A stretch of DNA of 64,000 nt from Spirochaetota bacterium (GCA_018816345.1 JAHIWG010000139.1:15769-79768), one strand, 5' to 3'. Positions 1 through 64,000 are shown, counted from the first letter of the stretch. Program-made: numbers and translations. Notes: generated by a model not told the origin, from the sequence alone.

Positions 1-340
1 TCTTCTTGCGGTCGACGTTGATGCCCTTCTTGAGGAGCTCGTCGGCGACCGACGCGTTGGATACGGCGCCGAAGAGCTTGCCGTTGGCTCCGGCGGGCAT
101 GTCGAACACCAGCTCGTCGGCCTCGAGCTTAGTCTTGAGGTCGGAGCTGGAGGCGCGCTTCTCGGCCTTGCGCTGCTCTATCTCGGCCTTGCGCTTCTCG
201 AACATCGCGACCGTAGACGGGCTGTACGGGAATACGAGGCCGCGGGGCAGGAGGAAGTTGCGGGCGTAGCCTGCGGCGACGTCCTTCACGTCTCCGAGCT
301 CTCCCAGGTTGGGAACGTCGTTGTTGAGGATTACCTTCAT
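1..340 (-). CDS. rplI: 50S ribosomal protein L9, N-terminal part (3' end runs off the window)
   Basis: Reverse translation from the ATG at 338-340 gives MKVILNNDVPNLGELGDVKDVAAGYARNFLLPRGL..., a classic L9 N-domain. It is absent from the ORF track only because it is truncated at the window edge. It is the last gene of the rpsF-ssb-rpsR cluster. Confidence 0.9.
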   Translation of the reverse strand, partial: MKVILNNDVPNLGELGDVKDVAAGYARNFLLPRGLVFPYSPSTVAMFEKRKAEIEQRKAEKRASSSDLKTKLEADELVFDMPAGANGKLFGAVSNASVADELLKKGINVDRKK

Positions 341-1335
341 GGTGTATCTCCTTTGGTTACTGCACGGAACGGGATCCAGGTCTCTAAGGTACCGAGCAAA
401 GCCAGGAATCCGACGGCTATTAAGCCGGCCACCCCGCTCGCGAGGAGCAGGATGAGCGCGATCGGACCGAGGAATCGCAAGGCAGGGGCCAGGCCGACGC
501 GTTCGGCGAGCGCGCCGGCGACGGCGATACCTTGGACGCCGTAGCAGATCGATAAAGCTAAGGCCGCGTTCAACGCGACCGCCGAAAGAACGAGTGACGG
601 AAAGAACCGGTTGGCGAGGAGGCCCGCCCAGGAGGCGAGCAGCGCCCAGACCAGGTAGTCCGGGACCTTATACGACGAGAGCGACGATGGGGGCGAAGCT
701 ATTCCGCGCCCCGCATCCGCTTCCGGCGCTTCCACGGCCGGTACATCGACGGCCTTGCGGCCCGCGCCGAGGCGGGAGCCCATCCAGGCGCTCAGGAACA
801 GGAACAGGAACATGACGGCGCCGTAGCTCGAGGCTACCCCGGTCTTGAGCGCCGTCCATAGGAGCTCGGGATCGAGGCCCGCGGCCCCTATCGCGTCGCC
901 GGTCTTCTCGAACGCCTCGATGAACATCGCGCGAACTGAAGGCTCTTTAATCGCGGCGAAAATAGAGGGCAGGCTTAGGGCCGACGCCGCGGCCGCCCCG
1001 AGCAGGGCCCGGGGCGCGAAGGAAAGGCGCCCTAGCCGCGGCGAGGCCATTCCCGCGAGGGCGACTATCATGGCTATTGGGGCCAGAACGCCGATAGCGA
1101 GGGTGCCGACGCTCACGACGCCGGCCCTCGCCAGCAGCGCGAACTGCCAGATAGCGATGACGACGGCCGACGAGGCGGAACTCGCTACCATAGCCCTATG
1201 GCCCTTCCTAGCGCCGGAGAACTGGATCGGCACGAGGAACAGCGGCATGAGGGCCACCGTGCTATAGAGGACGGCGGATAGCGCCCCGGCGATCACGGGC
1301 ATCGCGTAGGGCTTGAGTCGGGCCTCGGCGGTCAC
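337..1335 (-). CDS. Polytopic membrane protein, DUF2232/YybS-like
   Basis: 332-aa ORF that is hydrophobic throughout with multiple predicted TM helices. It sits between rpsR and rplI, where yybS lies in Firmicutes. Its stop overlaps the rplI start by 4 nt. The start is uncertain: GTG at 1335 or ATG at 1302. Confidence 0.6.
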   Translation of the reverse strand: MTAEARLKPYAMPVIAGALSAVLYSTVALMPLFLVPIQFSGARKGHRAMVASSASSAVVIAIWQFALLARAGVVSVGTLAIGVLAPIAMIVALAGMASPRLGRLSFAPRALLGAAAASALSLPSIFAAIKEPSVRAMFIEAFEKTGDAIGAAGLDPELLWTALKTGVASSYGAVMFLFLFLSAWMGSRLGAGRKAVDVPAVEAPEADAGRGIASPPSSLSSYKVPDYLVWALLASWAGLLANRFFPSLVLSAVALNAALALSICYGVQGIAVAGALAERVGLAPALRFLGPIALILLLASGVAGLIAVGFLALLGTLETWIPFRAVTKGDTP

Positions 1336-1341
1336 GGTCTA

Positions 1342-1647
1342 TTACTTCGTCACGTACGGGATATACGCGAGGGCGCGAGCGCGCTTGATGGCGACGGCCA
1401 GCCTTCGCTGGTGCTTGGCGCACGAGCCGGTGATCCTGCGCGGCAGGATCTTTCCCCGCTCGGTGATGAAGCGCTTGAGGGTCTCCGGATCCTTATAGTC
1501 GATCTTGAGCTTCTGGGCGCAGAACTTGCACACCTTCTTGCGGAAGAAGCCCTTGCGACCGCCGCGACCGCCGCGGTCGTCGCCTTCGCGACGAGAATCG
1601 TCGTTGCGTGATCCGCGATCGTCTCTTCCCTGGTTCATATCGGACAT
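1342..1647 (-). CDS. rpsR: 30S ribosomal protein S18
   Basis: Core sequence [10 protein letters not shown]...[49 protein letters not shown]. It carries an Arg/Gly/Asp-rich N-terminal extension of about 35 aa. Confidence 0.95.
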
Positions 1648-1679
1648 AGATAGTCTCCTTAGATTGCTGCCGCTCTGCG

Positions 1680-2147
1680 TTAGAACGGGATGTCGTCCGA
1701 GAAATCGTCGGACGCGGGAGCCTGGGCCGCCGGGCCTTGCTGTCGGCCGCCTTCTCGCGGCTGATACTCGCGGGGCCCGTCCTGAGCTCCTTGCGAACCT
1801 CCGTACTGCTGCCCGCCGGCCGAGTTCGAGCCGAGGAGCTGCACGGTATTCGCGTTAATGATTACCTTCATTCGGGACTGGCCGTCCTGTTCCCAGCGAT
1901 CCTGGCGCATCGAGCCCTCGATCGCCACCAGTTTTCCCTTGACGAGATACTGGTTGATCGACTCCCCTTGCTTGCCCCAGAGGTCGACGTCCCAGAAGCT
2001 GGCTTCGTCTACCCACTGGTCGCCCTTCTTCTTCCTGGAGCTCGTGGCTACGGAGAAGTGGCAGACGGCCTGCCCCGAGTTGGTGTACTTGAGTTCCGCA
2101 TCGCGGGTCAGCCTACCTACGAGGACTGCTACGCTGAGATCGGCCAT
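1680..2147 (-). CDS. ssb: Single-stranded DNA-binding protein
   Basis: OB-fold N-terminus ([26 protein letters not shown]...), a Gly/Gln-rich linker and the canonical acidic tip DDIPF. Confidence 0.95.
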
Positions 2148-2160
2148 CGCGTCCCTCCCG

Positions 2161-2442
2161 TTAGTCTTCTGCCCGGACGAAAAGGTACTTGAGGATGTTC
2201 GGCTCGAGCTTGAACACCTTCTCCGCGGCGACGAGCTTCTCGGGCGGCATATTGGCGAAGAAAATCGCGTAGCGGCCGCGCATCTTGCCCTTGACTTCGT
2301 AGGCTAGCGCCCGCTCGCCGAGCTCCTCTTCCTTCACGATCTCTCCGCCGTTCGCCTTGAGCGTAGCGGAGACCGTTTCCTTCGCCTGACGGTAGAGTTC
2401 CTCTTCCGTCGGAAAGATTACTGTTAGTTCGTAGGGTCGCAT
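2161..2442 (-). CDS. rpsF: 30S ribosomal protein S6
   Basis: MRPYELTVIFPTEEE...YAIFFANMPPEKLVAAEKVFKLEPNILKYLFVR. It is the first gene of the rpsF-ssb-rpsR cluster. Confidence 0.95.
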   Translation of the reverse strand: MRPYELTVIFPTEEELYRQAKETVSATLKANGGEIVKEEELGERALAYEVKGKMRGRYAIFFANMPPEKLVAAEKVFKLEPNILKYLFVRAED

Positions 2443-2518
2443 CGATCCTCCCTGTGGTCTTTTGATCCGTCCTAAAGGACGGATAAGGAGTCGCGCCGCC
2501 GAAAATAGCGGCGCAAAT
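2443..2518 (-). promoter_or_regulatory. Structured 5' leader of the rpsF operon (two hairpins plus SD)
   Basis: On the minus strand there is a 7-bp hairpin (2493-2499 pairs with 2508-2514) and an 8-bp hairpin with a tetraloop (2465-2472 pairs with 2477-2484). GGGAGG lies just upstream of the ATG. Confidence 0.4.
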
Positions 2519-2524
2519 CGGGCG

Positions 2525-2554
2525 ATTATATAGTAGAACGAGGGCTCGGTTCAA
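2525..2554 (-). promoter_or_regulatory. Sigma70-type promoter for rpsF operon
   Basis: Minus strand reads TTGAAC (2549-2554), an 18-nt spacer, then TATAAT (2525-2530). Confidence 0.5.
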
Positions 2555-2582
2555 GGCTTCGGCCTATAATTCCGCCAGGCGC

Positions 2583-2611
2583 TTTACCGAGAGCCCCTGG
2601 CGGGCTACAAT
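2583..2611 (+). promoter_or_regulatory. Sigma70-type promoter placing the TSS at the ATG of the 2618 ORF (leaderless candidate)
   Basis: TTTACC (2583-2588), 17-nt spacer, TACAAT (2606-2611), then 6 nt to the ATG at 2618. No SD is present. Confidence 0.45.
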
Positions 2612-2617
2612 ACCTAT

Positions 2618-3061
2618 ATGCCGCATGTAATACACTACGAGGACGATTTCTTCATCGTGGACGGCCTGGTCCGAGTCGTCTGCGACGCCGCGAGGCTCGA
2701 GCCCGACGCCGATATAATCGGCGACGCCGTGATATCCGCCGCCAGGCTCGCGGACGCCACCCTAAGGCGCGTCAAGGACGTTATCCTCCAGAACGAGCAC
2801 CTCGTCGACAGGGCCGAGTGCCTGCGCCTGCTCGCGAGGACGACGCGCGCCTTCGCGGACGCCCTCTCCGATCTGGCGCGCCCTGGATCCCCGCTGGAGC
2901 AAACCTTCGCGAGCTCCTCGGACGAGCTGGAGCGCGTCGCCGCCGCGCACAGGGCGGCGGCCGCCGAGCTCAGGGACGTGCTCCACGCCACCTCCGGAGG
3001 CGACGACTCCCCGGAGGATCACGTATCCGGGGACGAGCTGTCGGAGCTGCTACGCGCCTGA
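2618..3061 (+). CDS. Hypothetical acidic protein (147 aa)
   Basis: Intact ORF with GC-rich third codon positions and the promoter directly upstream. I recognise no family. Confidence 0.55.
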   Translation: MPHVIHYEDDFFIVDGLVRVVCDAARLEPDADIIGDAVISAARLADATLRRVKDVILQNEHLVDRAECLRLLARTTRAFADALSDLARPGSPLEQTFASSSDELERVAAAHRAAAAELRDVLHATSGGDDSPEDHVSGDELSELLRA

Positions 3062-3092
3062 CGCGACGGATCCGCGGGACGGCTAGAAGAGG

Positions 3093-3854
3093 CTAGAAGA
3101 GATATCGCTCCATCTCTGCGAGGCCGCCTATGGTCAAGTCGGGGTCTATGGCGTCGAATACGTCCGTCAGGTCGGAGAGCACCCTGCACAGCCCTCCCGT
3201 CGCTATGACCTTGGCGCCGCCGAGCTCCTTCGTGATCCTTCCGACGAGGTACTCCACGAGGCCCGTATAGCCGAGCACGACGCCGGCCTGGATAGCCTCG
3301 ACGGTATTCCTGCCCATGGCGGACGCGGGGGCCTCCAAGGGAACCGAGGGCAGCTGGGCCGTCGCGCTGGAGAGCGATCCGGCGGCCGTGCCGAGCCCGG
3401 GGGCTATGGACACGCCTATGATAGACCCCGAGGAATCCACGGCGGTGAACGTGAGGGCGGTGCCGAAGTCGACGACGAGGCACGCCCCGCCGAACCTCGC
3501 CCACGCGGCGACGGCGTCGGCGACCAGGTCCGAGCCTATCTCGTGGGCCGCCACGACGCGCACCGGGAGCTTGCCGTAGACCGTCGGGCCGAGCAGCACG
3601 GGTTCCACGCCGAAAAGATGCCGCGCCATCTTTTCCATGGCCGCGGTCAGCTGCGGCACGACGGAGCTGATGATGACCCGGCTAATGGCGGCGGCTGCTA
3701 TGCCCCTATCCAGGAGGATGGCCTTGACGACGACGCCGTACTCGTCCTCGGTCTTGCCCTGGACGGTCCTTATTCGTAGAGTATCCACGAGCCGGCCCGA
3801 ATCGTAGACCCCGCCGACTATATTGGTATTGCCTGCATCTATGACGAATAACAT
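3093..3854 (-). CDS. coaX: Type III pantothenate kinase
   Basis: Starts MLFVIDAGNTNIVGGVYD and has ...GTALTFTAVD... and ...ATGGL..., matching the CoaX/ASKHA fold. The ORF-track start at 4040 was trimmed to the internal ATG at 3854, which matches the family N-terminus. Confidence 0.9.
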   Translation of the reverse strand: MLFVIDAGNTNIVGGVYDSGRLVDTLRIRTVQGKTEDEYGVVVKAILLDRGIAAAAISRVIISSVVPQLTAAMEKMARHLFGVEPVLLGPTVYGKLPVRVVAAHEIGSDLVADAVAAWARFGGACLVVDFGTALTFTAVDSSGSIIGVSIAPGLGTAAGSLSSATAQLPSVPLEAPASAMGRNTVEAIQAGVVLGYTGLVEYLVGRITKELGGAKVIATGGLCRVLSDLTDVFDAIDPDLTIGGLAEMERYLF

Positions 3855-3983
3855 GGCGCAATAATCCCCCCTTGACGGCGGCGCTGTCAAGGCGGAGCGA
3901 CATACGGGGCCCGCGGCGAACGCGACGCTTGCGCAGGGAGCCGCGCGTAGGCCATACTCTTTTATATCGTAGGAGAAGATAGC

Positions 3984-5291
3984 ATGTCCGAAATAATTCA
4001 GCCGCGAGTGCTCAAGGGATTCCGGGATTTCCTGCCTCAAGCGGAAATGGAGCGGGCCGCCCTAGTCGAAGCCTTGACGGCTACGTTCAGGAGCTCCGGT
4101 TTCGTGCCTATAGATACCCCGGCGCTAGAGTATTCCGAGATACTCCTCGGCAAGGCCGGAGGCGAGACGGAGAAGCAGATCTATCGCTTCGCCGACAACG
4201 GCGGCCGAGACGTAGCGCTTCGCTTCGACCTCACCGTGCCGCTGGCCCGGTTCATGGCGGAGCACTCGAGCGAGCTGTACCTGCCCTTCCGGCGCTACCA
4301 TATGGCCAAGGTATGGCGTGGAGAGAACACGCAGCGCGGTAGGTACCGCGAGTTCATGCAGTGCGATTTCGACATAGTCGGCGTCGACACGGCTTCCGCC
4401 GATTTCGATATAGTCTCGACGATCGCCCTGGCGATGCGCGCCCTAGGCGTGCCGGGCGCGGCCATCCACGTCAATCATCGCGGCGTTTTCAACCGTTTCC
4501 TGGAGAAGGCCGGAATCGCCGATAAGTCGGTAGAGACGCTCCGGGTCGTCGACAAGCTGTCCAAGATAGGCGCCGCCGAGACGAGGACTCTCCTGGCGGA
4601 ACTCGTCGGCGGCAGCGCCGCCGACGAGATACTCGAATTCATCCGCGGCGGCGAGGGCTTCGAGGCTACCCTCGCCCGCATGACCGCGATAGCGGGCGGG
4701 CCCAACCCCGACTCGGATAGGCTCGCGGAACTGTTCGAGATGGCGGACGCGTGCGGCCTCGGCGGCTCGGTGCGCCTCGCGCCGAGCATCACGAGGGGAC
4801 TCGACTACTATACCGGCGTCGTGTTCGAGACTTTCCTTGCCGAGATCCCGGAGATCGGCTCCGTCTGCTCCGGCGGGCGCTATAACGACCTCGCGTCGCT
4901 CTACACGAAGCAGCGGCTTCCTGGCGTAGGCGCCGCTATCGGCCTGGACAGGCTGCTCGCCGCGCTCGAGGCCATCGGCAAGTCCGCGAAACCGGCCGGA
5001 TACACCAAGGTGCTCGTGGTTAACGCCGACCCGTCGCTATGCGCCGAGTACCAGGCCGCGGCCGCGTCCCTCCGAGCCGCCGGCGTAGCCTGCGAGGTCT
5101 TCCCGGAGGCTCGCAAGCTCGGGCAGCAATACGCCTACGCCGAGATCAAGGGCGCGCGGTTCGCTCTCGTGCGAGGCCCCGAAGAAAAGGCCCGCGGCGC
5201 TTGGCTGCTCAGGAACCTATCCGATCGGTCCAACGCCGAGTACGATAGCCTCGAGGCCGCGCTCGCGGCTCTCTCGGCGCTCGAGGGCTAG
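3984..5291 (+). CDS. hisS: Histidine--tRNA ligase
   Basis: Class II aaRS motifs: PRVLKGFRDFLP, RYHMAKVWRGENTQRGRYREFMQCDFDIVG, GGRYNDL. An AGGAGAAG SD lies upstream. Confidence 0.95.
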   Translation: MSEIIQPRVLKGFRDFLPQAEMERAALVEALTATFRSSGFVPIDTPALEYSEILLGKAGGETEKQIYRFADNGGRDVALRFDLTVPLARFMAEHSSELYLPFRRYHMAKVWRGENTQRGRYREFMQCDFDIVGVDTASADFDIVSTIALAMRALGVPGAAIHVNHRGVFNRFLEKAGIADKSVETLRVVDKLSKIGAAETRTLLAELVGGSAADEILEFIRGGEGFEATLARMTAIAGGPNPDSDRLAELFEMADACGLGGSVRLAPSITRGLDYYTGVVFETFLAEIPEIGSVCSGGRYNDLASLYTKQRLPGVGAAIGLDRLLAALEAIGKSAKPAGYTKVLVVNADPSLCAEYQAAAASLRAAGVACEVFPEARKLGQQYAYAEIKGARFALVRGPEEKARGAWLLRNLSDRSNAEYDSLEAALAALSALEG

Positions 5292-5292
5292 C

Positions 5293-5994
5293 GTGCTAGG
5301 AGGCTCCCGCCGCGGACGCCGGCTCGCGGCGTCCGTCGCGACGGCCGCGACGGCGTTCGCGGCGGCCGCCGCGACGGCGGGGTGTTCCGCCGCCCCGCCG
5401 GGCATAGCCGCCGTCGCCCCGAGGCTCGTCCTCGTCTCCACGGATCCCGAGGGCGGCCGCGACGAGCGCCTCTCTCTCTTCGCCTCCGTCTCGGACGGCG
5501 ACGGCGTCGCCGATATCGAGTACCTCTACGTCGTCCACGACGGCGAGGAGCTATGCTGGTCCCTGACGCCGGAGAATTGGCGGCGGAGCGACGAGGGCGC
5601 CGGCGTGTGGATAGGCGCCAACTCGCTCGACGCGCCGGGCCCGGCTATCCCGCGGGGCGCGTACCGCGTGATCGCGGTGGATATGGCCGGCGAGCGAGCG
5701 GAGCTGTCGTTCTCCCTGAGCGCGCCCGAGACGAGCGCCTACGATCCGCCGCGCGCCAGGCTCTCAGGAACGGCTATAGCGCTCGATTCAGGGTATCCTT
5801 CGAACACCGCGTTCTTCTACGATTCCGGCGGTAACGTCGCGCATACCGCGTCTATCTCGAACGGCGAGACGCCGCTCGACACTCTCTGGCCCGAGGGGCG
5901 ATGGCGCTCGGGCTCCGATTACGTTGCCGTCTACGGGTTCGAGCCCAAGGCGGAGATAGGATTCTTCTCATGGAAAATTCGCCTGCCGGATTGA
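5293..5994 (+). CDS. Putative lipoprotein (233 aa)
   Basis: N-terminal signal peptide with a lipobox-like ATAGC. The GTG start lies 1 nt after the hisS stop. The rest looks beta-rich and Ig-like. No family was recognised. Confidence 0.55.
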   Translation: MLGGSRRGRRLAASVATAATAFAAAAATAGCSAAPPGIAAVAPRLVLVSTDPEGGRDERLSLFASVSDGDGVADIEYLYVVHDGEELCWSLTPENWRRSDEGAGVWIGANSLDAPGPAIPRGAYRVIAVDMAGERAELSFSLSAPETSAYDPPRARLSGTAIALDSGYPSNTAFFYDSGGNVAHTASISNGETPLDTLWPEGRWRSGSDYVAVYGFEPKAEIGFFSWKIRLPD

Positions 5995-6680
5995 ACGGCC
6001 CCCTCTCCGCTCGCGAGGTCGGTATCCGTAGCTACGTCGTGCGCTCGGGGCGCATGACCGACATGCAGAAGGACGCCCTCGCCGGGCTCTATCCTAAGTA
6101 CGGCTTCGACTGGGATCCCGCCCGCACGCTCGGTCCGCTCGACATCCTGGGCCGCGAGTCGCCCTTCATCATCGAGATAGGCTTCGGAATGGGGACGGCT
6201 ACCGCGGACATAGCCGAGGCCTTGCCCGATTCCGCGTTCCTGGGGCTGGAGGTGCACGCGCCCGGAGTCGGCAAGCTGCTCTCCGAGATAGAGGCTAGGT
6301 CTATACGCAACCTTCGCGTCTGCAGGCACGACGCCGTCGAGGTCGTCGGATCGATGATAGCCCCGGCGACGGTGGACGGCTTCCACGTCTTCTTCCCGGA
6401 TCCCTGGCCCAAGAAACGGCACCACAAGCGACGCATCATGGGCGCGGGTTTCATCGGGCTGATGGCTAGCCGCCTCAAGGCGGGCGGGTATCTCTATTAC
6501 GTGACCGACTGGGAGGAGTACGCGGAGGCCACGCTCGAGGCGATGTCCGCCGAGCCGACGCTACGCAACGCCTACGAGGGCTGGGCCGAGAGGAAGCCGT
6601 GGCGCCCGATTACTAAGTTCGAGCGGCGAGCCATTAACGAGGGCAGGCCCGTCAGGGAGCTCGTCTTCGAGAAGCGCTAG
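5970..6680 (+). CDS. trmB: tRNA (guanine46-N7)-methyltransferase
   Basis: Motifs IIEIGFGMG...LGLEVH...FFPDPWPKKRHHKRR. The start was trimmed to the ATG at 5970. The upstream Arg-rich extension in the track is implausible. Confidence 0.9.
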   Translation: MENSPAGLNGPLSAREVGIRSYVVRSGRMTDMQKDALAGLYPKYGFDWDPARTLGPLDILGRESPFIIEIGFGMGTATADIAEALPDSAFLGLEVHAPGVGKLLSEIEARSIRNLRVCRHDAVEVVGSMIAPATVDGFHVFFPDPWPKKRHHKRRIMGAGFIGLMASRLKAGGYLYYVTDWEEYAEATLEAMSAEPTLRNAYEGWAERKPWRPITKFERRAINEGRPVRELVFEKR

Positions 6681-6699
6681 CGGGCCGGCGGCCCCGGCG

Positions 6700-9231
6700 C
6701 TACGCGAAGAACTCCGACAGTTTCCGGTAGAGGGAGCCGACGCGCTCCTTCTGCTCGGGGGTGGCTATCTCGGACACCTCGTCGACCAGCGACTCGAGGC
6801 TGGCCAGGCTCTCGTTAAGCGCGGTATGGAAGCCCCGCGATACGCGGAACCAGTAGGTGCCGGCCGTATCGGTGAACATCGCCACGAACCCGAGCTCGGG
6901 GTTCTTCGGCTTCCAGTATGACGCCTGTAGCACGTGGTCCAGCACGGCGACGAGTCCGTCCAGGTCTTCGTTGACGTTGAACTGCCTCTTCCTAGGCCAC
7001 TCCCGCTTCAGGTCGTTCTCCGGGTCGAGCCAGTGCGCGACGCGGAGTATCGTCTCCAGCTTCTCGCCGTCCATGATGCGGTCGCGGCCTATCGCGACGA
7101 CCCCAAGCATCCCCTTATACGCGAGCCCCGCGTCCGCGGGCAGGCCCTCCCTGGCGCGCTTGAATTTATCCCATTCGAGCACGGCCTTCTTGCGCTTCTT
7201 CTCGGAGACCAGGTCGAAGACCTCCCCTCCTATCTTGACGCGCTGGGTAAAGTCGCGGGCCTCCTCGAGCGCCGGCCTCTCGGGCTGAGGTATGTACTTC
7301 GAGCCCGCGGCGGCCCTGCCGCGCGGCGCCTGCGCCGGGGCCTCGGCCGGCCTGCGGCCCAGGAGCGTATCGGAGACGATCGGGGATATCCTGGCGAGCA
7401 TGCGCCGCTGCAGCGGGGAGACGCTCATGGCGTACATGCGCGTAGTCCGCACTATCTCGCCCGCGACGATGAAATCGGGATTCTCCTTGAACATCACCGA
7501 GCTAGGGTGTATCTGGACGCGCTCGGCCATGAGGGTCCGGAAGGTGCCGCGCTCCTGCCTCGCGCAGACGAACTGGATGAGGCCGCGGCTGACCGCGCAC
7601 AGGTAATCCTCCGTCGGGCCGCCGGACGAGATGGGTACGCCGAGGTCGTGCACTATGAGCTCTATCTGCTCCTTGATGCGCACTATCTCGAGCAGCGTGC
7701 GCTCGTCCAGGTAGCTTCGGTCGCAGAACTTGGCCTTGTTCTTGGCCTCGGCGAAGGCGCGGAACATCTTCAGGTACGACATGAAGTCGCCCGACGGGTC
7801 GCGGAAGGCGTGATGGGCCCGCCTGGCCTCCAGCTCCTCGCCCGGAGGCAGCACGTACGGGCTCGACGTCGATAGGAACGCCGCGGCGATGACGACCTCC
7901 TCCACGACGTCGGGATACTTGAGCACGGCCTCGACGATCATCCTCGAGAGGCGCGGCAGGAGCGGGAACGCGCACATCATCTGCCCGACCTTGGAGAGGC
8001 TACGGTCCGGCTCGAAGGCCTCGAGCAGGTTGAGCACGTCCATGGCCCCCAGCACCCCGGAGCGCGGCGGCTTGGATATGAAATCGAAGCGCTCGAAATC
8101 CGTTATGCCCAGCTCCGCCATGCGGAGCACGACCTCCGACAGGTCCGTTCGGTATATCTCCTCCATCGTGAAGAGCGAGCGGTTCTCGAAGTCGTCCCGG
8201 GTATAGAGCCTGTAGCAGAATCCCGGGGCGGTTCGGCCGGCCCTGCCCTTGCGCTGGTTGCACGAGGCCTTGGAGATGGGGACCTGCACGAGGCTGGCGG
8301 TATAGGTCTTGGGGTTGTAGAAATTGAGCTTCGCCTGGCCCGAGTCTATGACGCTCGTGACGCCGTCGATGGTAACGCTCGTCTCGGCGATGTTCGTCGA
8401 GATGATGACCTTCTTCTTGCCCAATGGAGCCTTGTCGAAGACTCTCTCCTGCTCGTCCTTGCCTAGGCGCGCGTACAGGGGGACTATGTGGATACGGTTA
8501 CGGCTATCGCTGGCGGCGAGCCTGACCATGCAGTCCTTGATCAGCCTCTCCCCCGGCAGGAATACTAGCATGTCGCCGTCCCGCCTGTCGCCGATGATCC
8601 TGTTCACTATCTGCTCTATCTTGTCGACGAGCGAGTCCGGGTTCCCCTCTATGGCTGGCGGGTCCCATACGACCGTCACGGGGAAGACCTGGGTCTCTAT
8701 CTTCACGATGGGGCAGTCCCCGAAATACGCGCTGAAAATCTCCGCGTTGATGGTGGCGCTCGACACTATCACCTTGAACTCGGGGCGCTCCTCGAGGACG
8801 CGCTTCAGGAGCCCTAGTATGAAGTCGATGTTAAGGCTGCGCTCGTGGGCCTCGTCCACCATGATGACGGAGTACTTGGAGAGCGCCGGGTCGAGCTTCA
8901 TCTCCTGGAGGAGGATGCCGTCGGTCATTATCTTGATGCGGGTCGAGAGGTTGGTCTTATCCTCGAAGCGCATCTTGTAGCCGACGCGGCCGGGCATAGG
9001 GGTTCCGAGCTGCTTGGATATGAACTCGCTCACGGAGATCGCCGCGATGCGCCTCGGCTGGGTGACGCCGATCATTCCTCCCTTGGAGTACCCCGCCTCG
9101 TCCAGGATTACAGGCAGCTGCGTCGTCTTCCCGGAGCCAGTGGGGCTCTCGACGACGATGACCTGGTTGGACTCGATCGCGTCGAGTATGCGCTGCTTCT
9201 GCTGATACACGGGAAGGCTGTTGTGATCCAT
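6700..9231 (-). CDS. ATP-dependent DEAH-box RNA helicase, HrpA/HrpB family (843 aa)
   Basis: GSGKTTQLP (motif I), DEAHERS (motif II), SATI (motif III), TNIAETSVTIDG and QRKGRAGR (motif VI), plus a helicase-associated C-terminal region. Confidence 0.88.
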   Translation of the reverse strand: MDHNSLPVYQQKQRILDAIESNQVIVVESPTGSGKTTQLPVILDEAGYSKGGMIGVTQPRRIAAISVSEFISKQLGTPMPGRVGYKMRFEDKTNLSTRIKIMTDGILLQEMKLDPALSKYSVIMVDEAHERSLNIDFILGLLKRVLEERPEFKVIVSSATINAEIFSAYFGDCPIVKIETQVFPVTVVWDPPAIEGNPDSLVDKIEQIVNRIIGDRRDGDMLVFLPGERLIKDCMVRLAASDSRNRIHIVPLYARLGKDEQERVFDKAPLGKKKVIISTNIAETSVTIDGVTSVIDSGQAKLNFYNPKTYTASLVQVPISKASCNQRKGRAGRTAPGFCYRLYTRDDFENRSLFTMEEIYRTDLSEVVLRMAELGITDFERFDFISKPPRSGVLGAMDVLNLLEAFEPDRSLSKVGQMMCAFPLLPRLSRMIVEAVLKYPDVVEEVVIAAAFLSTSSPYVLPPGEELEARRAHHAFRDPSGDFMSYLKMFRAFAEAKNKAKFCDRSYLDERTLLEIVRIKEQIELIVHDLGVPISSGGPTEDYLCAVSRGLIQFVCARQERGTFRTLMAERVQIHPSSVMFKENPDFIVAGEIVRTTRMYAMSVSPLQRRMLARISPIVSDTLLGRRPAEAPAQAPRGRAAAGSKYIPQPERPALEEARDFTQRVKIGGEVFDLVSEKKRKKAVLEWDKFKRAREGLPADAGLAYKGMLGVVAIGRDRIMDGEKLETILRVAHWLDPENDLKREWPRKRQFNVNEDLDGLVAVLDHVLQASYWKPKNPELGFVAMFTDTAGTYWFRVSRGFHTALNESLASLESLVDEVSEIATPEQKERVGSLYRKLSEFFA

Positions 9232-9237
9232 GCCTCT

Positions 9238-9265
9238 ATTGTAGTCGAACGGGCGCGATTATCAA
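9238..9265 (-). promoter_or_regulatory. Sigma70-type promoter for the helicase gene (leaderless candidate)
   Basis: Minus strand reads TTGATA (9260-9265), 16-nt spacer, TACAAT (9238-9243), then 6 nt to the ATG at 9231. Confidence 0.45.
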
Positions 9266-9288
9266 AGCACCCCCGCGCTCGCTATAAT
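9259..9288 (+). promoter_or_regulatory. Sigma70-type promoter for the transporter gene (leaderless candidate)
   Basis: TTATCA (9259-9264), 18-nt spacer, TATAAT (9283-9288), then 7 nt to the ATG at 9296. Its -35 overlaps the -35 of the divergent promoter. Confidence 0.45.
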
Positions 9289-9295
9289 GCGAGGC

Positions 9296-10576
9296 ATGAC
9301 CAAGGATATAATCTCCGGGCTGGCGATCGCGGGCGGCATGGCCGCTATCGCCGCGGGCCGAGTGCCCGGGCTCCGTATGAACCGGGCCTCCATAGCGTTC
9401 TCGACGGCCGCCTTCCTCGTCGCGACGGGGGCGATCAGCCCGGGAGATGCGATCGCCGCCGTCGATACGGGTACTATCGCTCTCTTGCTATCGATGATGA
9501 TAATCGTTGGCGGAATACGCTCGTCGGGCCTCTTCGACCTGGTCGCCGCGAGGCTCTCGGGGCTTGCGGGCCGCCCGTTAGCCTTCCTAGCCGCGATTAT
9601 CACGGCGTCGGGACTCCTATCCGCCCTTTTCCTCAACGATACCGTATGCCTCGCCCTCGGGCCGGTCGTCGCCGAGGCTTGCCTCAGGGCCAGGCGCGAT
9701 CCGGTGCCCTACCTCGTCGCGACCGCGACCGCCGCCAACGTCGGCTCGGCCGCTACCATAATAGGCAATCCGCAGAACATCCTAATCGGCGCCAGGAGCG
9801 GCCTGTCGTTCGCCGATTTCACCCTTCGCCTAGGGCCGCCCGCGCTCCTGGGACTCGTAGCCTGCTGGACTGTGGTCGTCCTGGCCTTCCCTAAGGATTT
9901 CCTGCGCAGGGCCAGCGGCGTAGGCCTCCCCTCGCCGCCGGCCAGCGACGCGGCGCCCGACTCCCGGGCCGCGTGCGTAGGTCCGCTCGCTGCGGTTAGG
10001 ATAGACGTTCCCCTAGCGGCGAAAAGCCTCATAGCCAGCGTGGCGATGCTCGTCGGCTTCGTCTCCGGCGTCAACGTGATAGCCGCGGCGCTCGTGCCGG
10101 CGGCCTTCTTGCTCGCTTCGGCCCGGGCGGGCTCGGATCGCCAGTTCGCCGGCGTCGACTTCAACCTGCTCGTGCTCTTCGCCGGTCTATTCGTCATTAC
10201 CGACGCGGCCTCGCGGACGGCGGCCTTCGCGTGGCTCGAGCGGACCGTCCTTTCGGGCGCCGAGGCCTCTCCGTGGGCGTTCTCCGCCGCGACGGCGGCC
10301 GTCTCCAACGTCATCTCCAACGTGCCGGCGGTCATGGCGCTATCGCCTATCGTCATGCGGATGGGCGATCCCCGGAACGCTTGGCTCGTCCTCGCCATGG
10401 CCAGCACTTTCGCTGGCAACCTGACCCTCCTAGGCTCCGTCGCCAATCTCATAGTCGCCGAAGGCGCGGCTACGCGCGGGGTCAGGCTCGGCTTCTGGCC
10501 GTACCTCAAGGCCGGCTTGCCGATAACGGTCATCACCCTGGCGATAGGAGCGGCCTGGCTTAGCCCGGCCCCTTGA
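9296..10576 (+). CDS. Anion/ion transporter, ArsB/NhaD (CitMHS-like) permease superfamily
   Basis: Polytopic ORF of about 426 aa with the duplicated hairpin-type architecture typical of this superfamily (...ATIIGNPQNILI..., ...GNLTLLGSVANLIV...). The track start at 9287 lies inside the TATAAT box, so the ATG at 9296 is preferred. Confidence 0.7.
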   Translation: MTKDIISGLAIAGGMAAIAAGRVPGLRMNRASIAFSTAAFLVATGAISPGDAIAAVDTGTIALLLSMMIIVGGIRSSGLFDLVAARLSGLAGRPLAFLAAIITASGLLSALFLNDTVCLALGPVVAEACLRARRDPVPYLVATATAANVGSAATIIGNPQNILIGARSGLSFADFTLRLGPPALLGLVACWTVVVLAFPKDFLRRASGVGLPSPPASDAAPDSRAACVGPLAAVRIDVPLAAKSLIASVAMLVGFVSGVNVIAAALVPAAFLLASARAGSDRQFAGVDFNLLVLFAGLFVITDAASRTAAFAWLERTVLSGAEASPWAFSAATAAVSNVISNVPAVMALSPIVMRMGDPRNAWLVLAMASTFAGNLTLLGSVANLIVAEGAATRGVRLGFWPYLKAGLPITVITLAIGAAWLSPAP

Positions 10577-10627
10577 TCGCGGGAAAGGCGAGATGACAGC
10601 TTGACCCGACGGCTCCCTCGGACGTAT

Positions 10628-10726
10628 GGTGCTATCGCCGGGGTGGCGGTACGGTTCCGTAGGATCCAAAGCCGTCTGAGAACAGACCCGAAGAACCTGA
10701 ACTAGGTAATACTAGCGGAGGGAGCA
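10628..10726 (+). promoter_or_regulatory. TPP (THI-box) riboswitch
   Basis: The conserved elements appear in order: GGGGTG..., CTGAGA, ACCC, then AACCTGAACTAGGTAATACTAGCGGAGGGA. This matches the THI-box core (CUGAGA ... ACCUGAxCxGGxUAAUxCCxGCG). The 3' end overlaps the SD of the downstream gene. Confidence 0.85.
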
Positions 10727-10728
10727 CC

Positions 10729-11748
10729 ATGCTCAATCATTCCATCCTGGCGCGGAGGCTCGGCTTAGCCCTGCTCTGCGCTCTCGCCTCTCTCGGTTTT
10801 TCTTGCGTCCAGAAGGACGACTCCCAGCTCGTCGTCTACGCCTACGACTCTTTCGCCAGCGAATGGGGCCCCGCGCCCATCGTGATACCGGCCTTCGAGA
10901 AGGCTACCGGCATCAAGGTCGAGCTAGTCGTTCCGGGCGACGCGGGCCAGGTGCTCGCGAGGGCCATCGACGAGAAGGATGCCCCCGTAGCCGACGTCAT
11001 CGTAGGCATAGACGGCAATCTCCTGCCCAAGGCCCTGGCCGCGGGCGTCCTTTCGCCCTACGCGCCGAAGGGAAGGGAAACCGTCCCCGCCAGCCTCGTC
11101 CTAGACTCCCAGTGGCGGCTGACGCCGTACGACTGGAGCAGCTTCTGTATCATGTGGGATTCCGAGAAGCTAGCTAATCCGCCAGCGTCCCTCGAGGACC
11201 TTACGAAGCCGGAGTACGCCAGGAAGCTTATCCTCATGGACCCGCGCACCTCGACCCCGGGCCTCGGTTTCGTAGCGTGGACCGCGTCGGTCTACGGCTC
11301 CGGCCTATCCGAATACTGGAAGCGCCTCGAGCCGTCCATCCTGACTATGTCGCCCGGATGGGATACCGGCTACGGCCTTTTCACCTCGGGTGAGGCTCCC
11401 CTCGTCATCTCGTACACGACCAGCGCCGCTTACCACGCCGAGTACGAGACGGCGGGCCGCTATAAGGCGATAGAATTCGCAGAGGGCCATCCGGTGCAGG
11501 TCGAGGGCGCGGGCATCGTAGCCAAGGCCAGGCACCGGAAGGCCGCGGAGGCGTTCATCGACTTCATGCTGACGAGCGAATTCCAGTCCGCCCTGCCGAC
11601 CACCAACTGGATGTATCCGGCCGTAGACGGCGTCGGGCTTCCCGCTAGCTACGCGGCCTCGCCGAAGCCGGCCAAGACGCTGGCGTATGACCCCGCCGGG
11701 CTCGACGACGCCGTCGCCGCGGCCCTCGGCGCGCTCCGGGCGCGCTAG
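10729..11748 (+). CDS. thiB: Thiamine/TPP ABC transporter substrate-binding lipoprotein
   Basis: Signal peptide with lipobox (LGFSC) and a type II periplasmic binding-protein fold of the Fe3+/thiamine family. It lies directly downstream of the TPP riboswitch. Confidence 0.8.
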   Translation: MLNHSILARRLGLALLCALASLGFSCVQKDDSQLVVYAYDSFASEWGPAPIVIPAFEKATGIKVELVVPGDAGQVLARAIDEKDAPVADVIVGIDGNLLPKALAAGVLSPYAPKGRETVPASLVLDSQWRLTPYDWSSFCIMWDSEKLANPPASLEDLTKPEYARKLILMDPRTSTPGLGFVAWTASVYGSGLSEYWKRLEPSILTMSPGWDTGYGLFTSGEAPLVISYTTSAAYHAEYETAGRYKAIEFAEGHPVQVEGAGIVAKARHRKAAEAFIDFMLTSEFQSALPTTNWMYPAVDGVGLPASYAASPKPAKTLAYDPAGLDDAVAAALGALRAR

Positions 11749-11753
11749 ACCCC

Positions 11754-13367
11754 GTGAACCTCCCCCGAGCCGGCAGAGCGCCGGGCCTGGGCGCCGTACT
11801 GTTCCCGGCGTTCGGCCTGCTCCTCGCTATCCCGCTCGCGGGAGCCTTCGCGCCCATTCTCGATGGCGGCGCCGCCCGTAACCTTGCGCGGGCCTTCTCC
11901 GACCCTCGCTTCGCGCGCTCGTTCGGCTACGGCGTATCCCAGGCTGCGGCGAGCGCCGTCCTGGCCGCCCTCGTCGGCATCCCGGGCGCCTTCCTCCTCG
12001 CGAAGCGCCGATTCCCCGGCAAGCGCTTCCTATCGGCCCTGTCGGCGGTCCCGTTCTGCGTCCCTCCGCTCATCATCGCCATAGGCTTCGTGCTGTACTA
12101 CGGGCAAGAAGGAGCCCTGAACCGCGCGCTCGTCTCGGCCTTCGGGCTTTCCGAGCCGCCCTTACGGTTCCTCTACTCGTTCTGGGGGGTAGTCGCGGCC
12201 CACGGCTTCTACAACTTCCCCGTCGTGATGCGCTTCGTCGCTGACGCCTGGGCCGGGTCTCCCAAGCGCCACGAGGACGCGGCGAGGCTCCTGGGCGCGT
12301 CCGAGCCCCGCGTCTTCCTCACGGTCACCCTGCCTTCCATCCTGCCTTCGCTGGGCGCGGCTATGTCGCTGGTATTCCTCATGTGCTTCTACAGTTTCGT
12401 CATAGTGCTCCTGTTCGGGGGCCCGGGCGTCGGGACGCCTGAGGTGGAGCTGTACAGGGCCGCCCGCTTCGAGTTCGACAGGCCCCTGGCCAGTTCCTTC
12501 GCGCTCGTGGAGACGATAGTCGCGATGTCGGCCCTCGCGGCGTACGGCGCCTTCGAGCGGCGCGCCGCCGGCGATCGCCGCGACTCGGAGCGCGGCCCCT
12601 CCACCGGCTTCCGGACCGTCCGGGGCGCGCTGGCGGCGGCCCTCTACGGCGCGATCCTGCTCGTCTGCTTCGTCGGGCCGCTCGCGGCCATAGTAGCCGA
12701 GTCTCTGACTATCCGTACGGCGTCACGGGGCGCGTGGGGCTTCGGGCTCGGCAACTACGCGTCGCTGCTCTCGCGACGCGGTTTCGGCGTCGCCGTCGTC
12801 AACACCGCGGCCTTGGGCCTCGCTAGCGCCACGCTGGCCTCGGCGACGGGCTTCGCCCTCTCCATCGGCCTGAAGCGGACGAGGTCCCCGATACTGTCGA
12901 AGGTCTTGCCGCTCCTGCCGCTCGGCGTCTCCAGCGTCGTGCTGGCGTACGGGTGGAGCGCCGCGCTCGGCCGGCCGTCGGTCTTCGCGCTGGCCGCGGT
13001 ACAGGCGGTATCGGCCTACCCGTTCGCGCTCCGCGCCATTCAGTCGTCGGTCGGGCTCTCCGACGAGCGCTACGCGGACGCGGCGAGGAGCCTGGGCTCC
13101 TCGCCGCTCGGGGCGACGCTCCGCGTCAGGCTCCCTATCGCCGCGCCCTCGATCGCGTCGGGCTTCGCCCTCGCCTTCGCGATGAGCGCCGGCGACGCCA
13201 ACGCGATGATCGCGGCGCCGGTCGGCGGCTTCGAGACCCTGGCCCTCCTGCTCTATAGGCTCGCCGGCGCGTACCGGCTTAACGAGGCGTGCGCGGCGGC
13301 GGTCCTCCTGGCGATGGCCACCGGCTTCATCTTCTTCCTAAAGGACGCTCGAGATGGTCTCTCTTGA
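11754..13367 (+). CDS. thiP: Thiamine ABC transporter permease (fused two-domain)
   Basis: 537-aa ORF with two tandem MetI-like transmembrane domains. Its GTG start lies 5 nt after the thiB stop. Confidence 0.8.
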   Translation: MNLPRAGRAPGLGAVLFPAFGLLLAIPLAGAFAPILDGGAARNLARAFSDPRFARSFGYGVSQAAASAVLAALVGIPGAFLLAKRRFPGKRFLSALSAVPFCVPPLIIAIGFVLYYGQEGALNRALVSAFGLSEPPLRFLYSFWGVVAAHGFYNFPVVMRFVADAWAGSPKRHEDAARLLGASEPRVFLTVTLPSILPSLGAAMSLVFLMCFYSFVIVLLFGGPGVGTPEVELYRAARFEFDRPLASSFALVETIVAMSALAAYGAFERRAAGDRRDSERGPSTGFRTVRGALAAALYGAILLVCFVGPLAAIVAESLTIRTASRGAWGFGLGNYASLLSRRGFGVAVVNTAALGLASATLASATGFALSIGLKRTRSPILSKVLPLLPLGVSSVVLAYGWSAALGRPSVFALAAVQAVSAYPFALRAIQSSVGLSDERYADAARSLGSSPLGATLRVRLPIAAPSIASGFALAFAMSAGDANAMIAAPVGGFETLALLLYRLAGAYRLNEACAAAVLLAMATGFIFFLKDARDGLS

Positions 13368-14395
13368 ACTGCGGGGATTGCGCAAGGCCTGGCCGAGCGC
13401 GACGATAGACGTCTCGCTCGTAGCCCCGGCCGGCTCCATACTGGCCGTGGCGGGCCCCTCGGGCTGCGGTAAGAGCACCATGCTACGCATGGCCGCCGGG
13501 CTCGTCCGACCGGACGGAGGCCGCGTCGCGGTAGGCGGTACCGACGTCACGGCCGCCGAGCCCAGGGATCGCGGTATCGGCATGGTATTCCAGGATTACG
13601 CCCTGTTCCCCCACCTGGACGTCGGAGGCAACGTAGCGTACGGGCTACGCCCCCTGCGACTCGGCCGCGCGGAAACGGCGAGGAGAGTCGCGAGGCTCCT
13701 GGCCGCCGTCGACCTCGACGGCTTCGAGAGGAGAAGGCCCCACGAGCTCTCGGGAGGCGAGCGGCAGAGAGTCGCCTTGGCCCGGACCCTGGCCGTCGAG
13801 CCCTCGGTCGTGCTATTCGACGAGCCGCTCTCGTCGCTGGACGCCTCGCTGAGGAAGCGCCTCAGGGCCGATATCGTGGACGAGCAGCGGAGGCTCGGCT
13901 TTACCGCCGTGTACGTGACGCACGACCTGGAGGAAGCCATGGCTATAGGCGATACGCTCGCCGTCATGGTCGGAGGCGAGGTCCTCCAATGCGACGCCCC
14001 GAGCGAGGTCTGGGCGCGGCCGTCGAGCGTAGAGGTGGCTCTTTTCATGGGCAGCGGTCCCTGCCTGCCGATACGGCGGCTAGAGCGCGAGGGCGGAACG
14101 TTATGGGCGCGCACGTCGGGAGGCCGGTTCCCTATGCCGGAGGGCCCGGAACCCGATCTTGCCTCGGCTCCGGTCGTCTTCTTCGAGCGATCGGCGGCCG
14201 GACCGGGCGGCGGGACGACGGGAGCGGAAGGCTCGTTCGAGGCCCGATGCGTGCGGGCCGATTTCGCCGGCGACGCGGTGGATTGCCTCATGGACTCCGC
14301 GGGGGATCGTTTCACGCTCCGTTTCCGCCGCGGGGAGGCGCCTATGGAAGGCGGGGAAGCCAGCTACTCGGTGCCCCGGGGCGGCCTCGGCGTCG

Positions 14396-14421
<26 letters not shown>
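13354..14421 (+). CDS. thiQ: ABC transporter ATP-binding protein with C-terminal extra domain
   Basis: Walker A GPSGCGKST, signature LSGGERQRVALAR and Walker B VVLFDEP. The C-terminal extension of about 120 aa resembles PotA/FbpC-type ATPases. It overlaps the thiP end by 14 nt. Confidence 0.75.
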
Positions 14422-15778
<1,357 letters not shown>

Positions 15779-15839
15779 TACATGCTCCGGCAATCGATTT
15801 CGTATGGCTATTCGCTAGATAGCATCTATAATGTACCCT

Positions 15840-16688
15840 ATGGGCGCCTTAGGAGCAAACAGGACCGTTCGCGACGCGATAGTCGCCGGCATTTTCTATC
15901 CGGACGACGCGGCAGGGCTGATCGACGCGGTCGACGACGCCCTTTGCGCCGCGTTAGGTCCCGACTCGCGGAACGAGCCGACGCGGCCCATCGCTATCGT
16001 ATCCCCTCACGCCGCGTTCGAATACGCCTGCGACGTTCAGGCGGCGGCCTGGGCCAGCGCGGCGAGGGGACCGGTCGACAGGGTCGTCATCGTCGCGCCG
16101 CTTAGGCGCCGAGGAGAATCGGCCGCGTATCTCCCGGAATCGGACGCCTTCAGGACCCCTCTCGGCGATATAGAGGTCGATACGGGAGCCTGCGCCGACT
16201 TGGAGTCATGCAACACACTGTTCTCGTGCAACGACATCCCGCACCTGGAGAGCCATGCCATCGAGGTTCAGCTACCGTTCATGCGACGCTTGTTTCCCGA
16301 GGCGCTCCTCGTGCCCATCCTCGTGGCCGACGATTCGATCCTCGCCTCTGGTGTGGCCCGCGCCATCGACTTAGTGCTCGGCGACGACTTCGACCGCACG
16401 CTGCTGGTCGCGTCCGCGAACCTCGCTTCCTCGATAGTCGCCGCGGACGCGGCCAGGCGATCCGACGACGCCCTCGCGATGATGCAGGCGCTCGCGTGGC
16501 GGGACCTTGCCGAGCGCAGCGATATCGCCGGGGCTACCGCGGTATCGTCGGTAATGGCCGTCGGATCGATGCGCGGCGCGCGGTACCGCCTGATTAAAAG
16601 GATAGACTCGCTTCGCCACGGCTCGCCGGCCGCGGAGCGGATAGTCAACTACGCCGCGGTCTCGTGGTATCCGGGAGCCGGCTCATGA
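15840..16688 (+). CDS. amrB: AmmeMemoRadiSam system protein B (Memo-like)
   Basis: AGIFYPDD...IVSPHAAFEYACDV...HAIEVQLPFM matches the Memo family. It overlaps the AMMECR1 gene. The start is either ATG 15840 (leaderless register) or ATG 15831. Confidence 0.8.
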   Translation: MGALGANRTVRDAIVAGIFYPDDAAGLIDAVDDALCAALGPDSRNEPTRPIAIVSPHAAFEYACDVQAAAWASAARGPVDRVVIVAPLRRRGESAAYLPESDAFRTPLGDIEVDTGACADLESCNTLFSCNDIPHLESHAIEVQLPFMRRLFPEALLVPILVADDSILASGVARAIDLVLGDDFDRTLLVASANLASSIVAADAARRSDDALAMMQALAWRDLAERSDIAGATAVSSVMAVGSMRGARYRLIKRIDSLRHGSPAAERIVNYAAVSWYPGAGS

Positions 16689-17251
16689 GCATTGAACTGA
16701 GCGCCGAGGTCCGCGAGTCCTTGATACTGACCGCTCGCGAGGCTATCGCTTCTCGCCTCGAAGGCCGCGCCCCGCGCTGGCCGGCTTACGGCGAGGCCGC
16801 CGCGTCGCCGCTCGGAGCGTTCGTCACGCTCCATAAGCTCTCCGCGCACGGACGCAGGCTCCTGCGGGGCTGCATAGGCCGGATGAGCTCCGAGCTCGCG
16901 CTCAGCGATACGATACGCGCCATGGCGATCTCCGCCGCGTTCGAGGATCCCAGGTTCCCTCCCGTAACCGACGGAGAGCTCGAGGCGATCGATATAGAGA
17001 TATCGGTACTCACTCCGATGGAGCGATGCGCGCCGGAGGACGTGACGCCCGGTCTCCACGGCGTCTACCTGAAGCGGGAGTATCGATCCGGCGTGTTCTT
17101 GCCTCAGGTGGCGACTGAGCAAGGCTGGGACAGGGAGACGCTGCTGGAGCAGCTATGCGTCAAGGCGGGCCTCGAGGCGGGCTCCTACGCCGCGCCGGAC
17201 GCCAAGCTGTATCGATTCAGCGCTATAGTCTTCGGGGAGCTGGAGCCGTGA
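16685..17251 (+). CDS. amrA: AmmeMemoRadiSam system protein A (AMMECR1 domain)
   Basis: Hallmarks GAFVTLHK...LRGCIG...FEDPRFPPV...GVFLPQV. It forms an ATGA start/stop overlap with the upstream gene. An alternative GTG start lies at 16664. Confidence 0.85.
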   Translation: MSIELSAEVRESLILTAREAIASRLEGRAPRWPAYGEAAASPLGAFVTLHKLSAHGRRLLRGCIGRMSSELALSDTIRAMAISAAFEDPRFPPVTDGELEAIDIEISVLTPMERCAPEDVTPGLHGVYLKREYRSGVFLPQVATEQGWDRETLLEQLCVKAGLEAGSYAAPDAKLYRFSAIVFGELEP

Positions 17252-18449
17252 TCGCGGACCCCGCCACCGTAACGCGCCCGGCCCGCTCGTCGACGTCGAG
17301 GGTAACCGCGCCGGCTACGCCTCTGGCGGGGCCGTAGCCGGCCACGAGCTCCTCGAGGGACAGCCTCTGAGAAGGATACGCGGGGAATAACGATTCGGTA
17401 GCCGCGTACGCTATCCCGTCGGGCATCCCGTCGGAGCCGAATATCAGGTCGGCTCCAGGCGCGTAGCCTACTTCGTCGATGAGCATCCTGAACGGATTGT
17501 TCCTACGTAGGTACTCGCCGCTGAGCCGGTCTACGTAATCCTTGGAATCGCTGGAGAAGTTAGGCTGCATGGAAAGCGTCGCTCCTAGATCGCGAGCCCG
17601 GCTCGCCTGAGCCTTGTCGATGAACTGAACGTGCTCGAGCCTGACCGCATCGAAACGCGCGCCGCGGCGAACAGCCTCGGTTACGCAGGCAAGCGCCTGC
17701 TCTATGGCGAGCTCGCCGATGGCGTGCATCGATACGCCCGTCCCGTAGGCGCCTATCCGCTCGAGGATAGTAACGAGCTCCGCGTCCGAATAGGTGAACA
17801 TCGCCTTTCCGGCCCCTATCCAAGGCCCCGCTATGGCAGCGCTCCTCGCTCCGACGGCTCCGTCTAGATATAGCTTTATTCCTGACAGTCGAGCACGCCT
17901 CGGGGTGTCCAGTTCTTCATACAGGGCGGGGGATACCCAGGGCCTTATCCTATCCGAAAACGTGGAGGAGGTGCATATATCGACTGCTTCCTTCGTAGGT
18001 ACCGTCATCTCGTCGCTGGAACCGATGCCGAGGGGCACGAGCGCGTCGATATAAGCGCGGAGCCTCCTCTCGTCGATCCCCGTCAGTCCGCAGTACGCCG
18101 CGAAGATCGCCGGGACGTTAGCCTCGCACCAGGCTTGATCGTTCCTACGGAGAGCGACCTCCGGGACGACCCTTTCCACGAACGGAATACCCTCGTCGCT
18201 TACTACGAAGCCGTGCAGGCTGAAATTTATGAGGAGGATAGGAGGCAGTTCCCTAAGCGCCGACGCGTCCAACGGCAGCTCGAACGACTTCCACCCCCTG
18301 ACTACCGTCAGTCGTTCGCGCGGCAGGGCTCTCAGTATGGCTAACGCCTCGGCGGCGCTGGCCTTGGAGATATCGACGCATGCCGAGAAGGCGGCGTAGA
18401 GAGCGACGTGGTTATGGTTGTCATGAAGGAGCGGGATCGTGGTCTGCAT
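17223..18449 (-). CDS. Amidohydrolase-family metal-dependent hydrolase (YtcJ-like)
   Basis: N-terminal HDNHNH metal motif, internal ...KLYLDGAVGARSA... and C-terminal ...FGSDGMP... The 3' end overlaps amrA convergently by 29 nt. Confidence 0.75.
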   Translation of the reverse strand: MQTTIPLLHDNHNHVALYAAFSACVDISKASAAEALAILRALPRERLTVVRGWKSFELPLDASALRELPPILLINFSLHGFVVSDEGIPFVERVVPEVALRRNDQAWCEANVPAIFAAYCGLTGIDERRLRAYIDALVPLGIGSSDEMTVPTKEAVDICTSSTFSDRIRPWVSPALYEELDTPRRARLSGIKLYLDGAVGARSAAIAGPWIGAGKAMFTYSDAELVTILERIGAYGTGVSMHAIGELAIEQALACVTEAVRRGARFDAVRLEHVQFIDKAQASRARDLGATLSMQPNFSSDSKDYVDRLSGEYLRRNNPFRMLIDEVGYAPGADLIFGSDGMPDGIAYAATESLFPAYPSQRLSLEELVAGYGPARGVAGAVTLDVDERAGRVTVAGSAITAPAPRRL

Positions 18450-18619
18450 GCCTGTACGATATCCGCGAGGCTCGTCCTTGGCAAGGGAGCCCCAGATTCT
18501 TTCGACGGACTGTCGCCGGGGAGATAGTGGGCGATAATAAGTCGATATATTTTTATTATTGACATCCTCATTCGCCGCTACTGAGGCCGAGGATCGATCC
18601 TAAGCGCCGGAGCCTAGCC

Positions 18620-20713
18620 TTGAACTATCACGCATCCAGAAGGACCAGCTTGCGCTGGCGCATAGTCTCCCTGTTCTCCCTTACCGCGGCGACGATACTC
18701 GCCGGCTTCTCCCTATTGGGATACGCGGGCTCGTATAGGCGGCTAGAGGCGGCGATAGCTTCCGAGCTTAAGGCCGAGGCCGACCTCGCCGTCGACGAGA
18801 CTAACGCGTGGTTCCAGGAGCGGATGATAGCCCTTGACGCGCTCGGCTCCTACCTTTCGACGCCCGGAACGCTCGAGGCCATGCTCCTGGGTGGGACCGA
18901 CGAGAATCCTTACCTCAAGACTTTCATAGGAAGCCACGGGCTCGATCCCTACGTGGGGCTCCCTGACCATCCGCCCGTCTCCGGGCGCGATTTCCCCGAG
19001 CCGCCCGGATACGTCGCCTCGAAGCGGCCTTGGTACGCGAAGGCGCTGGAGCGAGGCGCCCTATCGTTCTCCGATTATTACATCGATTCCGAGACCAAGG
19101 ACCTGACTACGACGCTCGTCGTGCCTATACGAGGAACCGGCGGCGGAATCGAGGCCGTGCTAGCCACCGACCTGAGGCTCGCCGTGCTCCTCGAGCGGCT
19201 CTACTCGGTAGACGTGGCCGGCGGATCCGTCGTCATGATAGACCGCGCCGGTAAGATACTCGCGCACGCGGATAAGAAGCTGATCAACATGAACGCCGCC
19301 GACGGGGCGTTCAAGGATCCCGTATCGATAATGCTCCGGGATAGGAACGGCACGGCGAAATTCTTCGAGGGGTCCCGAGAGAAGCTCATGGTCTTCCGTG
19401 AGATCAAGGCGACCGGCTGGATTCTCGGCTTCTGGATAGACAAGGGGACGACGTTCGCTCCGCTCGCTGCGGTCGGCATCCAATACGCGGCCTTCTCGCT
19501 GATCGCGATCGCCGTCTTCGGCCTCGTCTCGATACTGATCGCGGGCTCTATAACGAGGCGCGTCCGGTTCGTGTCCGATTCGCTGTACGGAATATCCCAG
19601 GGCGAAGGAGACCTGACCGCCACGGTAGCGCATAGCGGACGCGACGAGCTAGGAACGCTCTCTGATAACTTCAACCGCTTCGTCGGGAAGATAAGGACCC
19701 TCGTAGCGGAGATAAAGGAGAGCGCCTCGGACACGTCCGAGCGCGCGCTGGATCTGTCGTCCAATACGGAGGAAGTCGGGGCGGCCATAGAGCAGATAAA
19801 CGCGAACCTCGGCTCGATCGAGGCACAGGTCGGCGCCCTGTACGAGAGCCTCGAGAGCAACGCTCGGTCGTCCGCCTTGATATCCGATTACGTCAAGGAT
19901 TTCGACGGCCGCATGGACGCCCAATCGTCGATGGTCGAGAGAACGACGTCGGCGATAGGCCAGATGAACGCCTCGATATCGAACGTCAGCGAGCTCAGCC
20001 AGGATAAGCTCCGGACGGCGAGGGACCTCATGGCGAAGACGAGGGACGGCGGCGCCATGCTCGAGGAGACGATAGGATCGTTCAAGAGCGGAGTCGTCGG
20101 GCGACTGCACTCGATCAGGGAGATTACCCAGCTGATCAAGGGCATATCGTCCCGTATAGACCTGCTGTCGATGAACGCGGCTATCGAGGCCGCTCACGCG
20201 GGCGACGCCGGCAGGGGCTTCTCCGTGGTCGCCGACGAGATCAGGAAACTGGCCGAGTCGTCATCCTCGAGCGTAAAGAGCATCGAAGCGACCATCAAGG
20301 AGATAGACGCCTCCGCGAACGATACCGCCGCGGCCGCCGACAGGACCGCGCGGTCGTTCGAGGAGATAAACGCTTCGGTAGCCGGCATCTCGATCGCCCT
20401 GAGCGAGATAGCGGAGAGTACGAGCGAGCTGCTCGAAGGGAGCGGCCATATCATGGAATCCGCGGCGGTGCTGAAAGGCATTACCGCCGAGGTCAAGGGA
20501 GGTTCCGTCAATATCAGGGCCCAGATCCAGGCGATGGATCGAGGCGTAGAGCTGGCCGGGTCAATTTCCGATTCGGTGAAGGGCGGCATACGGGAAGCGG
20601 TCGCCGGCTCTCAGGAGATAGTACGGTCCTCGTCGCGCATAAGCGCCATCGTGGGGGAGCTTCAAGAGAGCGCGCGGCTATCGGCCGCGGAGCTAGGGCG
20701 CTTCAAGACCTGA
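18620..20713 (+). CDS. Methyl-accepting chemotaxis protein with periplasmic Cache-type sensor and HAMP
   Basis: TM1, a periplasmic domain of about 270 aa, TM2, HAMP, and the signalling domain with [37 protein letters not shown] start with GGAG 9 nt upstream. Confidence 0.9.
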
Positions 20714-20775
20714 GCGGCCGGATTTATTCCGACACTCGTTGTGATTTTATAATATTTTTATGATATCCTCATACC

Positions 20776-22416
20776 ATGAAGCAGCGATCGCATGGAATAG
20801 CCGCCCTTAAGCGGATCGAGGAGCGCTATAGCGGGAGTCCCGTGAACGAGCGCATTAAAAGCAGGAATCTCGGCGTCGTGGTCGTCGCCGTCGCGGGCGC
20901 GTCCATCGTGCTGAGCGCCGTCCACGTCGCCACGGGGAAGCCTTCTAATCTCGTCACGTCGCTGCCCGCGATCGCGGCCTCCCTCATCGCGTTCGCGTTC
21001 CTATCGCGGGGGGCGTACCGCGCGACCAGCACCGTCTACCTGATAGCGCTCTCGATTATCCCCTTCGCCGCCGCGACTATCCAGGAGCCGCTCGGTTACC
21101 GCGACCTCTATATGTACCTATTGTTCTGCGTCCCGTTCCTCGTGCTATCGCTCATCGTAGGATATAGCCGATACCAGCTATGGGCTGTAGGGACTATCCA
21201 GGCGGCGCTCGGCGCGGTCTATACGGCCACGAGCATCGTCCCCAACGCCGGAGGCTCGCTGGCGGGCATTTCCTTCGGCCTCGTATTCGGCTTCATTTTC
21301 CATTCGCTCGCGGTCGCGTTCCTGACCATAAGCTTCGACGTGGAAAAAGCCATCATCAGCGACCTCGCCAGGAACGAGGCGGCCGCCGTCTCGAGGATGG
21401 AGTGGCTCGCGGGCCTCCTGCGGTCGTCCGAGGAGACGCTGTCGGTAGGGTCGGAACTCTCGCGGGTCGCCGAGTCCTCCGCGAGAGGCGCCGGGGATAT
21501 AGCCCGGGAAAGCGGCAACGCCCGTATCCTGCTCGGGGCCCTCGGGGGGACGGTAAGGGATAGCGCCGAGGAGAACGAGCGGCTCGCTACCGGAGGCCGC
21601 CGCGTTAAGGACGAGATGAAGTCGCAGACGGCGGCCGTCTCGCGGTCTACGGCCGCCGTCGAGGAGATGAGCGCGGCTATCCTGCAGATGACAAAGTCCG
21701 CCAAGGAGAAAGCGGAAGTCTCCGCGGAGCTGGCCGCCGAGGCGGCGGCCGCCGACGAAGCGTTCTCCGGGACAGTCCGTTCACTCTCCGACCTCGAGGC
21801 GTCGTCGGCCGAGGTCCTGGCGGTCATCTCCGTCATCGAGGAGATTGCCTCCAGGACTAACCTCCTCGCGATGAACGCGGCCATCGAGGCCGCGCACGCC
21901 GGCGAGCGCGGCAAGGGCTTCGCGGTCGTGGCGGCCGAGATACGCAAGCTCGCCGAGGAGACTAACGAGAATTCGAGGAAGAGCAAGGCGATACTCGTAA
22001 AGAACAACCGCGATATCAGGGCCGTCGTCGAGAGCGGGGAATCGAGCAAGGAGAGGCTCCGCGGGATCCAGCGCAAGACCGTAGAGGTCAGGCAGGCCCT
22101 CGACGAGATGATAGGCGGGATGTCGGAGATAGCCATAGGCACGGGCGAGATAAACGAGGTCATAGCCAACCTCCGCGCTATTCAGGGGGCGGTGATCGCC
22201 TCCGTCGACGATATGGGCTCGATCATAGACAAGGCCCGCTCCGGCTTCTCCGGGCTCGAGTCGAAGGCGGCGCAGGCGACGCTCATCGTGGAGGGCATCT
22301 CCTCCCAGGCCTCGGACCTGAGCGCCAGGGCCGAGGAGGTCAGGAGGATAGGCCTCGACAACGAGACGGCCATCAAGGGCTTCAAGGAGTCCCTCGACAG
22401 GCGCGGAGAGGCGTAG
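20776..22416 (+). CDS. Methyl-accepting chemotaxis protein with polytopic membrane N-terminal module
   Basis: Contains [34 protein letters not shown]. The first 190 aa or so are about six hydrophobic helices with no periplasmic domain. Confidence 0.9.
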
Positions 22417-22422
22417 CTTCGC

Positions 22423-23322
22423 CTAGCGCCTATCTCCCGGCGCCTCTCGCGCCTTGGACGGCCATTGCGCGATGAACGTGCCTCCGAGCATGACGGCGCA
22501 GCCGATAAGCTCTCGCGCGCCCAGCCGTTCCCCGAGGAATAGGAAGCCGGCGAAGGCGGCGAACGGGGACTCCAGGGACATGATGATGGAAGCCCTGGCG
22601 GGATGGGCCTTGCTCTGCGCGACGGCTTGCAGGGTATACGCGATGCCTATGCTGAACAGCCCTCCGTAGGCGATAGGCAAGGCGGCGGCCCTGAAATCCG
22701 CTATCGACGGGGCCTCGGTAGCGAAGGCGCCCCCCCAGCAGATCGCCGAGCAGACGGCGAACTGCACGCAGGCCAGCGCCAGGGGGTCTACCTTCGCGGC
22801 CCATCGGTCCAGTACCAGTATGTGAGCCGTCCAGAAGAACGCGCTCGCCAGGACCAGGGCGTCGCCCCTGTTAATAGAGGCGGGGGCGGAGAACGAGAGG
22901 ACGTACAGCCCGGCGAGCGCGCACGCGGCCCCTATCCAGGCCCTGACGGGGGTACGCCGGCCGAAAACCATGGCCGCGATAGGGACGAGGACGACGTAGA
23001 GGCCGGTTATGAAGCCGGCCTTCCCCGCGCTCGTGTACTGGAGGCCCGACTGCTGGAAACCCGCGGCGACGGCCAGCACGGCGCCCGCGGCGGTACCGGG
23101 AACGAGCGCGGCGCGCACCGTAGAGAGGCTCGCCTTCCGCGCGACTAGCAGGGGTACGAGGGCCAGGGAGCCGACGAGGAATCGCGCCGCGTTATAGGAG
23201 AACGGCCCGAGATCCAGCATGCCTAGCCGCTGGGCCACGAAACCGGTTCCCCAAATGGCCGCCGTGATGAATAAGAGCGCCTCGTACCGGGCCGCGCCGG
23301 GGGCGTTATAGGTTCGTTCCAT
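22423..23322 (-). CDS. EamA/DMT-family transporter
   Basis: 299 aa with about 10 TM helices arranged as a duplicated EamA-type repeat. Confidence 0.85.
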   Translation of the reverse strand: MERTYNAPGAARYEALLFITAAIWGTGFVAQRLGMLDLGPFSYNAARFLVGSLALVPLLVARKASLSTVRAALVPGTAAGAVLAVAAGFQQSGLQYTSAGKAGFITGLYVVLVPIAAMVFGRRTPVRAWIGAACALAGLYVLSFSAPASINRGDALVLASAFFWTAHILVLDRWAAKVDPLALACVQFAVCSAICWGGAFATEAPSIADFRAAALPIAYGGLFSIGIAYTLQAVAQSKAHPARASIIMSLESPFAAFAGFLFLGERLGARELIGCAVMLGGTFIAQWPSKAREAPGDRR

Positions 23323-23444
23323 CGCGCGAGTGTACCGGCCGGCGGCCGCCTAGGCAAGCCGGGCGGCGGGAGCCGTACGGGCGGTTCCCGATATCGCGCG
23401 CAGCGTAGGCGCCATAACCCGCCAGGGCATGCTAGAATCGCGGC

Positions 23445-24530
23445 ATGAACCCGAGCATTCCGCGCGCCGTCGTCGCGCTAGCCGCAGCGGCCGCTATAGT
23501 CGTATGCCTCTCGTCGTGCTGGTACTCGAAGCAGGCGGCGTTCTTCCTTTCCGAACGCGCCGGGGCCGTACCCGTCTCCAAGGTCGCGGCAGACTCCTCG
23601 ACGCCCGAGAGAGTGGCGTTATTCCTTTCAAACGTCGAATCGATCAGGAGCTTCGCGGTCGACCGGGCGGGCCTCTCGTCGACGAAGAACTATACGCGGT
23701 ACGTGACGACCGATAAGGGCTACGTCGCGGACGTCGTCTCCGCCTGCGCCGCCGACTCGTTCGACCGGCATTATTGGCGCTATCCGGTAGTTGGGGCCCT
23801 GCCCTACAAGGGATTCTACGAGAAGGCCGACGCCGACGCGGAGGCCGCCAGGCTCAAGGAGGCCGGGCTCGACGTCATCGTCAGGAAGGTCGACGCGTTC
23901 AGCTCCCTCGGTTTCTTCAAGGACCCGCTCTATTCGTTCATGGCCGACTACGAGGAAGACGAGCTAGCGGAACTGGTACTGCACGAATCGGCCCACGCGA
24001 CCCTGTTCGTCAAGGGCGCCGATCAGTTCAACGAGGAATTCGCGACGTTCGTCGGCCGCGTAGCTACCGACGTATATATCGAGGAGCGCTACGGCCCTGA
24101 CAGCGACGTCAAGACCCGACGGGCATCCAGGCGAGCGGACGGGCAGGCGTTCGTCGCCTTCCTTAAGGAAACGGCCAGGCGGTTAGGCGAGCGTTACGGC
24201 GACGAGTCTATGTCGAAGGGCGATAGGCTCGCCGAGAAGGCGGCAATAATCGCGGCGCGCGCCGAGGAGTATAGGATCGAGGCGCCGACTCTGTTCGCCG
24301 GCGACGGTTACAGGAATTTCGACATGGGTTCCATAAACAACGCATATATCGATCTGTATAGGCTCTACGAGGAAGACCTGGGGCTGTATCAAAGGTATTT
24401 CGAGGTCGTCGCGTCCGGCTCGATTCGTGAATTCGTGTCGAGCGTGTCGGCTCTAGCCGCGACGGCGAGAAAAGACGTCAAGCGACAGATGGAAATCAGA
24501 TTAGACCACGATACCCGGAGGAGCGAATAG
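23445..24530 (+). CDS. Putative zinc aminopeptidase (COG4324-type)
   Basis: Signal/lipoprotein-like N-terminus (SSC), the HExxH motif in LVLHESAHATLFV, and NEEFATFVG downstream. Confidence 0.65.
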   Translation: MNPSIPRAVVALAAAAAIVVCLSSCWYSKQAAFFLSERAGAVPVSKVAADSSTPERVALFLSNVESIRSFAVDRAGLSSTKNYTRYVTTDKGYVADVVSACAADSFDRHYWRYPVVGALPYKGFYEKADADAEAARLKEAGLDVIVRKVDAFSSLGFFKDPLYSFMADYEEDELAELVLHESAHATLFVKGADQFNEEFATFVGRVATDVYIEERYGPDSDVKTRRASRRADGQAFVAFLKETARRLGERYGDESMSKGDRLAEKAAIIAARAEEYRIEAPTLFAGDGYRNFDMGSINNAYIDLYRLYEEDLGLYQRYFEVVASGSIREFVSSVSALAATARKDVKRQMEIRLDHDTRRSE

Positions 24531-24531
24531 C

Positions 24532-25923
24532 ATGGAGAAAGCATGGGAACGGGAATTCGAGCTACGCAGGGGAGCGAGGCCGCCGTCCGGGGCCGCGAGC
24601 GATTGGACGGGCGTAGGCACGGTGCTCGAGGCGAGGAAAGCCCTCCTCTCGATGCTATGGTACAGCGAGGTTCCCGGCTCGAGGGCTCCCGAGCGCGCGT
24701 TCGTGGACATGATACAGGCCTGGAACGAGCGCGGCTTCGACGTCGCCGAGGCGGAGGCCTCCATCGACGAGGCGATAGCCGCGAACGATAGGGGCGATCA
24801 CGGAGCCCTCGAGGTAGCGAGCGCGCGTATCCTGGCCGCCCTCGCGAGGGCGAAGCCGGAGAAGGGCAATCCCAGCTGGGATTTCGCCCGCCCCGAGAGC
24901 TACGACGATATACGAGCCGCTTTCCCGAAGTCGCGCCCGTCCCTCCCGCCGCTAAAGAGCGGAATACCCGAGCGCGTGCTGTCCGGATGGATTGGGCAGA
25001 TAGCCGGAGGCTCGTACGGTACCGCGCTCGAGGGGTATACGGGGGACGTCCTCCGGGAGACGTTCGGGGAACGGATGTCGGGCTACGTCGTGCCTCCCGA
25101 GAGCCTGAACGACGACGTCACCTACGAGCTGGCGGCGCTCAGGGCCATCGAGGAATCCGGCGACGGCTTTTCCGCTCTCGACGTAGGCCGGGAGTGGCTG
25201 CGGATCATTCCCTTCGGCTGGAGCGCCGAGATGATAGCCCTCGACAATCTCCGCCGGGGAGTCATGCCCCCCGCCTCGGGGCGCGAGGGCAATTGGTTCT
25301 CGGAATGGATAGGCGCTCAGATGCGCACGATGGTCCACGGCTTCGTGGCCGCCGGAGACCCTGACAGGGCCGCCTCGTACGCGTGGAGGGACTCGGTGGT
25401 CTCGCATACGGGCAACGGCGTCTACGGCGGCATCCACGCGGCCGTCATGACCTCGCTCGCGTTCCGCTACGACGACGCGAGGGAGCTCCTCGCCGCCTCC
25501 CGCGCGTGGATCCCCGACGGCACCGAGTTCGCGTCGGTGTTCGACGAGGCCCTGGCCGCCGCGCGCGCCTCCGAGGGGGCCGTCGAGGCCTGGAAGCGCG
25601 TTGAGCCTCGCTTCAGGCGCTTTAATTGGATACACGTGTTCCCCAACCTCGCGGCGGTGGTGATAGGTCTGTGGTTCTCGCGCGGCGACATCGGGACGGC
25701 GTTCAGGGCCGTCGCCGATTGCGGCCTCGACGTCGATTGCAACGCGGGCGAGGTAGGATCGATCCTAGGCGCGATGAACGGCTACGTCGGGACGGCGTGG
25801 AGCGATCCACTAGGCGGGGTGCTGGAGACCTACGTGCCGGGATACGAGCGGGTCACGTTCGAGGAGCTGCGCGACTGGACGATGCGGGTATCGGACCGCG
25901 CCGCCCGCGAGGCTGGTCGCTGA
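24532..25923 (+). CDS. ADP-ribosylglycohydrolase-family protein with N-terminal extension
   Basis: C-terminal ...GLDVDCNAGEVGSILGA... and central ...GGSYGTALEG... resemble the ARH metal-binding motifs. It starts 1 nt after the aminopeptidase stop and has a GGAGGAG SD. Confidence 0.6.
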   Translation: MEKAWEREFELRRGARPPSGAASDWTGVGTVLEARKALLSMLWYSEVPGSRAPERAFVDMIQAWNERGFDVAEAEASIDEAIAANDRGDHGALEVASARILAALARAKPEKGNPSWDFARPESYDDIRAAFPKSRPSLPPLKSGIPERVLSGWIGQIAGGSYGTALEGYTGDVLRETFGERMSGYVVPPESLNDDVTYELAALRAIEESGDGFSALDVGREWLRIIPFGWSAEMIALDNLRRGVMPPASGREGNWFSEWIGAQMRTMVHGFVAAGDPDRAASYAWRDSVVSHTGNGVYGGIHAAVMTSLAFRYDDARELLAASRAWIPDGTEFASVFDEALAAARASEGAVEAWKRVEPRFRRFNWIHVFPNLAAVVIGLWFSRGDIGTAFRAVADCGLDVDCNAGEVGSILGAMNGYVGTAWSDPLGGVLETYVPGYERVTFEELRDWTMRVSDRAAREAGR

Positions 25924-25964
25924 ACCCGGCTTCCACGGCTAGGCGCCGCGACTAGAAGGCGCGA

Positions 25965-26306
25965 CTAGAAGGCGAGCCCGCCCATCGCGGCGCGCGCGGC
26001 CGCGAATACGACGACGGCGACGGCGCCGACGACCGTAGCCGACAGCGATACCAGTATCGAGGAGATAGAGAGCCTGGCCCCGGCGGCGGGGGCGGAAGCG
26101 GCGGCGACGAAGCCGGCTACGGAAAAGGCGATGGCCGCCAGCCCCGAGCCGCCCGCGCCGTACAGGCACGCGGAGAGGGAACGGCCTGAAAGAGAGCCGA
26201 GGCTCCCTGCGACGTAGAGCGCTAGGCAGACGGAGGCCGTAAAGGCGAACGACGCCGCCAGCCGTACGAGCAGGACCCGCGTCAGGTTGGCTACGTCACC
26301 CCTCAT
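25965..26306 (-). CDS. Small hydrophobic membrane protein (113 aa)
   Basis: Ala/Gly-rich ORF with 3-4 TM helices. Its start overlaps the lon stop by 4 nt. Low complexity limits confidence. Confidence 0.4.
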   Translation of the reverse strand: MRGDVANLTRVLLVRLAASFAFTASVCLALYVAGSLGSLSGRSLSACLYGAGGSGLAAIAFSVAGFVAAASAPAAGARLSISSILVSLSATVVGAVAVVVFAAARAAMGGLAF

Positions 26307-28765
26307 ACGGTAGGAGCAGCCTTTGCCGGCTTAGTCGGCTCGGCGGCGGGAGACTTAGCGACGGGGCGCTTGGCAGGTCTCTTCGCGCCGGGCTTGGCGT
26401 CGGGCAGCAATTCCGAGAAGGCGTCGGCTATCGTGGAGCAGAAGCGGAACTGCATCTCCGAGGCGACTTCCGAGGGGATATCGTCTATGTCCTTGCGATT
26501 GGCCTCCGGAAGCATGACCTTGGTGATCTTGTTGCGGTGAGCGGCGAGGATCTTCTCCTTGACTCCGCCTATGGCGAGGATTCGGCCCGTTAGCGTTATC
26601 TCGCCCGTCATGGCCCACCCTGCGGCGAGCGGCCGTTCCGTCAAGGCGGAGGCTATGGCGGCCGCCAGCGTTATGCCGGCCGAAGGGCCGTCCTTCGGGA
26701 TGGCTCCCTCGGGCACGTGGATATGCAGGGTCCGGCCGGAGAAGCTCTTGGGCGATAGGCCGTAATCATGGGCGTGGGCCCGCAAGTACGTCAGCGCGGC
26801 CCTGGCGCTCTCCTTCATCACGTCGCCTAGGTTACCGGTAAGGATAAGCTCGCCCTCGCCCTCGAATCCGGACGCCTCGACGGGAAGCACCGTCCCGCCC
26901 ATCTCGGTCCAGGCGAGGCCGCAGGCGAGGCCGGGGCCCGGCTCCGAGAAGACTAGGTCGTTCTCGTGCCGGCGCTTTCCAAGCAGCTTCTGGAGCGACG
27001 CGGCCGTCACGGTGCGCTTGAAATCTGCTATAGGCTTCTTGGGATCGGCGTAGCCAGCGGCTACCGCCTGCTCGGCGATTTTCCTGACGACGCGGGCTAT
27101 CTCCCTCTCAAGGGACCTGACGCCCGACTCCATGGTATAGTGCCTGACGATCTCGAGGACGGCGTCGTCCCTTATGCGGAGGCCGGAGCCCCCTAGCCCG
27201 TTCTCCGATATCTGCTTGGGGACTATGAAATGCTTAGCTATCTCGAGCTTCTCGTATTCGCTATACCCGGGTATCTCGATTATCTCCATGCGGTCGAGCA
27301 GGGCGTACGGGATGGAATGGACGCTGTTGGCGGTCGTGACGAACATGACGCCCGATAGGTCGTAGGGAAGCTCGAGGTAATGGTCGACGAACGACGAGTT
27401 CTGCTCCGGATCGAGGACCTCGAGCAGGGCGCTCGCCGGGTCGCCCCTGAAATCGCTTGACATCTTGTCGATCTCGTCCAGGAGGAATACCGGGTTGGAA
27501 GTGCCGGCCTTGCGCATGCTCTGGAGCATCTTGCCGGGCAATGCCCCTACGTAGGTCTTGCGATGACCGCGTATCTCGGCCTCGTCTCGTACCCCTCCGA
27601 GGCTCATCCTAACGAAATCACGCCCGAGGGCCTTGGCGATGGATCGTCCCAGGCTCGTCTTTCCCGTGCCGGGCGGCCCGACAAGGCATAGTATCGGGCC
27701 CTTGAGGGAATCGTTGAGCTGACGTACGGCTATGAACTCGAGGATGCGCTCCTTGGCCTTCTTCATGCCGTAATGGTCCTCGTCGAGGGCTCGCTTCGCC
27801 GCGTCCAGGTCCTTAGAGTCTACGGTCTTGGCCGACCAAGGCAGGTCGGCGAGCCATTCGCAGTAGCCGCGAATGACCCCGGCCTCTGGGGAGAGCGCCT
27901 GAAGCTTCGAGAGGCGTCCTATCTCCTTGGCGGCCTTGTCGAGGACGTCCTTCGGCGGAGCCTTGGACTCGATCCTCTTCAGAAGCTCCGCGAACTCGTT
28001 CTCGTCGTCCTCCCGGCCGAGTTCCTTGTTAATCTCCTTGATCTGCTCCTGGAGGAAATAGTCCTTCTGGGACTTATCCATCCTGGCGCGGACCTTCTGG
28101 GAAATCTTACGCTGTATCGTCAGTACCTCGATGTCCTGCGAGAGGGCCTGGGCGGTAGCCTCCAGCCTTTTCCTCAAGGGTATGACCGCGAGCAGATCCT
28201 GTTTCCGCTCCGTCTTCAGCCCCATCGCGTTGGCCACGGTGTCGCATAGCTTATGCGGGTCGTCGGAGCGCTGGACGCCGTGCAGGGTCTCGTTGGGGAC
28301 CTTCTTCACGAGCTCGGCGTAGGAGGCGAAATCCCTCCTCACTATCTGGACGAGGGCTCCGAATTCCTTGTCGTCCTCGCCGGGGGCCTCGTCGTCGGCA
28401 AGCTCCTCGACGACCGCTCCCAGGTATTCCTTTCGGAACACCGTGCGCCTGAGCCTCGCCCGGCGCTGTCCCTCCACGAGCAGTCGGACCGAGCCGTCCG
28501 CTAGCCGTATAGCCTGGAGCACGTGGGCTACGGTGCCTACCTCGTGCACGTCTATGTCGTTGGCGCCGTCGGCCGGGAGGTTCTTTAGAAGCGAGATGAA
28601 GATCTTCTTATCGCCCTTGCCGGCGACGTCGGAAGCCGCCACGCAGAATTTCGTGGCGGCCAGTATCGGGGCTATCGTATGAGGGAACACGACGGCGTCC
28701 CGGACGTAGACGAGAGGAATTTCCGTTGCGTCCCCCTTGGGACGCAGGGAATCCAGTATGCTCAT
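26303..28765 (-). CDS. lon: ATP-dependent Lon protease
   Basis: LON N-domain, AAA+ Walker [10 protein letters not shown], and the proteolytic site DGPSAGIT. Confidence 0.97.
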
Positions 28766-30021
28766 GCGCTCTTCTTCAGGCCTTCGACGATTGGCGGGCT
28801 CTTCGAAACCACCGTATCGCGGGTCACCACGACCCGCTTGTTCTCGGAGTCGCTCGGCAGGTCGAACATCACGTCGACGAGCAGGTTCTCCACGATAGAC
28901 CGCAGTCCGCGCGCGCCGGTGTTCCTAGCTATGGCCTGATCCGCTATGGCGTCGATGGCCTCGGGGGCGAAGACGAGCTCGGCCCCGTCGATCTTGAAGC
29001 TTTCCTGGAACTGCCTCAGTATGGAGTTCTTCGGCTCCGTTATGATGCGCTTGAGGTCGGCGGCCTCGAGGTTGTCGAGGGCTACCTGGATGGGGAGCCT
29101 GCCTATGAATTCCGGGATCATGCCGAACTTCACCAGGTCGTCCGGATGAATGTTCATGAAGAGTTCCCGAAGCCCTATCTTCGTCTTGGACTGGACCTCG
29201 GCGCCGAAGCCGAGGGCAGCCTTGGCGACCCTGGACTCGATCGTCTTATCCAGCCCGACGAACGCGCCGCCGCAGATGAAGAGTATATTGGTCGTATCGA
29301 TCTTTATATATTCCTGCTGCGGATGCTTCCTGCCGCCCTGGGGAGGCACGTTAGCGACGGTCCCCTCGATTATCTTGAGGAGGGCCTGCTGCACGCCTTC
29401 TCCCGATACGTCGCGGGTAATGGAAACGTTCTGGGTCTTTCGGGCAATCTTATCTATCTCGTCGATATAGATGATGCCTTTCTCGGCCAAGGATACGTTG
29501 CCGCCTGCGTTCTGTATCAGCTTGAGGAGGATGTTCTCGACGTCCTCTCCTACGTAGCCGGCCTCGGTAAGGGTCGTCGCGTCGGCTATGGCGAAGGGTA
29601 CGTTGAGCTTCTTCGCGAGGGTCCGGGCCAGGAGCGTCTTCCCGGTCCCGGTAGGTCCAAGGAGCAGGACGTTCGACTTCTCTAGCTCCACGCCGTCGGA
29701 GAGCGTATGCTGGTTGGCGATGCGCTTATAGTGGTTGTACACAGCGACCGACAGGATCCTCTTGGCGTAGTCCTGGCCTATGACGAACTGGTCGAGATAG
29801 TCCTTTATGTCCTTGGGCTTGGGGACGTCGGTGGTGAAGTCGCCTGCGGCGGCGCTCTCGTCCTCCGATAGGATCCTGTTGCAGACCTGTATGCACTCGT
29901 CGCAGATATAAACGCCGGGGCCGGCGATGAGGCGCTTAGCGAATTCGGCGGACTTGCCGCAGAAGGAGCACTCGTGGGAATCGTCGCCGTCGGAACCTTT
30001 ACTTGCTTTCGACCGGGCCAT
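28762..30021 (-). CDS. clpX: ATP-dependent Clp protease ATP-binding subunit ClpX
   Basis: Zinc-binding N-terminus CSFCGK...CDEC, Walker A GPTGTGKT, and the IGF-type loop (GFGA). Confidence 0.97.
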
Positions 30022-30619
30022 GCTTCCTCCGTTCGAGTATCGAATCGACCAGCCCGTACTCGACGGCTTCCTGGGCGGACATGAAGAAGTCGCGCTCCAT
30101 GTCTTGAGAGACGCGCTCTATCGACTTGCCGGTGTGCTGGGAGAAGTACTCGACGGTCATGCGCTTCATCCGGATTATCTCGCGGGCCTGGATGCTGATA
30201 TCGGAGGCCTGGCCCTGCACCCCGCCCCAGGGCTGGTGTATAAGGATACGGGAGCTCGGCAGCGCCATACGCTTGCCCGCCGCGCCGCCCGCGAGCAGGA
30301 GCGCGCCCATGCTCGAGGCCTGGCCCACGCATATTGTCTTGACGTCGGGCTGGACTATCTGCATCGTGTCGTAGATAGCGAGCCCTGCGGTCACCGCGCC
30401 TCCGGGAGAGTTGATATACAGGTCAATATCCTTCTCGGCGTCCTGGGACGCGAGGAAGAGCAGCTGCGCCACGACCAGGTCGGCCGTAAGGTCGTTTATC
30501 TCGCCGTCCACGAAAACGATACGGTCCTTAAGGAGCCGAGAATAGATATCGTAGGAACGCTCGCCTATTCCGGTCTGCTCAATGACCACCGGGACGAGGT
30601 TATGCATCTTCTCAATCAT
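29999..30619 (-). CDS. clpP: ATP-dependent Clp protease proteolytic subunit
   Basis: [16 protein letters not shown]...[11 protein letters not shown]...IHQP contains the Ser-His-Asp family motifs. The start was set to the ATG at 30619 (GAGGT SD). The track start at 30637 is TTG. Confidence 0.95.
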
Positions 30620-30639
30620 GGTGTACCTCGAGGTCAAGA

Positions 30640-31998
30640 TTACTCATTTTCCTTGAATAAGTCCACGAACGCGACCTTCTTGCCCTTCTTGACCTTTATC
30701 TTCTTCTCAAGATCGACCAGGAGCCTGTCTTCCTTGATCCTATCCTTGAGGTAATCTACCATCCCGCGGCGCTCGTACTCCGACTTCACCTCGTCGACCG
30801 AGAGGTTGGAGTCAGCGGCCATCTTGGCGTACTCGGCGGCGACGTCGTCGTCGGAGGCCTCGTAGGATCCCTCGGCGACGAGCTTATCCATCACGAGGCG
30901 GGTCTTTATGGCCTTCTCGGCGTCGGGCCTCCACTCCTCGCGGAGCTGCTCGACCGAACGGCCGCTCATGCTGACGATCTGGGCTAGGCGCTCCTCGTTC
31001 TCGATGCCCATGCGCTGCATAAGGTTCCGCGTGCGCATCTCCAGCTCGGCCGCGACCATGGAAGCGGGCAGCTCGACGGAGGACCTCTCAACGAGCGCGT
31101 CGATTATGGCCTTCTCGCGCATTGACTTTAGGCGATCCGCGAGGCGCTTCTCCAGCTTAGCCTTGACGTCGGCCTTGAGGTCGTCGAGGGTGGCGAATTT
31201 CTCCGAGACGTCCTGGGCCAGCTCGTCGTCGAGCGCGGGGAGCTTCTTCTCCTTGAGCTTGGAGAGAGTTATCTTAATCTTCTTCGTGAGTCCCGCGAAC
31301 TCCGCGTACTCGAAATCGGCTGGGAAGGTCTTGTCTATGGTCTTTTCCGAGCCCTTCTTCATGCCGACGACCTCGTCGTCGAACTTGTAGAGGTTATGCC
31401 CGGTCCCGATCTCGAAGACGAAGTCCTGGCGCTCGGTGCCCGCGATGAGCACGCCGGAATCGTCGAGCTCGGAATAGTCGACAGTCGCGATATCGCCCTT
31501 CTTGGCGGCGGACTTGTCGTCCTTATCCATGACGATGGCGTTGCGCTCGCGGATCTCGTCGAGCTCGCGCTCCTCGTCCGCCTTGGCTATGGCTACCTGC
31601 GGCAGCTCTATCTCGGCCCCGGCGACGTCGCCCGCGGCGACCTCGGGGAACACGTCGTAGGTTACCGAGAACGAGAAGTCGGCGTCGAGCTCGAACTTGG
31701 GCTCTCCGTCGAGGGACGGCTGCGCGTAGGACAGCGGAACGAGAGTCTCGCCCTCCAGGGCCTTCTCCACGGCCTCGTCCATGACGCGGCCCATGGCGTC
31801 GAGCTTGAGCTGCGAGCCGAATTTCCTCTCGAGTATGGTCGTGGGAACCTTGCCCTTGCGGAAGCCGTCTATCCTGATGTTCTTCGCGTAGTCCTTGAGA
31901 AGCCCCTCGTACGCGGCGCGGACGTCGTCCTTGCCGACGGTTACGGTGAGCTTGACGGCCGAGCGTTCGAGTCTCTCGATGTTCTTTGTAACGACCAC
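30640..31998 (-). CDS. tig: Trigger factor
   Basis: N-terminal ribosome-binding region (...FRKGKVP...), an FKBP-type middle domain and a C-terminal arm domain. The start was trimmed to the GTG at 31998 (GAAGGGG SD) because the longer track ORF runs into tRNA-Gly. Confidence 0.9.
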
Positions 31999-32097
31999 GT
32001 GTCTACCCCTTCTTATTGGCGGGCCCGCGCGCGGGCCGCTAACGTTCGTATACGGAAGCGCCCCGGATACGATGTGGGTATCGGAGGCGTTATCGAC

Positions 32098-32129
32098 AAA
32101 AAAAAAGACGATCCGGGATTCTCCGGACC
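32098..32129 (-). terminator. Rho-independent terminator after tRNA-Gly
   Basis: Minus-strand RNA has a 7-bp stem, GGUCCGG (32123-32129) paired with CCGGAUC (32110-32116). After 3 nt this is followed by a run of nine U (32098-32106). Confidence 0.7.
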
Positions 32130-32141
32130 GCCTTCGCGTCG

Positions 32142-32213
32142 AGCGGGAAACGGGAGTCGGACCCGCGACATCCACCTTGGCAAGGTGGCGCTCTACCACT
32201 GAGCTATTCCCGC
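32142..32213 (-). tRNA. tRNA-Gly (anticodon GCC)
   Basis: Hand-folded cloverleaf: acceptor GCGGGAA/TTCCCGC, anticodon loop TTGCCAA. Closely parallels E. coli tRNA-Gly(GCC). No CCA is encoded. The T-loop reads TCCGACT. Confidence 0.9.
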
Positions 32214-32257
32214 AATACAGTTCCCTCTGCCGCTGACGCTCGGTTCGTCCGATCTAC

Positions 32258-32339
32258 TGCGAGAGAAGGGACTTGAACCCTCACGCCGTAAGGCACCAGA
32301 TCCTAAGTCTGGCGTGTCTGCCAATTCCACCACTCTCGC
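32258..32339 (-). tRNA. tRNA-Leu (anticodon TAG)
   Basis: Acceptor GCGAGAG/CTCTCGC, anticodon loop CTTAGGA, long variable arm, T-loop TTCAAGT. No CCA is encoded. Confidence 0.9.
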
Positions 32340-32428
32340 TCGGAGCCACGGGGCACCGAAACATACTAGAAATCGGCGAACCCTGTCAAGGGCGAGCCAT
32401 CAAGCGATCGCTCGCTTGATGGCCCTAC

Positions 32429-32501
32429 TGAGCCGTGCAGGGATCGAACCTGCGACCCGCAGATTAAGAGTCTGCTGCTCTACCAGCTGAGCTAACGGCC
32501 C
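32429..32501 (-). tRNA. tRNA-Lys (anticodon CTT)
   Basis: Acceptor GGGCCGT/ACGGCTC, anticodon loop CTCTTAA, T-loop TTCGATC. No CCA is encoded. Confidence 0.9.
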
Positions 32502-32543
32502 TGGTATACATCGCAAAACGCTCAAGAAAACCTAAAACAAAAC

Positions 32544-32617
32544 TGCGTCCGGAGGGAGTCGAACCCCCGACCTACGGATTCGAAGTCCGTCGCTCTATCC
32601 AGCTGAGCTACGAACGC
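32544..32617 (-). tRNA. tRNA-Arg (anticodon TCG)
   Basis: Acceptor GCGTTCG/CGGACGC, anticodon loop CTTCGAA, T-loop TTCGACT. No CCA is encoded. Confidence 0.9.
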
Positions 32618-32659
32618 CCGACGCCGATCGGTCCCTAGTACCGGCTTCGAACGTACAAG

Positions 32660-32732
32660 GGTGGATGACGGGTGTCGAACCCGCGACATCCAGATCCACA
32701 TTCTGGGACTCTACCGCTGAGCTACATCCACC
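32660..32732 (-). tRNA. tRNA-His (anticodon GTG) with genomically encoded G-1
   Basis: An extra 5' G pairs with discriminator C. Acceptor GTGGATG/CATCCAC, anticodon loop ATGTGGA. No CCA is encoded. Confidence 0.9.
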
Positions 32733-32750
32733 GTGCGCTTGGCGAGACGT

Positions 32751-32779
32751 ACAATGCCAAAACCCCCGAAAAATGTCAA
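32751..32779 (-). promoter_or_regulatory. Sigma70-type promoter of the tRNA array
   Basis: Minus strand reads TTGACA (32774-32779), 17-nt spacer, CATTGT (32751-32756). An A/T-rich UP-like tract lies upstream. The expected TSS is about 12 nt before tRNA-His. Confidence 0.5.
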
Positions 32780-32786
32780 TAGGATT

Positions 32787-33851
32787 TTAAAATATTTCTT
32801 TCGGGAGGTCTACCATAGGGACGACGGCGCCGCACGACGCGCAACGGCCGCCCGCGAGGCCCGACCGGTCTACCGCGTACCCTCGCCTCGAAACGAGCAC
32901 GGAACCGCAATCCCGGCACTCCGTGATCGAAGGCGCGCCCGATACGTTGCCGGCGTAGACGTACCTGAGGCGCCGCTTGGCCGTCTCTACGAGCCGCCGC
33001 ACGGTCCGGGGAGGCGTAGCCGGGACGGCGTATCGGTACATAGGCCTGTACGCGGAGATGTGCAACGGTATGTCAGGCGAAAGGGAGGCCAGGAAGGCCG
33101 CTATCGAGTCCACCTGCGCGTCGTCGTCGTTCTTGCCGGGAACGATCAGCGTCGTCACTTCAAGGTGCGTCCCGAATCGGAAGGCCGTCTCCGCGAAGGC
33201 TTTTACCGTCTCGAGATCTCCCCCAAGCTCGTCATGGTAGAAATCCGCGTCCCAGCACTTGATATCGACGTTGACGGCGTCGCACAAGGATAGGAGCGAG
33301 GAGGCCGCGTCGGCGCCGGCGCAGCCGTTAGTGACGAGGACGTTCTTGAGCCCTACGGCCCTCGCCGCGCGCATGCTGGCCTCTACGAACTCGGCATGGA
33401 CTATAGGCTCGGAATAGGTATGAGAGATCGACGGGCACGAGGCTCGGAGCGCAGACTCCGCGAGGCCCGCTGGATCGAGCCTCTGGACGGGGGCGTCGGT
33501 CGATTGGGAGATAGAGAAATTCTGGCAGAACGGGCAACGCAGGTTGCAGCCGACGTAGCCGACTGAATAGGTCGAGCTTCCCGGGAGGAAGTGATAGAGC
33601 GGCTTCTTCTCGATGGGGTCTATCGATACGGCGCTCGCCATGCCGTAGAACGGCAGCTCCAGGGTCCCGCCCGCGTTCCTCCTGACCCGGCAGGCCCCGA
33701 AGGAGCCCGGAGACAGGAGGCAGCGCCTGTGGCATAGCGCGCAGCGCGCGAAGCCGCCCGGTAGCCTATCGAAATAGCGCGCTACGGCCGTAGGCGTCGC
33801 GGGCACGGCGTTACGACCTATGCCGCCCGAGGATTTTTTCCTTGAAGACAT
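32787..33851 (-). CDS. amrS: AmmeMemoRadiSam system radical SAM enzyme
   Basis: Radical SAM cluster motif GCNLRCPFCQN, N-terminal Cys cluster CALCHRRC...C, and C-terminal CxxC...CxxC. The overall layout matches the AmrS family. Confidence 0.82.
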   Translation of the reverse strand: MSSRKKSSGGIGRNAVPATPTAVARYFDRLPGGFARCALCHRRCLLSPGSFGACRVRRNAGGTLELPFYGMASAVSIDPIEKKPLYHFLPGSSTYSVGYVGCNLRCPFCQNFSISQSTDAPVQRLDPAGLAESALRASCPSISHTYSEPIVHAEFVEASMRAARAVGLKNVLVTNGCAGADAASSLLSLCDAVNVDIKCWDADFYHDELGGDLETVKAFAETAFRFGTHLEVTTLIVPGKNDDDAQVDSIAAFLASLSPDIPLHISAYRPMYRYAVPATPPRTVRRLVETAKRRLRYVYAGNVSGAPSITECRDCGSVLVSRRGYAVDRSGLAGGRCASCGAVVPMVDLPKEIF

Positions 33852-34188
33852 GGGACTCGCTCATGAACCGGAGAGGCGAATCGACCTCGAAAGGCTCGTA
33901 GCGGATGCCTACCGCCCCGCGGCGGACCCAGAGGCGCACGATCCTATAGCTTTCGCCGGCCTCAGTGACCGGGCTCGGCAAGTCCTGGGCCCCTACTACG
34001 TCGGAGGCCTTGAATTCGTATATCGCCGACTCGTCCTTCCCGTGCGGCTCGACGAGGAGGATGATCTTACCGTCGTCGTAGGGATGCTTCCGCGGGGAGC
34101 CGGTAAAGGCCAGCGCGTCCTGCGGAGGGTCGCTCCTGTAGGCCTGTATCTCGTAATAGGACCCTGAAAGGTATTCTCGCACGCTCAT
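33811..34188 (-). CDS. Hypothetical protein (125 aa) coupled to lnt and amrS
   Basis: Its ATG at 34188 forms an ATGA overlap with the lnt stop, and its 3' end overlaps the amrS start by 41 nt. The longer track ORF (to 34662) overlaps lnt and was trimmed. Confidence 0.5.
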   Translation of the reverse strand: MSVREYLSGSYYEIQAYRSDPPQDALAFTGSPRKHPYDDGKIILLVEPHGKDESAIYEFKASDVVGAQDLPSPVTEAGESYRIVRLWVRRGAVGIRYEPFEVDSPLRFMSESHVFKEKILGRHRS

Positions 34189-35840
34189 ACCGACTCCTTC
34201 CTCGATATCGCTCCGTCGATATACAGTATAAGCGCTAGCGCCAGCAGAATACAGGCCAACGCGGCAATAAACCAATCTCCGTACGACAGATACGGCGTGG
34301 TCTCGCCCGTATACACGGGTATCCTCACGGCCCTCGAGGTCGACTCGAATAGCGGCAACGACTCGAGGATGCTCCCGTCGGGCCCGACGACGGCGGAGAC
34401 GCCGCCGTTGGTAGAGCGCACGAGCGTTCGCCTCAGCTCCACTGTCCTGAACCTCGCGGCTACGAAATGCTGGATCTCCGCGGAATCCGTCTTCGACCAC
34501 GCGTCGTTGGTGAGATTGACGAGCATTTCCGCGCCTTCCAGCGCGAATTCCCGGCATAGGTAGGCGAACGCGTCCTCGAAGCATATCGGCGCGGCGAACC
34601 GTACGGTCCCGGCGCCCTTCGTCGGGAGCTCGAAGATGACGCGCTCGGAGCCCATGACCCATCCGGATTCAAGCCCGACGACGTCCTGGATGAAGTTGCG
34701 CACGGGATCGTACTCCCAGAACGGGATGGCCTCGGCGAAGGGCACGGGATGGATCTTGGCGTAGCTACCTACTTGCTGCCCCCGGGGGTTTATGAGGATA
34801 ACGGAATTCGTAGCCGCGAATGTCTCGTAGTCGAGAATCTCCGGGGCGCCCGTGAACAGGTACGCTCCGGTATCAGCTATGAACCCCGCCAGGGGATCCT
34901 TGGCCGGGGTCCTGGCGTAGAAGCGCTTAAATCCGTTCCACGGGCGCCTGAGCGTCGTCTCGCTGAAGAGTACAATATCGGGCTTGACGGCCGACTCAAG
35001 GATAGCCTCGCGCGCCAGGCCTATCGATACCGACAGGTTCTCCGCTTCCGACCCGCTCCAAGAATCGACGTTCTGCTGCACCATCACGGCGTCGACGAAG
35101 CCCCGAGGCTCCCTAGGCCTATTCAGGGCCACGAACCCGTAGCCTAGGATGCAGGCGAACAGCACGGCGGACACGACCAGCTGTCCGAGGGCCAGGAAAC
35201 GGCTTTCGCCGCCCAGGGGCCTCGCGGGAAGCGAAAAGCGAAGCGGGCCGAGAGGGTTTCGCTCCGCCGCCGTATCGAGCGGAGACGGCAGCATGGCAGG
35301 CGGGGAGCAGAGGAGCTCGGCGAGGGTAGCCGATACCAGAGCCAGCGAGAACGACAGGCCGTACACCCCGGTGGACTCGACTATCTGAACGGCGGGAAGG
35401 ACGGTATTCCAGCTATGCGCGAGTATCCCCCAGGGATAGCCCAGGAAACCGGTCGATTTCCCCCACTCGAACACGGCCCAGCTCATCGCGAATACGAGGG
35501 GACGAGCCAGGCCTCCGCGCTTTAGCGCGCCGCGAAGGTATAAGCCGACGAAGCCGTATACGAGCATATAGGCGATGATGGTCGTGCCGAGCGTCCAGAA
35601 CCGGAAACCCTTGAAGAACCACAGCCAGTAGCTCGAGAGCCCGTGCGCTAGGCCGCCGAACACGGCGCCGACCGCGAAGGAGCCTCGATACGACCTGGTC
35701 GTCTCTAGCGCGACGTAAAGCGGCGCCAGGGCGACGAGCCCGAGCGCGGGGTTGCCCCAGGCGAATAGCTCGTTAGGCAGGGCGAGAGCAAGGAGTACGC
35801 TCGAGACTATTCCGAGCGAGAGAGAGCGTAATTGCCTCAT
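34185..35840 (-). CDS. lnt: Apolipoprotein N-acyltransferase
   Basis: N-terminal polytopic membrane domain, then a CN-hydrolase (nitrilase-like) domain (...VLFSETT..., ...KIHPVPFAE..., ...PICFEDAF...), then a C-terminal TM helix. Confidence 0.9.
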   Translation of the reverse strand: MRQLRSLSLGIVSSVLLALALPNELFAWGNPALGLVALAPLYVALETTRSYRGSFAVGAVFGGLAHGLSSYWLWFFKGFRFWTLGTTIIAYMLVYGFVGLYLRGALKRGGLARPLVFAMSWAVFEWGKSTGFLGYPWGILAHSWNTVLPAVQIVESTGVYGLSFSLALVSATLAELLCSPPAMLPSPLDTAAERNPLGPLRFSLPARPLGGESRFLALGQLVVSAVLFACILGYGFVALNRPREPRGFVDAVMVQQNVDSWSGSEAENLSVSIGLAREAILESAVKPDIVLFSETTLRRPWNGFKRFYARTPAKDPLAGFIADTGAYLFTGAPEILDYETFAATNSVILINPRGQQVGSYAKIHPVPFAEAIPFWEYDPVRNFIQDVVGLESGWVMGSERVIFELPTKGAGTVRFAAPICFEDAFAYLCREFALEGAEMLVNLTNDAWSKTDSAEIQHFVAARFRTVELRRTLVRSTNGGVSAVVGPDGSILESLPLFESTSRAVRIPVYTGETTPYLSYGDWFIAALACILLALALILYIDGAISRKESV

Positions 35841-35891
35841 AGCATCGCATGATACACGCTGATCGATCCGAACGCCAGTCTCGTACGGTCC

Positions 35892-35920
35892 TTGACGCCC
35901 TCCGGCGGGCGGTTTATGGT
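35892..35920 (+). promoter_or_regulatory. Sigma70-type promoter for coaD (leaderless candidate)
   Basis: TTGACG (35892-35897), 17-nt spacer, TATGGT (35915-35920), then 6 nt to the ATG at 35927. Confidence 0.45.
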
Positions 35921-35926
35921 TCCGCT

Positions 35927-36424
35927 ATGGTTAAGGCCGTTTTTCCGGGTTCGTTCGATCCTCCGACCTATGGGCACCTGAACATCATCGAGCGCGCCCG
36001 CTCTATTTTCGAGCGCGTGCTCGTCGTCGTCGCCGTGAACAGGGATAAGCGATACCTCTTCGACGCGGCCGAGCGGGTCGCGTTCATGCAGGAACTCGTC
36101 GCGCCCTGGCCCAACGTAGAGGTGCATACCTGCGATACCCTCATCGTCGAATTCGCTAGGCGCCACGATTGCCGCGTGCTGCTGCGCGGCGTCAGGAGCG
36201 TACAGGACTTCTCGTACGAGTTCGAGCTATCCATACTGAACAAGGGCGTAGGACCGGAGATAGAGACGTTCTTCATGCCGACGGACCAGAAATTCTTCGT
36301 GCTGCGCTCGAGCGCGATCAAGGAGCTCGCGTCGTTCGGCGGCGACGTCGGCGGCATGGTCCCGCCGGTCGTCGAGCGGGCGCTCAAGCGCTTCGTGGTC
36401 GATCCGAGAGAATCGTTACCTTGA
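35927..36424 (+). CDS. coaD: Phosphopantetheine adenylyltransferase
   Basis: [24 protein letters not shown]..., the canonical T/HxGH nucleotidyltransferase N-terminus. The track start at 35849 was trimmed. Confidence 0.92.
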
Positions 36425-36441
36425 CCGTATAGATCGGCGCC

Positions 36442-36470
36442 TTGACAAAATATGCGTATTTCGTTATTGT
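36442..36470 (+). promoter_or_regulatory. Sigma70-type promoter for rpmF-acpP(-rnc)
   Basis: TTGACA (36442-36447), 17-nt spacer, TATTGT (36465-36470). A leader of about 45 nt with a GAGGT SD precedes rpmF. Confidence 0.6.
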
Positions 36471-36518
36471 GCGCCGGTATCCGTTACAGGCACGTAATTG
36501 TGGGAATGAGGTTGTAGT

Positions 36519-36707
36519 ATGGCTGTACCCAGATGTAATACTTCGAAGGCTCGAACGCGCAGGCGACGCTCCATTAACATGAAGCTCGTAGCGCCGACGA
36601 TCGTATCCTGCGGAAACTGCGGCAACGCCGTTCTTTTCCACCGGGTATGCCCGAAGTGCGGCTTCTATCGCGGCAGGCAGGTTTTGACCCCCGAAACCAA
36701 CGCGTAA
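36519..36707 (+). CDS. rpmF: 50S ribosomal protein L32
   Basis: MAVPRCNTSKARTRRRRS... with the zinc-ribbon pairs CGNCG...CPKCG. Confidence 0.92.
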   Translation: MAVPRCNTSKARTRRRRSINMKLVAPTIVSCGNCGNAVLFHRVCPKCGFYRGRQVLTPETNA

Positions 36708-36719
36708 AGGAGATTCGCC

Positions 36720-36953
36720 ATGGATGAATTGTACGAGAAGATCAAGAAGATCATTGCCGATAAGCTCGAGGTCGAAGAGTCGAAGATTAACCTCGACGCC
36801 AGCTTCAGGCAGGACCTCGGCGCCGACAGCCTCGATACCTACGAGCTCGTCTACGGCATCGAGGAAGAGCTTAAGATTCGTATCCCGGACGAGAAGGCTA
36901 ACGAATTCGAGACCGTCCGAGACGCGTACGAGTTCATAAAGTCCCAGGTGTAA
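36720..36953 (+). CDS. acpP: Acyl carrier protein
   Basis: LGADSLDTYELV contains the phosphopantetheine-attachment DSLD motif. 77 aa. Confidence 0.95.
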   Translation: MDELYEKIKKIIADKLEVEESKINLDASFRQDLGADSLDTYELVYGIEEELKIRIPDEKANEFETVRDAYEFIKSQV

Positions 36954-36956
36954 TAC

Positions 36957-36984
36957 CGCGAACGGGCGATAGCGCCCGTTCGCG
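36957..36984 (+). other. Perfect 12-bp hairpin between acpP and rnc
   Basis: CGCGAACGGGCG (36957-36968), loop ATAG, CGCCCGTTCGCG (36973-36984). No U-tract follows. Confidence 0.6.
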
Positions 36985-37008
36985 CGTCGATCGAAGGAGG
37001 CCGCGGCC

Positions 37009-37776
37009 GTGTCCACCCGTTACGACGACATAGGTCGTGATCGGCTGGAAGCGCTCGTGGCCTTTCAGCGTCTATTACGATTCAAGTTCAAGGATAATAC
37101 CCTCCTCGACAGGGCCCTGACGCACCGCTCGTACGTCAACGAGGATCCACGCTCGCTAGGCAATAACGAGCGGCTCGAGTTCCTTGGCGACGCCGTCCTC
37201 GGAGTCGCCACCGCGGCCCGTCTCTTCGTCGCGCTAGGCGACAAGAGCGAGGGCGACCTGGCCAGGATCAAGAGCTTCGTCGTCTCGGAGGATACGCTTT
37301 CCGAGATAGCCGCCAGACTCGGCATGGACGCCCTCCTCATGGTAGGCAAAGGCGAGGAACGATCCGGCGGGCGCAATAAGAAGGCGATACTCGCGGACGC
37401 GCTCGAGGCGGTCTTCGGCGCGGCGTACCTCGACTCCGGCTTCGACAAGGCCCAGGGCCTAGTGCTCTCGCTAATCAACCCGGAAATAGAGAAAGTGCTA
37501 GAGGATAGGCACCGCAAGGACTACAAGACGCTGCTCCAGGAATACGCCCAGAAATGGCACCGTTGCTACCCATCGTATTCCTTGGAGCGCAAGGCGGGCC
37601 CGGATCACGACCGGACGTACTGGATACGGTGCTCCCTCCTGGGCTCCGATTACGGGCCGGCCTCGGGAAAGACGAAGAAGGACGCGGAGCAGGCCGCCGC
37701 GGCCATGGCGTACGAGGCCATCAACGCCAAGGGCGGCCAGGAAGCCGAGAGGCTCGCCGCGATGAAACGGCTTTAG
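37009..37776 (+). CDS. rnc: Ribonuclease III
   Basis: Signature ERLEFLGDAVLG and a C-terminal dsRBD. GTG start with an AAGGAGG SD. Confidence 0.93.
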   Translation: MSTRYDDIGRDRLEALVAFQRLLRFKFKDNTLLDRALTHRSYVNEDPRSLGNNERLEFLGDAVLGVATAARLFVALGDKSEGDLARIKSFVVSEDTLSEIAARLGMDALLMVGKGEERSGGRNKKAILADALEAVFGAAYLDSGFDKAQGLVLSLINPEIEKVLEDRHRKDYKTLLQEYAQKWHRCYPSYSLERKAGPDHDRTYWIRCSLLGSDYGPASGKTKKDAEQAAAAMAYEAINAKGGQEAERLAAMKRL

Positions 37777-39140
37777 ATAACGCCGTGCTTGACCTTGATC
37801 CGCTCGGCTATCTCGAGTAGCCGCTCCCGGGTATTGAGGTCCGGATCGTCGAGCACCGCCTCCAGCATCTCCGCGAGAGCCCTTCCCATCGACGGGCCTT
37901 TAGGCCACCCTATACCGGCCAGGTCGTTGCCGCCTATGGCGAGATCCTTGAGGCTGAAGGCCTGGTCCTTCGCCCTGAGCGCCTCTACCCTGGCTATGAG
38001 CGGCATGACGGAGCGTACGTCGGCGGGGCCGTTTCCCATGCCGGAGGTGTCGGCGAGCCGCAGCTCGGCGAGCGGCTTGACGCTCTCTAGCCCAACCCTC
38101 GAGACGAAGCGCCTGACGGCAGCGTCGGTCCAGTGCTCCGAATAGTCGAACATATGGTGCCTTACGAGGTGAACGACTTCGTCGACCAGGGCGTTGGGGA
38201 ATTTCAGCCGCCTGAGCGCCGCCTCGGCGAGGCGCGCCGATTCGACGTCGTGGCCGTAGAAGGTTAGCGATCCGTCGTCGGCCTCGGCTCGCCTGGCCGG
38301 CTTGCCGATGTCGTGGAGCAAGGCAGCGAGCCTGAGCGTCAAGCGCTGGGGGGCAGCGTCGCAGGCCGCCACGAGGTGGCGGAACACGTCGTAGCGATGA
38401 GGCCCGCCCTGCCCTACGCCCTTGCACCTCGAGAGCTCCGGCAGGATCTCAGGCAGGAGTCCCGATTCGTCGAGGCGCAGGAGCCCCTCCCCGGCCCGGG
38501 CCGACGCGAGTATCTTAGCCAGCTCCTCGCGCACCCGCTCGGCGGATACCTTCCTGAATCGCTCTACGGTAGCGGGAATCGCCGCGAAGGTCGCCTCGTC
38601 GATGGAGAAGCCGAGCCGGGACGCGAACCGAATGGCGCGTAGCGGCCGGAGACCGTCCTCCTCGAAGCGGGCCACGGGGTCGCCGATGGCCCTTATGACG
38701 CAATCCGCGAGATCGCGCAGGCCCCCGTCGGGGGCGATTATAACGCCGGAGTCGGGATCCACGGCCATGCCGTTGATGGTAAAATCCCTCCTGGAAAGGT
38801 CCTCGAGGAGGTCGGAGGTGAAGCGCACCGATTCGGGGCGGCGTCCGTCCTTATACTCGCCGTCGACGCGGAACGTCGTCGTCTCTATGGAGCGCCCCTG
38901 CCAGCGCACGGTTACGGTGCCGTGCTGGATGCCCGTCGGTATGACTGACCGGAACAGGGACCTGACCTGCTCCGGCTTCGCGTCGGTAGCGGCGTCCCAG
39001 TCGCTTACCGGTAGGCCGAGGAGGCTGTCCCTCACCGCCCCGCCGACGAAATAGCACGAGAAGCCGGCCTTGGCGAATACCCTGGCGAATTCCCTCAAGT
39101 CCTTCGGTACGTCGATGCGCCTACCCATGCCGGGCCTCAC
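37773..39140 (-). CDS. cca: CCA-adding tRNA nucleotidyltransferase / poly(A) polymerase family with HD domain
   Basis: FVGGAVRDSLLG...DWD (class II nucleotidyltransferase head) and LLHDIGKP (HD domain). Every tRNA in this window lacks an encoded CCA. Confidence 0.75.
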   Translation of the reverse strand: MRPGMGRRIDVPKDLREFARVFAKAGFSCYFVGGAVRDSLLGLPVSDWDAATDAKPEQVRSLFRSVIPTGIQHGTVTVRWQGRSIETTTFRVDGEYKDGRRPESVRFTSDLLEDLSRRDFTINGMAVDPDSGVIIAPDGGLRDLADCVIRAIGDPVARFEEDGLRPLRAIRFASRLGFSIDEATFAAIPATVERFRKVSAERVREELAKILASARAGEGLLRLDESGLLPEILPELSRCKGVGQGGPHRYDVFRHLVAACDAAPQRLTLRLAALLHDIGKPARRAEADDGSLTFYGHDVESARLAEAALRRLKFPNALVDEVVHLVRHHMFDYSEHWTDAAVRRFVSRVGLESVKPLAELRLADTSGMGNGPADVRSVMPLIARVEALRAKDQAFSLKDLAIGGNDLAGIGWPKGPSMGRALAEMLEAVLDDPDLNTRERLLEIAERIKVKHGVI

Positions 39141-40150
39141 AGGATCAGCATCGCGTCGCCGTACGAGAAGAAACGGTATCGTTCCTTGACCGCCTCCTCG
39201 TACGCGCCGAGTATGCGCTCGCGGCCCGCGAAGGCCGATACGAGCATCAGGAGCGTCGATTCCGGCGTATGGAAGTTGGTGAACATCGCGTCGACCGCCT
39301 TGAACCTATAGCCCGGATAGATGAATATGCTCGTCGCCCCGGATCCGCATCGAAGGCCCCCGTCGCCCCAGGAGCTCTCCAGGGTCCTCACGCTCGTAGT
39401 GCCGACGGCGAGCACGGGGCGGCCCTCGCGCTTGGCCGCGTTCACGGCCTCGGCCGTCTCCTCAGGCACGGTATATTCCTCGAGATGCATCCGGTGATCC
39501 TCGACGGCCTCCGCCCTGACGGGCAGGAACGTGCCTAGGCCGACGTGCAGGGTCACGAAGCGGAGCTCGACCCCCGCGGCGCGAAGGCCGTCCAGTATCC
39601 CCGGAGTAAAATGGAGGCCGGCGGTAGGAGCCGCCGCGGAACCGCGCTCGCGGGCGTAGACGGTCTGGTAGCGGTCCGCGTCGTCGGGGACGTCGTCGCG
39701 TCGGATGTAGGGAGGCAAGGGAAGGTGGCCGACGCGCTCCAGGTAATCGTCGTCGATCTCCCTCGAGAATTCGAAGACCCTCTCGTCGGGACGCACCTCC
39801 CGGACTTCCGCCTCGATGCCCTCCGGAAGGCCGAGTCGCTTCCCGGCCTTCAGCTTCGCCATCCTCGTAGCGACGGCCGCCCATCGGGACGGCCCCTCTC
39901 GCCTCAGGAGCAGTAGCTCTACCCGGCCCCCGCCGGCGCTCGTGGCGTACAGCCTGGCCCGCCGTACCTTCGAGTCGTTGAAGACCATCACCGCGCCGCT
40001 CGGCACGAACGACGCGATATCGCGTACGCTCGAGTGCACGATGCCGCCGCCGCCGTCCAGCACGAGGAGGCGCGACGCGCCGCGCTCGGCCGTCGGGCGC
40101 TGCGCTATCAACTCCTCGGGGAGGCTAAAACTGAAATCCGTCGTCAGCAT
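39137..40150 (-). CDS. queA: S-adenosylmethionine:tRNA ribosyltransferase-isomerase
   Basis: MLTTDFSFSLPEELIAQRP...LPLPPYI...AAPTAGLHFT...VGTTSVRTLES. Confidence 0.95.
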   Translation of the reverse strand: MLTTDFSFSLPEELIAQRPTAERGASRLLVLDGGGGIVHSSVRDIASFVPSGAVMVFNDSKVRRARLYATSAGGGRVELLLLRREGPSRWAAVATRMAKLKAGKRLGLPEGIEAEVREVRPDERVFEFSREIDDDYLERVGHLPLPPYIRRDDVPDDADRYQTVYARERGSAAAPTAGLHFTPGILDGLRAAGVELRFVTLHVGLGTFLPVRAEAVEDHRMHLEEYTVPEETAEAVNAAKREGRPVLAVGTTSVRTLESSWGDGGLRCGSGATSIFIYPGYRFKAVDAMFTNFHTPESTLLMLVSAFAGRERILGAYEEAVKERYRFFSYGDAMLIL

Positions 40151-41141
40151 GGTTATTCCTATATCCGAGATGCTCGTACGCCAGGGGCGTAGCGACGCGG
40201 CCCCTGGGGGTACGCATCAGGAAGCCAGATTGTATGAGGAACGGCTCCAGGTAATCCTCCAGCGTCTCGACGCTTTCGCTGGTGGAGACCGCCAGGGTCT
40301 CCGCTCCTACCGGGCCCCCTCCGAATTTCTCGATGATGGCCGCGAGCACGTCCCTGTCGTGGCGCTCTAGCCCGTACGCGTCGACCTCGAGGCGCGACAG
40401 GCCGTCGTCGACGACGCCCGCGCTGATGGTCGACGCTCCGGCGACCTGGGCGAAGTCGCGCATGCGCCTCAGGAGCCTGTTGGCGACGCGAGGCGTGCCC
40501 CTGCTCGCGAGCGCCAGCCGTTCGGCGGCGTCGTCGTCCACCGAGGTCCCGAGTATACCGGCCGATCGCCTGAGGATGGCCATCGTATCGGCCTTCTCGT
40601 AGAAGCCGAGCCGCACGTTGATGCCGAAGCGGCTGACGAGGGGGCTGCCGACCATCCCCGCCCTGGTCGTGGCGCCTACGAGCGTAAAGGGAGGGAGCGG
40701 GATCCGAAGGGTCCGCGCGGCGGGCCCCTGGCCTATTATGAAATCGAGCTCCCCGTCCTCCATGGCCATGTATAGCATTTCCTCGATGGCGGGCTTAAGC
40801 CTGTGGATCTCGTCGATGAAGAAGATTGACTTAGGCGCGAGCGTCGTCAGGATGCCGGCCAGGTCCTTAGGCTTCTCGAGAGCCGGGGCGCTCGTCACCT
40901 TGAAGTCGACGCCTAGCTCCCGCGACAGGATGCCCGCCAGGGTCGTCTTCCCGAGCCCGGGAGGCCCCATCAGGAAGACGTGGTCGAGCGCGTCGCCCCG
41001 CTTCAGGGCGGCCTCTATGAACACGGCCAGATTGGCCTTGATCGAGGCTTGGCCGAGGAATTCCGACAGCCGCTTTGGCCTGAGGGCGTTCTCGCGCTCG
41101 TCCTCGGTCGGGTCGAAGGTTCCCTGCACGATGCCGTTCAC
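40125..41141 (-). CDS. ruvB: Holliday junction branch migration ATPase RuvB
   Basis: LRPKRLSEFLGQ...GPPGLGKTTLA...FIDEIHRL...TLVGATTRAG. Confidence 0.97.
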   Translation of the reverse strand: MNGIVQGTFDPTEDERENALRPKRLSEFLGQASIKANLAVFIEAALKRGDALDHVFLMGPPGLGKTTLAGILSRELGVDFKVTSAPALEKPKDLAGILTTLAPKSIFFIDEIHRLKPAIEEMLYMAMEDGELDFIIGQGPAARTLRIPLPPFTLVGATTRAGMVGSPLVSRFGINVRLGFYEKADTMAILRRSAGILGTSVDDDAAERLALASRGTPRVANRLLRRMRDFAQVAGASTISAGVVDDGLSRLEVDAYGLERHDRDVLAAIIEKFGGGPVGAETLAVSTSESVETLEDYLEPFLIQSGFLMRTPRGRVATPLAYEHLGYRNNHADDGFQF

Positions 41142-41731
41142 GAGGCGCTCAATTCCACTATGGCGCTGCGGAGCAGCTCCCGCTCGCGTTCGGGAGTGGA
41201 CGCGGGCATGTCCGCGTCTAGCCGCGCGAGGGTCTCGGAAACGCGGCGCCTATCGTATCCCATGTCGACGAGCGCGCGCATTATATCCTCGTGCGGGCCC
41301 GTCGCCGCCAGGCCCCTCGAGGCCAGCCTCGAGGGCAGCTTGCCCTTGAGCGTGAAGACGAGCTTCTGCGCCGTCTTCTTTCCTAGCCCGGGGATCGATT
41401 CGAGCCTGGCCAGGTCCTCCGCCTCCAGCGCGCTTTCCAGCTCGTCCGCGCCTATCCCGCCGAGGATCTTGAGCGCCTGCTTGGGACCGATGCCGTCGAC
41501 GCCCATGAGCTCGACGAACACCGAACGCTCCGATTCGCTCGCGAAACCGAAGAGGCGCATCTGGTCGTCCCGGTGCAGGAGCCAGCACAGTACGCGCGCC
41601 TCGTCGCCGAGGCGCCCGAAGGAGTCGACGGAACGCGCGGGCACGGCGAATTCCCACTCGACCCCGTAGGTGTCTATCCTGATACTATCCGCGCCCTTGT
41701 AGCAGAGCGTCCCTCGTACGGCGTTGAACAT
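41138..41731 (-). CDS. ruvA: Holliday junction DNA helicase RuvA
   Basis: OB-fold N-terminus, tandem HhH motifs (...GIGPKQALKIL..., ...IPGLGKKTAQKL...) and a C-terminal domain III. Confidence 0.93.
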   Translation of the reverse strand: MFNAVRGTLCYKGADSIRIDTYGVEWEFAVPARSVDSFGRLGDEARVLCWLLHRDDQMRLFGFASESERSVFVELMGVDGIGPKQALKILGGIGADELESALEAEDLARLESIPGLGKKTAQKLVFTLKGKLPSRLASRGLAATGPHEDIMRALVDMGYDRRRVSETLARLDADMPASTPERERELLRSAIVELSAS

Positions 41732-41739
41732 GACGGGGA

Positions 41740-42273
41740 TTATAGACGGCTAGAGCGGGACGTATCAACTAAGGCGGAACGCACGGCTCTGCCCTGGCTA
41801 TGGCAGAGCGCCACGGCCAGGGCGTCCGCCGCGTGATCGGGCTTCGGGACGGCCGTAAGCCCCAGAACCAGCCGCACGAAGGCCTGGACGTCTTCCTTGC
41901 CGGACCTTCCGGAGCCGGTGGCGGCTTTCTTCACGTCCATGGGACCGTACTCGCTCATGGCGAGCCCGGCGTCCCTGCACGCGAGGCGTATGACGCCCCT
42001 GGCCTCGGCGACCCCGAGCGCGCTCGAGACGTTGCGCGAGAAGAACAGCGATTCCATCGCGGCCTCGGCGGGCGCGTATTCCGCTATGACGGCGGCCAAG
42101 GAGCTCCGTATATGCGCTAGGCGCTCGGCCACGTCGTCCCCGGCCTTCGTCGTGAAGCACCCGTGGCCCCTATAAACGATTCGGGCGCCGTCTATGTCGA
42201 CGACGCCCCACCCCACGGCGGCGAGCCCTGGGTCTATGCCGAGGACGCGGATCCTATCGGGTCCGCGTTCCAT
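41740..42273 (-). CDS. ruvC: Crossover junction endodeoxyribonuclease RuvC
   Basis: RVLGIDPGLAAVGWGVV... and ...PDHAADALAVALCH (RNase H-fold catalytic acidic residues). Confidence 0.93.
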   Translation of the reverse strand: MERGPDRIRVLGIDPGLAAVGWGVVDIDGARIVYRGHGCFTTKAGDDVAERLAHIRSSLAAVIAEYAPAEAAMESLFFSRNVSSALGVAEARGVIRLACRDAGLAMSEYGPMDVKKAATGSGRSGKEDVQAFVRLVLGLTAVPKPDHAADALAVALCHSQGRAVRSALVDTSRSSRL

Positions 42274-42276
42274 CGC

Positions 42277-43014
42277 CTATTCCTCGTCTTCTTCCGGGAG
42301 CTCCGCGTTGTGGTAGACGTTCTGAACGTCGTCGCTCTCCTCGAGCTTGTCGATGAGCTTGCGTATCTTCGAGCCGGAATCCTTGTCGGCGGAGACGTAG
42401 GACTCGGGGATCATCGATATCTCGGCGCCGTCGGTCTCCATGCCGCCCGCGGTAATGGCGTTAAGAACGCTCTCGAAGGCCTCGGGAGTGGTGTAGACGA
42501 CTATTTCGCCGTCCTCGTTGACGATGTCGTCGGCCCCGCCCTCCAGGGCGAGTTCCATCACCTTGTCCTCGGCGTACTTCTCGCCGTCGAGGGAGATGAC
42601 GCCCTTTCGAGCGAAGAGGCGCAGCACGGCGTTGGACGTAGCCAGCGAGCCGCCCGAACGCGTCAGGAGGTTGCGCACCTCGGCCGCCGCGCGATTCTTG
42701 TTATCGGTAAGCACCTCGATAAGGATGGCGACCCCGCCGGGGGCGTAGGCCTCGTAGACGAGCTCTTCGTATACCGCGTCGCCGAGCTCTCCGGTGCCCT
42801 TCTTGATGGCCCTATCGATGTTGTCCTTGGGCATGTTCGCGCCGCGGGCCTTGAGGATGGCGGTGCGGAGGCGAGCGTTGGAATCGGGATCGCCGCCGCC
42901 CATTCGCGCGGCTATCGAGATCTCCTTGATCAGCTTGGTGAACATCTGGCCGCGCTTAGCGTCGGCCGCGCCTTTCTTGTGCTTGATCGTCGCCCATTTA
43001 CTATGTCCTGACAT
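42277..43014 (-). CDS. yebC: YebC/PmpR-family DNA-binding transcriptional regulator
   Basis: MSGHSKWATIKHKKGAADAKRGQMFTKLIKEI... is the family-defining N-terminus. AAGGAG SD. Confidence 0.93.
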   Translation of the reverse strand: MSGHSKWATIKHKKGAADAKRGQMFTKLIKEISIAARMGGGDPDSNARLRTAILKARGANMPKDNIDRAIKKGTGELGDAVYEELVYEAYAPGGVAILIEVLTDNKNRAAAEVRNLLTRSGGSLATSNAVLRLFARKGVISLDGEKYAEDKVMELALEGGADDIVNEDGEIVVYTTPEAFESVLNAITAGGMETDGAEISMIPESYVSADKDSGSKIRKLIDKLEESDDVQNVYHNAELPEEDEE

Positions 43015-43339
43015 TGTGACTCCTTGCCGTGTGGGATACGCGGGTTCGAACGGATCGTCGCTGCGCGATTCCCGTAGATCGACATCGCGGCTTCCGCTCT
43101 ATCGGAAAGACTTCGCGAAGGCGCGTCCTACGCGGTCGAGATGCCTTAGAAGCGGGAGCGTCCGTTCATTATTTTCGCGATGGATAGTATCATGCGGCGC
43201 GATTTACTGTCAACGATTGGGGGATATGGCAAGGTTATCGCTTAAAACGTATAAAACGGTAATGGAAAGGCGATGCGGGGCTAGGCCAAAGCCCCCGCCC
43301 AGGAGGACGGGGGCCGAATCGCCTAAAGGTAAGCGGCGG

Positions 43340-43579
43340 CTAGGATTTTGCCGTTACTATCCTATTCTTCTTGATGCCATCTTGGATCAACTCGATGCGA
43401 AGCTTGTCGTACCACGCGAAATCGAACGGCTTCTTGCCGCGCACGGTATACTTCACGGCGGATTCAAGGTCGTCGCGGCACGCTTCGCACAGGTCGAACT
43501 CTCGTACGTGGAAAAAAGTCCTCGAAGGGATCGGGTCTACTACTTCTTTTTTGCAGACATCGCAGAACAAGTGCTTCAT
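43340..43579 (-). CDS. Small zinc-ribbon-like protein (79 aa)
   Basis: MKHLFCDVCKK...DLCEAC has two CxxC pairs. A strong GAGGAGAG SD lies 4 nt upstream. The track ORF was trimmed from 153 aa to this ATG. Confidence 0.5.
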   Translation of the reverse strand: MKHLFCDVCKKEVVDPIPSRTFFHVREFDLCEACRDDLESAVKYTVRGKKPFDFAWYDKLRIELIQDGIKKNRIVTAKS

Positions 43580-43700
43580 ACTGCTCTCCTCGATTGCGGT
43601 CGATGCCGACGATTCTATAGTATACAGACCGTATTGTCGAGTGGAATAGCGTATCGGCCGACGCGACGACCGGCCTAACGACTGACGCGACGAGGAAACG

Positions 43701-44834
43701 ATGAACCGAACAGGCTTTGACATTCTATCCTCCGGCACGGAAAGGCGAGGCGTCCTCATCATAGCCGAGCTCGGCACGGGGCACCTCGGGGACGCCGGCA
43801 AGGCTGCGGAACTGATAGCCGCGGCGATAGGCTCGGGCGCGGATTGCGTGAAATTCCAGCACGTCTACGCCGACGAGATAATCCATCCCGCCACGGGGCT
43901 CGTGCCGCTGCCCGGAGGCCCGACGCCCCTTTATGAAACGTTCAGGTCCCTCGAGACCGGCCCCGATTTCCTATCGCGGTGCAAGGAAATCGTAGAGTCG
44001 GCCGGGGCGGCCTTCCTATGCTCGCCGTTCGGGATACGGAGCGCCCGGGAACTACGCGATATGGGCGCGAGCGCCATGAAGATAGCGAGCCCCGAGCTGA
44101 ATTATATCCAGCTACTCGAAGAGGTGGCATCCTATGGGCTGCCGACCATACTATCGGGCGGAGTCTCTAGGCTCGCGGACATCGAGCGCGCGCTCGAGGC
44201 CTTCTCCGGGACGGGGAGCCCGACCGCCCTCCTCCACTGCGTGACGTCGTACCCGGCTCCTGAGTCCGAGTATAACCTGCGGCTCCTACCGTCCCTGGCC
44301 GCCCTCTTCGGCGTTCCGATCGGCGTCTCGGATCATTCCGTCGATCCGGAGCTCGTGCCCGCCGTCGCGGTCGCCCAGGGAGCGCGCGTCGTCGAGAAGC
44401 ATTTCTGCCTCTCCAAGGGCGACTCCGGCCTCGACGACCCGATAGCCCTTAACCCTGAGGATTTCGCCCGTATGGCGCGCGCGGTACGCCGAGCGTCCGA
44501 GCTCGTATCCGAAGGGGGCGCCGACGGGGCGTTACGCTCGCTCAAGGAGGATTTCGGGGAAGGCAGGGTCGAGGCGGCTCTCGGCGACGGGCGGAAACGC
44601 CTCGCGCCGAGCGAGGCGGCGAACTACTCGAGGACCAATAGATCGATACACGCGAGGCGGCCGATCGCTCGCGGGGAGCGGCTCGACGAGCGTAATCTTT
44701 GCGTCGTGAGGACCGAGAAGGTCTTACGGCCCGGCCTCGAGCCCGTTTACCTCCCGGTCGTCGACGGCCGGCTAGCGGCGCGCGACATACCCGACGGCGA
44801 GGGCGTAGTGTGGGCGGACGTGGGCGGACGTTAG
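43701..44834 (+). CDS. N-acetylneuraminate (nonulosonic acid) synthase-family protein, NeuB/SpsE-like
   Basis: IIAELGTGHLGDAGKAAELIAAAIGSGADCVKFQ, ...GVSDHS..., and a C-terminal SAF-type domain. Confidence 0.75.
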   Translation: MNRTGFDILSSGTERRGVLIIAELGTGHLGDAGKAAELIAAAIGSGADCVKFQHVYADEIIHPATGLVPLPGGPTPLYETFRSLETGPDFLSRCKEIVESAGAAFLCSPFGIRSARELRDMGASAMKIASPELNYIQLLEEVASYGLPTILSGGVSRLADIERALEAFSGTGSPTALLHCVTSYPAPESEYNLRLLPSLAALFGVPIGVSDHSVDPELVPAVAVAQGARVVEKHFCLSKGDSGLDDPIALNPEDFARMARAVRRASELVSEGGADGALRSLKEDFGEGRVEAALGDGRKRLAPSEAANYSRTNRSIHARRPIARGERLDERNLCVVRTEKVLRPGLEPVYLPVVDGRLAARDIPDGEGVVWADVGGR

Positions 44835-47173
44835 CCGAACACTACTATAGTCTTGCCGTGGCCGCCCTCTTCCGGGCGCGCGTAGTGGAATTCCTTGATT
44901 CCCGGGTACCTGGCGAGCGTCTCCTTGACGCCCTGCTGCAGGACGCCCTCCCCGGTGCCGTGGATGATGGAGAAGCCGCTGAGGTTCTCCATGGTCGCCG
45001 CGTCCAGCTGCCGCTCGAGCGCCGCGATCGCCTCCACGAGCCTATAGCCGCGCAGGTCCAGCTCGATGACGGCGCGATTGCCGCGGCTCGAGCTCGACTC
45101 TATCGATACGCTGGGCGCCTTGGGCTCTAAGGCCGCCGTGAGCTCAAGATCGGCCTCGTCCACCGTTATCCTAAGCGCGTCGGTCTCCACGAGCCATTTC
45201 CCGCCGCGTACGGCTCGGAGCGCCGTCCCTCGCCTCCTGGCGGGCAGGACGAGGACGGGCGAGCCTTCGGCGATACGCGCCGGGGGCCTGGCTCCGGCCT
45301 TCAGGCCGCGTTCCTGCGAACGGGCCTCGCGGGTCTTCGCCTCTACCTGCGCCTCTAGGCCGGAGAGGAATTCCTTGACCTCCTGGGTCTTGGCCTTGGT
45401 CAGCTCGCCCTCGCGCAGCTCTCGGACCAGGTTCTCGAGGGTCTTCCTGCTCTCCGAGAGCAGGTTATTCAGCTCGGAGACCCCCTGGGTCCGTAGCTCG
45501 GATTCTTTCTGCCTGAGCTTCAGCTCCTTCAGGTCCGCCTTGCGCTGCTCCTCCATCGCGTCCCTGAGCCGTCGCTTCTCCTCGTCGCGCAGCGAGTCCA
45601 GCTCCCTATGCTTGTCCGACAGGCCGCTGATGAGGGCCGAGATGTCGGTTCGCTCCTCGCGGAGGTAGAGGCGCGCTCCCTCGACGACCTCCATGGCCAC
45701 GCCGTTCTTCTGCGCGATATCGAGGGCGCGGCTCTCGCCCGGGACGCCCATCATGATGCGGTACGTGGGCGACAGCGTATCCTTGTCGAAGTCGACCGAG
45801 GCGTTGAGCACGCCCTCCTTCGTATAGCCGAAATTCTTCAGGATGCCGTGGTGCGTCGTGACGAGGGTCAGGGCGCCCCTATCTATGAAGAGGTCGAGGA
45901 GCGCCATGGCGATGGCGCAGCCTTCCTCGGGGTCGGTGCCGGAGCCGAGCTCGTCGAGCAGGACGAGGCTGCGCCCCGTAGCGCCGGCCACGATGGCGGA
46001 TATGGCCTTCATGTGTCCGGAGAAGGTCGACAGGGACTGGTCCATCGACTGCTCGTCGCCTATGTCGGCCCACACGCCGTCGAAGACCGGCAAGGCCGAG
46101 CCGTACGCCGCCGGAATGGCCAGGCCGAACTGGTTCATAAGGGAGAAGAGCCCGGCCGTCTTCAAGGAGACGGTCTTGCCGCCGGTATTGGGGCCGGTAA
46201 CGATGAGGGTCCGGGCGCCCTCGGGCATGCGCAGGTCGATGGGGACGGCCTTGGAGCCGAGGACCGGATGCCTGGCGCGCACGAGCTCTATTCCCGAGGG
46301 GCTATCCTCCGCGAACACTCCGTCGTTCATGTGCGAGTACCGGGCCTTGGCGAACAGCCCGTCGAGCGAGGCGCACGAGACCCTCGCGCCCTGGATAGCG
46401 CCGGAGAAGCCGTGCAGGCGGGCCGTCGTCTCGCGCAGGACGCGCTGCAGCTCGCGGAGGTAGCGGGCCTCCTCCTCGACGAGCTCGTTGTTCTTCTGCA
46501 CGAGCGACTCTGGCTCGATGTAGACGGTCTGGCCCGTGGAGGAGACCTCGTGGACTATTCCCTTCACCCTCGCCTTCGAGCCCGCCTTCACGGCCAGCAC
46601 CGTTCGCCCGTCGCGCTGGGTAGGCAGGTCGCTCTGCAGCATAGACCTGGTGGCCTCGTCCTGGAAGAACGACGCGGTGACGCGCTCGATGTCGCCGTTC
46701 AGCCTGCGGATGCGGGACCGTATGTCCCTGAGCTCCGGCAGGTCCTTGACCTCGCCGTCCGGCCCCACGATCCTGAACGCGGCCGCGGCCACCGGCGACA
46801 GGTCGGGCGCGGAGCCCGCCTCGGCGGCTAGCGCCTCGTGACGCGCGCCGCCCATCCAGCGGGCGAGCCCCGTGTACGCGTCGGCCCACATGCCGAGGGC
46901 CCACAGCTCCTCGACGGCCAGGCAGGTCCCCGGCTTGGAGACGACGCGGGCGGCCCCGTCGATAGGCGCGAAGGATCCCGGGGGCATGCCGTGCCGATCG
47001 CGGAACAGCTCGCGGACGGCCGAGGCGCGGGCCTTAGAGTCGGCGACGGCCGCGGGGTCGCCCGAGGGCAGGCTCCCGCGGATAGCGGCGGCGCCCTCCT
47101 CGCTCAGGCAGTAGGCGGCGACGTCGTCGCGGATCCTATAGAAATCGAGTAGCGATAGCGCGTGTTCATGCAT
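44831..47173 (-). CDS. mutS2: Endonuclease MutS2 (MutS domain V ATPase plus Smr)
   Basis: GPNTGGKTVSLKT, DELGSGTDPEEG, and a C-terminal Smr domain (...IHGTGEGVLQQGV...). The start was trimmed to the ATG at 47173 (MHEHALSLLDF...). Confidence 0.93.
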   Translation of the reverse strand: MHEHALSLLDFYRIRDDVAAYCLSEEGAAAIRGSLPSGDPAAVADSKARASAVRELFRDRHGMPPGSFAPIDGAARVVSKPGTCLAVEELWALGMWADAYTGLARWMGGARHEALAAEAGSAPDLSPVAAAAFRIVGPDGEVKDLPELRDIRSRIRRLNGDIERVTASFFQDEATRSMLQSDLPTQRDGRTVLAVKAGSKARVKGIVHEVSSTGQTVYIEPESLVQKNNELVEEEARYLRELQRVLRETTARLHGFSGAIQGARVSCASLDGLFAKARYSHMNDGVFAEDSPSGIELVRARHPVLGSKAVPIDLRMPEGARTLIVTGPNTGGKTVSLKTAGLFSLMNQFGLAIPAAYGSALPVFDGVWADIGDEQSMDQSLSTFSGHMKAISAIVAGATGRSLVLLDELGSGTDPEEGCAIAMALLDLFIDRGALTLVTTHHGILKNFGYTKEGVLNASVDFDKDTLSPTYRIMMGVPGESRALDIAQKNGVAMEVVEGARLYLREERTDISALISGLSDKHRELDSLRDEEKRRLRDAMEEQRKADLKELKLRQKESELRTQGVSELNNLLSESRKTLENLVRELREGELTKAKTQEVKEFLSGLEAQVEAKTREARSQERGLKAGARPPARIAEGSPVLVLPARRRGTALRAVRGGKWLVETDALRITVDEADLELTAALEPKAPSVSIESSSSRGNRAVIELDLRGYRLVEAIAALERQLDAATMENLSGFSIIHGTGEGVLQQGVKETLARYPGIKEFHYARPEEGGHGKTIVVFG

Positions 47174-48140
47174 CTTCGTATTCGTCCTCTTCGTAGCGGC
47201 GGGGCTTGCCGACCTTCTTGGCGTAGGCGCGCGTGTCCTCGAGCTCGGCCAGCACGCGCGCGTAGCTCTCGTAGCGGTCCTCATGGATGGCGCCGGACTC
47301 GACGGCGTCGACGACCGCGCACCCCGGCTCGTCCAGGTGCATACAACGCGCCCCGAGCGCGCATCGGGCCGATACCTTCTTGATCTCCGGGAAGCATGCC
47401 CCTAGGGTCGCGGGGTCGATGCCCCGCACGGCCAGGCGCCGGAAGCCGGGCGTGTCTATGACCCGGGTGGCCCCGTCGGACAGTACCGAGAGTATAGCGG
47501 CGACCGTCGTATGCCGGCCGCGCTCGAATTTCTCGCATACCTCGCCGACCTTGAGGCCAAGCCCGGCCTCGAGGGCGTTAAGGATGGAGCTCTTGCCGAC
47601 GCCGGACTGTCCGACGAAGGCGCTCGTCTTCCCGGCTATCCTCTCGCGGAGGGCCTCGACGCCGGTCCCCGAGTCGGCGCTCATCTCCATGGTCTCGAAG
47701 CCGACGCGGCGGTAATCCTCCATGCGCTCGGCCACGTCCTCGTCGACGCCCAGATCGGTCTTGTTAAGGGCTATGATGAACGGTACGCCGTCCGAGGACG
47801 GCTCGAGGGACACGCGGTCTATGAAGCGGGGCCTGAACGGCGGCAAGGCGGCGCTCGTCACGCAGACCAGGACGTCCATATTGGCGGCGATCGCCTGGAT
47901 CGCCTTTCCCTTCTCGTTGAAGCGCCAGAATAGGCTCTTGCGCGGAATCAGCGAGCCTATCATGCCGGTTCCGGCGGAGGCAGGCTCCCATTCCACTACG
48001 TCGCCCGCCGCCAGGGGATTATAGAAGCCTTCTGCGCCCTTGAGCTTCTTGCCCTTGAGCGCGCACCTGACGACGCTGCCGTCCTCGGCGAGCACGGAGA
48101 ACGAGTTGTTCGCGCCGGACAAAACGGTGCCCAGGCTCAT
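47166..48140 (-). CDS. rsgA: Ribosome small-subunit biogenesis GTPase RsgA
   Basis: Circularly permuted GTPase (...LNKTDL... comes before GQSGVGKSSILNAL) with a C-terminal zinc cluster C..C.H....C. Confidence 0.93.
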   Translation of the reverse strand: MSLGTVLSGANNSFSVLAEDGSVVRCALKGKKLKGAEGFYNPLAAGDVVEWEPASAGTGMIGSLIPRKSLFWRFNEKGKAIQAIAANMDVLVCVTSAALPPFRPRFIDRVSLEPSSDGVPFIIALNKTDLGVDEDVAERMEDYRRVGFETMEMSADSGTGVEALRERIAGKTSAFVGQSGVGKSSILNALEAGLGLKVGEVCEKFERGRHTTVAAILSVLSDGATRVIDTPGFRRLAVRGIDPATLGACFPEIKKVSARCALGARCMHLDEPGCAVVDAVESGAIHEDRYESYARVLAELEDTRAYAKKVGKPRRYEEDEYEDA

Positions 48141-48955
48141 TCGAGCGCCCCGGCGGGCTCGAGGCCGAAGATCTCGGCGAAGCCGCCGTACACGGGGCCG
48201 AATTCGCCCGGCCCCGTCAGGTACATGGCGTCCGCGGCGAGTGAAGCGGGACGGTACGGGCGCCCCTCGGCGGGAAGCTGGCCCAGGACGCTCCTGAGCC
48301 GGGACGCTATACCGTCCCTCGAGTCGACGATAGCGACTCCGGGCCCGGCTAGTTCCCGGAATTCCGGGGCTAGGTGAAGGAAATGAGTGCAGCCTAGCAC
48401 GATGGCGTCGACGCCCTGCCCGAGCATCGCCTCGACCGAGGGCCTGACGGCGGCGAGCCGCTCCTCCTGGCTAGAGCCTATGAAAGCGCGCTCGACGAAG
48501 TCCACGAGCGCGCCGTCGCCTATCCTGACGAGGGCGCAATCGGCGGCCCAGCGCCGCGCGAGGTCTGAGAGGTATTCGGCGGCGACAGCCGCGGGGGTAG
48601 CTACGACGCCGATCCGGCGGGCCTTGGAAACGGCGGCCGCGGGCTTGATGGCCGGGACCGTACCGACGACCGGGATACCGGGGTTCGCGGCTCGGATCTC
48701 GTCAATCGCGAGCTCCGTAGCCGTATTGCAGGCTACGACTATGGCCTTCGGGCTCGTCATCGATACGAGCGAGGCGATCGCGCCGACAGCGGCCTCCACG
48801 ACCTCGCCCCTCGATTTCGTCCCGTACGGGAAACCGCGCCGATCCGCCAGGTAGACGTATCGCTCCGCGGGCAGGAGGGCGCGCGCGGCGCCCAGGTAAG
48901 GAAGCCCGCCCACTCCTGAATCGAAGAAGGCGACGGGCCGGGTATCATGATGCAT
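48137..48955 (-). CDS. murI: Glutamate racemase
   Basis: FDSGVGGLPY, VVACNTA and LGCTHF (the two catalytic Cys motifs). The ATG at 48955 has an AGGAA SD. The track alternative is TTG at 48979. Confidence 0.92.
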   Translation of the reverse strand: MHHDTRPVAFFDSGVGGLPYLGAARALLPAERYVYLADRRGFPYGTKSRGEVVEAAVGAIASLVSMTSPKAIVVACNTATELAIDEIRAANPGIPVVGTVPAIKPAAAVSKARRIGVVATPAAVAAEYLSDLARRWAADCALVRIGDGALVDFVERAFIGSSQEERLAAVRPSVEAMLGQGVDAIVLGCTHFLHLAPEFRELAGPGVAIVDSRDGIASRLRSVLGQLPAEGRPYRPASLAADAMYLTGPGEFGPVYGGFAEIFGLEPAGALE

Positions 48956-48975
48956 GGTGGTTCCTATCGGGTGCC

Positions 48976-49257
48976 TCAATGGCCGAAGAGGCCGTCGAAG
49001 GCGCTCTTCGCGGCCTTTGACGAGTCCTGCCCTCCGCTACCCTTGACGGTAGCCGGATCGGCCTTGAAATATTCGCAGAAATTCATCCGCTCCTTGTCCT
49101 TGACGGTATCGGGAACCGTTTCCAGGCAATCGCGGTAAGCGCCGGGCTTATAGAAACGGCAATGGACGCAGGCGTGCAGCTCCCTGCCGCAACTCTCGCA
49201 GAGATCCCGGAATCCTATCCTCTCGACGGGTAGCGGCGTCCCGCAGTATGAGCACAT
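48976..49257 (-). CDS. Small cysteine-rich (multi-CxxC) protein, 93 aa
   Basis: MCSYCG...CESCG...CVHC...C...C, which suggests two zinc ribbons. It heads the murI-rsgA-mutS2 gene string. Confidence 0.6.
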   Translation of the reverse strand: MCSYCGTPLPVERIGFRDLCESCGRELHACVHCRFYKPGAYRDCLETVPDTVKDKERMNFCEYFKADPATVKGSGGQDSSKAAKSAFDGLFGH

Positions 49258-49263
49258 GGGGTC

Positions 49264-49292
49264 AGTGTACGCGCCGACCGGTAAATTTTCAA
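49264..49292 (-). promoter_or_regulatory. Sigma70-type promoter (leaderless candidate) for the Cys-rich ORF/murI string
   Basis: Minus strand reads TTGAAA (49287-49292), 17-nt spacer, TACACT (49264-49269), then 6 nt to the ATG at 49257. Confidence 0.45.
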
Positions 49293-49422
49293 GCTATAGT
49301 TCGGTTTTACGCTATCGCTACCATGGCGACAAGGGGGCCGCGGCTTGAGGCCTCTTCGATAATGGGCTATCCTTGGCCTAGGCGGGCGCGCATCGGCGCC
49401 CGCGCCCTTAAGGAGGCCGCCT

Positions 49423-50022
49423 ATGTTCGATTTCAGGCGATGCATCGCCGACGGCTGCGAAGCGACCGCGATATCGGGGACCGAATTCTGCGTCGACCAT
49501 CATCGCGATCCTGACTCCGTCGCCGCCTCGTTCCTCGAGGCCTTCGCCGCCGCGCCCATGCTCAAGAACCTGAACATGGCCGGCCTCCGCTTCGAAGGCG
49601 CCGACCTCTCCGGCAAGCGATTCTTCTCGTGCTCGTTCTCCAATACCGTGCTCAAGAACATGACCTTCTCCGGCTGCGTCTTCCGGATGTGCTTCTTCGA
49701 TTTCTGCTCGGCCGACTCGTGCGATTTCTCGGGGGTCGACGCGCAGTTCTGCTCCTTCGCGGGAGCCCGCTTCCTTAACGCGTCGTTCGAGCGCTCGGAG
49801 CTCGTGCACAATAATTTCAACGGCTCGCGCACGAGCGACTGCACGTTCAACTATTCCAACCTATACAACTCGCGCTTCATAATGTCGGAATTCGAGAAGA
49901 CCGATTTCATCGACTGCAACCTGAAACGGACCTTCGTGATCCCCTCCAAGGAAGTCGACGTTTCTTGGCGCCTTTCCAACACCCAGGAATCGATCAGGGA
50001 ACTCGACAGGATAGACTCATGA
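49423..50022 (+). CDS. Pentapeptide-repeat protein with N-terminal Cys/His cluster
   Basis: Long run of A(D/N)LxX-type quintets (…LSGKRFFSCSFSNTVLKNMTFSGCVFRMCFFDFCSADSCDFSGVDAQFCSFAGARFLNASFERSEL…). The N-terminus reads C-x4-C-x11-C-x2-HH. AAGGAGG SD. Confidence 0.75.
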   Translation: MFDFRRCIADGCEATAISGTEFCVDHHRDPDSVAASFLEAFAAAPMLKNLNMAGLRFEGADLSGKRFFSCSFSNTVLKNMTFSGCVFRMCFFDFCSADSCDFSGVDAQFCSFAGARFLNASFERSELVHNNFNGSRTSDCTFNYSNLYNSRFIMSEFEKTDFIDCNLKRTFVIPSKEVDVSWRLSNTQESIRELDRIDS

Positions 50023-50624
50023 CCGTATTCTTCCACTACGCCTTGCACGGCTTCGCCAACGTCTACCTCGTCGGCAACGACGAGACCATGGAGGCGGCGA
50101 TCATCGATCCCGCCGCCTTTACCCTGGGGCTCCTCGACTTCATCGAGGACAAGGGCTACTCCGTGACGGCGGTCCTGGTGACGCATAACCATCCGCACCA
50201 CGTCGACGGGCTCCGCACCCTCCTCCGCATCTACGACGCGGAGGTATTCTCGAGCAACGCCACCCTGGGCGACATTCCGTGCCGCATGGTCCGCGACTCC
50301 GAGACGTTCCGCGTCTGCGGCCTCGAGGTCCAGGCGCTCTCGGTGCCGGGGCACTCGGCAGACTCGATGGCGTACCGTCTCGACAAGCTCGTCTTCACCG
50401 GGGACGCCCTGCACGCGGGGCTCATAGGCAAGACTATGAGCCAATACGGCAACAGGCTCCTTAAGGAACAGCTGGCCAAGAAGATCCTGAGCCTTTCCGA
50501 CGACTGCCTCGTCCTGCCGGGCCACGGCCCGCCCTCGAGCATCGGCGCCGAGAAGCTGTACAACCTAGGCTGGAGGAAGACCAAGTCGGAGATCCGCCGC
50601 GACGAGTACGAGTTATTCGTCTGA
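50019..50624 (+). CDS. MBL-fold metallo-hydrolase (glyoxalase II-like)
   Basis: THNHPHHVDG (an HxHxDH-type motif), ...VPGHSADS... and ...PGHGP... ATGA overlap with the upstream gene. The track start at 49965 was trimmed. Confidence 0.8.
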   Translation: MTVFFHYALHGFANVYLVGNDETMEAAIIDPAAFTLGLLDFIEDKGYSVTAVLVTHNHPHHVDGLRTLLRIYDAEVFSSNATLGDIPCRMVRDSETFRVCGLEVQALSVPGHSADSMAYRLDKLVFTGDALHAGLIGKTMSQYGNRLLKEQLAKKILSLSDDCLVLPGHGPPSSIGAEKLYNLGWRKTKSEIRRDEYELFV

Positions 50625-50743
50625 GTCGTCAATCCGCGCGCTTTCTTCGCTTTACAGGAAGCGAGGGCCGGTCCTATACTCGGTACGTCAATCGTAGCCG
50701 GCGCGTCGCGCCACGTATCGTGAATATCATAAGGAGAGCTCGC

Positions 50744-51277
50744 ATGAGGAAACTAAGGTTGATCGCCATCGCGACGGCGGTCTTGATAGCGCTCGGGGCG
50801 GTATCCGCCTGGGCGGCCGACGATATTCTCGGCCTCTGGAAGATCATCGACGACAAGACGAACAAGCCTACGGCCTTCGTACTCCTCTATTCGAACGGCG
50901 GGAAGCTCTACGGCCGGATGATGGCCACGATCAGCAAGGAAACGGGCAAGGTAGACGATACTATCGATACTATGAAGTTCAAGGCGGACGCCCTCGCGGG
51001 CGACCCTCCCAACTGCGGGCTCGACTTCGTATACGAGATGCAGGAGCGGGGGAAGGACTGGAAGGGCGCGATCATCGACCCGGGCGACGGGAAGGTGTAC
51101 GACTGCACGATCAAGCGCGACGGTGATAAGCTGATCGTCCGCGGCTCGCTAAAAGGCACCGGCGGCCTGCTCGGCAGGAACCAGACCTGGCTCCTCGCGA
51201 ACGAGTCGGAGCTGCCCCCCGACTTCAAGCTCCCCGCTCCCGCGAGCTTCGTACCCCTAATACCAAAGAAGAAGTAA
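50744..51277 (+). CDS. DUF2147-family secreted protein
   Basis: Signal peptide (...AVSAWA|AD), GLWKIIDDKTNKP..., ...GAIIDPGDGKVYDCTIKRDGDKLIVRG... The ATG at 50744 has an AAGGAGAG SD. Confidence 0.75.
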   Translation: MRKLRLIAIATAVLIALGAVSAWAADDILGLWKIIDDKTNKPTAFVLLYSNGGKLYGRMMATISKETGKVDDTIDTMKFKADALAGDPPNCGLDFVYEMQERGKDWKGAIIDPGDGKVYDCTIKRDGDKLIVRGSLKGTGGLLGRNQTWLLANESELPPDFKLPAPASFVPLIPKKK

Positions 51278-51284
51278 GCTTCCC

Positions 51285-51310
51285 GTAGGTCGGCGTTCGC
51301 GCCGGCCTAC
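51285..51310. terminator. GC-rich hairpin between convergent genes (possible bidirectional terminator)
   Basis: GTAGGTCGGCG, loop TTCG, CGCCGGCCTAC. The 11-bp stem has one G-U pair. No U-tract is present. The right arm abuts the pdxY stop. Confidence 0.4.
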
Positions 51311-52164
51311 TAGCCGACCGCCTCCGAAAGGAAGCGCTTGACGGGGCTGGCGATATGCCCCTGCGCCGAGACGAGCGCCAGGCTATCGCCTCCCGAGGCC
51401 AATGTCGCCTCGAGCACCGAGTACAAGGCGCCTATGGTCATTTCTATGGCCTCTACCGCGTCGTTGCACCCTAGGTAGTATCCTAGGAACAACGCGCTCG
51501 CGAGGTCCCCGGAGCCTTTCGGGGGCCGGGAGAACGGAAGCATCGGGGCCAGGACCGTACGCCTTGAGCTGCCGTCGCTGACGAAAAACCCTATGCCGCC
51601 GTTTCCCGAAGGCCGGAAGCTCGTTACGAGCACGACCCGCGGCCCCATCGCGTGTATGGCGTCCGCGGCCTTCGCGGCGTCGCGGGCCGTAGCGATAGTC
51701 GCGCCGGATAGCATCTCGGCCTCGAAGACGTTCGGGCTGACGATATCGGCCCGCGGCACGGCCTCGGCGGCTATGAATTCCGGCAAGCCGCGCTGAACGT
51801 AGACGCCCTCCGGGACGTCTCCCATCACCGGGTCGCAGCAGTATAGGGCGGCGGGATTGGCGCGCCTCGCGGCGTCCACGGCCCTGACGATCGCGGCGCC
51901 GGTCTCGGCGTCGCCCATATACCCCGACAGCACGGCGTCGCACCTCGAGAGGACTCCTAGGCCCTCGAGTCCCTTCACGACGTCGGTCACGTGATCGGCG
52001 CCGAAAGCGGCGCCGGTCCACCCGGGGATGCCGGTATGGCAGGAGAATTGCACGGTATTGATGGGCCAGACTTCGAAGCCTAGGCGCTCGAGGGGAAAGA
52101 CGGCGGAGCGGTTACCTACCCTGCCGTAGGCCACGTGGGATTGAATAGAAAGAACGTTCATCAT
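51310..52164 (-). CDS. pdxY: Pyridoxal kinase, PdxY type
   Basis: MMNVLSIQSHVAYGRVGNRSAVFPLERLGFEVWPINTVQFSCHTG... and a ribokinase-fold C-terminus with ...GSGDL... ATGA overlap with hemW. Confidence 0.85.
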   Translation of the reverse strand: MMNVLSIQSHVAYGRVGNRSAVFPLERLGFEVWPINTVQFSCHTGIPGWTGAAFGADHVTDVVKGLEGLGVLSRCDAVLSGYMGDAETGAAIVRAVDAARRANPAALYCCDPVMGDVPEGVYVQRGLPEFIAAEAVPRADIVSPNVFEAEMLSGATIATARDAAKAADAIHAMGPRVVLVTSFRPSGNGGIGFFVSDGSSRRTVLAPMLPFSRPPKGSGDLASALFLGYYLGCNDAVEAIEMTIGALYSVLEATLASGGDSLALVSAQGHIASPVKRFLSEAVG

Positions 52165-53387
52165 GAAGGGCCTCCTATATCGGCGTTCCCGCTATCGAAA
52201 AATCGATCGGCGTTTGACAACGCGGCCACGAGGGGAATGTTAAGCGCGTCGAGCCCTCTGTCGGTCGGGAATAACCTCGTCCCGTCGAAGCGCACCAGGT
52301 CCGGGTAGCTCTCGTGGAGACGACCGAAGGCTTCGAGGGGATCGAAGCCGAAGCGCCTCGCGAAACCGGCCGCGTCAAGGCCCCTGGAGGTGCGCAGGGC
52401 CGTCATGAGGCATTCGAAGGCGGCGTCACGGCCACCGACGAACGACTCGGCAACCGTCCCGCACGGATCCGTCGCGTAGCGCGAGTCGTCGCGGGAATTC
52501 TCGAGGCGCAGGAAGCCTCCTCGCGCAGAGCCTCCGCTCTCGCCGCTCGCACGGGAGGCGGCGACGTTCCCGACGCCGGCGGGGCCTACGGCCAGCCAAT
52601 CGCCCATTTCCCAATAGACCTGGTTGTGCCGGCATTCCTGCCCCGGAAGCGCCCAATTAGACACCTCGTACCTGACGAACCCGGCCTTCGCGAGCGCCGC
52701 GGCGGCGGCTTCGTACATATCAGCCCGCTCGTCGTCGTCGGGCAGGCTGACCGTGCCCGCCTGAACAGCGTCGTGCAACGGCGTGCCGTGTTCCAGGGTC
52801 AGCTCGTATAGCGAGACGTGACCGGCCCCTAGTTCGCAGAGCAGGCGCGCGTCGCGCTCCAGGCCGCCGACGCTCTGGCCGGGGAGGCCGAACATCAAGT
52901 CCGCCGACCACCTGCCGCGCCATTTCGAGGCCAGGGACTCCAGCCTCCCGATGCACGAGCGAGAGTCCCCTCGCCTGCCCGCGACGTACCTCGCCTGGTC
53001 CTCGAGGCTTTGTACCCCGACGCTCAGCCTATCCACGCCGGCCTCGCCTATAGTCCCGAGGAAGGCGTCGCTCACGTCCTCGGGATTCGCCTCGATGCTC
53101 CACTCTGAGGGGAGGGTTCCGCCGGCCTGCGCCTCGGCGCCTAGGATGGAGAGGAGGCGGCGCAGTATTCCAGGGGGAAGGGCGGAGGGAGTGCCTCCGC
53201 CGATGTACAAGGTATCGTACCCGGACCGGCCGAATCTTCGCCCGTGCTCGGCGAGGTGCAGCTCGACCGCAGCAGCCCAGGCCTCCGCCGGTTCTTGCAT
53301 CGCGCCTCGGCCGTACGCCGCGCTATGGAAATCGCAATAGGCGCAGCGCTTGGAGCAGAACGGGACGTGGACGTAGAGGGACGGCAC
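52161..53387 (-). CDS. hemW: Radical SAM family heme chaperone HemW / oxygen-independent coproporphyrinogen-III oxidase-like
   Basis: LYVHVPFCSKRCAYCDF (CxxxCxxC), ...LYIGGGTPS... and a HemN_C-type C-terminus. Confidence 0.85.
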   Translation of the reverse strand: MPSLYVHVPFCSKRCAYCDFHSAAYGRGAMQEPAEAWAAAVELHLAEHGRRFGRSGYDTLYIGGGTPSALPPGILRRLLSILGAEAQAGGTLPSEWSIEANPEDVSDAFLGTIGEAGVDRLSVGVQSLEDQARYVAGRRGDSRSCIGRLESLASKWRGRWSADLMFGLPGQSVGGLERDARLLCELGAGHVSLYELTLEHGTPLHDAVQAGTVSLPDDDERADMYEAAAAALAKAGFVRYEVSNWALPGQECRHNQVYWEMGDWLAVGPAGVGNVAASRASGESGGSARGGFLRLENSRDDSRYATDPCGTVAESFVGGRDAAFECLMTALRTSRGLDAAGFARRFGFDPLEAFGRLHESYPDLVRFDGTRLFPTDRGLDALNIPLVAALSNADRFFDSGNADIGGPS

Positions 53388-53396
53388 CGAGGGCGC

Positions 53397-54125
53397 CTAG
53401 AAGCCGGAGATCCGGTCGAGGGGCCAGTAGCGCGCGACGACCTTGCCCAGGAAATGATCCGCCCGGACGGGGCCGAAGAAACGCGAGTCGGGGCTCGAGA
53501 AGCGCTCGTCGCCGACGACGAAGAACTCGTCGGGGCCTAGCTCCATCGCCTCCATCGAGCCCGCTAGCGGCATCGCCTTATCCCAGCCATCGATAGGCCT
53601 GGCGCCGGCGATATCGTAGTCGCCGCCCGACACCTCGTACTCCGTAAGGTAATGCGAGGTCCCCGCGGTCCTCACGTAGACTATGTAGCCGTCCATCATC
53701 ACCGAGTCCCCGGGGCCGGCGACGACTCGCTTAATGACAGGCGAGTCGAAGGCGGCCTCGACGCCCGGCGCTCCGAGGCGCTGCAGGCTCAGGAAGTGCA
53801 GGGCGGAATCGAGAAGCCGCTTATGCCAGGCGCGATGCTCCGATGAGGGGCGGCGGATGAGAACGACGTCGCCCCGCTTCGGCGCCTTGAAGACCGTTCT
53901 CGTCCCGGAGAACGGATTGAGCACGCCGTAGGCGGACGAAGCGACGATGACCCTGTCCTTTGGCGAGAGCGTCGGCATCATCGAGGTGGACCCTACGACC
54001 CACGACTTGAGCGCGAAGGCGGAGAACGATTCGAAGGCGAAGAATATCAGCACGACGTACTTCGCGAAGCGCATGACGCGCGACCGCTTCCTCTTGACGT
54101 CCTCGAACGATTGGACCCGCTTCAT
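53397..54125 (-). CDS. lepB: Signal peptidase I
   Basis: N-terminal TM helix, GSTSMMPTL (catalytic Ser box), ...RGDVVL..., ...GDERFSSPDSRFFG... (catalytic Lys region). Confidence 0.88.
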   Translation of the reverse strand: MKRVQSFEDVKRKRSRVMRFAKYVVLIFFAFESFSAFALKSWVVGSTSMMPTLSPKDRVIVASSAYGVLNPFSGTRTVFKAPKRGDVVLIRRPSSEHRAWHKRLLDSALHFLSLQRLGAPGVEAAFDSPVIKRVVAGPGDSVMMDGYIVYVRTAGTSHYLTEYEVSGGDYDIAGARPIDGWDKAMPLAGSMEAMELGPDEFFVVGDERFSSPDSRFFGPVRADHFLGKVVARYWPLDRISGF

Positions 54126-54130
54126 GCCGC

Positions 54131-55150
54131 CTACCTGATGCCGCCGAGGCGCCCCAGTGGCCAGTAGACGAATAGCGCGTGCCCTAGAACCTTATCGAGC
54201 GATACCGCCCCGAACCAGCGCGCGTCCTTTGAATTATCCCTATTATCGCCCATGGGGAAGACCCTATCCTCCGGGATGTACCATCCGGAACGGATCATCC
54301 TATCCTCGGCGACCGTGCGGGCGTCATGGGGATACGCCGACGCCAGCTCCGCTACCAGGGAGGCGTTGAACGCCTTGTCGTCGTACTGGTTATACCGGAC
54401 GGAGGGCATGTCGGTCCGTATGCCCATCTCGACCTCTGCCCTCGCGACGCCCGCGCGACGTATGGAAGGATAGTCCTCGGGCTTTACCATGCGCCTGAGC
54501 GGGTACTGGAAGCCGGTAGCCTTCTGATAGTCGCGCTCGGACGTCCATTCGGACTCCCCGCGGAAGAGGAATCCGACCTCGCCGTCGACGACCCTGACGG
54601 TATCGCCGCCGACGCCGACCGCGCGCTTGATGAGGTAATGCACCCGCGGCTGGCCGGCCTCGTCGAGGTCTATATCCACGAGCGTCAGCGTCGCCATGTA
54701 GACGAACTGCTGCAGTATCGTGAAAATCGGCCCCTTCGACAGGTAGGCGGGGTTCTCGAACACGACGACCTCCCCGCGGGAGGTACGCCTGAAGCCGGGC
54801 ATCTTGGCGACGCCGGGAAGCAGTTCCGGCCCGTACACTATCTTATCGACGAAAATCATATCGCCTATCTCGAGCGTTCCCGACATGGAACCCGAGGGAA
54901 TGCGGTACATCTGGAACAGGTATTGGTTTATGAGGAGAACCATGCATACGGCCCAAAGGATGGCTTCCGCCCAGTCGCGGATCCAGTGCTTGGCCTGTTG
55001 TTTCATCTTCTGGGCGAGCCGGCGCTTCTTTCGGCGCGTCAGCGCGCGCTCCGTGAAGGACTCCAGCGACGCGAGGAAGTCGGTTTTTGCGTCCATCGGA
55101 TCGAGGCTACCATCTTTCGTTCGCGTTGACAAGCCTCGCCGCGGACTCAT
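54131..55150 (-). CDS. lepB: Signal peptidase I (second, longer paralog)
   Basis: IPSGSMSGTLEIGD, ...RGEVVVF..., ...GDNRDNSKDARWFG... The start is uncertain: ATG 55150 or ATG 55096. Confidence 0.85.
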   Translation of the reverse strand: MSPRRGLSTRTKDGSLDPMDAKTDFLASLESFTERALTRRKKRRLAQKMKQQAKHWIRDWAEAILWAVCMVLLINQYLFQMYRIPSGSMSGTLEIGDMIFVDKIVYGPELLPGVAKMPGFRRTSRGEVVVFENPAYLSKGPIFTILQQFVYMATLTLVDIDLDEAGQPRVHYLIKRAVGVGGDTVRVVDGEVGFLFRGESEWTSERDYQKATGFQYPLRRMVKPEDYPSIRRAGVARAEVEMGIRTDMPSVRYNQYDDKAFNASLVAELASAYPHDARTVAEDRMIRSGWYIPEDRVFPMGDNRDNSKDARWFGAVSLDKVLGHALFVYWPLGRLGGIR

Positions 55151-55155
55151 ATAAT
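55126..55155 (+). promoter_or_regulatory. Consensus sigma70 promoter (leaderless candidate) for the PEGA/FGE-domain gene
   Basis: TTGACA (55126-55131), 18-nt spacer, TATAAT (55150-55155), then 6 nt to the ATG at 55162. Confidence 0.6.
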
Positions 55156-55161
55156 CCCGCG

Positions 55162-56697
55162 ATGAACGACGATAAGACGATAACCAGACAGGATATCGAC
55201 GAGGCCAAGGTTAGCCTCAGGCCGGTATTCGGCATCGCCCCTAAGTACTACGTGGCGGCCATATACGGCGTAGCCGCCCTGGCGGTCGCCTTCCTCCTCC
55301 TCGTATTCCCGGGGCTACGGAAGCCCGGGACGCTCTACTCGTTCGTCGTCGACCCTCCGGGAGCCGCGATATCGATAGACGGCGTCTACCGGGGCTCCGC
55401 TCCCTGCGAGCTCTTCCTCGCCGCGGGAGAACGCTCGGTTAGCATTTCCCGACCCGGTTTCGCGCCCAGCGCGACGGCCGTTATCGCTAAGGGCCGGGTC
55501 TTCGGGACCCTGGTCGTAAAGCCAAGGGCGACGCTGACCGCGTCGCTCGAGATAGATGGACGTTCAGCCGCGCTAAGGGACGGGGCGAGCCTGTACGCGT
55601 CATGGGCCCTCGCGGGTTCTCCGAGCGAGGCCTACCAGATCCCTCTCGTCCTATCGGACGCCGCGCTCGCGCTGTCCAAGGAGCCGCTCTCGACCGAGGC
55701 GCGCGGCCTGGCCGGCGCCGCGGTCTCATACGCCAGCCACGCCCAGTCGCTCAGGGACGCCGCTCGCGCCGTATCAATAGCCTATTCCGACTCGGCGGCC
55801 GTCACGCCAGCATCGCTCGGCAGGCTCGTGAGCGCCCTTAGCTCTGAACTGAGAGACGATCCCGCCATGCTCGCCGCCTTCGCCTCGCTCGTCCCCGCTA
55901 CCGTCCGCGCGCGTATCGAGCCCACGGGCCTATACCGGGAAGCGGTCGCGAACGCCGTAGCCGCGGCCCGGCGAGCCTCCGCCGTAGCGGGCGGCACCGA
56001 GACTGCGGACGGTAAGAAGTTCATAGCCGTAAGGGCGGGCACGGCCGTCGTCGCCGCGAGAGACGCTCTTCCCGCCTCGTCGGAGGTCGCCGGCTTCATG
56101 ATCGCCTCTGAGGAGACGACAGTAGGCGAATTCAGGCGCTTCGTCGCGGCGCGCCCTGACTGGGGCCCCTCCGCCGCGGCGTCCCTGGCCCGGGCCGGCC
56201 TCGCGGAGACCGATTACCTCCAAGGCTTCGGAGACCTCGCGGACGAAGACGTCCTCCGCTACGTCTCTAGGCCCGCAGCGATCGCCTACTGCTCCTGGCT
56301 CTCGGAGCGGGCGCCCTCCGGATACCGCTACTCGCTCCCTACCGAGGCTCAATGGACGCTCGCGGCGGCCGCGGGCCGGGCGTCGCCCGCGGGCGTTCCT
56401 TTCGCCGATTCGGGCGCGACGGGGCCTTCCCGGCCTTCGGGGCTTCCGAGCGACGCGGCGGGTCTCAAGGGCATGCTCGGCAACGTATGGGAATGGTGCT
56501 CCGATTCTTACTCCTCGAGCCCGGCGAGCGGCGCGGCCGGCAGGTCCCGCTTCCCGTCGGCCGAGGCGGTAGTCAGGGGCGGATGCTGGGCTAACCGAGC
56601 CAGCCTGGTGCGCGTCGACTCGCGCGGGCCCATGCGCGAATCGGAATGCTCGCCCTACCTCGGTTTCAGGATCGTCCTCGCGCCCTATACGGAGTGA
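55162..56697 (+). CDS. Membrane-anchored PEGA-domain / formylglycine-generating-enzyme (SUMF1) domain protein
   Basis: One TM helix, a PEGA-like beta domain (...GAAISIDGVYRGSAPCEL...), an Ala-rich linker, and a C-terminal FGE-sulfatase domain (...TTVGEFRRFV..., ...LPTEAQW..., ...GNVWEWCSD..., ...RGGCW..., ...LGFRIV). Confidence 0.8.
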   Translation: MNDDKTITRQDIDEAKVSLRPVFGIAPKYYVAAIYGVAALAVAFLLLVFPGLRKPGTLYSFVVDPPGAAISIDGVYRGSAPCELFLAAGERSVSISRPGFAPSATAVIAKGRVFGTLVVKPRATLTASLEIDGRSAALRDGASLYASWALAGSPSEAYQIPLVLSDAALALSKEPLSTEARGLAGAAVSYASHAQSLRDAARAVSIAYSDSAAVTPASLGRLVSALSSELRDDPAMLAAFASLVPATVRARIEPTGLYREAVANAVAAARRASAVAGGTETADGKKFIAVRAGTAVVAARDALPASSEVAGFMIASEETTVGEFRRFVAARPDWGPSAAASLARAGLAETDYLQGFGDLADEDVLRYVSRPAAIAYCSWLSERAPSGYRYSLPTEAQWTLAAAAGRASPAGVPFADSGATGPSRPSGLPSDAAGLKGMLGNVWEWCSDSYSSSPASGAAGRSRFPSAEAVVRGGCWANRASLVRVDSRGPMRESECSPYLGFRIVLAPYTE

Positions 56698-56701
56698 ATA
56701 G

Positions 56702-57160
56702 ATGGAAGGCATAAAGATCATAGCGCTCAATAGGCGCGCGCATTTCGATTACGCCGTCGAGGAGACGATAGAATGCGGGATAAGCCTCTTAGGCTCCGAA
56801 GTGAAATCGCTGCGAATAGGCAAGGTCTCCTTCCCCGACGGATACGCAGCCTTCGAGAAGGGCGAGCTGTGGCTGAGGAACGTGCATATATCCGAGTACA
56901 CCTGCAGCTCTATATTCAATCACGATCCGGACAGGCCCAAGAAATTGCTCGCGCACGCCCATGAGCTGAAGCGCCTGGAGCGGCGCGTAAACGAGAAGGG
57001 CTATACCCTCGTCCCGTTGGACTTCCACTTCAGGAAGGGCCGGGTGAAGGTCGAGCTCGGACTATGCAAGGGAAAGAAATTCCAGGATAAGAGAGAATCG
57101 ATAAAGGAACGCGACGTTCAGCGGGACCTGCAGCGCGACTTCCGGGTCAGGCAGCGATAA
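56702..57160 (+). CDS. smpB: SsrA-binding protein
   Basis: NRRAHFDYAVEETIECGISLLGSEVKSLR...LLAHAHELKRL...GYTLVPL...KGKK. Confidence 0.95.
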   Translation: MEGIKIIALNRRAHFDYAVEETIECGISLLGSEVKSLRIGKVSFPDGYAAFEKGELWLRNVHISEYTCSSIFNHDPDRPKKLLAHAHELKRLERRVNEKGYTLVPLDFHFRKGRVKVELGLCKGKKFQDKRESIKERDVQRDLQRDFRVRQR

Positions 57161-57162
57161 TC

Positions 57163-57714
57163 GTGGGCGGACTCAGGATAACGGGCGGGACTCTCAAGGG
57201 CAGGCGAATCGAGGTGCCTAAAGGCGATTTCGAGATCAGGCCCGCCATGGACAGGATGCGCGAATCGCTTTTCTCGATACTAGGCCCCCTCGACGGCAGG
57301 TCTTTCCTGGACATGTTCTCGGGCTCCGGCATCATAGCCCTCGAGGCGGCCAGCAGGGGCGCGTCGCCGGTAGCCTGCGTCGAGCGCGACAGGGCGAAAC
57401 TCGGCCTCTTGATCCGGAACGTCTCCATAGCGCCGGAGCGGATCGATTGCCACTGCGTCCCAGTGGAGCGCTTCGTCGTCAGGTGCGAGCGGGCGTACTC
57501 GGTGGTCTTCTGCGATCCTCCCTTCCCGTACTCGCATAAGTCCGACCTGATACGCTCGATCGCCGACGGAGGGCTCGTAGAGCCCGGCGGCCTCCTCCTC
57601 ATCCATTATCCCTCGGAGGATACGCTGCCGCAATCGCACGGTTCGCTCTCGGCGATCGACGAAAGGTCGTACGGCCGGTCTACCGTACGATTCTATAAGA
57701 GGGCTCTAGAGTAA
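57163..57714 (+). CDS. rsmD: 16S rRNA (guanine966-N2)-methyltransferase
   Basis: ITGGTLKGRRI...RPAMDRMRESLF...DMFSGSG...VFCDPPF. GTG start 2 nt after the smpB stop. Confidence 0.87.
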   Translation: MGGLRITGGTLKGRRIEVPKGDFEIRPAMDRMRESLFSILGPLDGRSFLDMFSGSGIIALEAASRGASPVACVERDRAKLGLLIRNVSIAPERIDCHCVPVERFVVRCERAYSVVFCDPPFPYSHKSDLIRSIADGGLVEPGGLLLIHYPSEDTLPQSHGSLSAIDERSYGRSTVRFYKRALE

Positions 57715-57720
57715 GGGATC

Positions 57721-57888
57721 CTACTTGTCGAGCGCCCGGATAATGCGCACGAGGCGATCGTCCAGGCAGGCCTGGCCCGTCGAAGTCCCGGCCGATCCGG
57801 GCTCTGCGACTGGGAACGGCATGGTCGGCGCTTGGTTCTCGCTCGTGCCAATCTCGCCATGCTCGAGTCCGAGCTCTTCGTGCACCAT
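57721..57888 (-). CDS. Candidate small protein (55 aa), below the ORF-track length cut-off
   Basis: Hand translation: MVHEELGLEHGEIGTSENQAPTMPFPVAEPGSAGTSTGQACLDDRLVRIIRALDK*. About 80% G/C at third codon positions. GGAG lies 6 nt before the ATG. An upstream extended -10 reads TGgTATAGT (57955-57963, minus strand). Confidence 0.4.
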   Translation of the reverse strand: MVHEELGLEHGEIGTSENQAPTMPFPVAEPGSAGTSTGQACLDDRLVRIIRALDK

Positions 57889-58006
57889 CGCGCTCTCCAG
57901 TCTCGGATGCTCCGTGCAACGGCTTCCGATTCATTCATATCGATTCTGATACTTACTATACCACGCCCGTACGGCATTTCAGCCATTCTCGCGCTTCTCC
58001 TTAGAA

Positions 58007-58035
58007 TTGATTATTTGCATAAACTCATTTATATT
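58007..58035 (+). promoter_or_regulatory. Sigma70-type promoter for the 58088 TPR-like operon
   Basis: TTGATT (58007-58012), 17-nt spacer, TATATT (58030-58035), in an A/T-rich divergent intergenic region. Confidence 0.5.
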
Positions 58036-58087
58036 CTATTAAGTAACCGTAAGACATGGCGAGATTCGCGCCTAGGACGGAGTCTAG

Positions 58088-58426
58088 ATGGTCGAGACCG
58101 TATTTGAAAATTTCCCCGAAGACGGCCTTATCAAGACCGTCGACGAGCCTAATCAGGAGCTTTCTTCCGAGCAGAAGGTTCGATTGAATCGCCGCGGCAA
58201 TACTCTCTTCAATTCCGGCGATATCGAGACGGCGAGGCGTATTTTCCAGACTACCGGTTACTCTGACGGCCTCATGCGCGTCGGGGAGTCGTACCTGGGC
58301 TTGGGGCGCCCCGTGGACGCCCTGAAGATGTTCAAGCTATCGCACGATCAGGCAAGGAGCGACGAGCTGATCGGGAAAGCGGCGTTAGCGATTCGAAAAA
58401 TGCTCGATAAGAAGGATAATGTATGA
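58088..58426 (+). CDS. Hypothetical protein with one TPR-like repeat (112 aa)
   Basis: ORF with a GGACGGAG SD. Contains ...GNTLFNSGDIETARRIFQ...GESYLGLGRPVDALKMF... Overlaps the next gene by 4 nt. Confidence 0.55.
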   Translation: MVETVFENFPEDGLIKTVDEPNQELSSEQKVRLNRRGNTLFNSGDIETARRIFQTTGYSDGLMRVGESYLGLGRPVDALKMFKLSHDQARSDELIGKAALAIRKMLDKKDNV

Positions 58427-59568
58427 GCGATGAGAACAACCAAAACGACGAGAGCCCGCTAGAGGACGGGATGGCCCCCCAGCAGAGCAACGAGCTCATG
58501 GAGATCGCCGAATTATCCAAAAAAGGATACCAGTACCTAAAGGAGAACCGCGTCGGGGACGCCGAGCGCAACTTCAAGAAGATCCTGGAGAACGACCCGG
58601 AGAACAACTACGCGCTCGTCGGGCTCGGCGACGCCGCGAGGAAGCGGACCGCCCATCGGGACGCGGTCGACTATTATAAGAAATGCCTTATCTACCATCC
58701 CGGGAATAATTACGCCCTCTTCGGCCTCGCAGACTGCTATAAGGCCCTCAACCAGTACCAGAAGGCCATAGAGATATGGGAGCAGTACCTGCTCCACGAT
58801 AATAAGAACATCACCGTACTTACCAGGATCGCCGACGCGTACCGCAAGGTCCGCGATTTCAGGAAATCCAAGGCTATCTACCTCCGCGTGCTCGAGATGG
58901 AGTTCAATAACCCCTACGCCCTGATCGGACTCGGCCACCTCCATTACGACTTCAAGGAATACCGCGACGCTCTCCACTACTGGCAGAGGATGGTCGACGC
59001 CCAGGGAGACATGGTCGATATCAGGGTGCTCACGTCCATAGGAAACTGCTACCGGAAGCTAAAGCAGTTCGACCAGGGCGTGCCTTATTTCGAGAAGGCC
59101 CTCGTCAAGGAACCCGACAACTTCTACGCCCTCTTCGGCCTCGCTGACTGCTATCGGGGCGTCGGGGAGCCTCAGCGCTCCCTCGACTACTGGAACCTCA
59201 TCCTCGACAAGGACCCTCGCAACAAGGTGATCCTCACGCGGGCCGGCGACGCGTACCGCAGCATGAACCGATTCGAGGAGGCCGCCGAGTACTACGATCG
59301 CGCCCTCAACATCGAGTTCGACGTCTACGCGGTGCTCGGGCTCGCGACTATCTCCAGGCTACAGGGCAAGGTACAGGCCGCGATCGATTCGTTGAAGCGC
59401 CTCGTGCAGAACGACGCCAAGAACTACCGCTTGCACCTGGAGCTCGCGGAGTGCTACTTGTCGACAGGAGAGCGCCGCAAGGCCGAGGAGACGCTGCAGG
59501 ACTTCATGAGGCTCGGAATCAGGAACCCGCATATCCAGGAATTGATGTCGAAGATACAGAGCCAGTGA
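58423..59568 (+). CDS. Tetratricopeptide-repeat protein (381 aa)
   Basis: About nine 34-aa repeats with recurring ...NYALxGLGDxxxxxxxxxxAxxYYxKxL... / ...PYALIGLGHLHY... patterns. Confidence 0.8.
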   Translation: MSDENNQNDESPLEDGMAPQQSNELMEIAELSKKGYQYLKENRVGDAERNFKKILENDPENNYALVGLGDAARKRTAHRDAVDYYKKCLIYHPGNNYALFGLADCYKALNQYQKAIEIWEQYLLHDNKNITVLTRIADAYRKVRDFRKSKAIYLRVLEMEFNNPYALIGLGHLHYDFKEYRDALHYWQRMVDAQGDMVDIRVLTSIGNCYRKLKQFDQGVPYFEKALVKEPDNFYALFGLADCYRGVGEPQRSLDYWNLILDKDPRNKVILTRAGDAYRSMNRFEEAAEYYDRALNIEFDVYAVLGLATISRLQGKVQAAIDSLKRLVQNDAKNYRLHLELAECYLSTGERRKAEETLQDFMRLGIRNPHIQELMSKIQSQ

Positions 59569-60641
59569 GCGACGCCAGTCAAACGAAGCTCGCCGTTTGG
59601 GCGGCGGGGCTCCTGCCAGGAGAGCTCGCCGGAGCGCTGGGCCTGAGGCCGGCGTTCCGGGGCAAGCAGGTATTCAAGTGGATCGCTAAGGGAGCGTCCT
59701 CGTTCTCGGAGATGAGCGACCTTCCCGCTCCTGACCGCGAGCGCCTCTCGGGGCTCCCCCTATACTCTTCCTCGGTCGACGAGGCGTTAACGGGCGCTGA
59801 CGACTCGGTGAAGCTAAAGATCAGGCTCAGGGACGGAGCCGCCGTAGAGTCGGTCCTGCTGACCGACGCCGAGGGCAGGATGACGGCCTGCCTTTCAACG
59901 CAGGTCGGCTGTCCGATGGCCTGCGCCTTCTGCAAGACCGGCGCTCTCGGCTTCCTGCGCGACCTCGGCCCCGACGAGATAGTGGAGCAGTATTTCCACC
60001 TGAGCGCCATACGCGGGAGGCCCTCGAACATCGTCTTCATGGGGATGGGAGAGCCGCTCGCGAATATCGACGCCCTCAGGAAGTCTATCGCGGTACTGAC
60101 CCATCCTGACGGGCTGGGCGTATCGCGCCGCAAGATCACCATTTCTACGTGCGGAGTCGTCCCCGGGATTCGCGAACTCGCGGACAACGGCCCTCACGTC
60201 AGGCTCGCCGTATCGTTGACGGCGGCCACCGACGACTTGAGGAGCGCCTTGATGCCGGTCAACAGATCGTGGAACCTAGCCGCGCTCAAGGAAGCGCTCC
60301 TGTACTACCAGGAGAAGACAGGCGACAGGATTACCCTCGAGGCGGCTATCATGGGCGGCCAGAATTCGAGCGTGGAGAGCGCAGCGGCCATGGCGGAATG
60401 GATCCGCCCGCTCAACGCCCAAGTAAACGTCATTCCGTGGAACCCGGTTCCCGGGCTACCGTACCACGAGCCCTCGCGGGCGGAGGCCTCCGCCTTCGAG
60501 GCCGAGCTGGAGCGGCGAGGCGTCAACGCCGTCAGGCGCGCCAGGCGAGGCCGCGGCGTGAGCGGGGCCTGCGGCCAGCTGGGCGATACGCTCGGCGCGA
60601 GCCTGTTGGCGGAAGAAGACGAAGAAGACGAAGAAGAATAG
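59565..60641 (+). CDS. rlmN: 23S rRNA (adenine2503-C2)-methyltransferase, radical SAM
   Basis: FRGKQVFKWI..., STQVGCPMACAFCKTG, ...MGMGEPL..., ...ACGQL. GTGA overlap with the TPR gene stop. The acidic tail reads EEDEEDEEE. Confidence 0.93.
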   Translation: MSDASQTKLAVWAAGLLPGELAGALGLRPAFRGKQVFKWIAKGASSFSEMSDLPAPDRERLSGLPLYSSSVDEALTGADDSVKLKIRLRDGAAVESVLLTDAEGRMTACLSTQVGCPMACAFCKTGALGFLRDLGPDEIVEQYFHLSAIRGRPSNIVFMGMGEPLANIDALRKSIAVLTHPDGLGVSRRKITISTCGVVPGIRELADNGPHVRLAVSLTAATDDLRSALMPVNRSWNLAALKEALLYYQEKTGDRITLEAAIMGGQNSSVESAAAMAEWIRPLNAQVNVIPWNPVPGLPYHEPSRAEASAFEAELERRGVNAVRRARRGRGVSGACGQLGDTLGASLLAEEDEEDEEE

Positions 60642-60643
60642 AG

Positions 60644-61798
60644 CTATCGGCCCTCGGCCTCGCCGAGGCGGCGCCGCAGGCGTATAGCGCGGCGCTCGGC
60701 TCTATCCAGCAGGCTTCCCCGAGCCGCGTCCCGCGCGGCTACGGCCAGCCGCAGCGCCTCTACGATGTCTCCGGTGACGCGCTCGGCGTAGACCGACTTC
60801 GAGAACAGCCCGGCCGCGTCGTCGGGCAAGTCGCCGACGAGCGCTATACGCTCCTCGAACCTGCCCTGCTTCCTATACAGCCGCATGAGCGGCCGCGCGG
60901 CCCTGGCGTCGCCGGAGTCCAAGGCGCGGCGCAGCGTTCCCTCGGCTAGCCCCTCGTCGAGCCTCGACTGCAGATCCGCGAGCCCGACGAGGTCGCAGGG
61001 CATGATGCCTCCTCTCCCCGCCGCGGCGCCGTGGATCATGAACGTCAGGGCCGCGAGGGATCGTACGTCGAGCTCGTTGTGGCTGAAGACGGCGCCTAAT
61101 CTCCCGCATTCGCCCCGCCTGAGATACTCGAACCAGCACTCGGGAATCTCTCGCCCGGGAATGTCGCCCGACCTGCGTACGCCCAGGGCCGCGGCCTCTA
61201 CGCTGCCTAGCGAACAGTCGCCGAGGACGCGCCGCCATAGCCGCCTGGAGGCATGGAGCGCGTCGACATGGGCTACCTGCGGCATCGGACCGAAACCGTT
61301 CATGCTCCTGCGCACGGAATAGAGCGGCATATCGAACGAAGAGCCGTTATACGTCACGACTGCCTCGGCCGACTGGAATTCGGCCTCGAGCGATTCTATG
61401 AGCCTCGGTTCGGAGGGATAGTCGTCGATGAAATACTGCCTGACCCTGAAGCTCCCGTCGGAAAGCACGCTGCCGACCGCCGCGAGGAAGGCTACGGTGC
61501 CCGCCCCCCCGGAGAGGCCGGTAGTCTCCAGGTCGAAAAAAAGCATGCCTCCCGCCGCCGCCGAACGGTCCTCCATCCGCGCGGAGAAGGCCGCCAGTCT
61601 GACGCGCTCGTCGCTGCGGACGCCCAATCCCGAGGCTATAGTCTCCTTGAGTCGGAGGCCCTCTCCGACGGTCGTCCAGCCCGGGGGGAACTCAGAATCC
61701 GAGGCCCGTCGGCGCGTGGCCACCGTACGCCCGGGAGCCTTTACGGGTTCGTTCCCCCCGCGTATGCGCGCCAAGCGCGAGCGGAGGTTGCCCGCCAC
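60644..61798 (-). CDS. RNase H-fold (DEDD-type) exonuclease, YprB/MrfB-like
   Basis: LFFDLETTGLSGGAGTVAFLAAVG (ExoI motif) and ...VTYNGSSFDMP... It lies immediately downstream (3-nt gap) of the DUF1998 helicase, as yprB does in Bacillus. Confidence 0.72.
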   Translation of the reverse strand: MAGNLRSRLARIRGGNEPVKAPGRTVATRRRASDSEFPPGWTTVGEGLRLKETIASGLGVRSDERVRLAAFSARMEDRSAAAGGMLFFDLETTGLSGGAGTVAFLAAVGSVLSDGSFRVRQYFIDDYPSEPRLIESLEAEFQSAEAVVTYNGSSFDMPLYSVRRSMNGFGPMPQVAHVDALHASRRLWRRVLGDCSLGSVEAAALGVRRSGDIPGREIPECWFEYLRRGECGRLGAVFSHNELDVRSLAALTFMIHGAAAGRGGIMPCDLVGLADLQSRLDEGLAEGTLRRALDSGDARAARPLMRLYRKQGRFEERIALVGDLPDDAAGLFSKSVYAERVTGDIVEALRLAVAARDAARGSLLDRAERRAIRLRRRLGEAEGR

Positions 61799-61801
61799 CG
61801 C

Positions 61802-64000
61802 CTAGCGCGCCTCCCGGACGCTCGAACCTGCCGCCACGCCGCCGCGAGCGCCGGTTCCGCCGCCCATGGCGCCGAGAGCCGTCGCCGCGGCCCGAAGGAG
61901 GGCCGCCGCCCCCGCCTTCCTCCTAGGCACGGCCGAGAAGGCCTCGTCGGCTACGCCGACGCAAGAGGGGCATCCGTCCTCGCAGTCGCAGGCGGAAACC
62001 CGTCCAAGGGCCTCGGACAGGACGGCCCCCAGGCGTATCGCCAGGGCTTCCGATAGGCCCGTCCCGCCCGGATACCTATCCCAGATATGGACGGCGGGCG
62101 CTCCGTAATGGTCGTCCCTGACGCGCCAAGCCGAGCCTAAGTCGGATCTATCGCAGAGGAGCTCGACGGGGGCCATAGACCGCACAATGCCGCAGAAGGC
62201 GGATAGGGTCGCCGCCCGCTGCAGCTCGCCCATGGCGGCCAGGATGGCTCCCGGGGCTCCCGCTGCGGGGAAGAGCAGCGCGAGCGACCTCGTCTGCATT
62301 TCCTCTGGAGGCAGGTATATCTCCCCGTAGCCTATGTTCTCGTTGGTATGGAAGCGCAGCTTCTTGAATTTCTCGACGCTCGAGCGCACGAGGAGATCGC
62401 CTACCACGACGGGAAGCCCGTCGGGGCCGAGGCGCTCGTCCTCCGACAGGACCTTGAGGTCGTTCTTCACTATCGAGTCGGTATAGTAGTTTGTCTCGCG
62501 CTCCTCTACGAGGCATTGCCTATTCTCTATATCCAGCTTGAGGACGATGAACTGCTTGCCCCGGTGGATGTATACGGCGTCGTCGAACACGAGCTCCTTG
62601 GCGCTTGGCCGGTCCATCTCGCCGATCACCTCGTTCCGCCCGGCCGTGGAGTCGATTATGACGACGTTATCGGACGTAGCCGACCGAAGGGATATCTTTT
62701 CCGCCGGATAGCCGGAATCGGCCCAGTACCATCGGCCGCCGGTGTACCTCACGGTACCCTCCTCCTCGAGGAAGGCCAGCGCCGCCCCGACGTCGGGCCC
62801 GAACGGCTCGCCGTCGTCGAACGGGAGCTCGAAGGCCGCGCACTTGACGTGGTCCGCGTATACGTACGGATTGTCGGGGTCTATGCGCGCGTTCTCGTGG
62901 GCCGCGCCGAAGAAGCGCTCGGGGTGCTCGATGAGGTACTGGTCGACGGGCGAGCTCGAGGCGACGTATACCGCCATCGACGCTCCCTTCCTCCGCCCGG
63001 CCCTTCCGGCTTGCTGCCAGAACGACGCGAGGCTCCCCGGCCAGCCCGAGATGACGGCGGCGTCCAGGCCGCCTATATCGATGCCTAGCTCGAGCGCGTT
63101 CGTTGACACGACGCCGTGCACGCTTCCTTCCCGGAGCCCGCGCTCTATCTGCCTACGCTCGCTCGGAAGCAGGCCGGAACGGTATGGCTCCACCCTGATC
63201 CGGCTATTATCGGTATAGACGTTCTCGAAGCGCTCGTTCAGGTAGGCCGCCAGTATCTCCACCCTTAGCCTCGAGCGCGCGAACAGGATGGTCCTCGTGC
63301 CTGAGGCTATCAGCTTGGCGGCTATGGCCATGGACTCGTCGGCGCAGCTCTTCCTGATGCCCTGTACCGCGTCTACCACGGGAGGATTATAGAAGGCCAC
63401 GGCTTTCTCGGCGCGAGGGGCGCCGTTCTCAGTGATCGCCGCGACGGGCCTGCCGACGAGCGCCTCCGCGAGCTCGGCTGGGTTCCCTATGGTCGCGGAG
63501 CATAGTATGAAGCGTGGGCTCGCGCCGTAGTACGCCGCTATCCGGAGGAGTCGCCTTAAGACGTTGGCGACGTGGCTCCCGAACACGCCGCGATAGGCGT
63601 GCATCTCGTCAATGACGATATAGCGCAGCCCCGCAAAGAACTTTATCCACTTAGCGTGATTGGGGAGGACCCCGGAATGGAGCATGTCGGGGTTGCTGAT
63701 GACGATGCGGCCGGAATCCCGCGCGGCCTTCCGGGTCGCCTGGGGAGTGTCGCCGTCGTAGGTCGCGGCCTTTATAGGCAGGCCGCCGGCCTCTACGAGC
63801 GCGTTCAGCTCCGCCTGCTGGTCCTGCGACAGGGCCTTCGTAGGGAAGAGGTACAGGGCGCGGGCGTCCGCGTCGTCGAGCAGGGCCTGAGCGACCGGCA
63901 GGTTGTAGCAGAGGGTCTTGCCGCTCGCGGTAGGCGTGACGACGACGAAATCCCCGCCCGCCCGGGCGAGGTCCCAGGCTTCGCGCTGATGGCTATAGAG
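61802..64000 (-). CDS. DEAD/DEAH-box helicase with C-terminal DUF1998 zinc domain, YprA/MrfA-like (5' end off window)
   Basis: The frame is open to the window edge. Hand translation of 63686-64000 gives LYSHQREAWDLARAGGDFVVVTPTASGKTLCYNLP... (motifs Q and I). Then VIDEMH (motif II), SAT, QQAGRAGRR (motif VI), and CDCEDGCPSCVG near the C-terminus. Confidence 0.85.
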   Translation of the reverse strand, partial: LYSHQREAWDLARAGGDFVVVTPTASGKTLCYNLPVAQALLDDADARALYLFPTKALSQDQQAELNALVEAGGLPIKAATYDGDTPQATRKAARDSGRIVISNPDMLHSGVLPNHAKWIKFFAGLRYIVIDEMHAYRGVFGSHVANVLRRLLRIAAYYGASPRFILCSATIGNPAELAEALVGRPVAAITENGAPRAEKAVAFYNPPVVDAVQGIRKSCADESMAIAAKLIASGTRTILFARSRLRVEILAAYLNERFENVYTDNSRIRVEPYRSGLLPSERRQIERGLREGSVHGVVSTNALELGIDIGGLDAAVISGWPGSLASFWQQAGRAGRRKGASMAVYVASSSPVDQYLIEHPERFFGAAHENARIDPDNPYVYADHVKCAAFELPFDDGEPFGPDVGAALAFLEEEGTVRYTGGRWYWADSGYPAEKISLRSATSDNVVIIDSTAGRNEVIGEMDRPSAKELVFDDAVYIHRGKQFIVLKLDIENRQCLVEERETNYYTDSIVKNDLKVLSEDERLGPDGLPVVVGDLLVRSSVEKFKKLRFHTNENIGYGEIYLPPEEMQTRSLALLFPAAGAPGAILAAMGELQRAATLSAFCGIVRSMAPVELLCDRSDLGSAWRVRDDHYGAPAVHIWDRYPGGTGLSEALAIRLGAVLSEALGRVSACDCEDGCPSCVGVADEAFSAVPRRKAGAAALLRAAATALGAMGGGTGARGGVAAGSSVREAR

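Follow-up and report, generated by a model that had tools for sequence, protein, structure and literature searches.

Sigma70-type promoters set against ATG start codons suggest leaderless mRNAs in an uncultured high-GC spirochaete

Leaderless mRNAs are well known in Actinobacteria and Deinococcus. The signature described here is the one that defines the 'TA-led' genes of Zheng et al. 2011 (PMC3160421) and the 'group C' genomes of GeneMarkS-2 (PMC6028130): the same TAnnnT hexamer, beginning about 12 nt upstream of the start codon (a 6-8 nt gap), the same placing at the first genes of operons with Shine-Dalgarno (SD) sites at other genes, and, as in the high-GC genomes of these classes, information carried only by the T, the A and the final T. 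The main text of the GeneMarkS-2 paper describes group C as rich in Actinobacteria and Deinococcus-Thermus and rare in Proteobacteria and Firmicutes (PMC6028130). In the surveys (PMC3160421, PMC6028130), the signature covers 1.8-6.9% of genes in Spirochaetes, in 6 of 18 genomes, compared with a share of about 23% by gene and 43% by unit here, in one 64-kb sample. The same promoter-to-AUG geometry and the same coexistence with SD-led genes are seen in dRNA-seq of Mycobacterium tuberculosis, Mycobacterium smegmatis and Deinococcus deserti, where the leaderless share is a quarter to half of transcription units, much as here; those systems are known from measured starts, proteomics and reporter assays, whereas the present one is known from sequence alone and lies in another phylum. 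Within the Spirochaetes, dRNA-seq of Leptospira interrogans has mapped about 440 mRNAs with a UTR shorter than 10 nt, 170-184 starting at the ATG (PMC5243855), and that of Borrelia burgdorferi 85 leaderless mRNAs (PMC5314773), although both belong to other orders and have low-GC genomes. Genes of coenzyme metabolism are over-represented among such mRNAs in Leptospira at 30 degrees C (PMC5243855), and coaX and coaD both fall in the class described here. In contrast to the present sites, with their clear -35 and -10, the Leptospira starts had no sigma70 motif upstream (PMC5243855). Our literature search found no leaderless-mRNA mapping study for Treponema or its relatives. The mechanism considered here is not new; it is of a kind known in other bacteria, here conserved in a spirochaete.

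The window, the whole 64,000-nucleotide stretch of DNA that was analysed, belongs to an uncultured spirochaete of high GC and Treponematales type; the gene calls mapped onto it are third-party ones, made by ENA, NCBI and JGI on identical contigs. The original prediction listed 11 genes at which a -10 hexamer ends 6-7 nt before the ATG, and the start codons, hexamers and spacings quoted for all 11 are present in the sequence as written. With unaltered third-party calls (n=60), 8 genes have TAnnnT at spacer 6 and 3 have it at spacer 7, while no more than 2 have it at any other spacer from 0 to 53. Per position, the hexamer has a frequency of 0.0068 over the window as a whole and of 0.0113, or 1.7x that average, between genes; from these rates about 0.8-1.35 genes would be expected at spacers 6-7 by chance against the 11/60 observed (binomial p from 9e-8, at the intergenic rate, to 5e-10), and the register is thus as unlikely to be fortuitous as had been claimed. 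When four starts are corrected on evidence, the -10-at-ATG class comprises 14/60 genes (about 23%), made up of 13 of the 30 unit-first genes (43% of units; unit-first meaning divergent, or separated by over 40 nt from the gene before) and ruvA inside an operon. The peak at spacers 6-7 recurs in about 730 ORFs of 80 related loci after removal of the gene by which each locus was fetched. Beyond the window, ten more genes of its contig yielded 0-1 cases, which is compatible with a rate of 20% (P about 0.1) and is no replication. The word 'widespread' accordingly refers to 60 genes and about 730 ORFs from relatives, less than one whole genome. The -10-at-ATG register in the window is real and conserved.

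At 11/14 sites, a -35 hexamer matching the consensus in 4/6 positions or more lies 16-18 nt upstream of the -10, and at 8/14 the match is 5/6 or better; random positions reach these two thresholds in 5.9% and 0.44% of cases, and the window's other TAnnnT hexamers in 7.3% and 1.7%. On the plus strand, such predicted promoters precede a conserved hypothetical gene of 147 aa (2583..2620, TTTACC-17-TACAAT-6-ATG), the CitMHS/ArsB-type transporter gene (9259..9298, TTATCA-18-TATAAT-7-ATG; 426 aa in the callers, equivalent to start 9296), coaD (35892..35929, TTGACG-17-TATGGT-6-ATG; 165 aa in the callers) and the PEGA/FGE-sulfatase gene (55126..55164, TTGACA-18-TATAAT-6-ATG), the last a perfect consensus and the 12/12 match among those of the promoter scan (55126-55155). 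On the minus strand they precede coaX, encoding type III pantothenate kinase (3852..3890, TTGACA-18-GATTAT-6-ATG), the hrpA-like DEAH helicase gene (9229..9265, TTGATA-16-TACAAT-6-ATG), the Amidohydro_3 gene (18447..18484, TTGCCA-17-TATCGT-6-ATG), the EamA transporter gene (23320..23357, TTGCCT-17-TACACT-6-ATG), a 93-aa hypothetical gene called in two assemblies and standing first in the murI-rsgA-mutS2 unit (49255..49292, TTGAAA-17-TACACT-6-ATG), and the first S26 signal peptidase gene (55094..55132, TTGTCA-17-TGgTAGCCT-7-ATG; 321 aa in the callers). An internal promoter of 11/12 consensus abuts ruvA (41729..41768, minus strand, TTGATA-18-TATAAT-7-ATG), with the ruvC stop codon TAA inside its TATAAT box.

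Three of the remaining sites have a TGn extended -10. Neither element is present at the gene for Memo (AmmeMemoRadiSam B; 15827..15842, plus strand, TATAAT-7-ATG, without a convincing -35). The sites at the aminopeptidase (PF10023) gene (23430..23447, plus strand, extended TGcTAGAAT-6-ATG without a -35), at the second MCP gene (20761..20778, plus strand, TGaTATCCT-6-ATG without an SD) and at lnt (35838..35854, minus strand, TATCAT-8-ATG without an SD and with a weak -35) are weak candidates; the MCP gene, starting at 20776, has alternative boxes, TATAAT 21 nt and TATGAT 11 nt before the ATG, in an AT-rich gap of 62 nt, and lnt, starting at 35840, is only tentatively a near-leaderless start. 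The earlier list was right in all its entries but incomplete, lacking ruvA (41731, minus), the S26 peptidase gene (55096, minus), the MCP gene (20776, plus) and lnt (35840, minus). Its claim of a -35 at most sites holds, except that the starts at 15840 and 23445 have no good one (23445 has the TGn extension), and its hexamers have the described geometry, although GATTAT at 3854 is no TAnnnT.

In 60 kb, the promoter scan returned 26 sigma70-like sites, 9 of them with a called ATG 6-7 nt past their end; it also predicts promoters with a leader before rpsF, rpmF, yebC, the DUF2147 gene and hyp79. As a positive control on the promoter model, a TPP riboswitch whose paired part starts at about 10634-10637 follows a predicted TTGACC-18-TATGGT ending at 10630. 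The riboswitch thus begins about 4-7 nt past the predicted -10, lending indirect support to the usual distance from -10 to transcription start. Judged by their hexamers and spacing, the -10-at-ATG sites are real sigma70-type (housekeeping) promoters.

The absence of SD sequences at these genes, as originally proposed, is borne out by a loose SD-like match in 1/14 of them versus 34/46 other genes (Fisher p=1e-5), and the -10-at-ATG and SD classes are nearly mutually exclusive. ATG is the start codon in 14/14 members of the class versus 34/46 others (p=0.05); leaderless genes of bacteria in general start with a 5'-terminal AUG and only rarely with GUG. Unit-first position is shared by 13/14 members, and the exception, ruvA, has its own promoter. 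Internal operon genes have a GGAG-type SD or overlap their upstream neighbour, with TAnnnT at 6-7 nt in only one, and no single non-SD motif of the group B kind precedes first and internal genes alike in the window. Both modes of initiation would coexist in the window, as the prediction had it from GGAG-type SDs elsewhere, though tig, one of its examples, starts at GTG 31998 with a GAAGGGG-type SD. Over the first 45 nt, the two classes showed no difference in predicted folding energy, and a pyrimidine at -1 was not significantly enriched.

Among orthologues the register persists even where flanking sequence and GC content have changed. Upstream of the hrpA-like helicase gene, TAnnnT lies 5-8 nt before the ATG in 71/77 distinct regions, at 6 nt in 56 of them, and this register is kept across 35-68% GC. 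TAnnnT lies 6-7 nt before the aligned ATG in 10/14 orthologues of the 147-aa hypothetical gene and 5-8 nt before it in 11/13 of Memo, and the register is kept in 12/19 orthologues of the CitMHS transporter gene, 5/6 of the amidohydrolase gene, 3/3 of EamA, 2/2 of the sulfatase gene and 4/6 of the S26 peptidase gene. In coaX, where the -10 is never TAnnnT, orthologues nevertheless keep a -10: a TTGAC-type -35 is present in 12/12 (exactly TTGACA in 11/12), and an nAnnAT/nAnnnT -10 ends 5-7 nt before the ATG in 10/12 (loci L009, L011, L021, L029 and L031-L033, and, shifted, L017, L018 and L041). The aminopeptidase gene keeps its extended -10 in 1/6 orthologues only, with 3 SD-like. The controls rpsF (0/17) and an SBP gene (0/9) lack the register and are SD-led in every orthologue. 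The available sequences thus indicate that the register is conserved across Treponematales-like spirochaetes.

Because a standard promoter stands directly against the ATG, the mRNAs most likely have no leader, and we infer the transcription start position and the mode of ribosome loading at these genes as follows. RNA polymerase would bind the -35 (or the TGn extended -10) together with the -10 and start about 7 nt past the latter, so that transcription would begin at the A of the ATG with a 6-nt gap, and at that A or the preceding base with a 7-nt gap. The mRNA would carry neither a 5' leader nor an SD site, and the ribosome would presumably recognise the 5'-terminal AUG directly, as in other leaderless-rich bacteria. 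Genes farther down these units, like the remaining half of the units, use ordinary GGAG-type SDs, and both modes would coexist. Very probably, these sigma70-type promoters are positioned to start transcription on the A of the ATG or no more than about 1-2 nt away from it, giving leaderless mRNAs, and most likely about a fifth of the genes in the fragment would have mRNAs without a leader. The predictions of this reading that can be tested computationally (-35s, SD exclusivity, unit-first position, N-termini and conservation) all came out as expected.

The alternative that survives best, though still rather unlikely, is mixed transcription, in which the leaderless form would be one isoform, possibly condition-dependent, and an upstream promoter or read-through would give a leadered or polycistronic form. 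ruvA, 8 nt past ruvC, is surely co-transcribed with ruvC as well, TATAAT and TATGAT boxes lie farther upstream of the MCP gene at 20776, and several intergenic regions of 120-200 nt leave space for more promoters. The divergent regions 9232-9295 and 55097-55161 (64-65 nt), however, have no space for others, and there is no SD to serve a leadered form.

It is highly unlikely that the promoters are real but translation begins at a downstream codon, the abutting ATG merely opening an ordinary leader. Third-party callers match the originally chosen start at 9/11 sites. They differ on hisS, tig, Memo (split between 15840 and 15831; two give 282 aa and one 285 aa) and the sulfatase gene (511 aa, start 55162, in the NCBI call; 55126 in the ENA call), and the starts of the 147-aa and 93-aa hypothetical, amidohydrolase and aminopeptidase genes are set by callers and orthologue alignment only. 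A later start would, however, truncate the CoaX and CoaD domains: the NCBIfam profile of CoaX (1-248) aligns with residues 1-246 and positions 2-152 of TIGR01510 with residues 4-154 of CoaD, which for both proteins rules out a leader followed by a later start. Likewise, orthologues of the helicase (N-terminus M-D/N-P-x-x-LPVYQ, conserved from residue 1), the 147-aa protein, CitMHS and Memo align from their first residues, and the register between ATG and -10 is kept. As for upstream rivals, the preference for 9296, 15840 and 55162 is sustained, as the competing ATGs at 9287 and 15831 arise from TATAAT followed by G and the rival TTG at 55126 is part of the -35 hexamer. The choice of 35927 for coaD also stands; a start at 35849, 26 aa longer, is unlikely because TIGR01510 position 2 already falls at residue 4.

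Extremely unlikely is a reading of TAnnnT as an A/U-rich, SD-independent ribosome loading site (S1/'group B') within a longer 5' UTR rather than as part of a promoter. An A/U-rich upstream bias in non-SD genes has been discussed in terms of possible S1 sites (PMC5397173), but the T-A-n-n-n-T information pattern is that of a -10 box, unlike general A/U richness, TTGACA-like hexamers accompany the element at 16-18 nt, and its gap to the ATG is the usual distance from -10 to transcription start. Moreover, motifs of the group B kind stand upstream of every gene (PMC6028130), and here the internal operon genes use GGAG instead. Chance, or selection of TAnnnT near ATGs afterwards from AT-richer intergenic DNA, is effectively refuted: despite the intergenic enrichment and a choice among alternative starts at four of the original sites, unaltered third-party calls still give p = 9e-8 at the intergenic rate with a peak at spacers 6-7 only, and the same peak appears in the ORFs of related loci and in orthologues.

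Back-to-back divergent promoters are a known class in bacteria, and two pairs in the window, at 9229-9298 (helicase and CitMHS transporter) and 55094-55164 (S26 peptidase and sulfatase), are likewise each predicted to drive transcription both ways out of a single short region. Here the -35 hexamers within each pair share 5 bp (cores TTATCAA and TTGACAA), and the mRNAs on either side are predicted to be leaderless. If they are, the whole intergenic region of 64-65 bp would be promoter, without any UTR.

The pattern of a -10 box at the ATG in this window (61-68% GC) is real, and judged from sequence, leaderless mRNAs are its best interpretation. The original prediction named 11 operon-first ATGs preceded at 6-7 nt by a sigma70-type -10 hexamer and lacking a Shine-Dalgarno (SD) motif. 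Re-reading the 50 nt upstream of each start finds every hexamer, spacer and ATG to be correct. For an independent set of starts, we placed 60 genes called by third parties on the window coordinates, using ENA k141_194712, NCBI GCA_018817705.1 and JGI 3300014656, whose contigs are identical to parts of the window. The predicted starts match these calls at nine of the 11 sites, among them CitMHS (426 aa, 9296), CoaD (165 aa, 35927) and CoaX (253 aa, 3854). The frequency of the hexamer TAnnnT is 0.0068 per position across the window and 0.0113 within intergenic DNA. Before the untouched third-party starts it ends at a spacer of 6 nt in eight genes and of 7 nt in three (n = 60), so that the proposed excess over chance stands at 11/60 against 0.8-1.35 expected (binomial p 9e-8 to 5e-10). 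Across spacers 0 to 53 in the same 60 genes, no spacer other than 6 and 7 exceeds two genes. The hexamers at gene starts lie near the consensus (TATAAT, TACAAT, TAGAAT, TACACT); background matches within genes are mainly of the TAGCCT or TAACCT type.

Where callers disagree, the register helps to locate the start. Two callers begin the Memo gene at 15840 and one at 15831; for the sulfatase gene NCBI gives 55162 and ENA 55126. The ENA start is a TTG that forms the first three bases of the TTGACA -35 box of the sulfatase promoter, and the ATGs at 9287 and 15831 arise from TATAAT followed by G. Gene callers that assume an SD misplace starts in such genomes, here on a -35 box (55126) or on the G after TATAAT (9287 and 15831), and the rule '-10 box, 6-7 nt, ATG' corrects all three. 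Protein families bear on the same question from the other side: the NCBIfam type III pantothenate kinase models place profile position 1 on residue 1 of CoaX, TIGR01510 positions 2-152 align with residues 4-154 of CoaD, and the Memo family model begins at residue 11, and by these alignments later starts would cut into the CoaX, CoaD and Memo domains. An earlier coaD start at 35849 is unlikely, as it would add 26 residues that are absent from the family.

Four starts (tig, hisS, Memo at 15840 and the sulfatase at 55162) were corrected on evidence before the classes were counted. For tig, the 519-aa call of one annotation is too long because it overlaps tRNA-Gly and a terminator-like hairpin (32135-32104), and the start is corrected to the GTG at 31998 (452 aa). 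Upstream of tig lies a cluster of five tRNAs (His, Arg, Lys, Leu, Gly; 32141-32731, minus strand). For hisS, the start at 4047 (plus strand, 414 aa) in one annotation is rejected, since the sequence upstream of it encodes a VLKGFRDFLP stretch conserved in all relatives; the likely start is therefore 3984 (435 aa), which carries an AGGAG SD.

With these starts, the genes fall into two classes. Thirty of the 60 lead their unit, with a -10 box 6-7 nt from the ATG in 13 of these 30; a 14th case, ruvA, is operon-internal. A loose SD-like motif precedes one of these 14 genes versus 34 of the 46 others (p = 1e-5), the sole match being a run of G that precedes the coaX -10 box. ATG is the start codon in 14/14 versus 34/46 of the rest (p = 0.05). 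Predicted folding energies over the first 45 coding nucleotides do not differ between the classes (-7.5 kcal/mol for leaderless genes versus -9.4 kcal/mol for the rest, p = 0.6), and a pyrimidine at -1, considered as a start-site signature, is not significantly enriched (11/14 versus 30/46). The internal promoter predicted for ruvA has a TATAAT box (41739-41744, minus strand) that contains the TAA stop codon of ruvC, and ruvA, which has no SD, starts 8 nt past that stop. On the same contig outside the window, a sample of only ten genes, too small to serve as a replication, holds 0-1 cases of the register. The one possible case is a HRQ1-type helicase gene (TTTACC-17-TATCAT-9-ATG), which runs off the window end; the region concerned is 7526-7625 of locus L089, shortly past that end at approximately 64174-64273 in window numbering. 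Its 9-nt gap falls outside the 6-7 nt rule and would give a near-leaderless mRNA with a 2-3-nt leader.

The boxes at these starts have the character of promoters. A sigma70 promoter scan returns 26 sites in 60 kb versus about nine expected from shuffles, and nine of the 26 end 6-7 nt before a called ATG, among them the sites ahead of 55162 (12/12 consensus) and of ruvA (11/12). The best -35 hexamer at 16-18 nt matches the consensus at four or more of six positions in 11 of the 14 sites and at five or more in eight, against null rates of 5.9% and 0.44% at random positions and of 7.3% and 1.7% at the window's remaining TAnnnT sites. A TGn extended -10 is present at each of the aminopeptidase, S26 peptidase and MCP sites, which are classed as lacking a -35, while the Memo site has a perfect TATAAT with neither -35 nor TGn. 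The gap between -10 box and ATG looks strikingly GC-rich at most sites (CGCGGC, CCCGCG, CGCGCG, TCCGCT, GACCCC), and likewise in high-GC helicase orthologues.

Units led by an SD have predicted promoters further upstream, as for rpsF, rpmF, yebC, hyp79, DUF2147 and the SBP gene, the first of a transporter set. The last of these provides a useful control for the distance from box to transcription start: transcription initiated 7 nt beyond the -10 box of a predicted TTGACC-18-TATGGT promoter, whose end is at 10630, would begin where the paired core of a TPP riboswitch does, at about 10634-10637. The riboswitch (10629-10740, plus strand; Rfam RF00059, 54.7 bits, barely over the gathering score) directly follows the promoter and precedes the SBP, permease and ATPase transporter genes, and the 3' strand of its P1 overlaps with the SD (GGAGGGAG) of the SBP gene at 10729.

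Relatives were collected with the 843-aa hrpA-like helicase, one genome per species, giving 80 loci that are nearly all from uncultured Spirochaetota (Treponemataceae, Treponematales, Rectinemataceae or Treponema), a few being labelled only 'bacterium'; the best match, 'Spirochaetae bacterium HGW-Spirochaetae-3', shares 90% amino-acid identity. By these matches the window belongs to a high-GC spirochaete of Treponematales-like affinity, found in metagenomes of groundwater type. A TAnnnT stands 5-8 nt before the helicase ATG in 71 of 77 distinct upstream sequences (6 nt in 56, 7 nt in ten, 5 nt in four and 8 nt in one), compared with 0.011 per position at control spacers of those same sequences. 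The register persists over a GC range of 35-68% and at protein identities as low as 57%, with divergence elsewhere in the upstream sequence. Among genes in the flanks of these loci it is likewise kept in 11/13 orthologues of Memo, 12/19 of CitMHS, 5/6 of the amidohydrolase, 3/3 of EamA, 2/2 of the sulfatase, 4/6 of the S26 peptidase and 10/14 of the conserved hypothetical gene hyp147, and in 1/6 of the aminopeptidase. The SD-led controls show it in 0/17 (rpsF) and 0/9 (SBP gene) orthologues, all of which carry SD-like motifs (17/17 and 9/9). In coaX, TAnnnT is present in 0/12 orthologues; a TTGAC-type -35 is present in all 12 (exactly TTGACA in 11), and a nAnnAT/nAnnnT box ends 5-7 nt before the ATG in ten, so that the invariant A and final T of the -10 are retained in most. 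In three helicase loci (L082, L084, L087) the -10 box gives way to AAAGGAA, which precedes an ATG located two codons farther upstream, and the four remaining hyp147 orthologues (L031, L034, L036, L041) have an SD-like AAAGGAA or GGAGG motif in place of the box; a single gene family has here switched between the leaderless and the SD-led state. The leaderless state of a single gene can thus persist across an order over GC contents of 35% to 68%, interrupted now and then by a switch to an SD.

The signal extends to other genes of the relatives. For each spacer we tallied the ORFs in which TAnnnT precedes a candidate ATG, taking spacers 12-35 as background and excluding the helicase gene, which was used to fetch the loci and, being itself leaderless, inflates the count. 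As the ORFs come from a crude GC3-based caller that shares 48 of its 52 ORFs with the 60 called genes, the resulting percentages are rough: the excess at spacers 6-7 is 10% of 156 ORFs at 78-90% identity, 3.5% of 232 at 62-74% (weak on its own) and 6% of 342 at 57-62%, and the same pipeline gives 23% on the window. Many matches in distant Treponemataceae are textbook-like, for example CGTTGACAAG-N-TATAAT-6/7-ATG before smpB. In many Treponemataceae relatives (L054, L055, L063, L066, L067, L075 and others) smpB immediately follows a TTGACAAG-N-TATAAT promoter located 6-9 nt from the smpB ATG. The window's own smpB (56702) comes second, behind the sulfatase gene, and is preceded by a GGAG SD, and the promoter core of the relatives' smpB is found before the sulfatase gene.

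Two divergent pairs of genes, at 9229-9298 and 55094-55164, are only 64 and 65 bp apart, and both genes of each would be leaderless. Their -35 hexamers overlap by 5 bp (TTATCA/TTGATA and TTGACA/TTGTCA), and the entire intergenic region is therefore promoter. Of the two cores, TTTGATAATC is conserved in close relatives and CGTTGACAAG also in distant Treponemataceae.

The signature in the window is the same as that described by Zheng et al., in which TAnnnT about 12 bp before the start marks leaderless genes in 207 bacterial genomes (PMC3160421), and GeneMarkS-2 defines a 'group C' in which first operon genes have a Pribnow box at 6-8 nt from their start (PMC6028130). For most of the genes discussed here, the mRNA very probably carries a 5' UTR of only 0-2 nt. 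Such a mechanism is already well known, the same phylum included, and nothing here adds a new one: in Leptospira interrogans, dRNA-seq finds about 440 mRNAs whose UTR is shorter than 10 nt, with the ATG itself as the start in 170-184 (PMC5243855), and in Borrelia burgdorferi it finds 85 such mRNAs (PMC5314773). A literature search for leaderless mRNAs in Treponema or its relatives found nothing relevant. What is new is the lineage, the conservation depth for single genes and a share that seems high, at about 23% of the genes and 43% of the units sampled, compared with published values of 2-7% of genes in spirochaetes (1.8-6.9% in 6 of 18 Spirochaetes, with 19% in Actinobacteria and 39% in Deinococcus-Thermus; PMC3160421). 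An uncultured spirochaete lineage thereby joins those bacteria that probably transcribe a large share of their units as leaderless mRNAs. A broader reading, which we offer tentatively, is that Treponematales-like spirochaetes, especially this high-GC groundwater lineage, might form a third bacterial group with an Actinobacteria-like reliance on leaderless mRNAs (at least 40% of transcription units), with the leaderless state of the hrpA-like helicase, coaX and in some families smpB held order-wide, and with two leaderless genes diverging from one 64-65-bp region with overlapping -35 boxes as a recurring compact design. In Leptospira, coenzyme metabolism is over-represented among leaderless genes at 30 °C (PMC5243855). 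The window has two genes of the coenzyme A pathway, coaX (3852-3854) and coaD (35927-35929), and both fall in the leaderless class, which with n = 2 may be coincidence.
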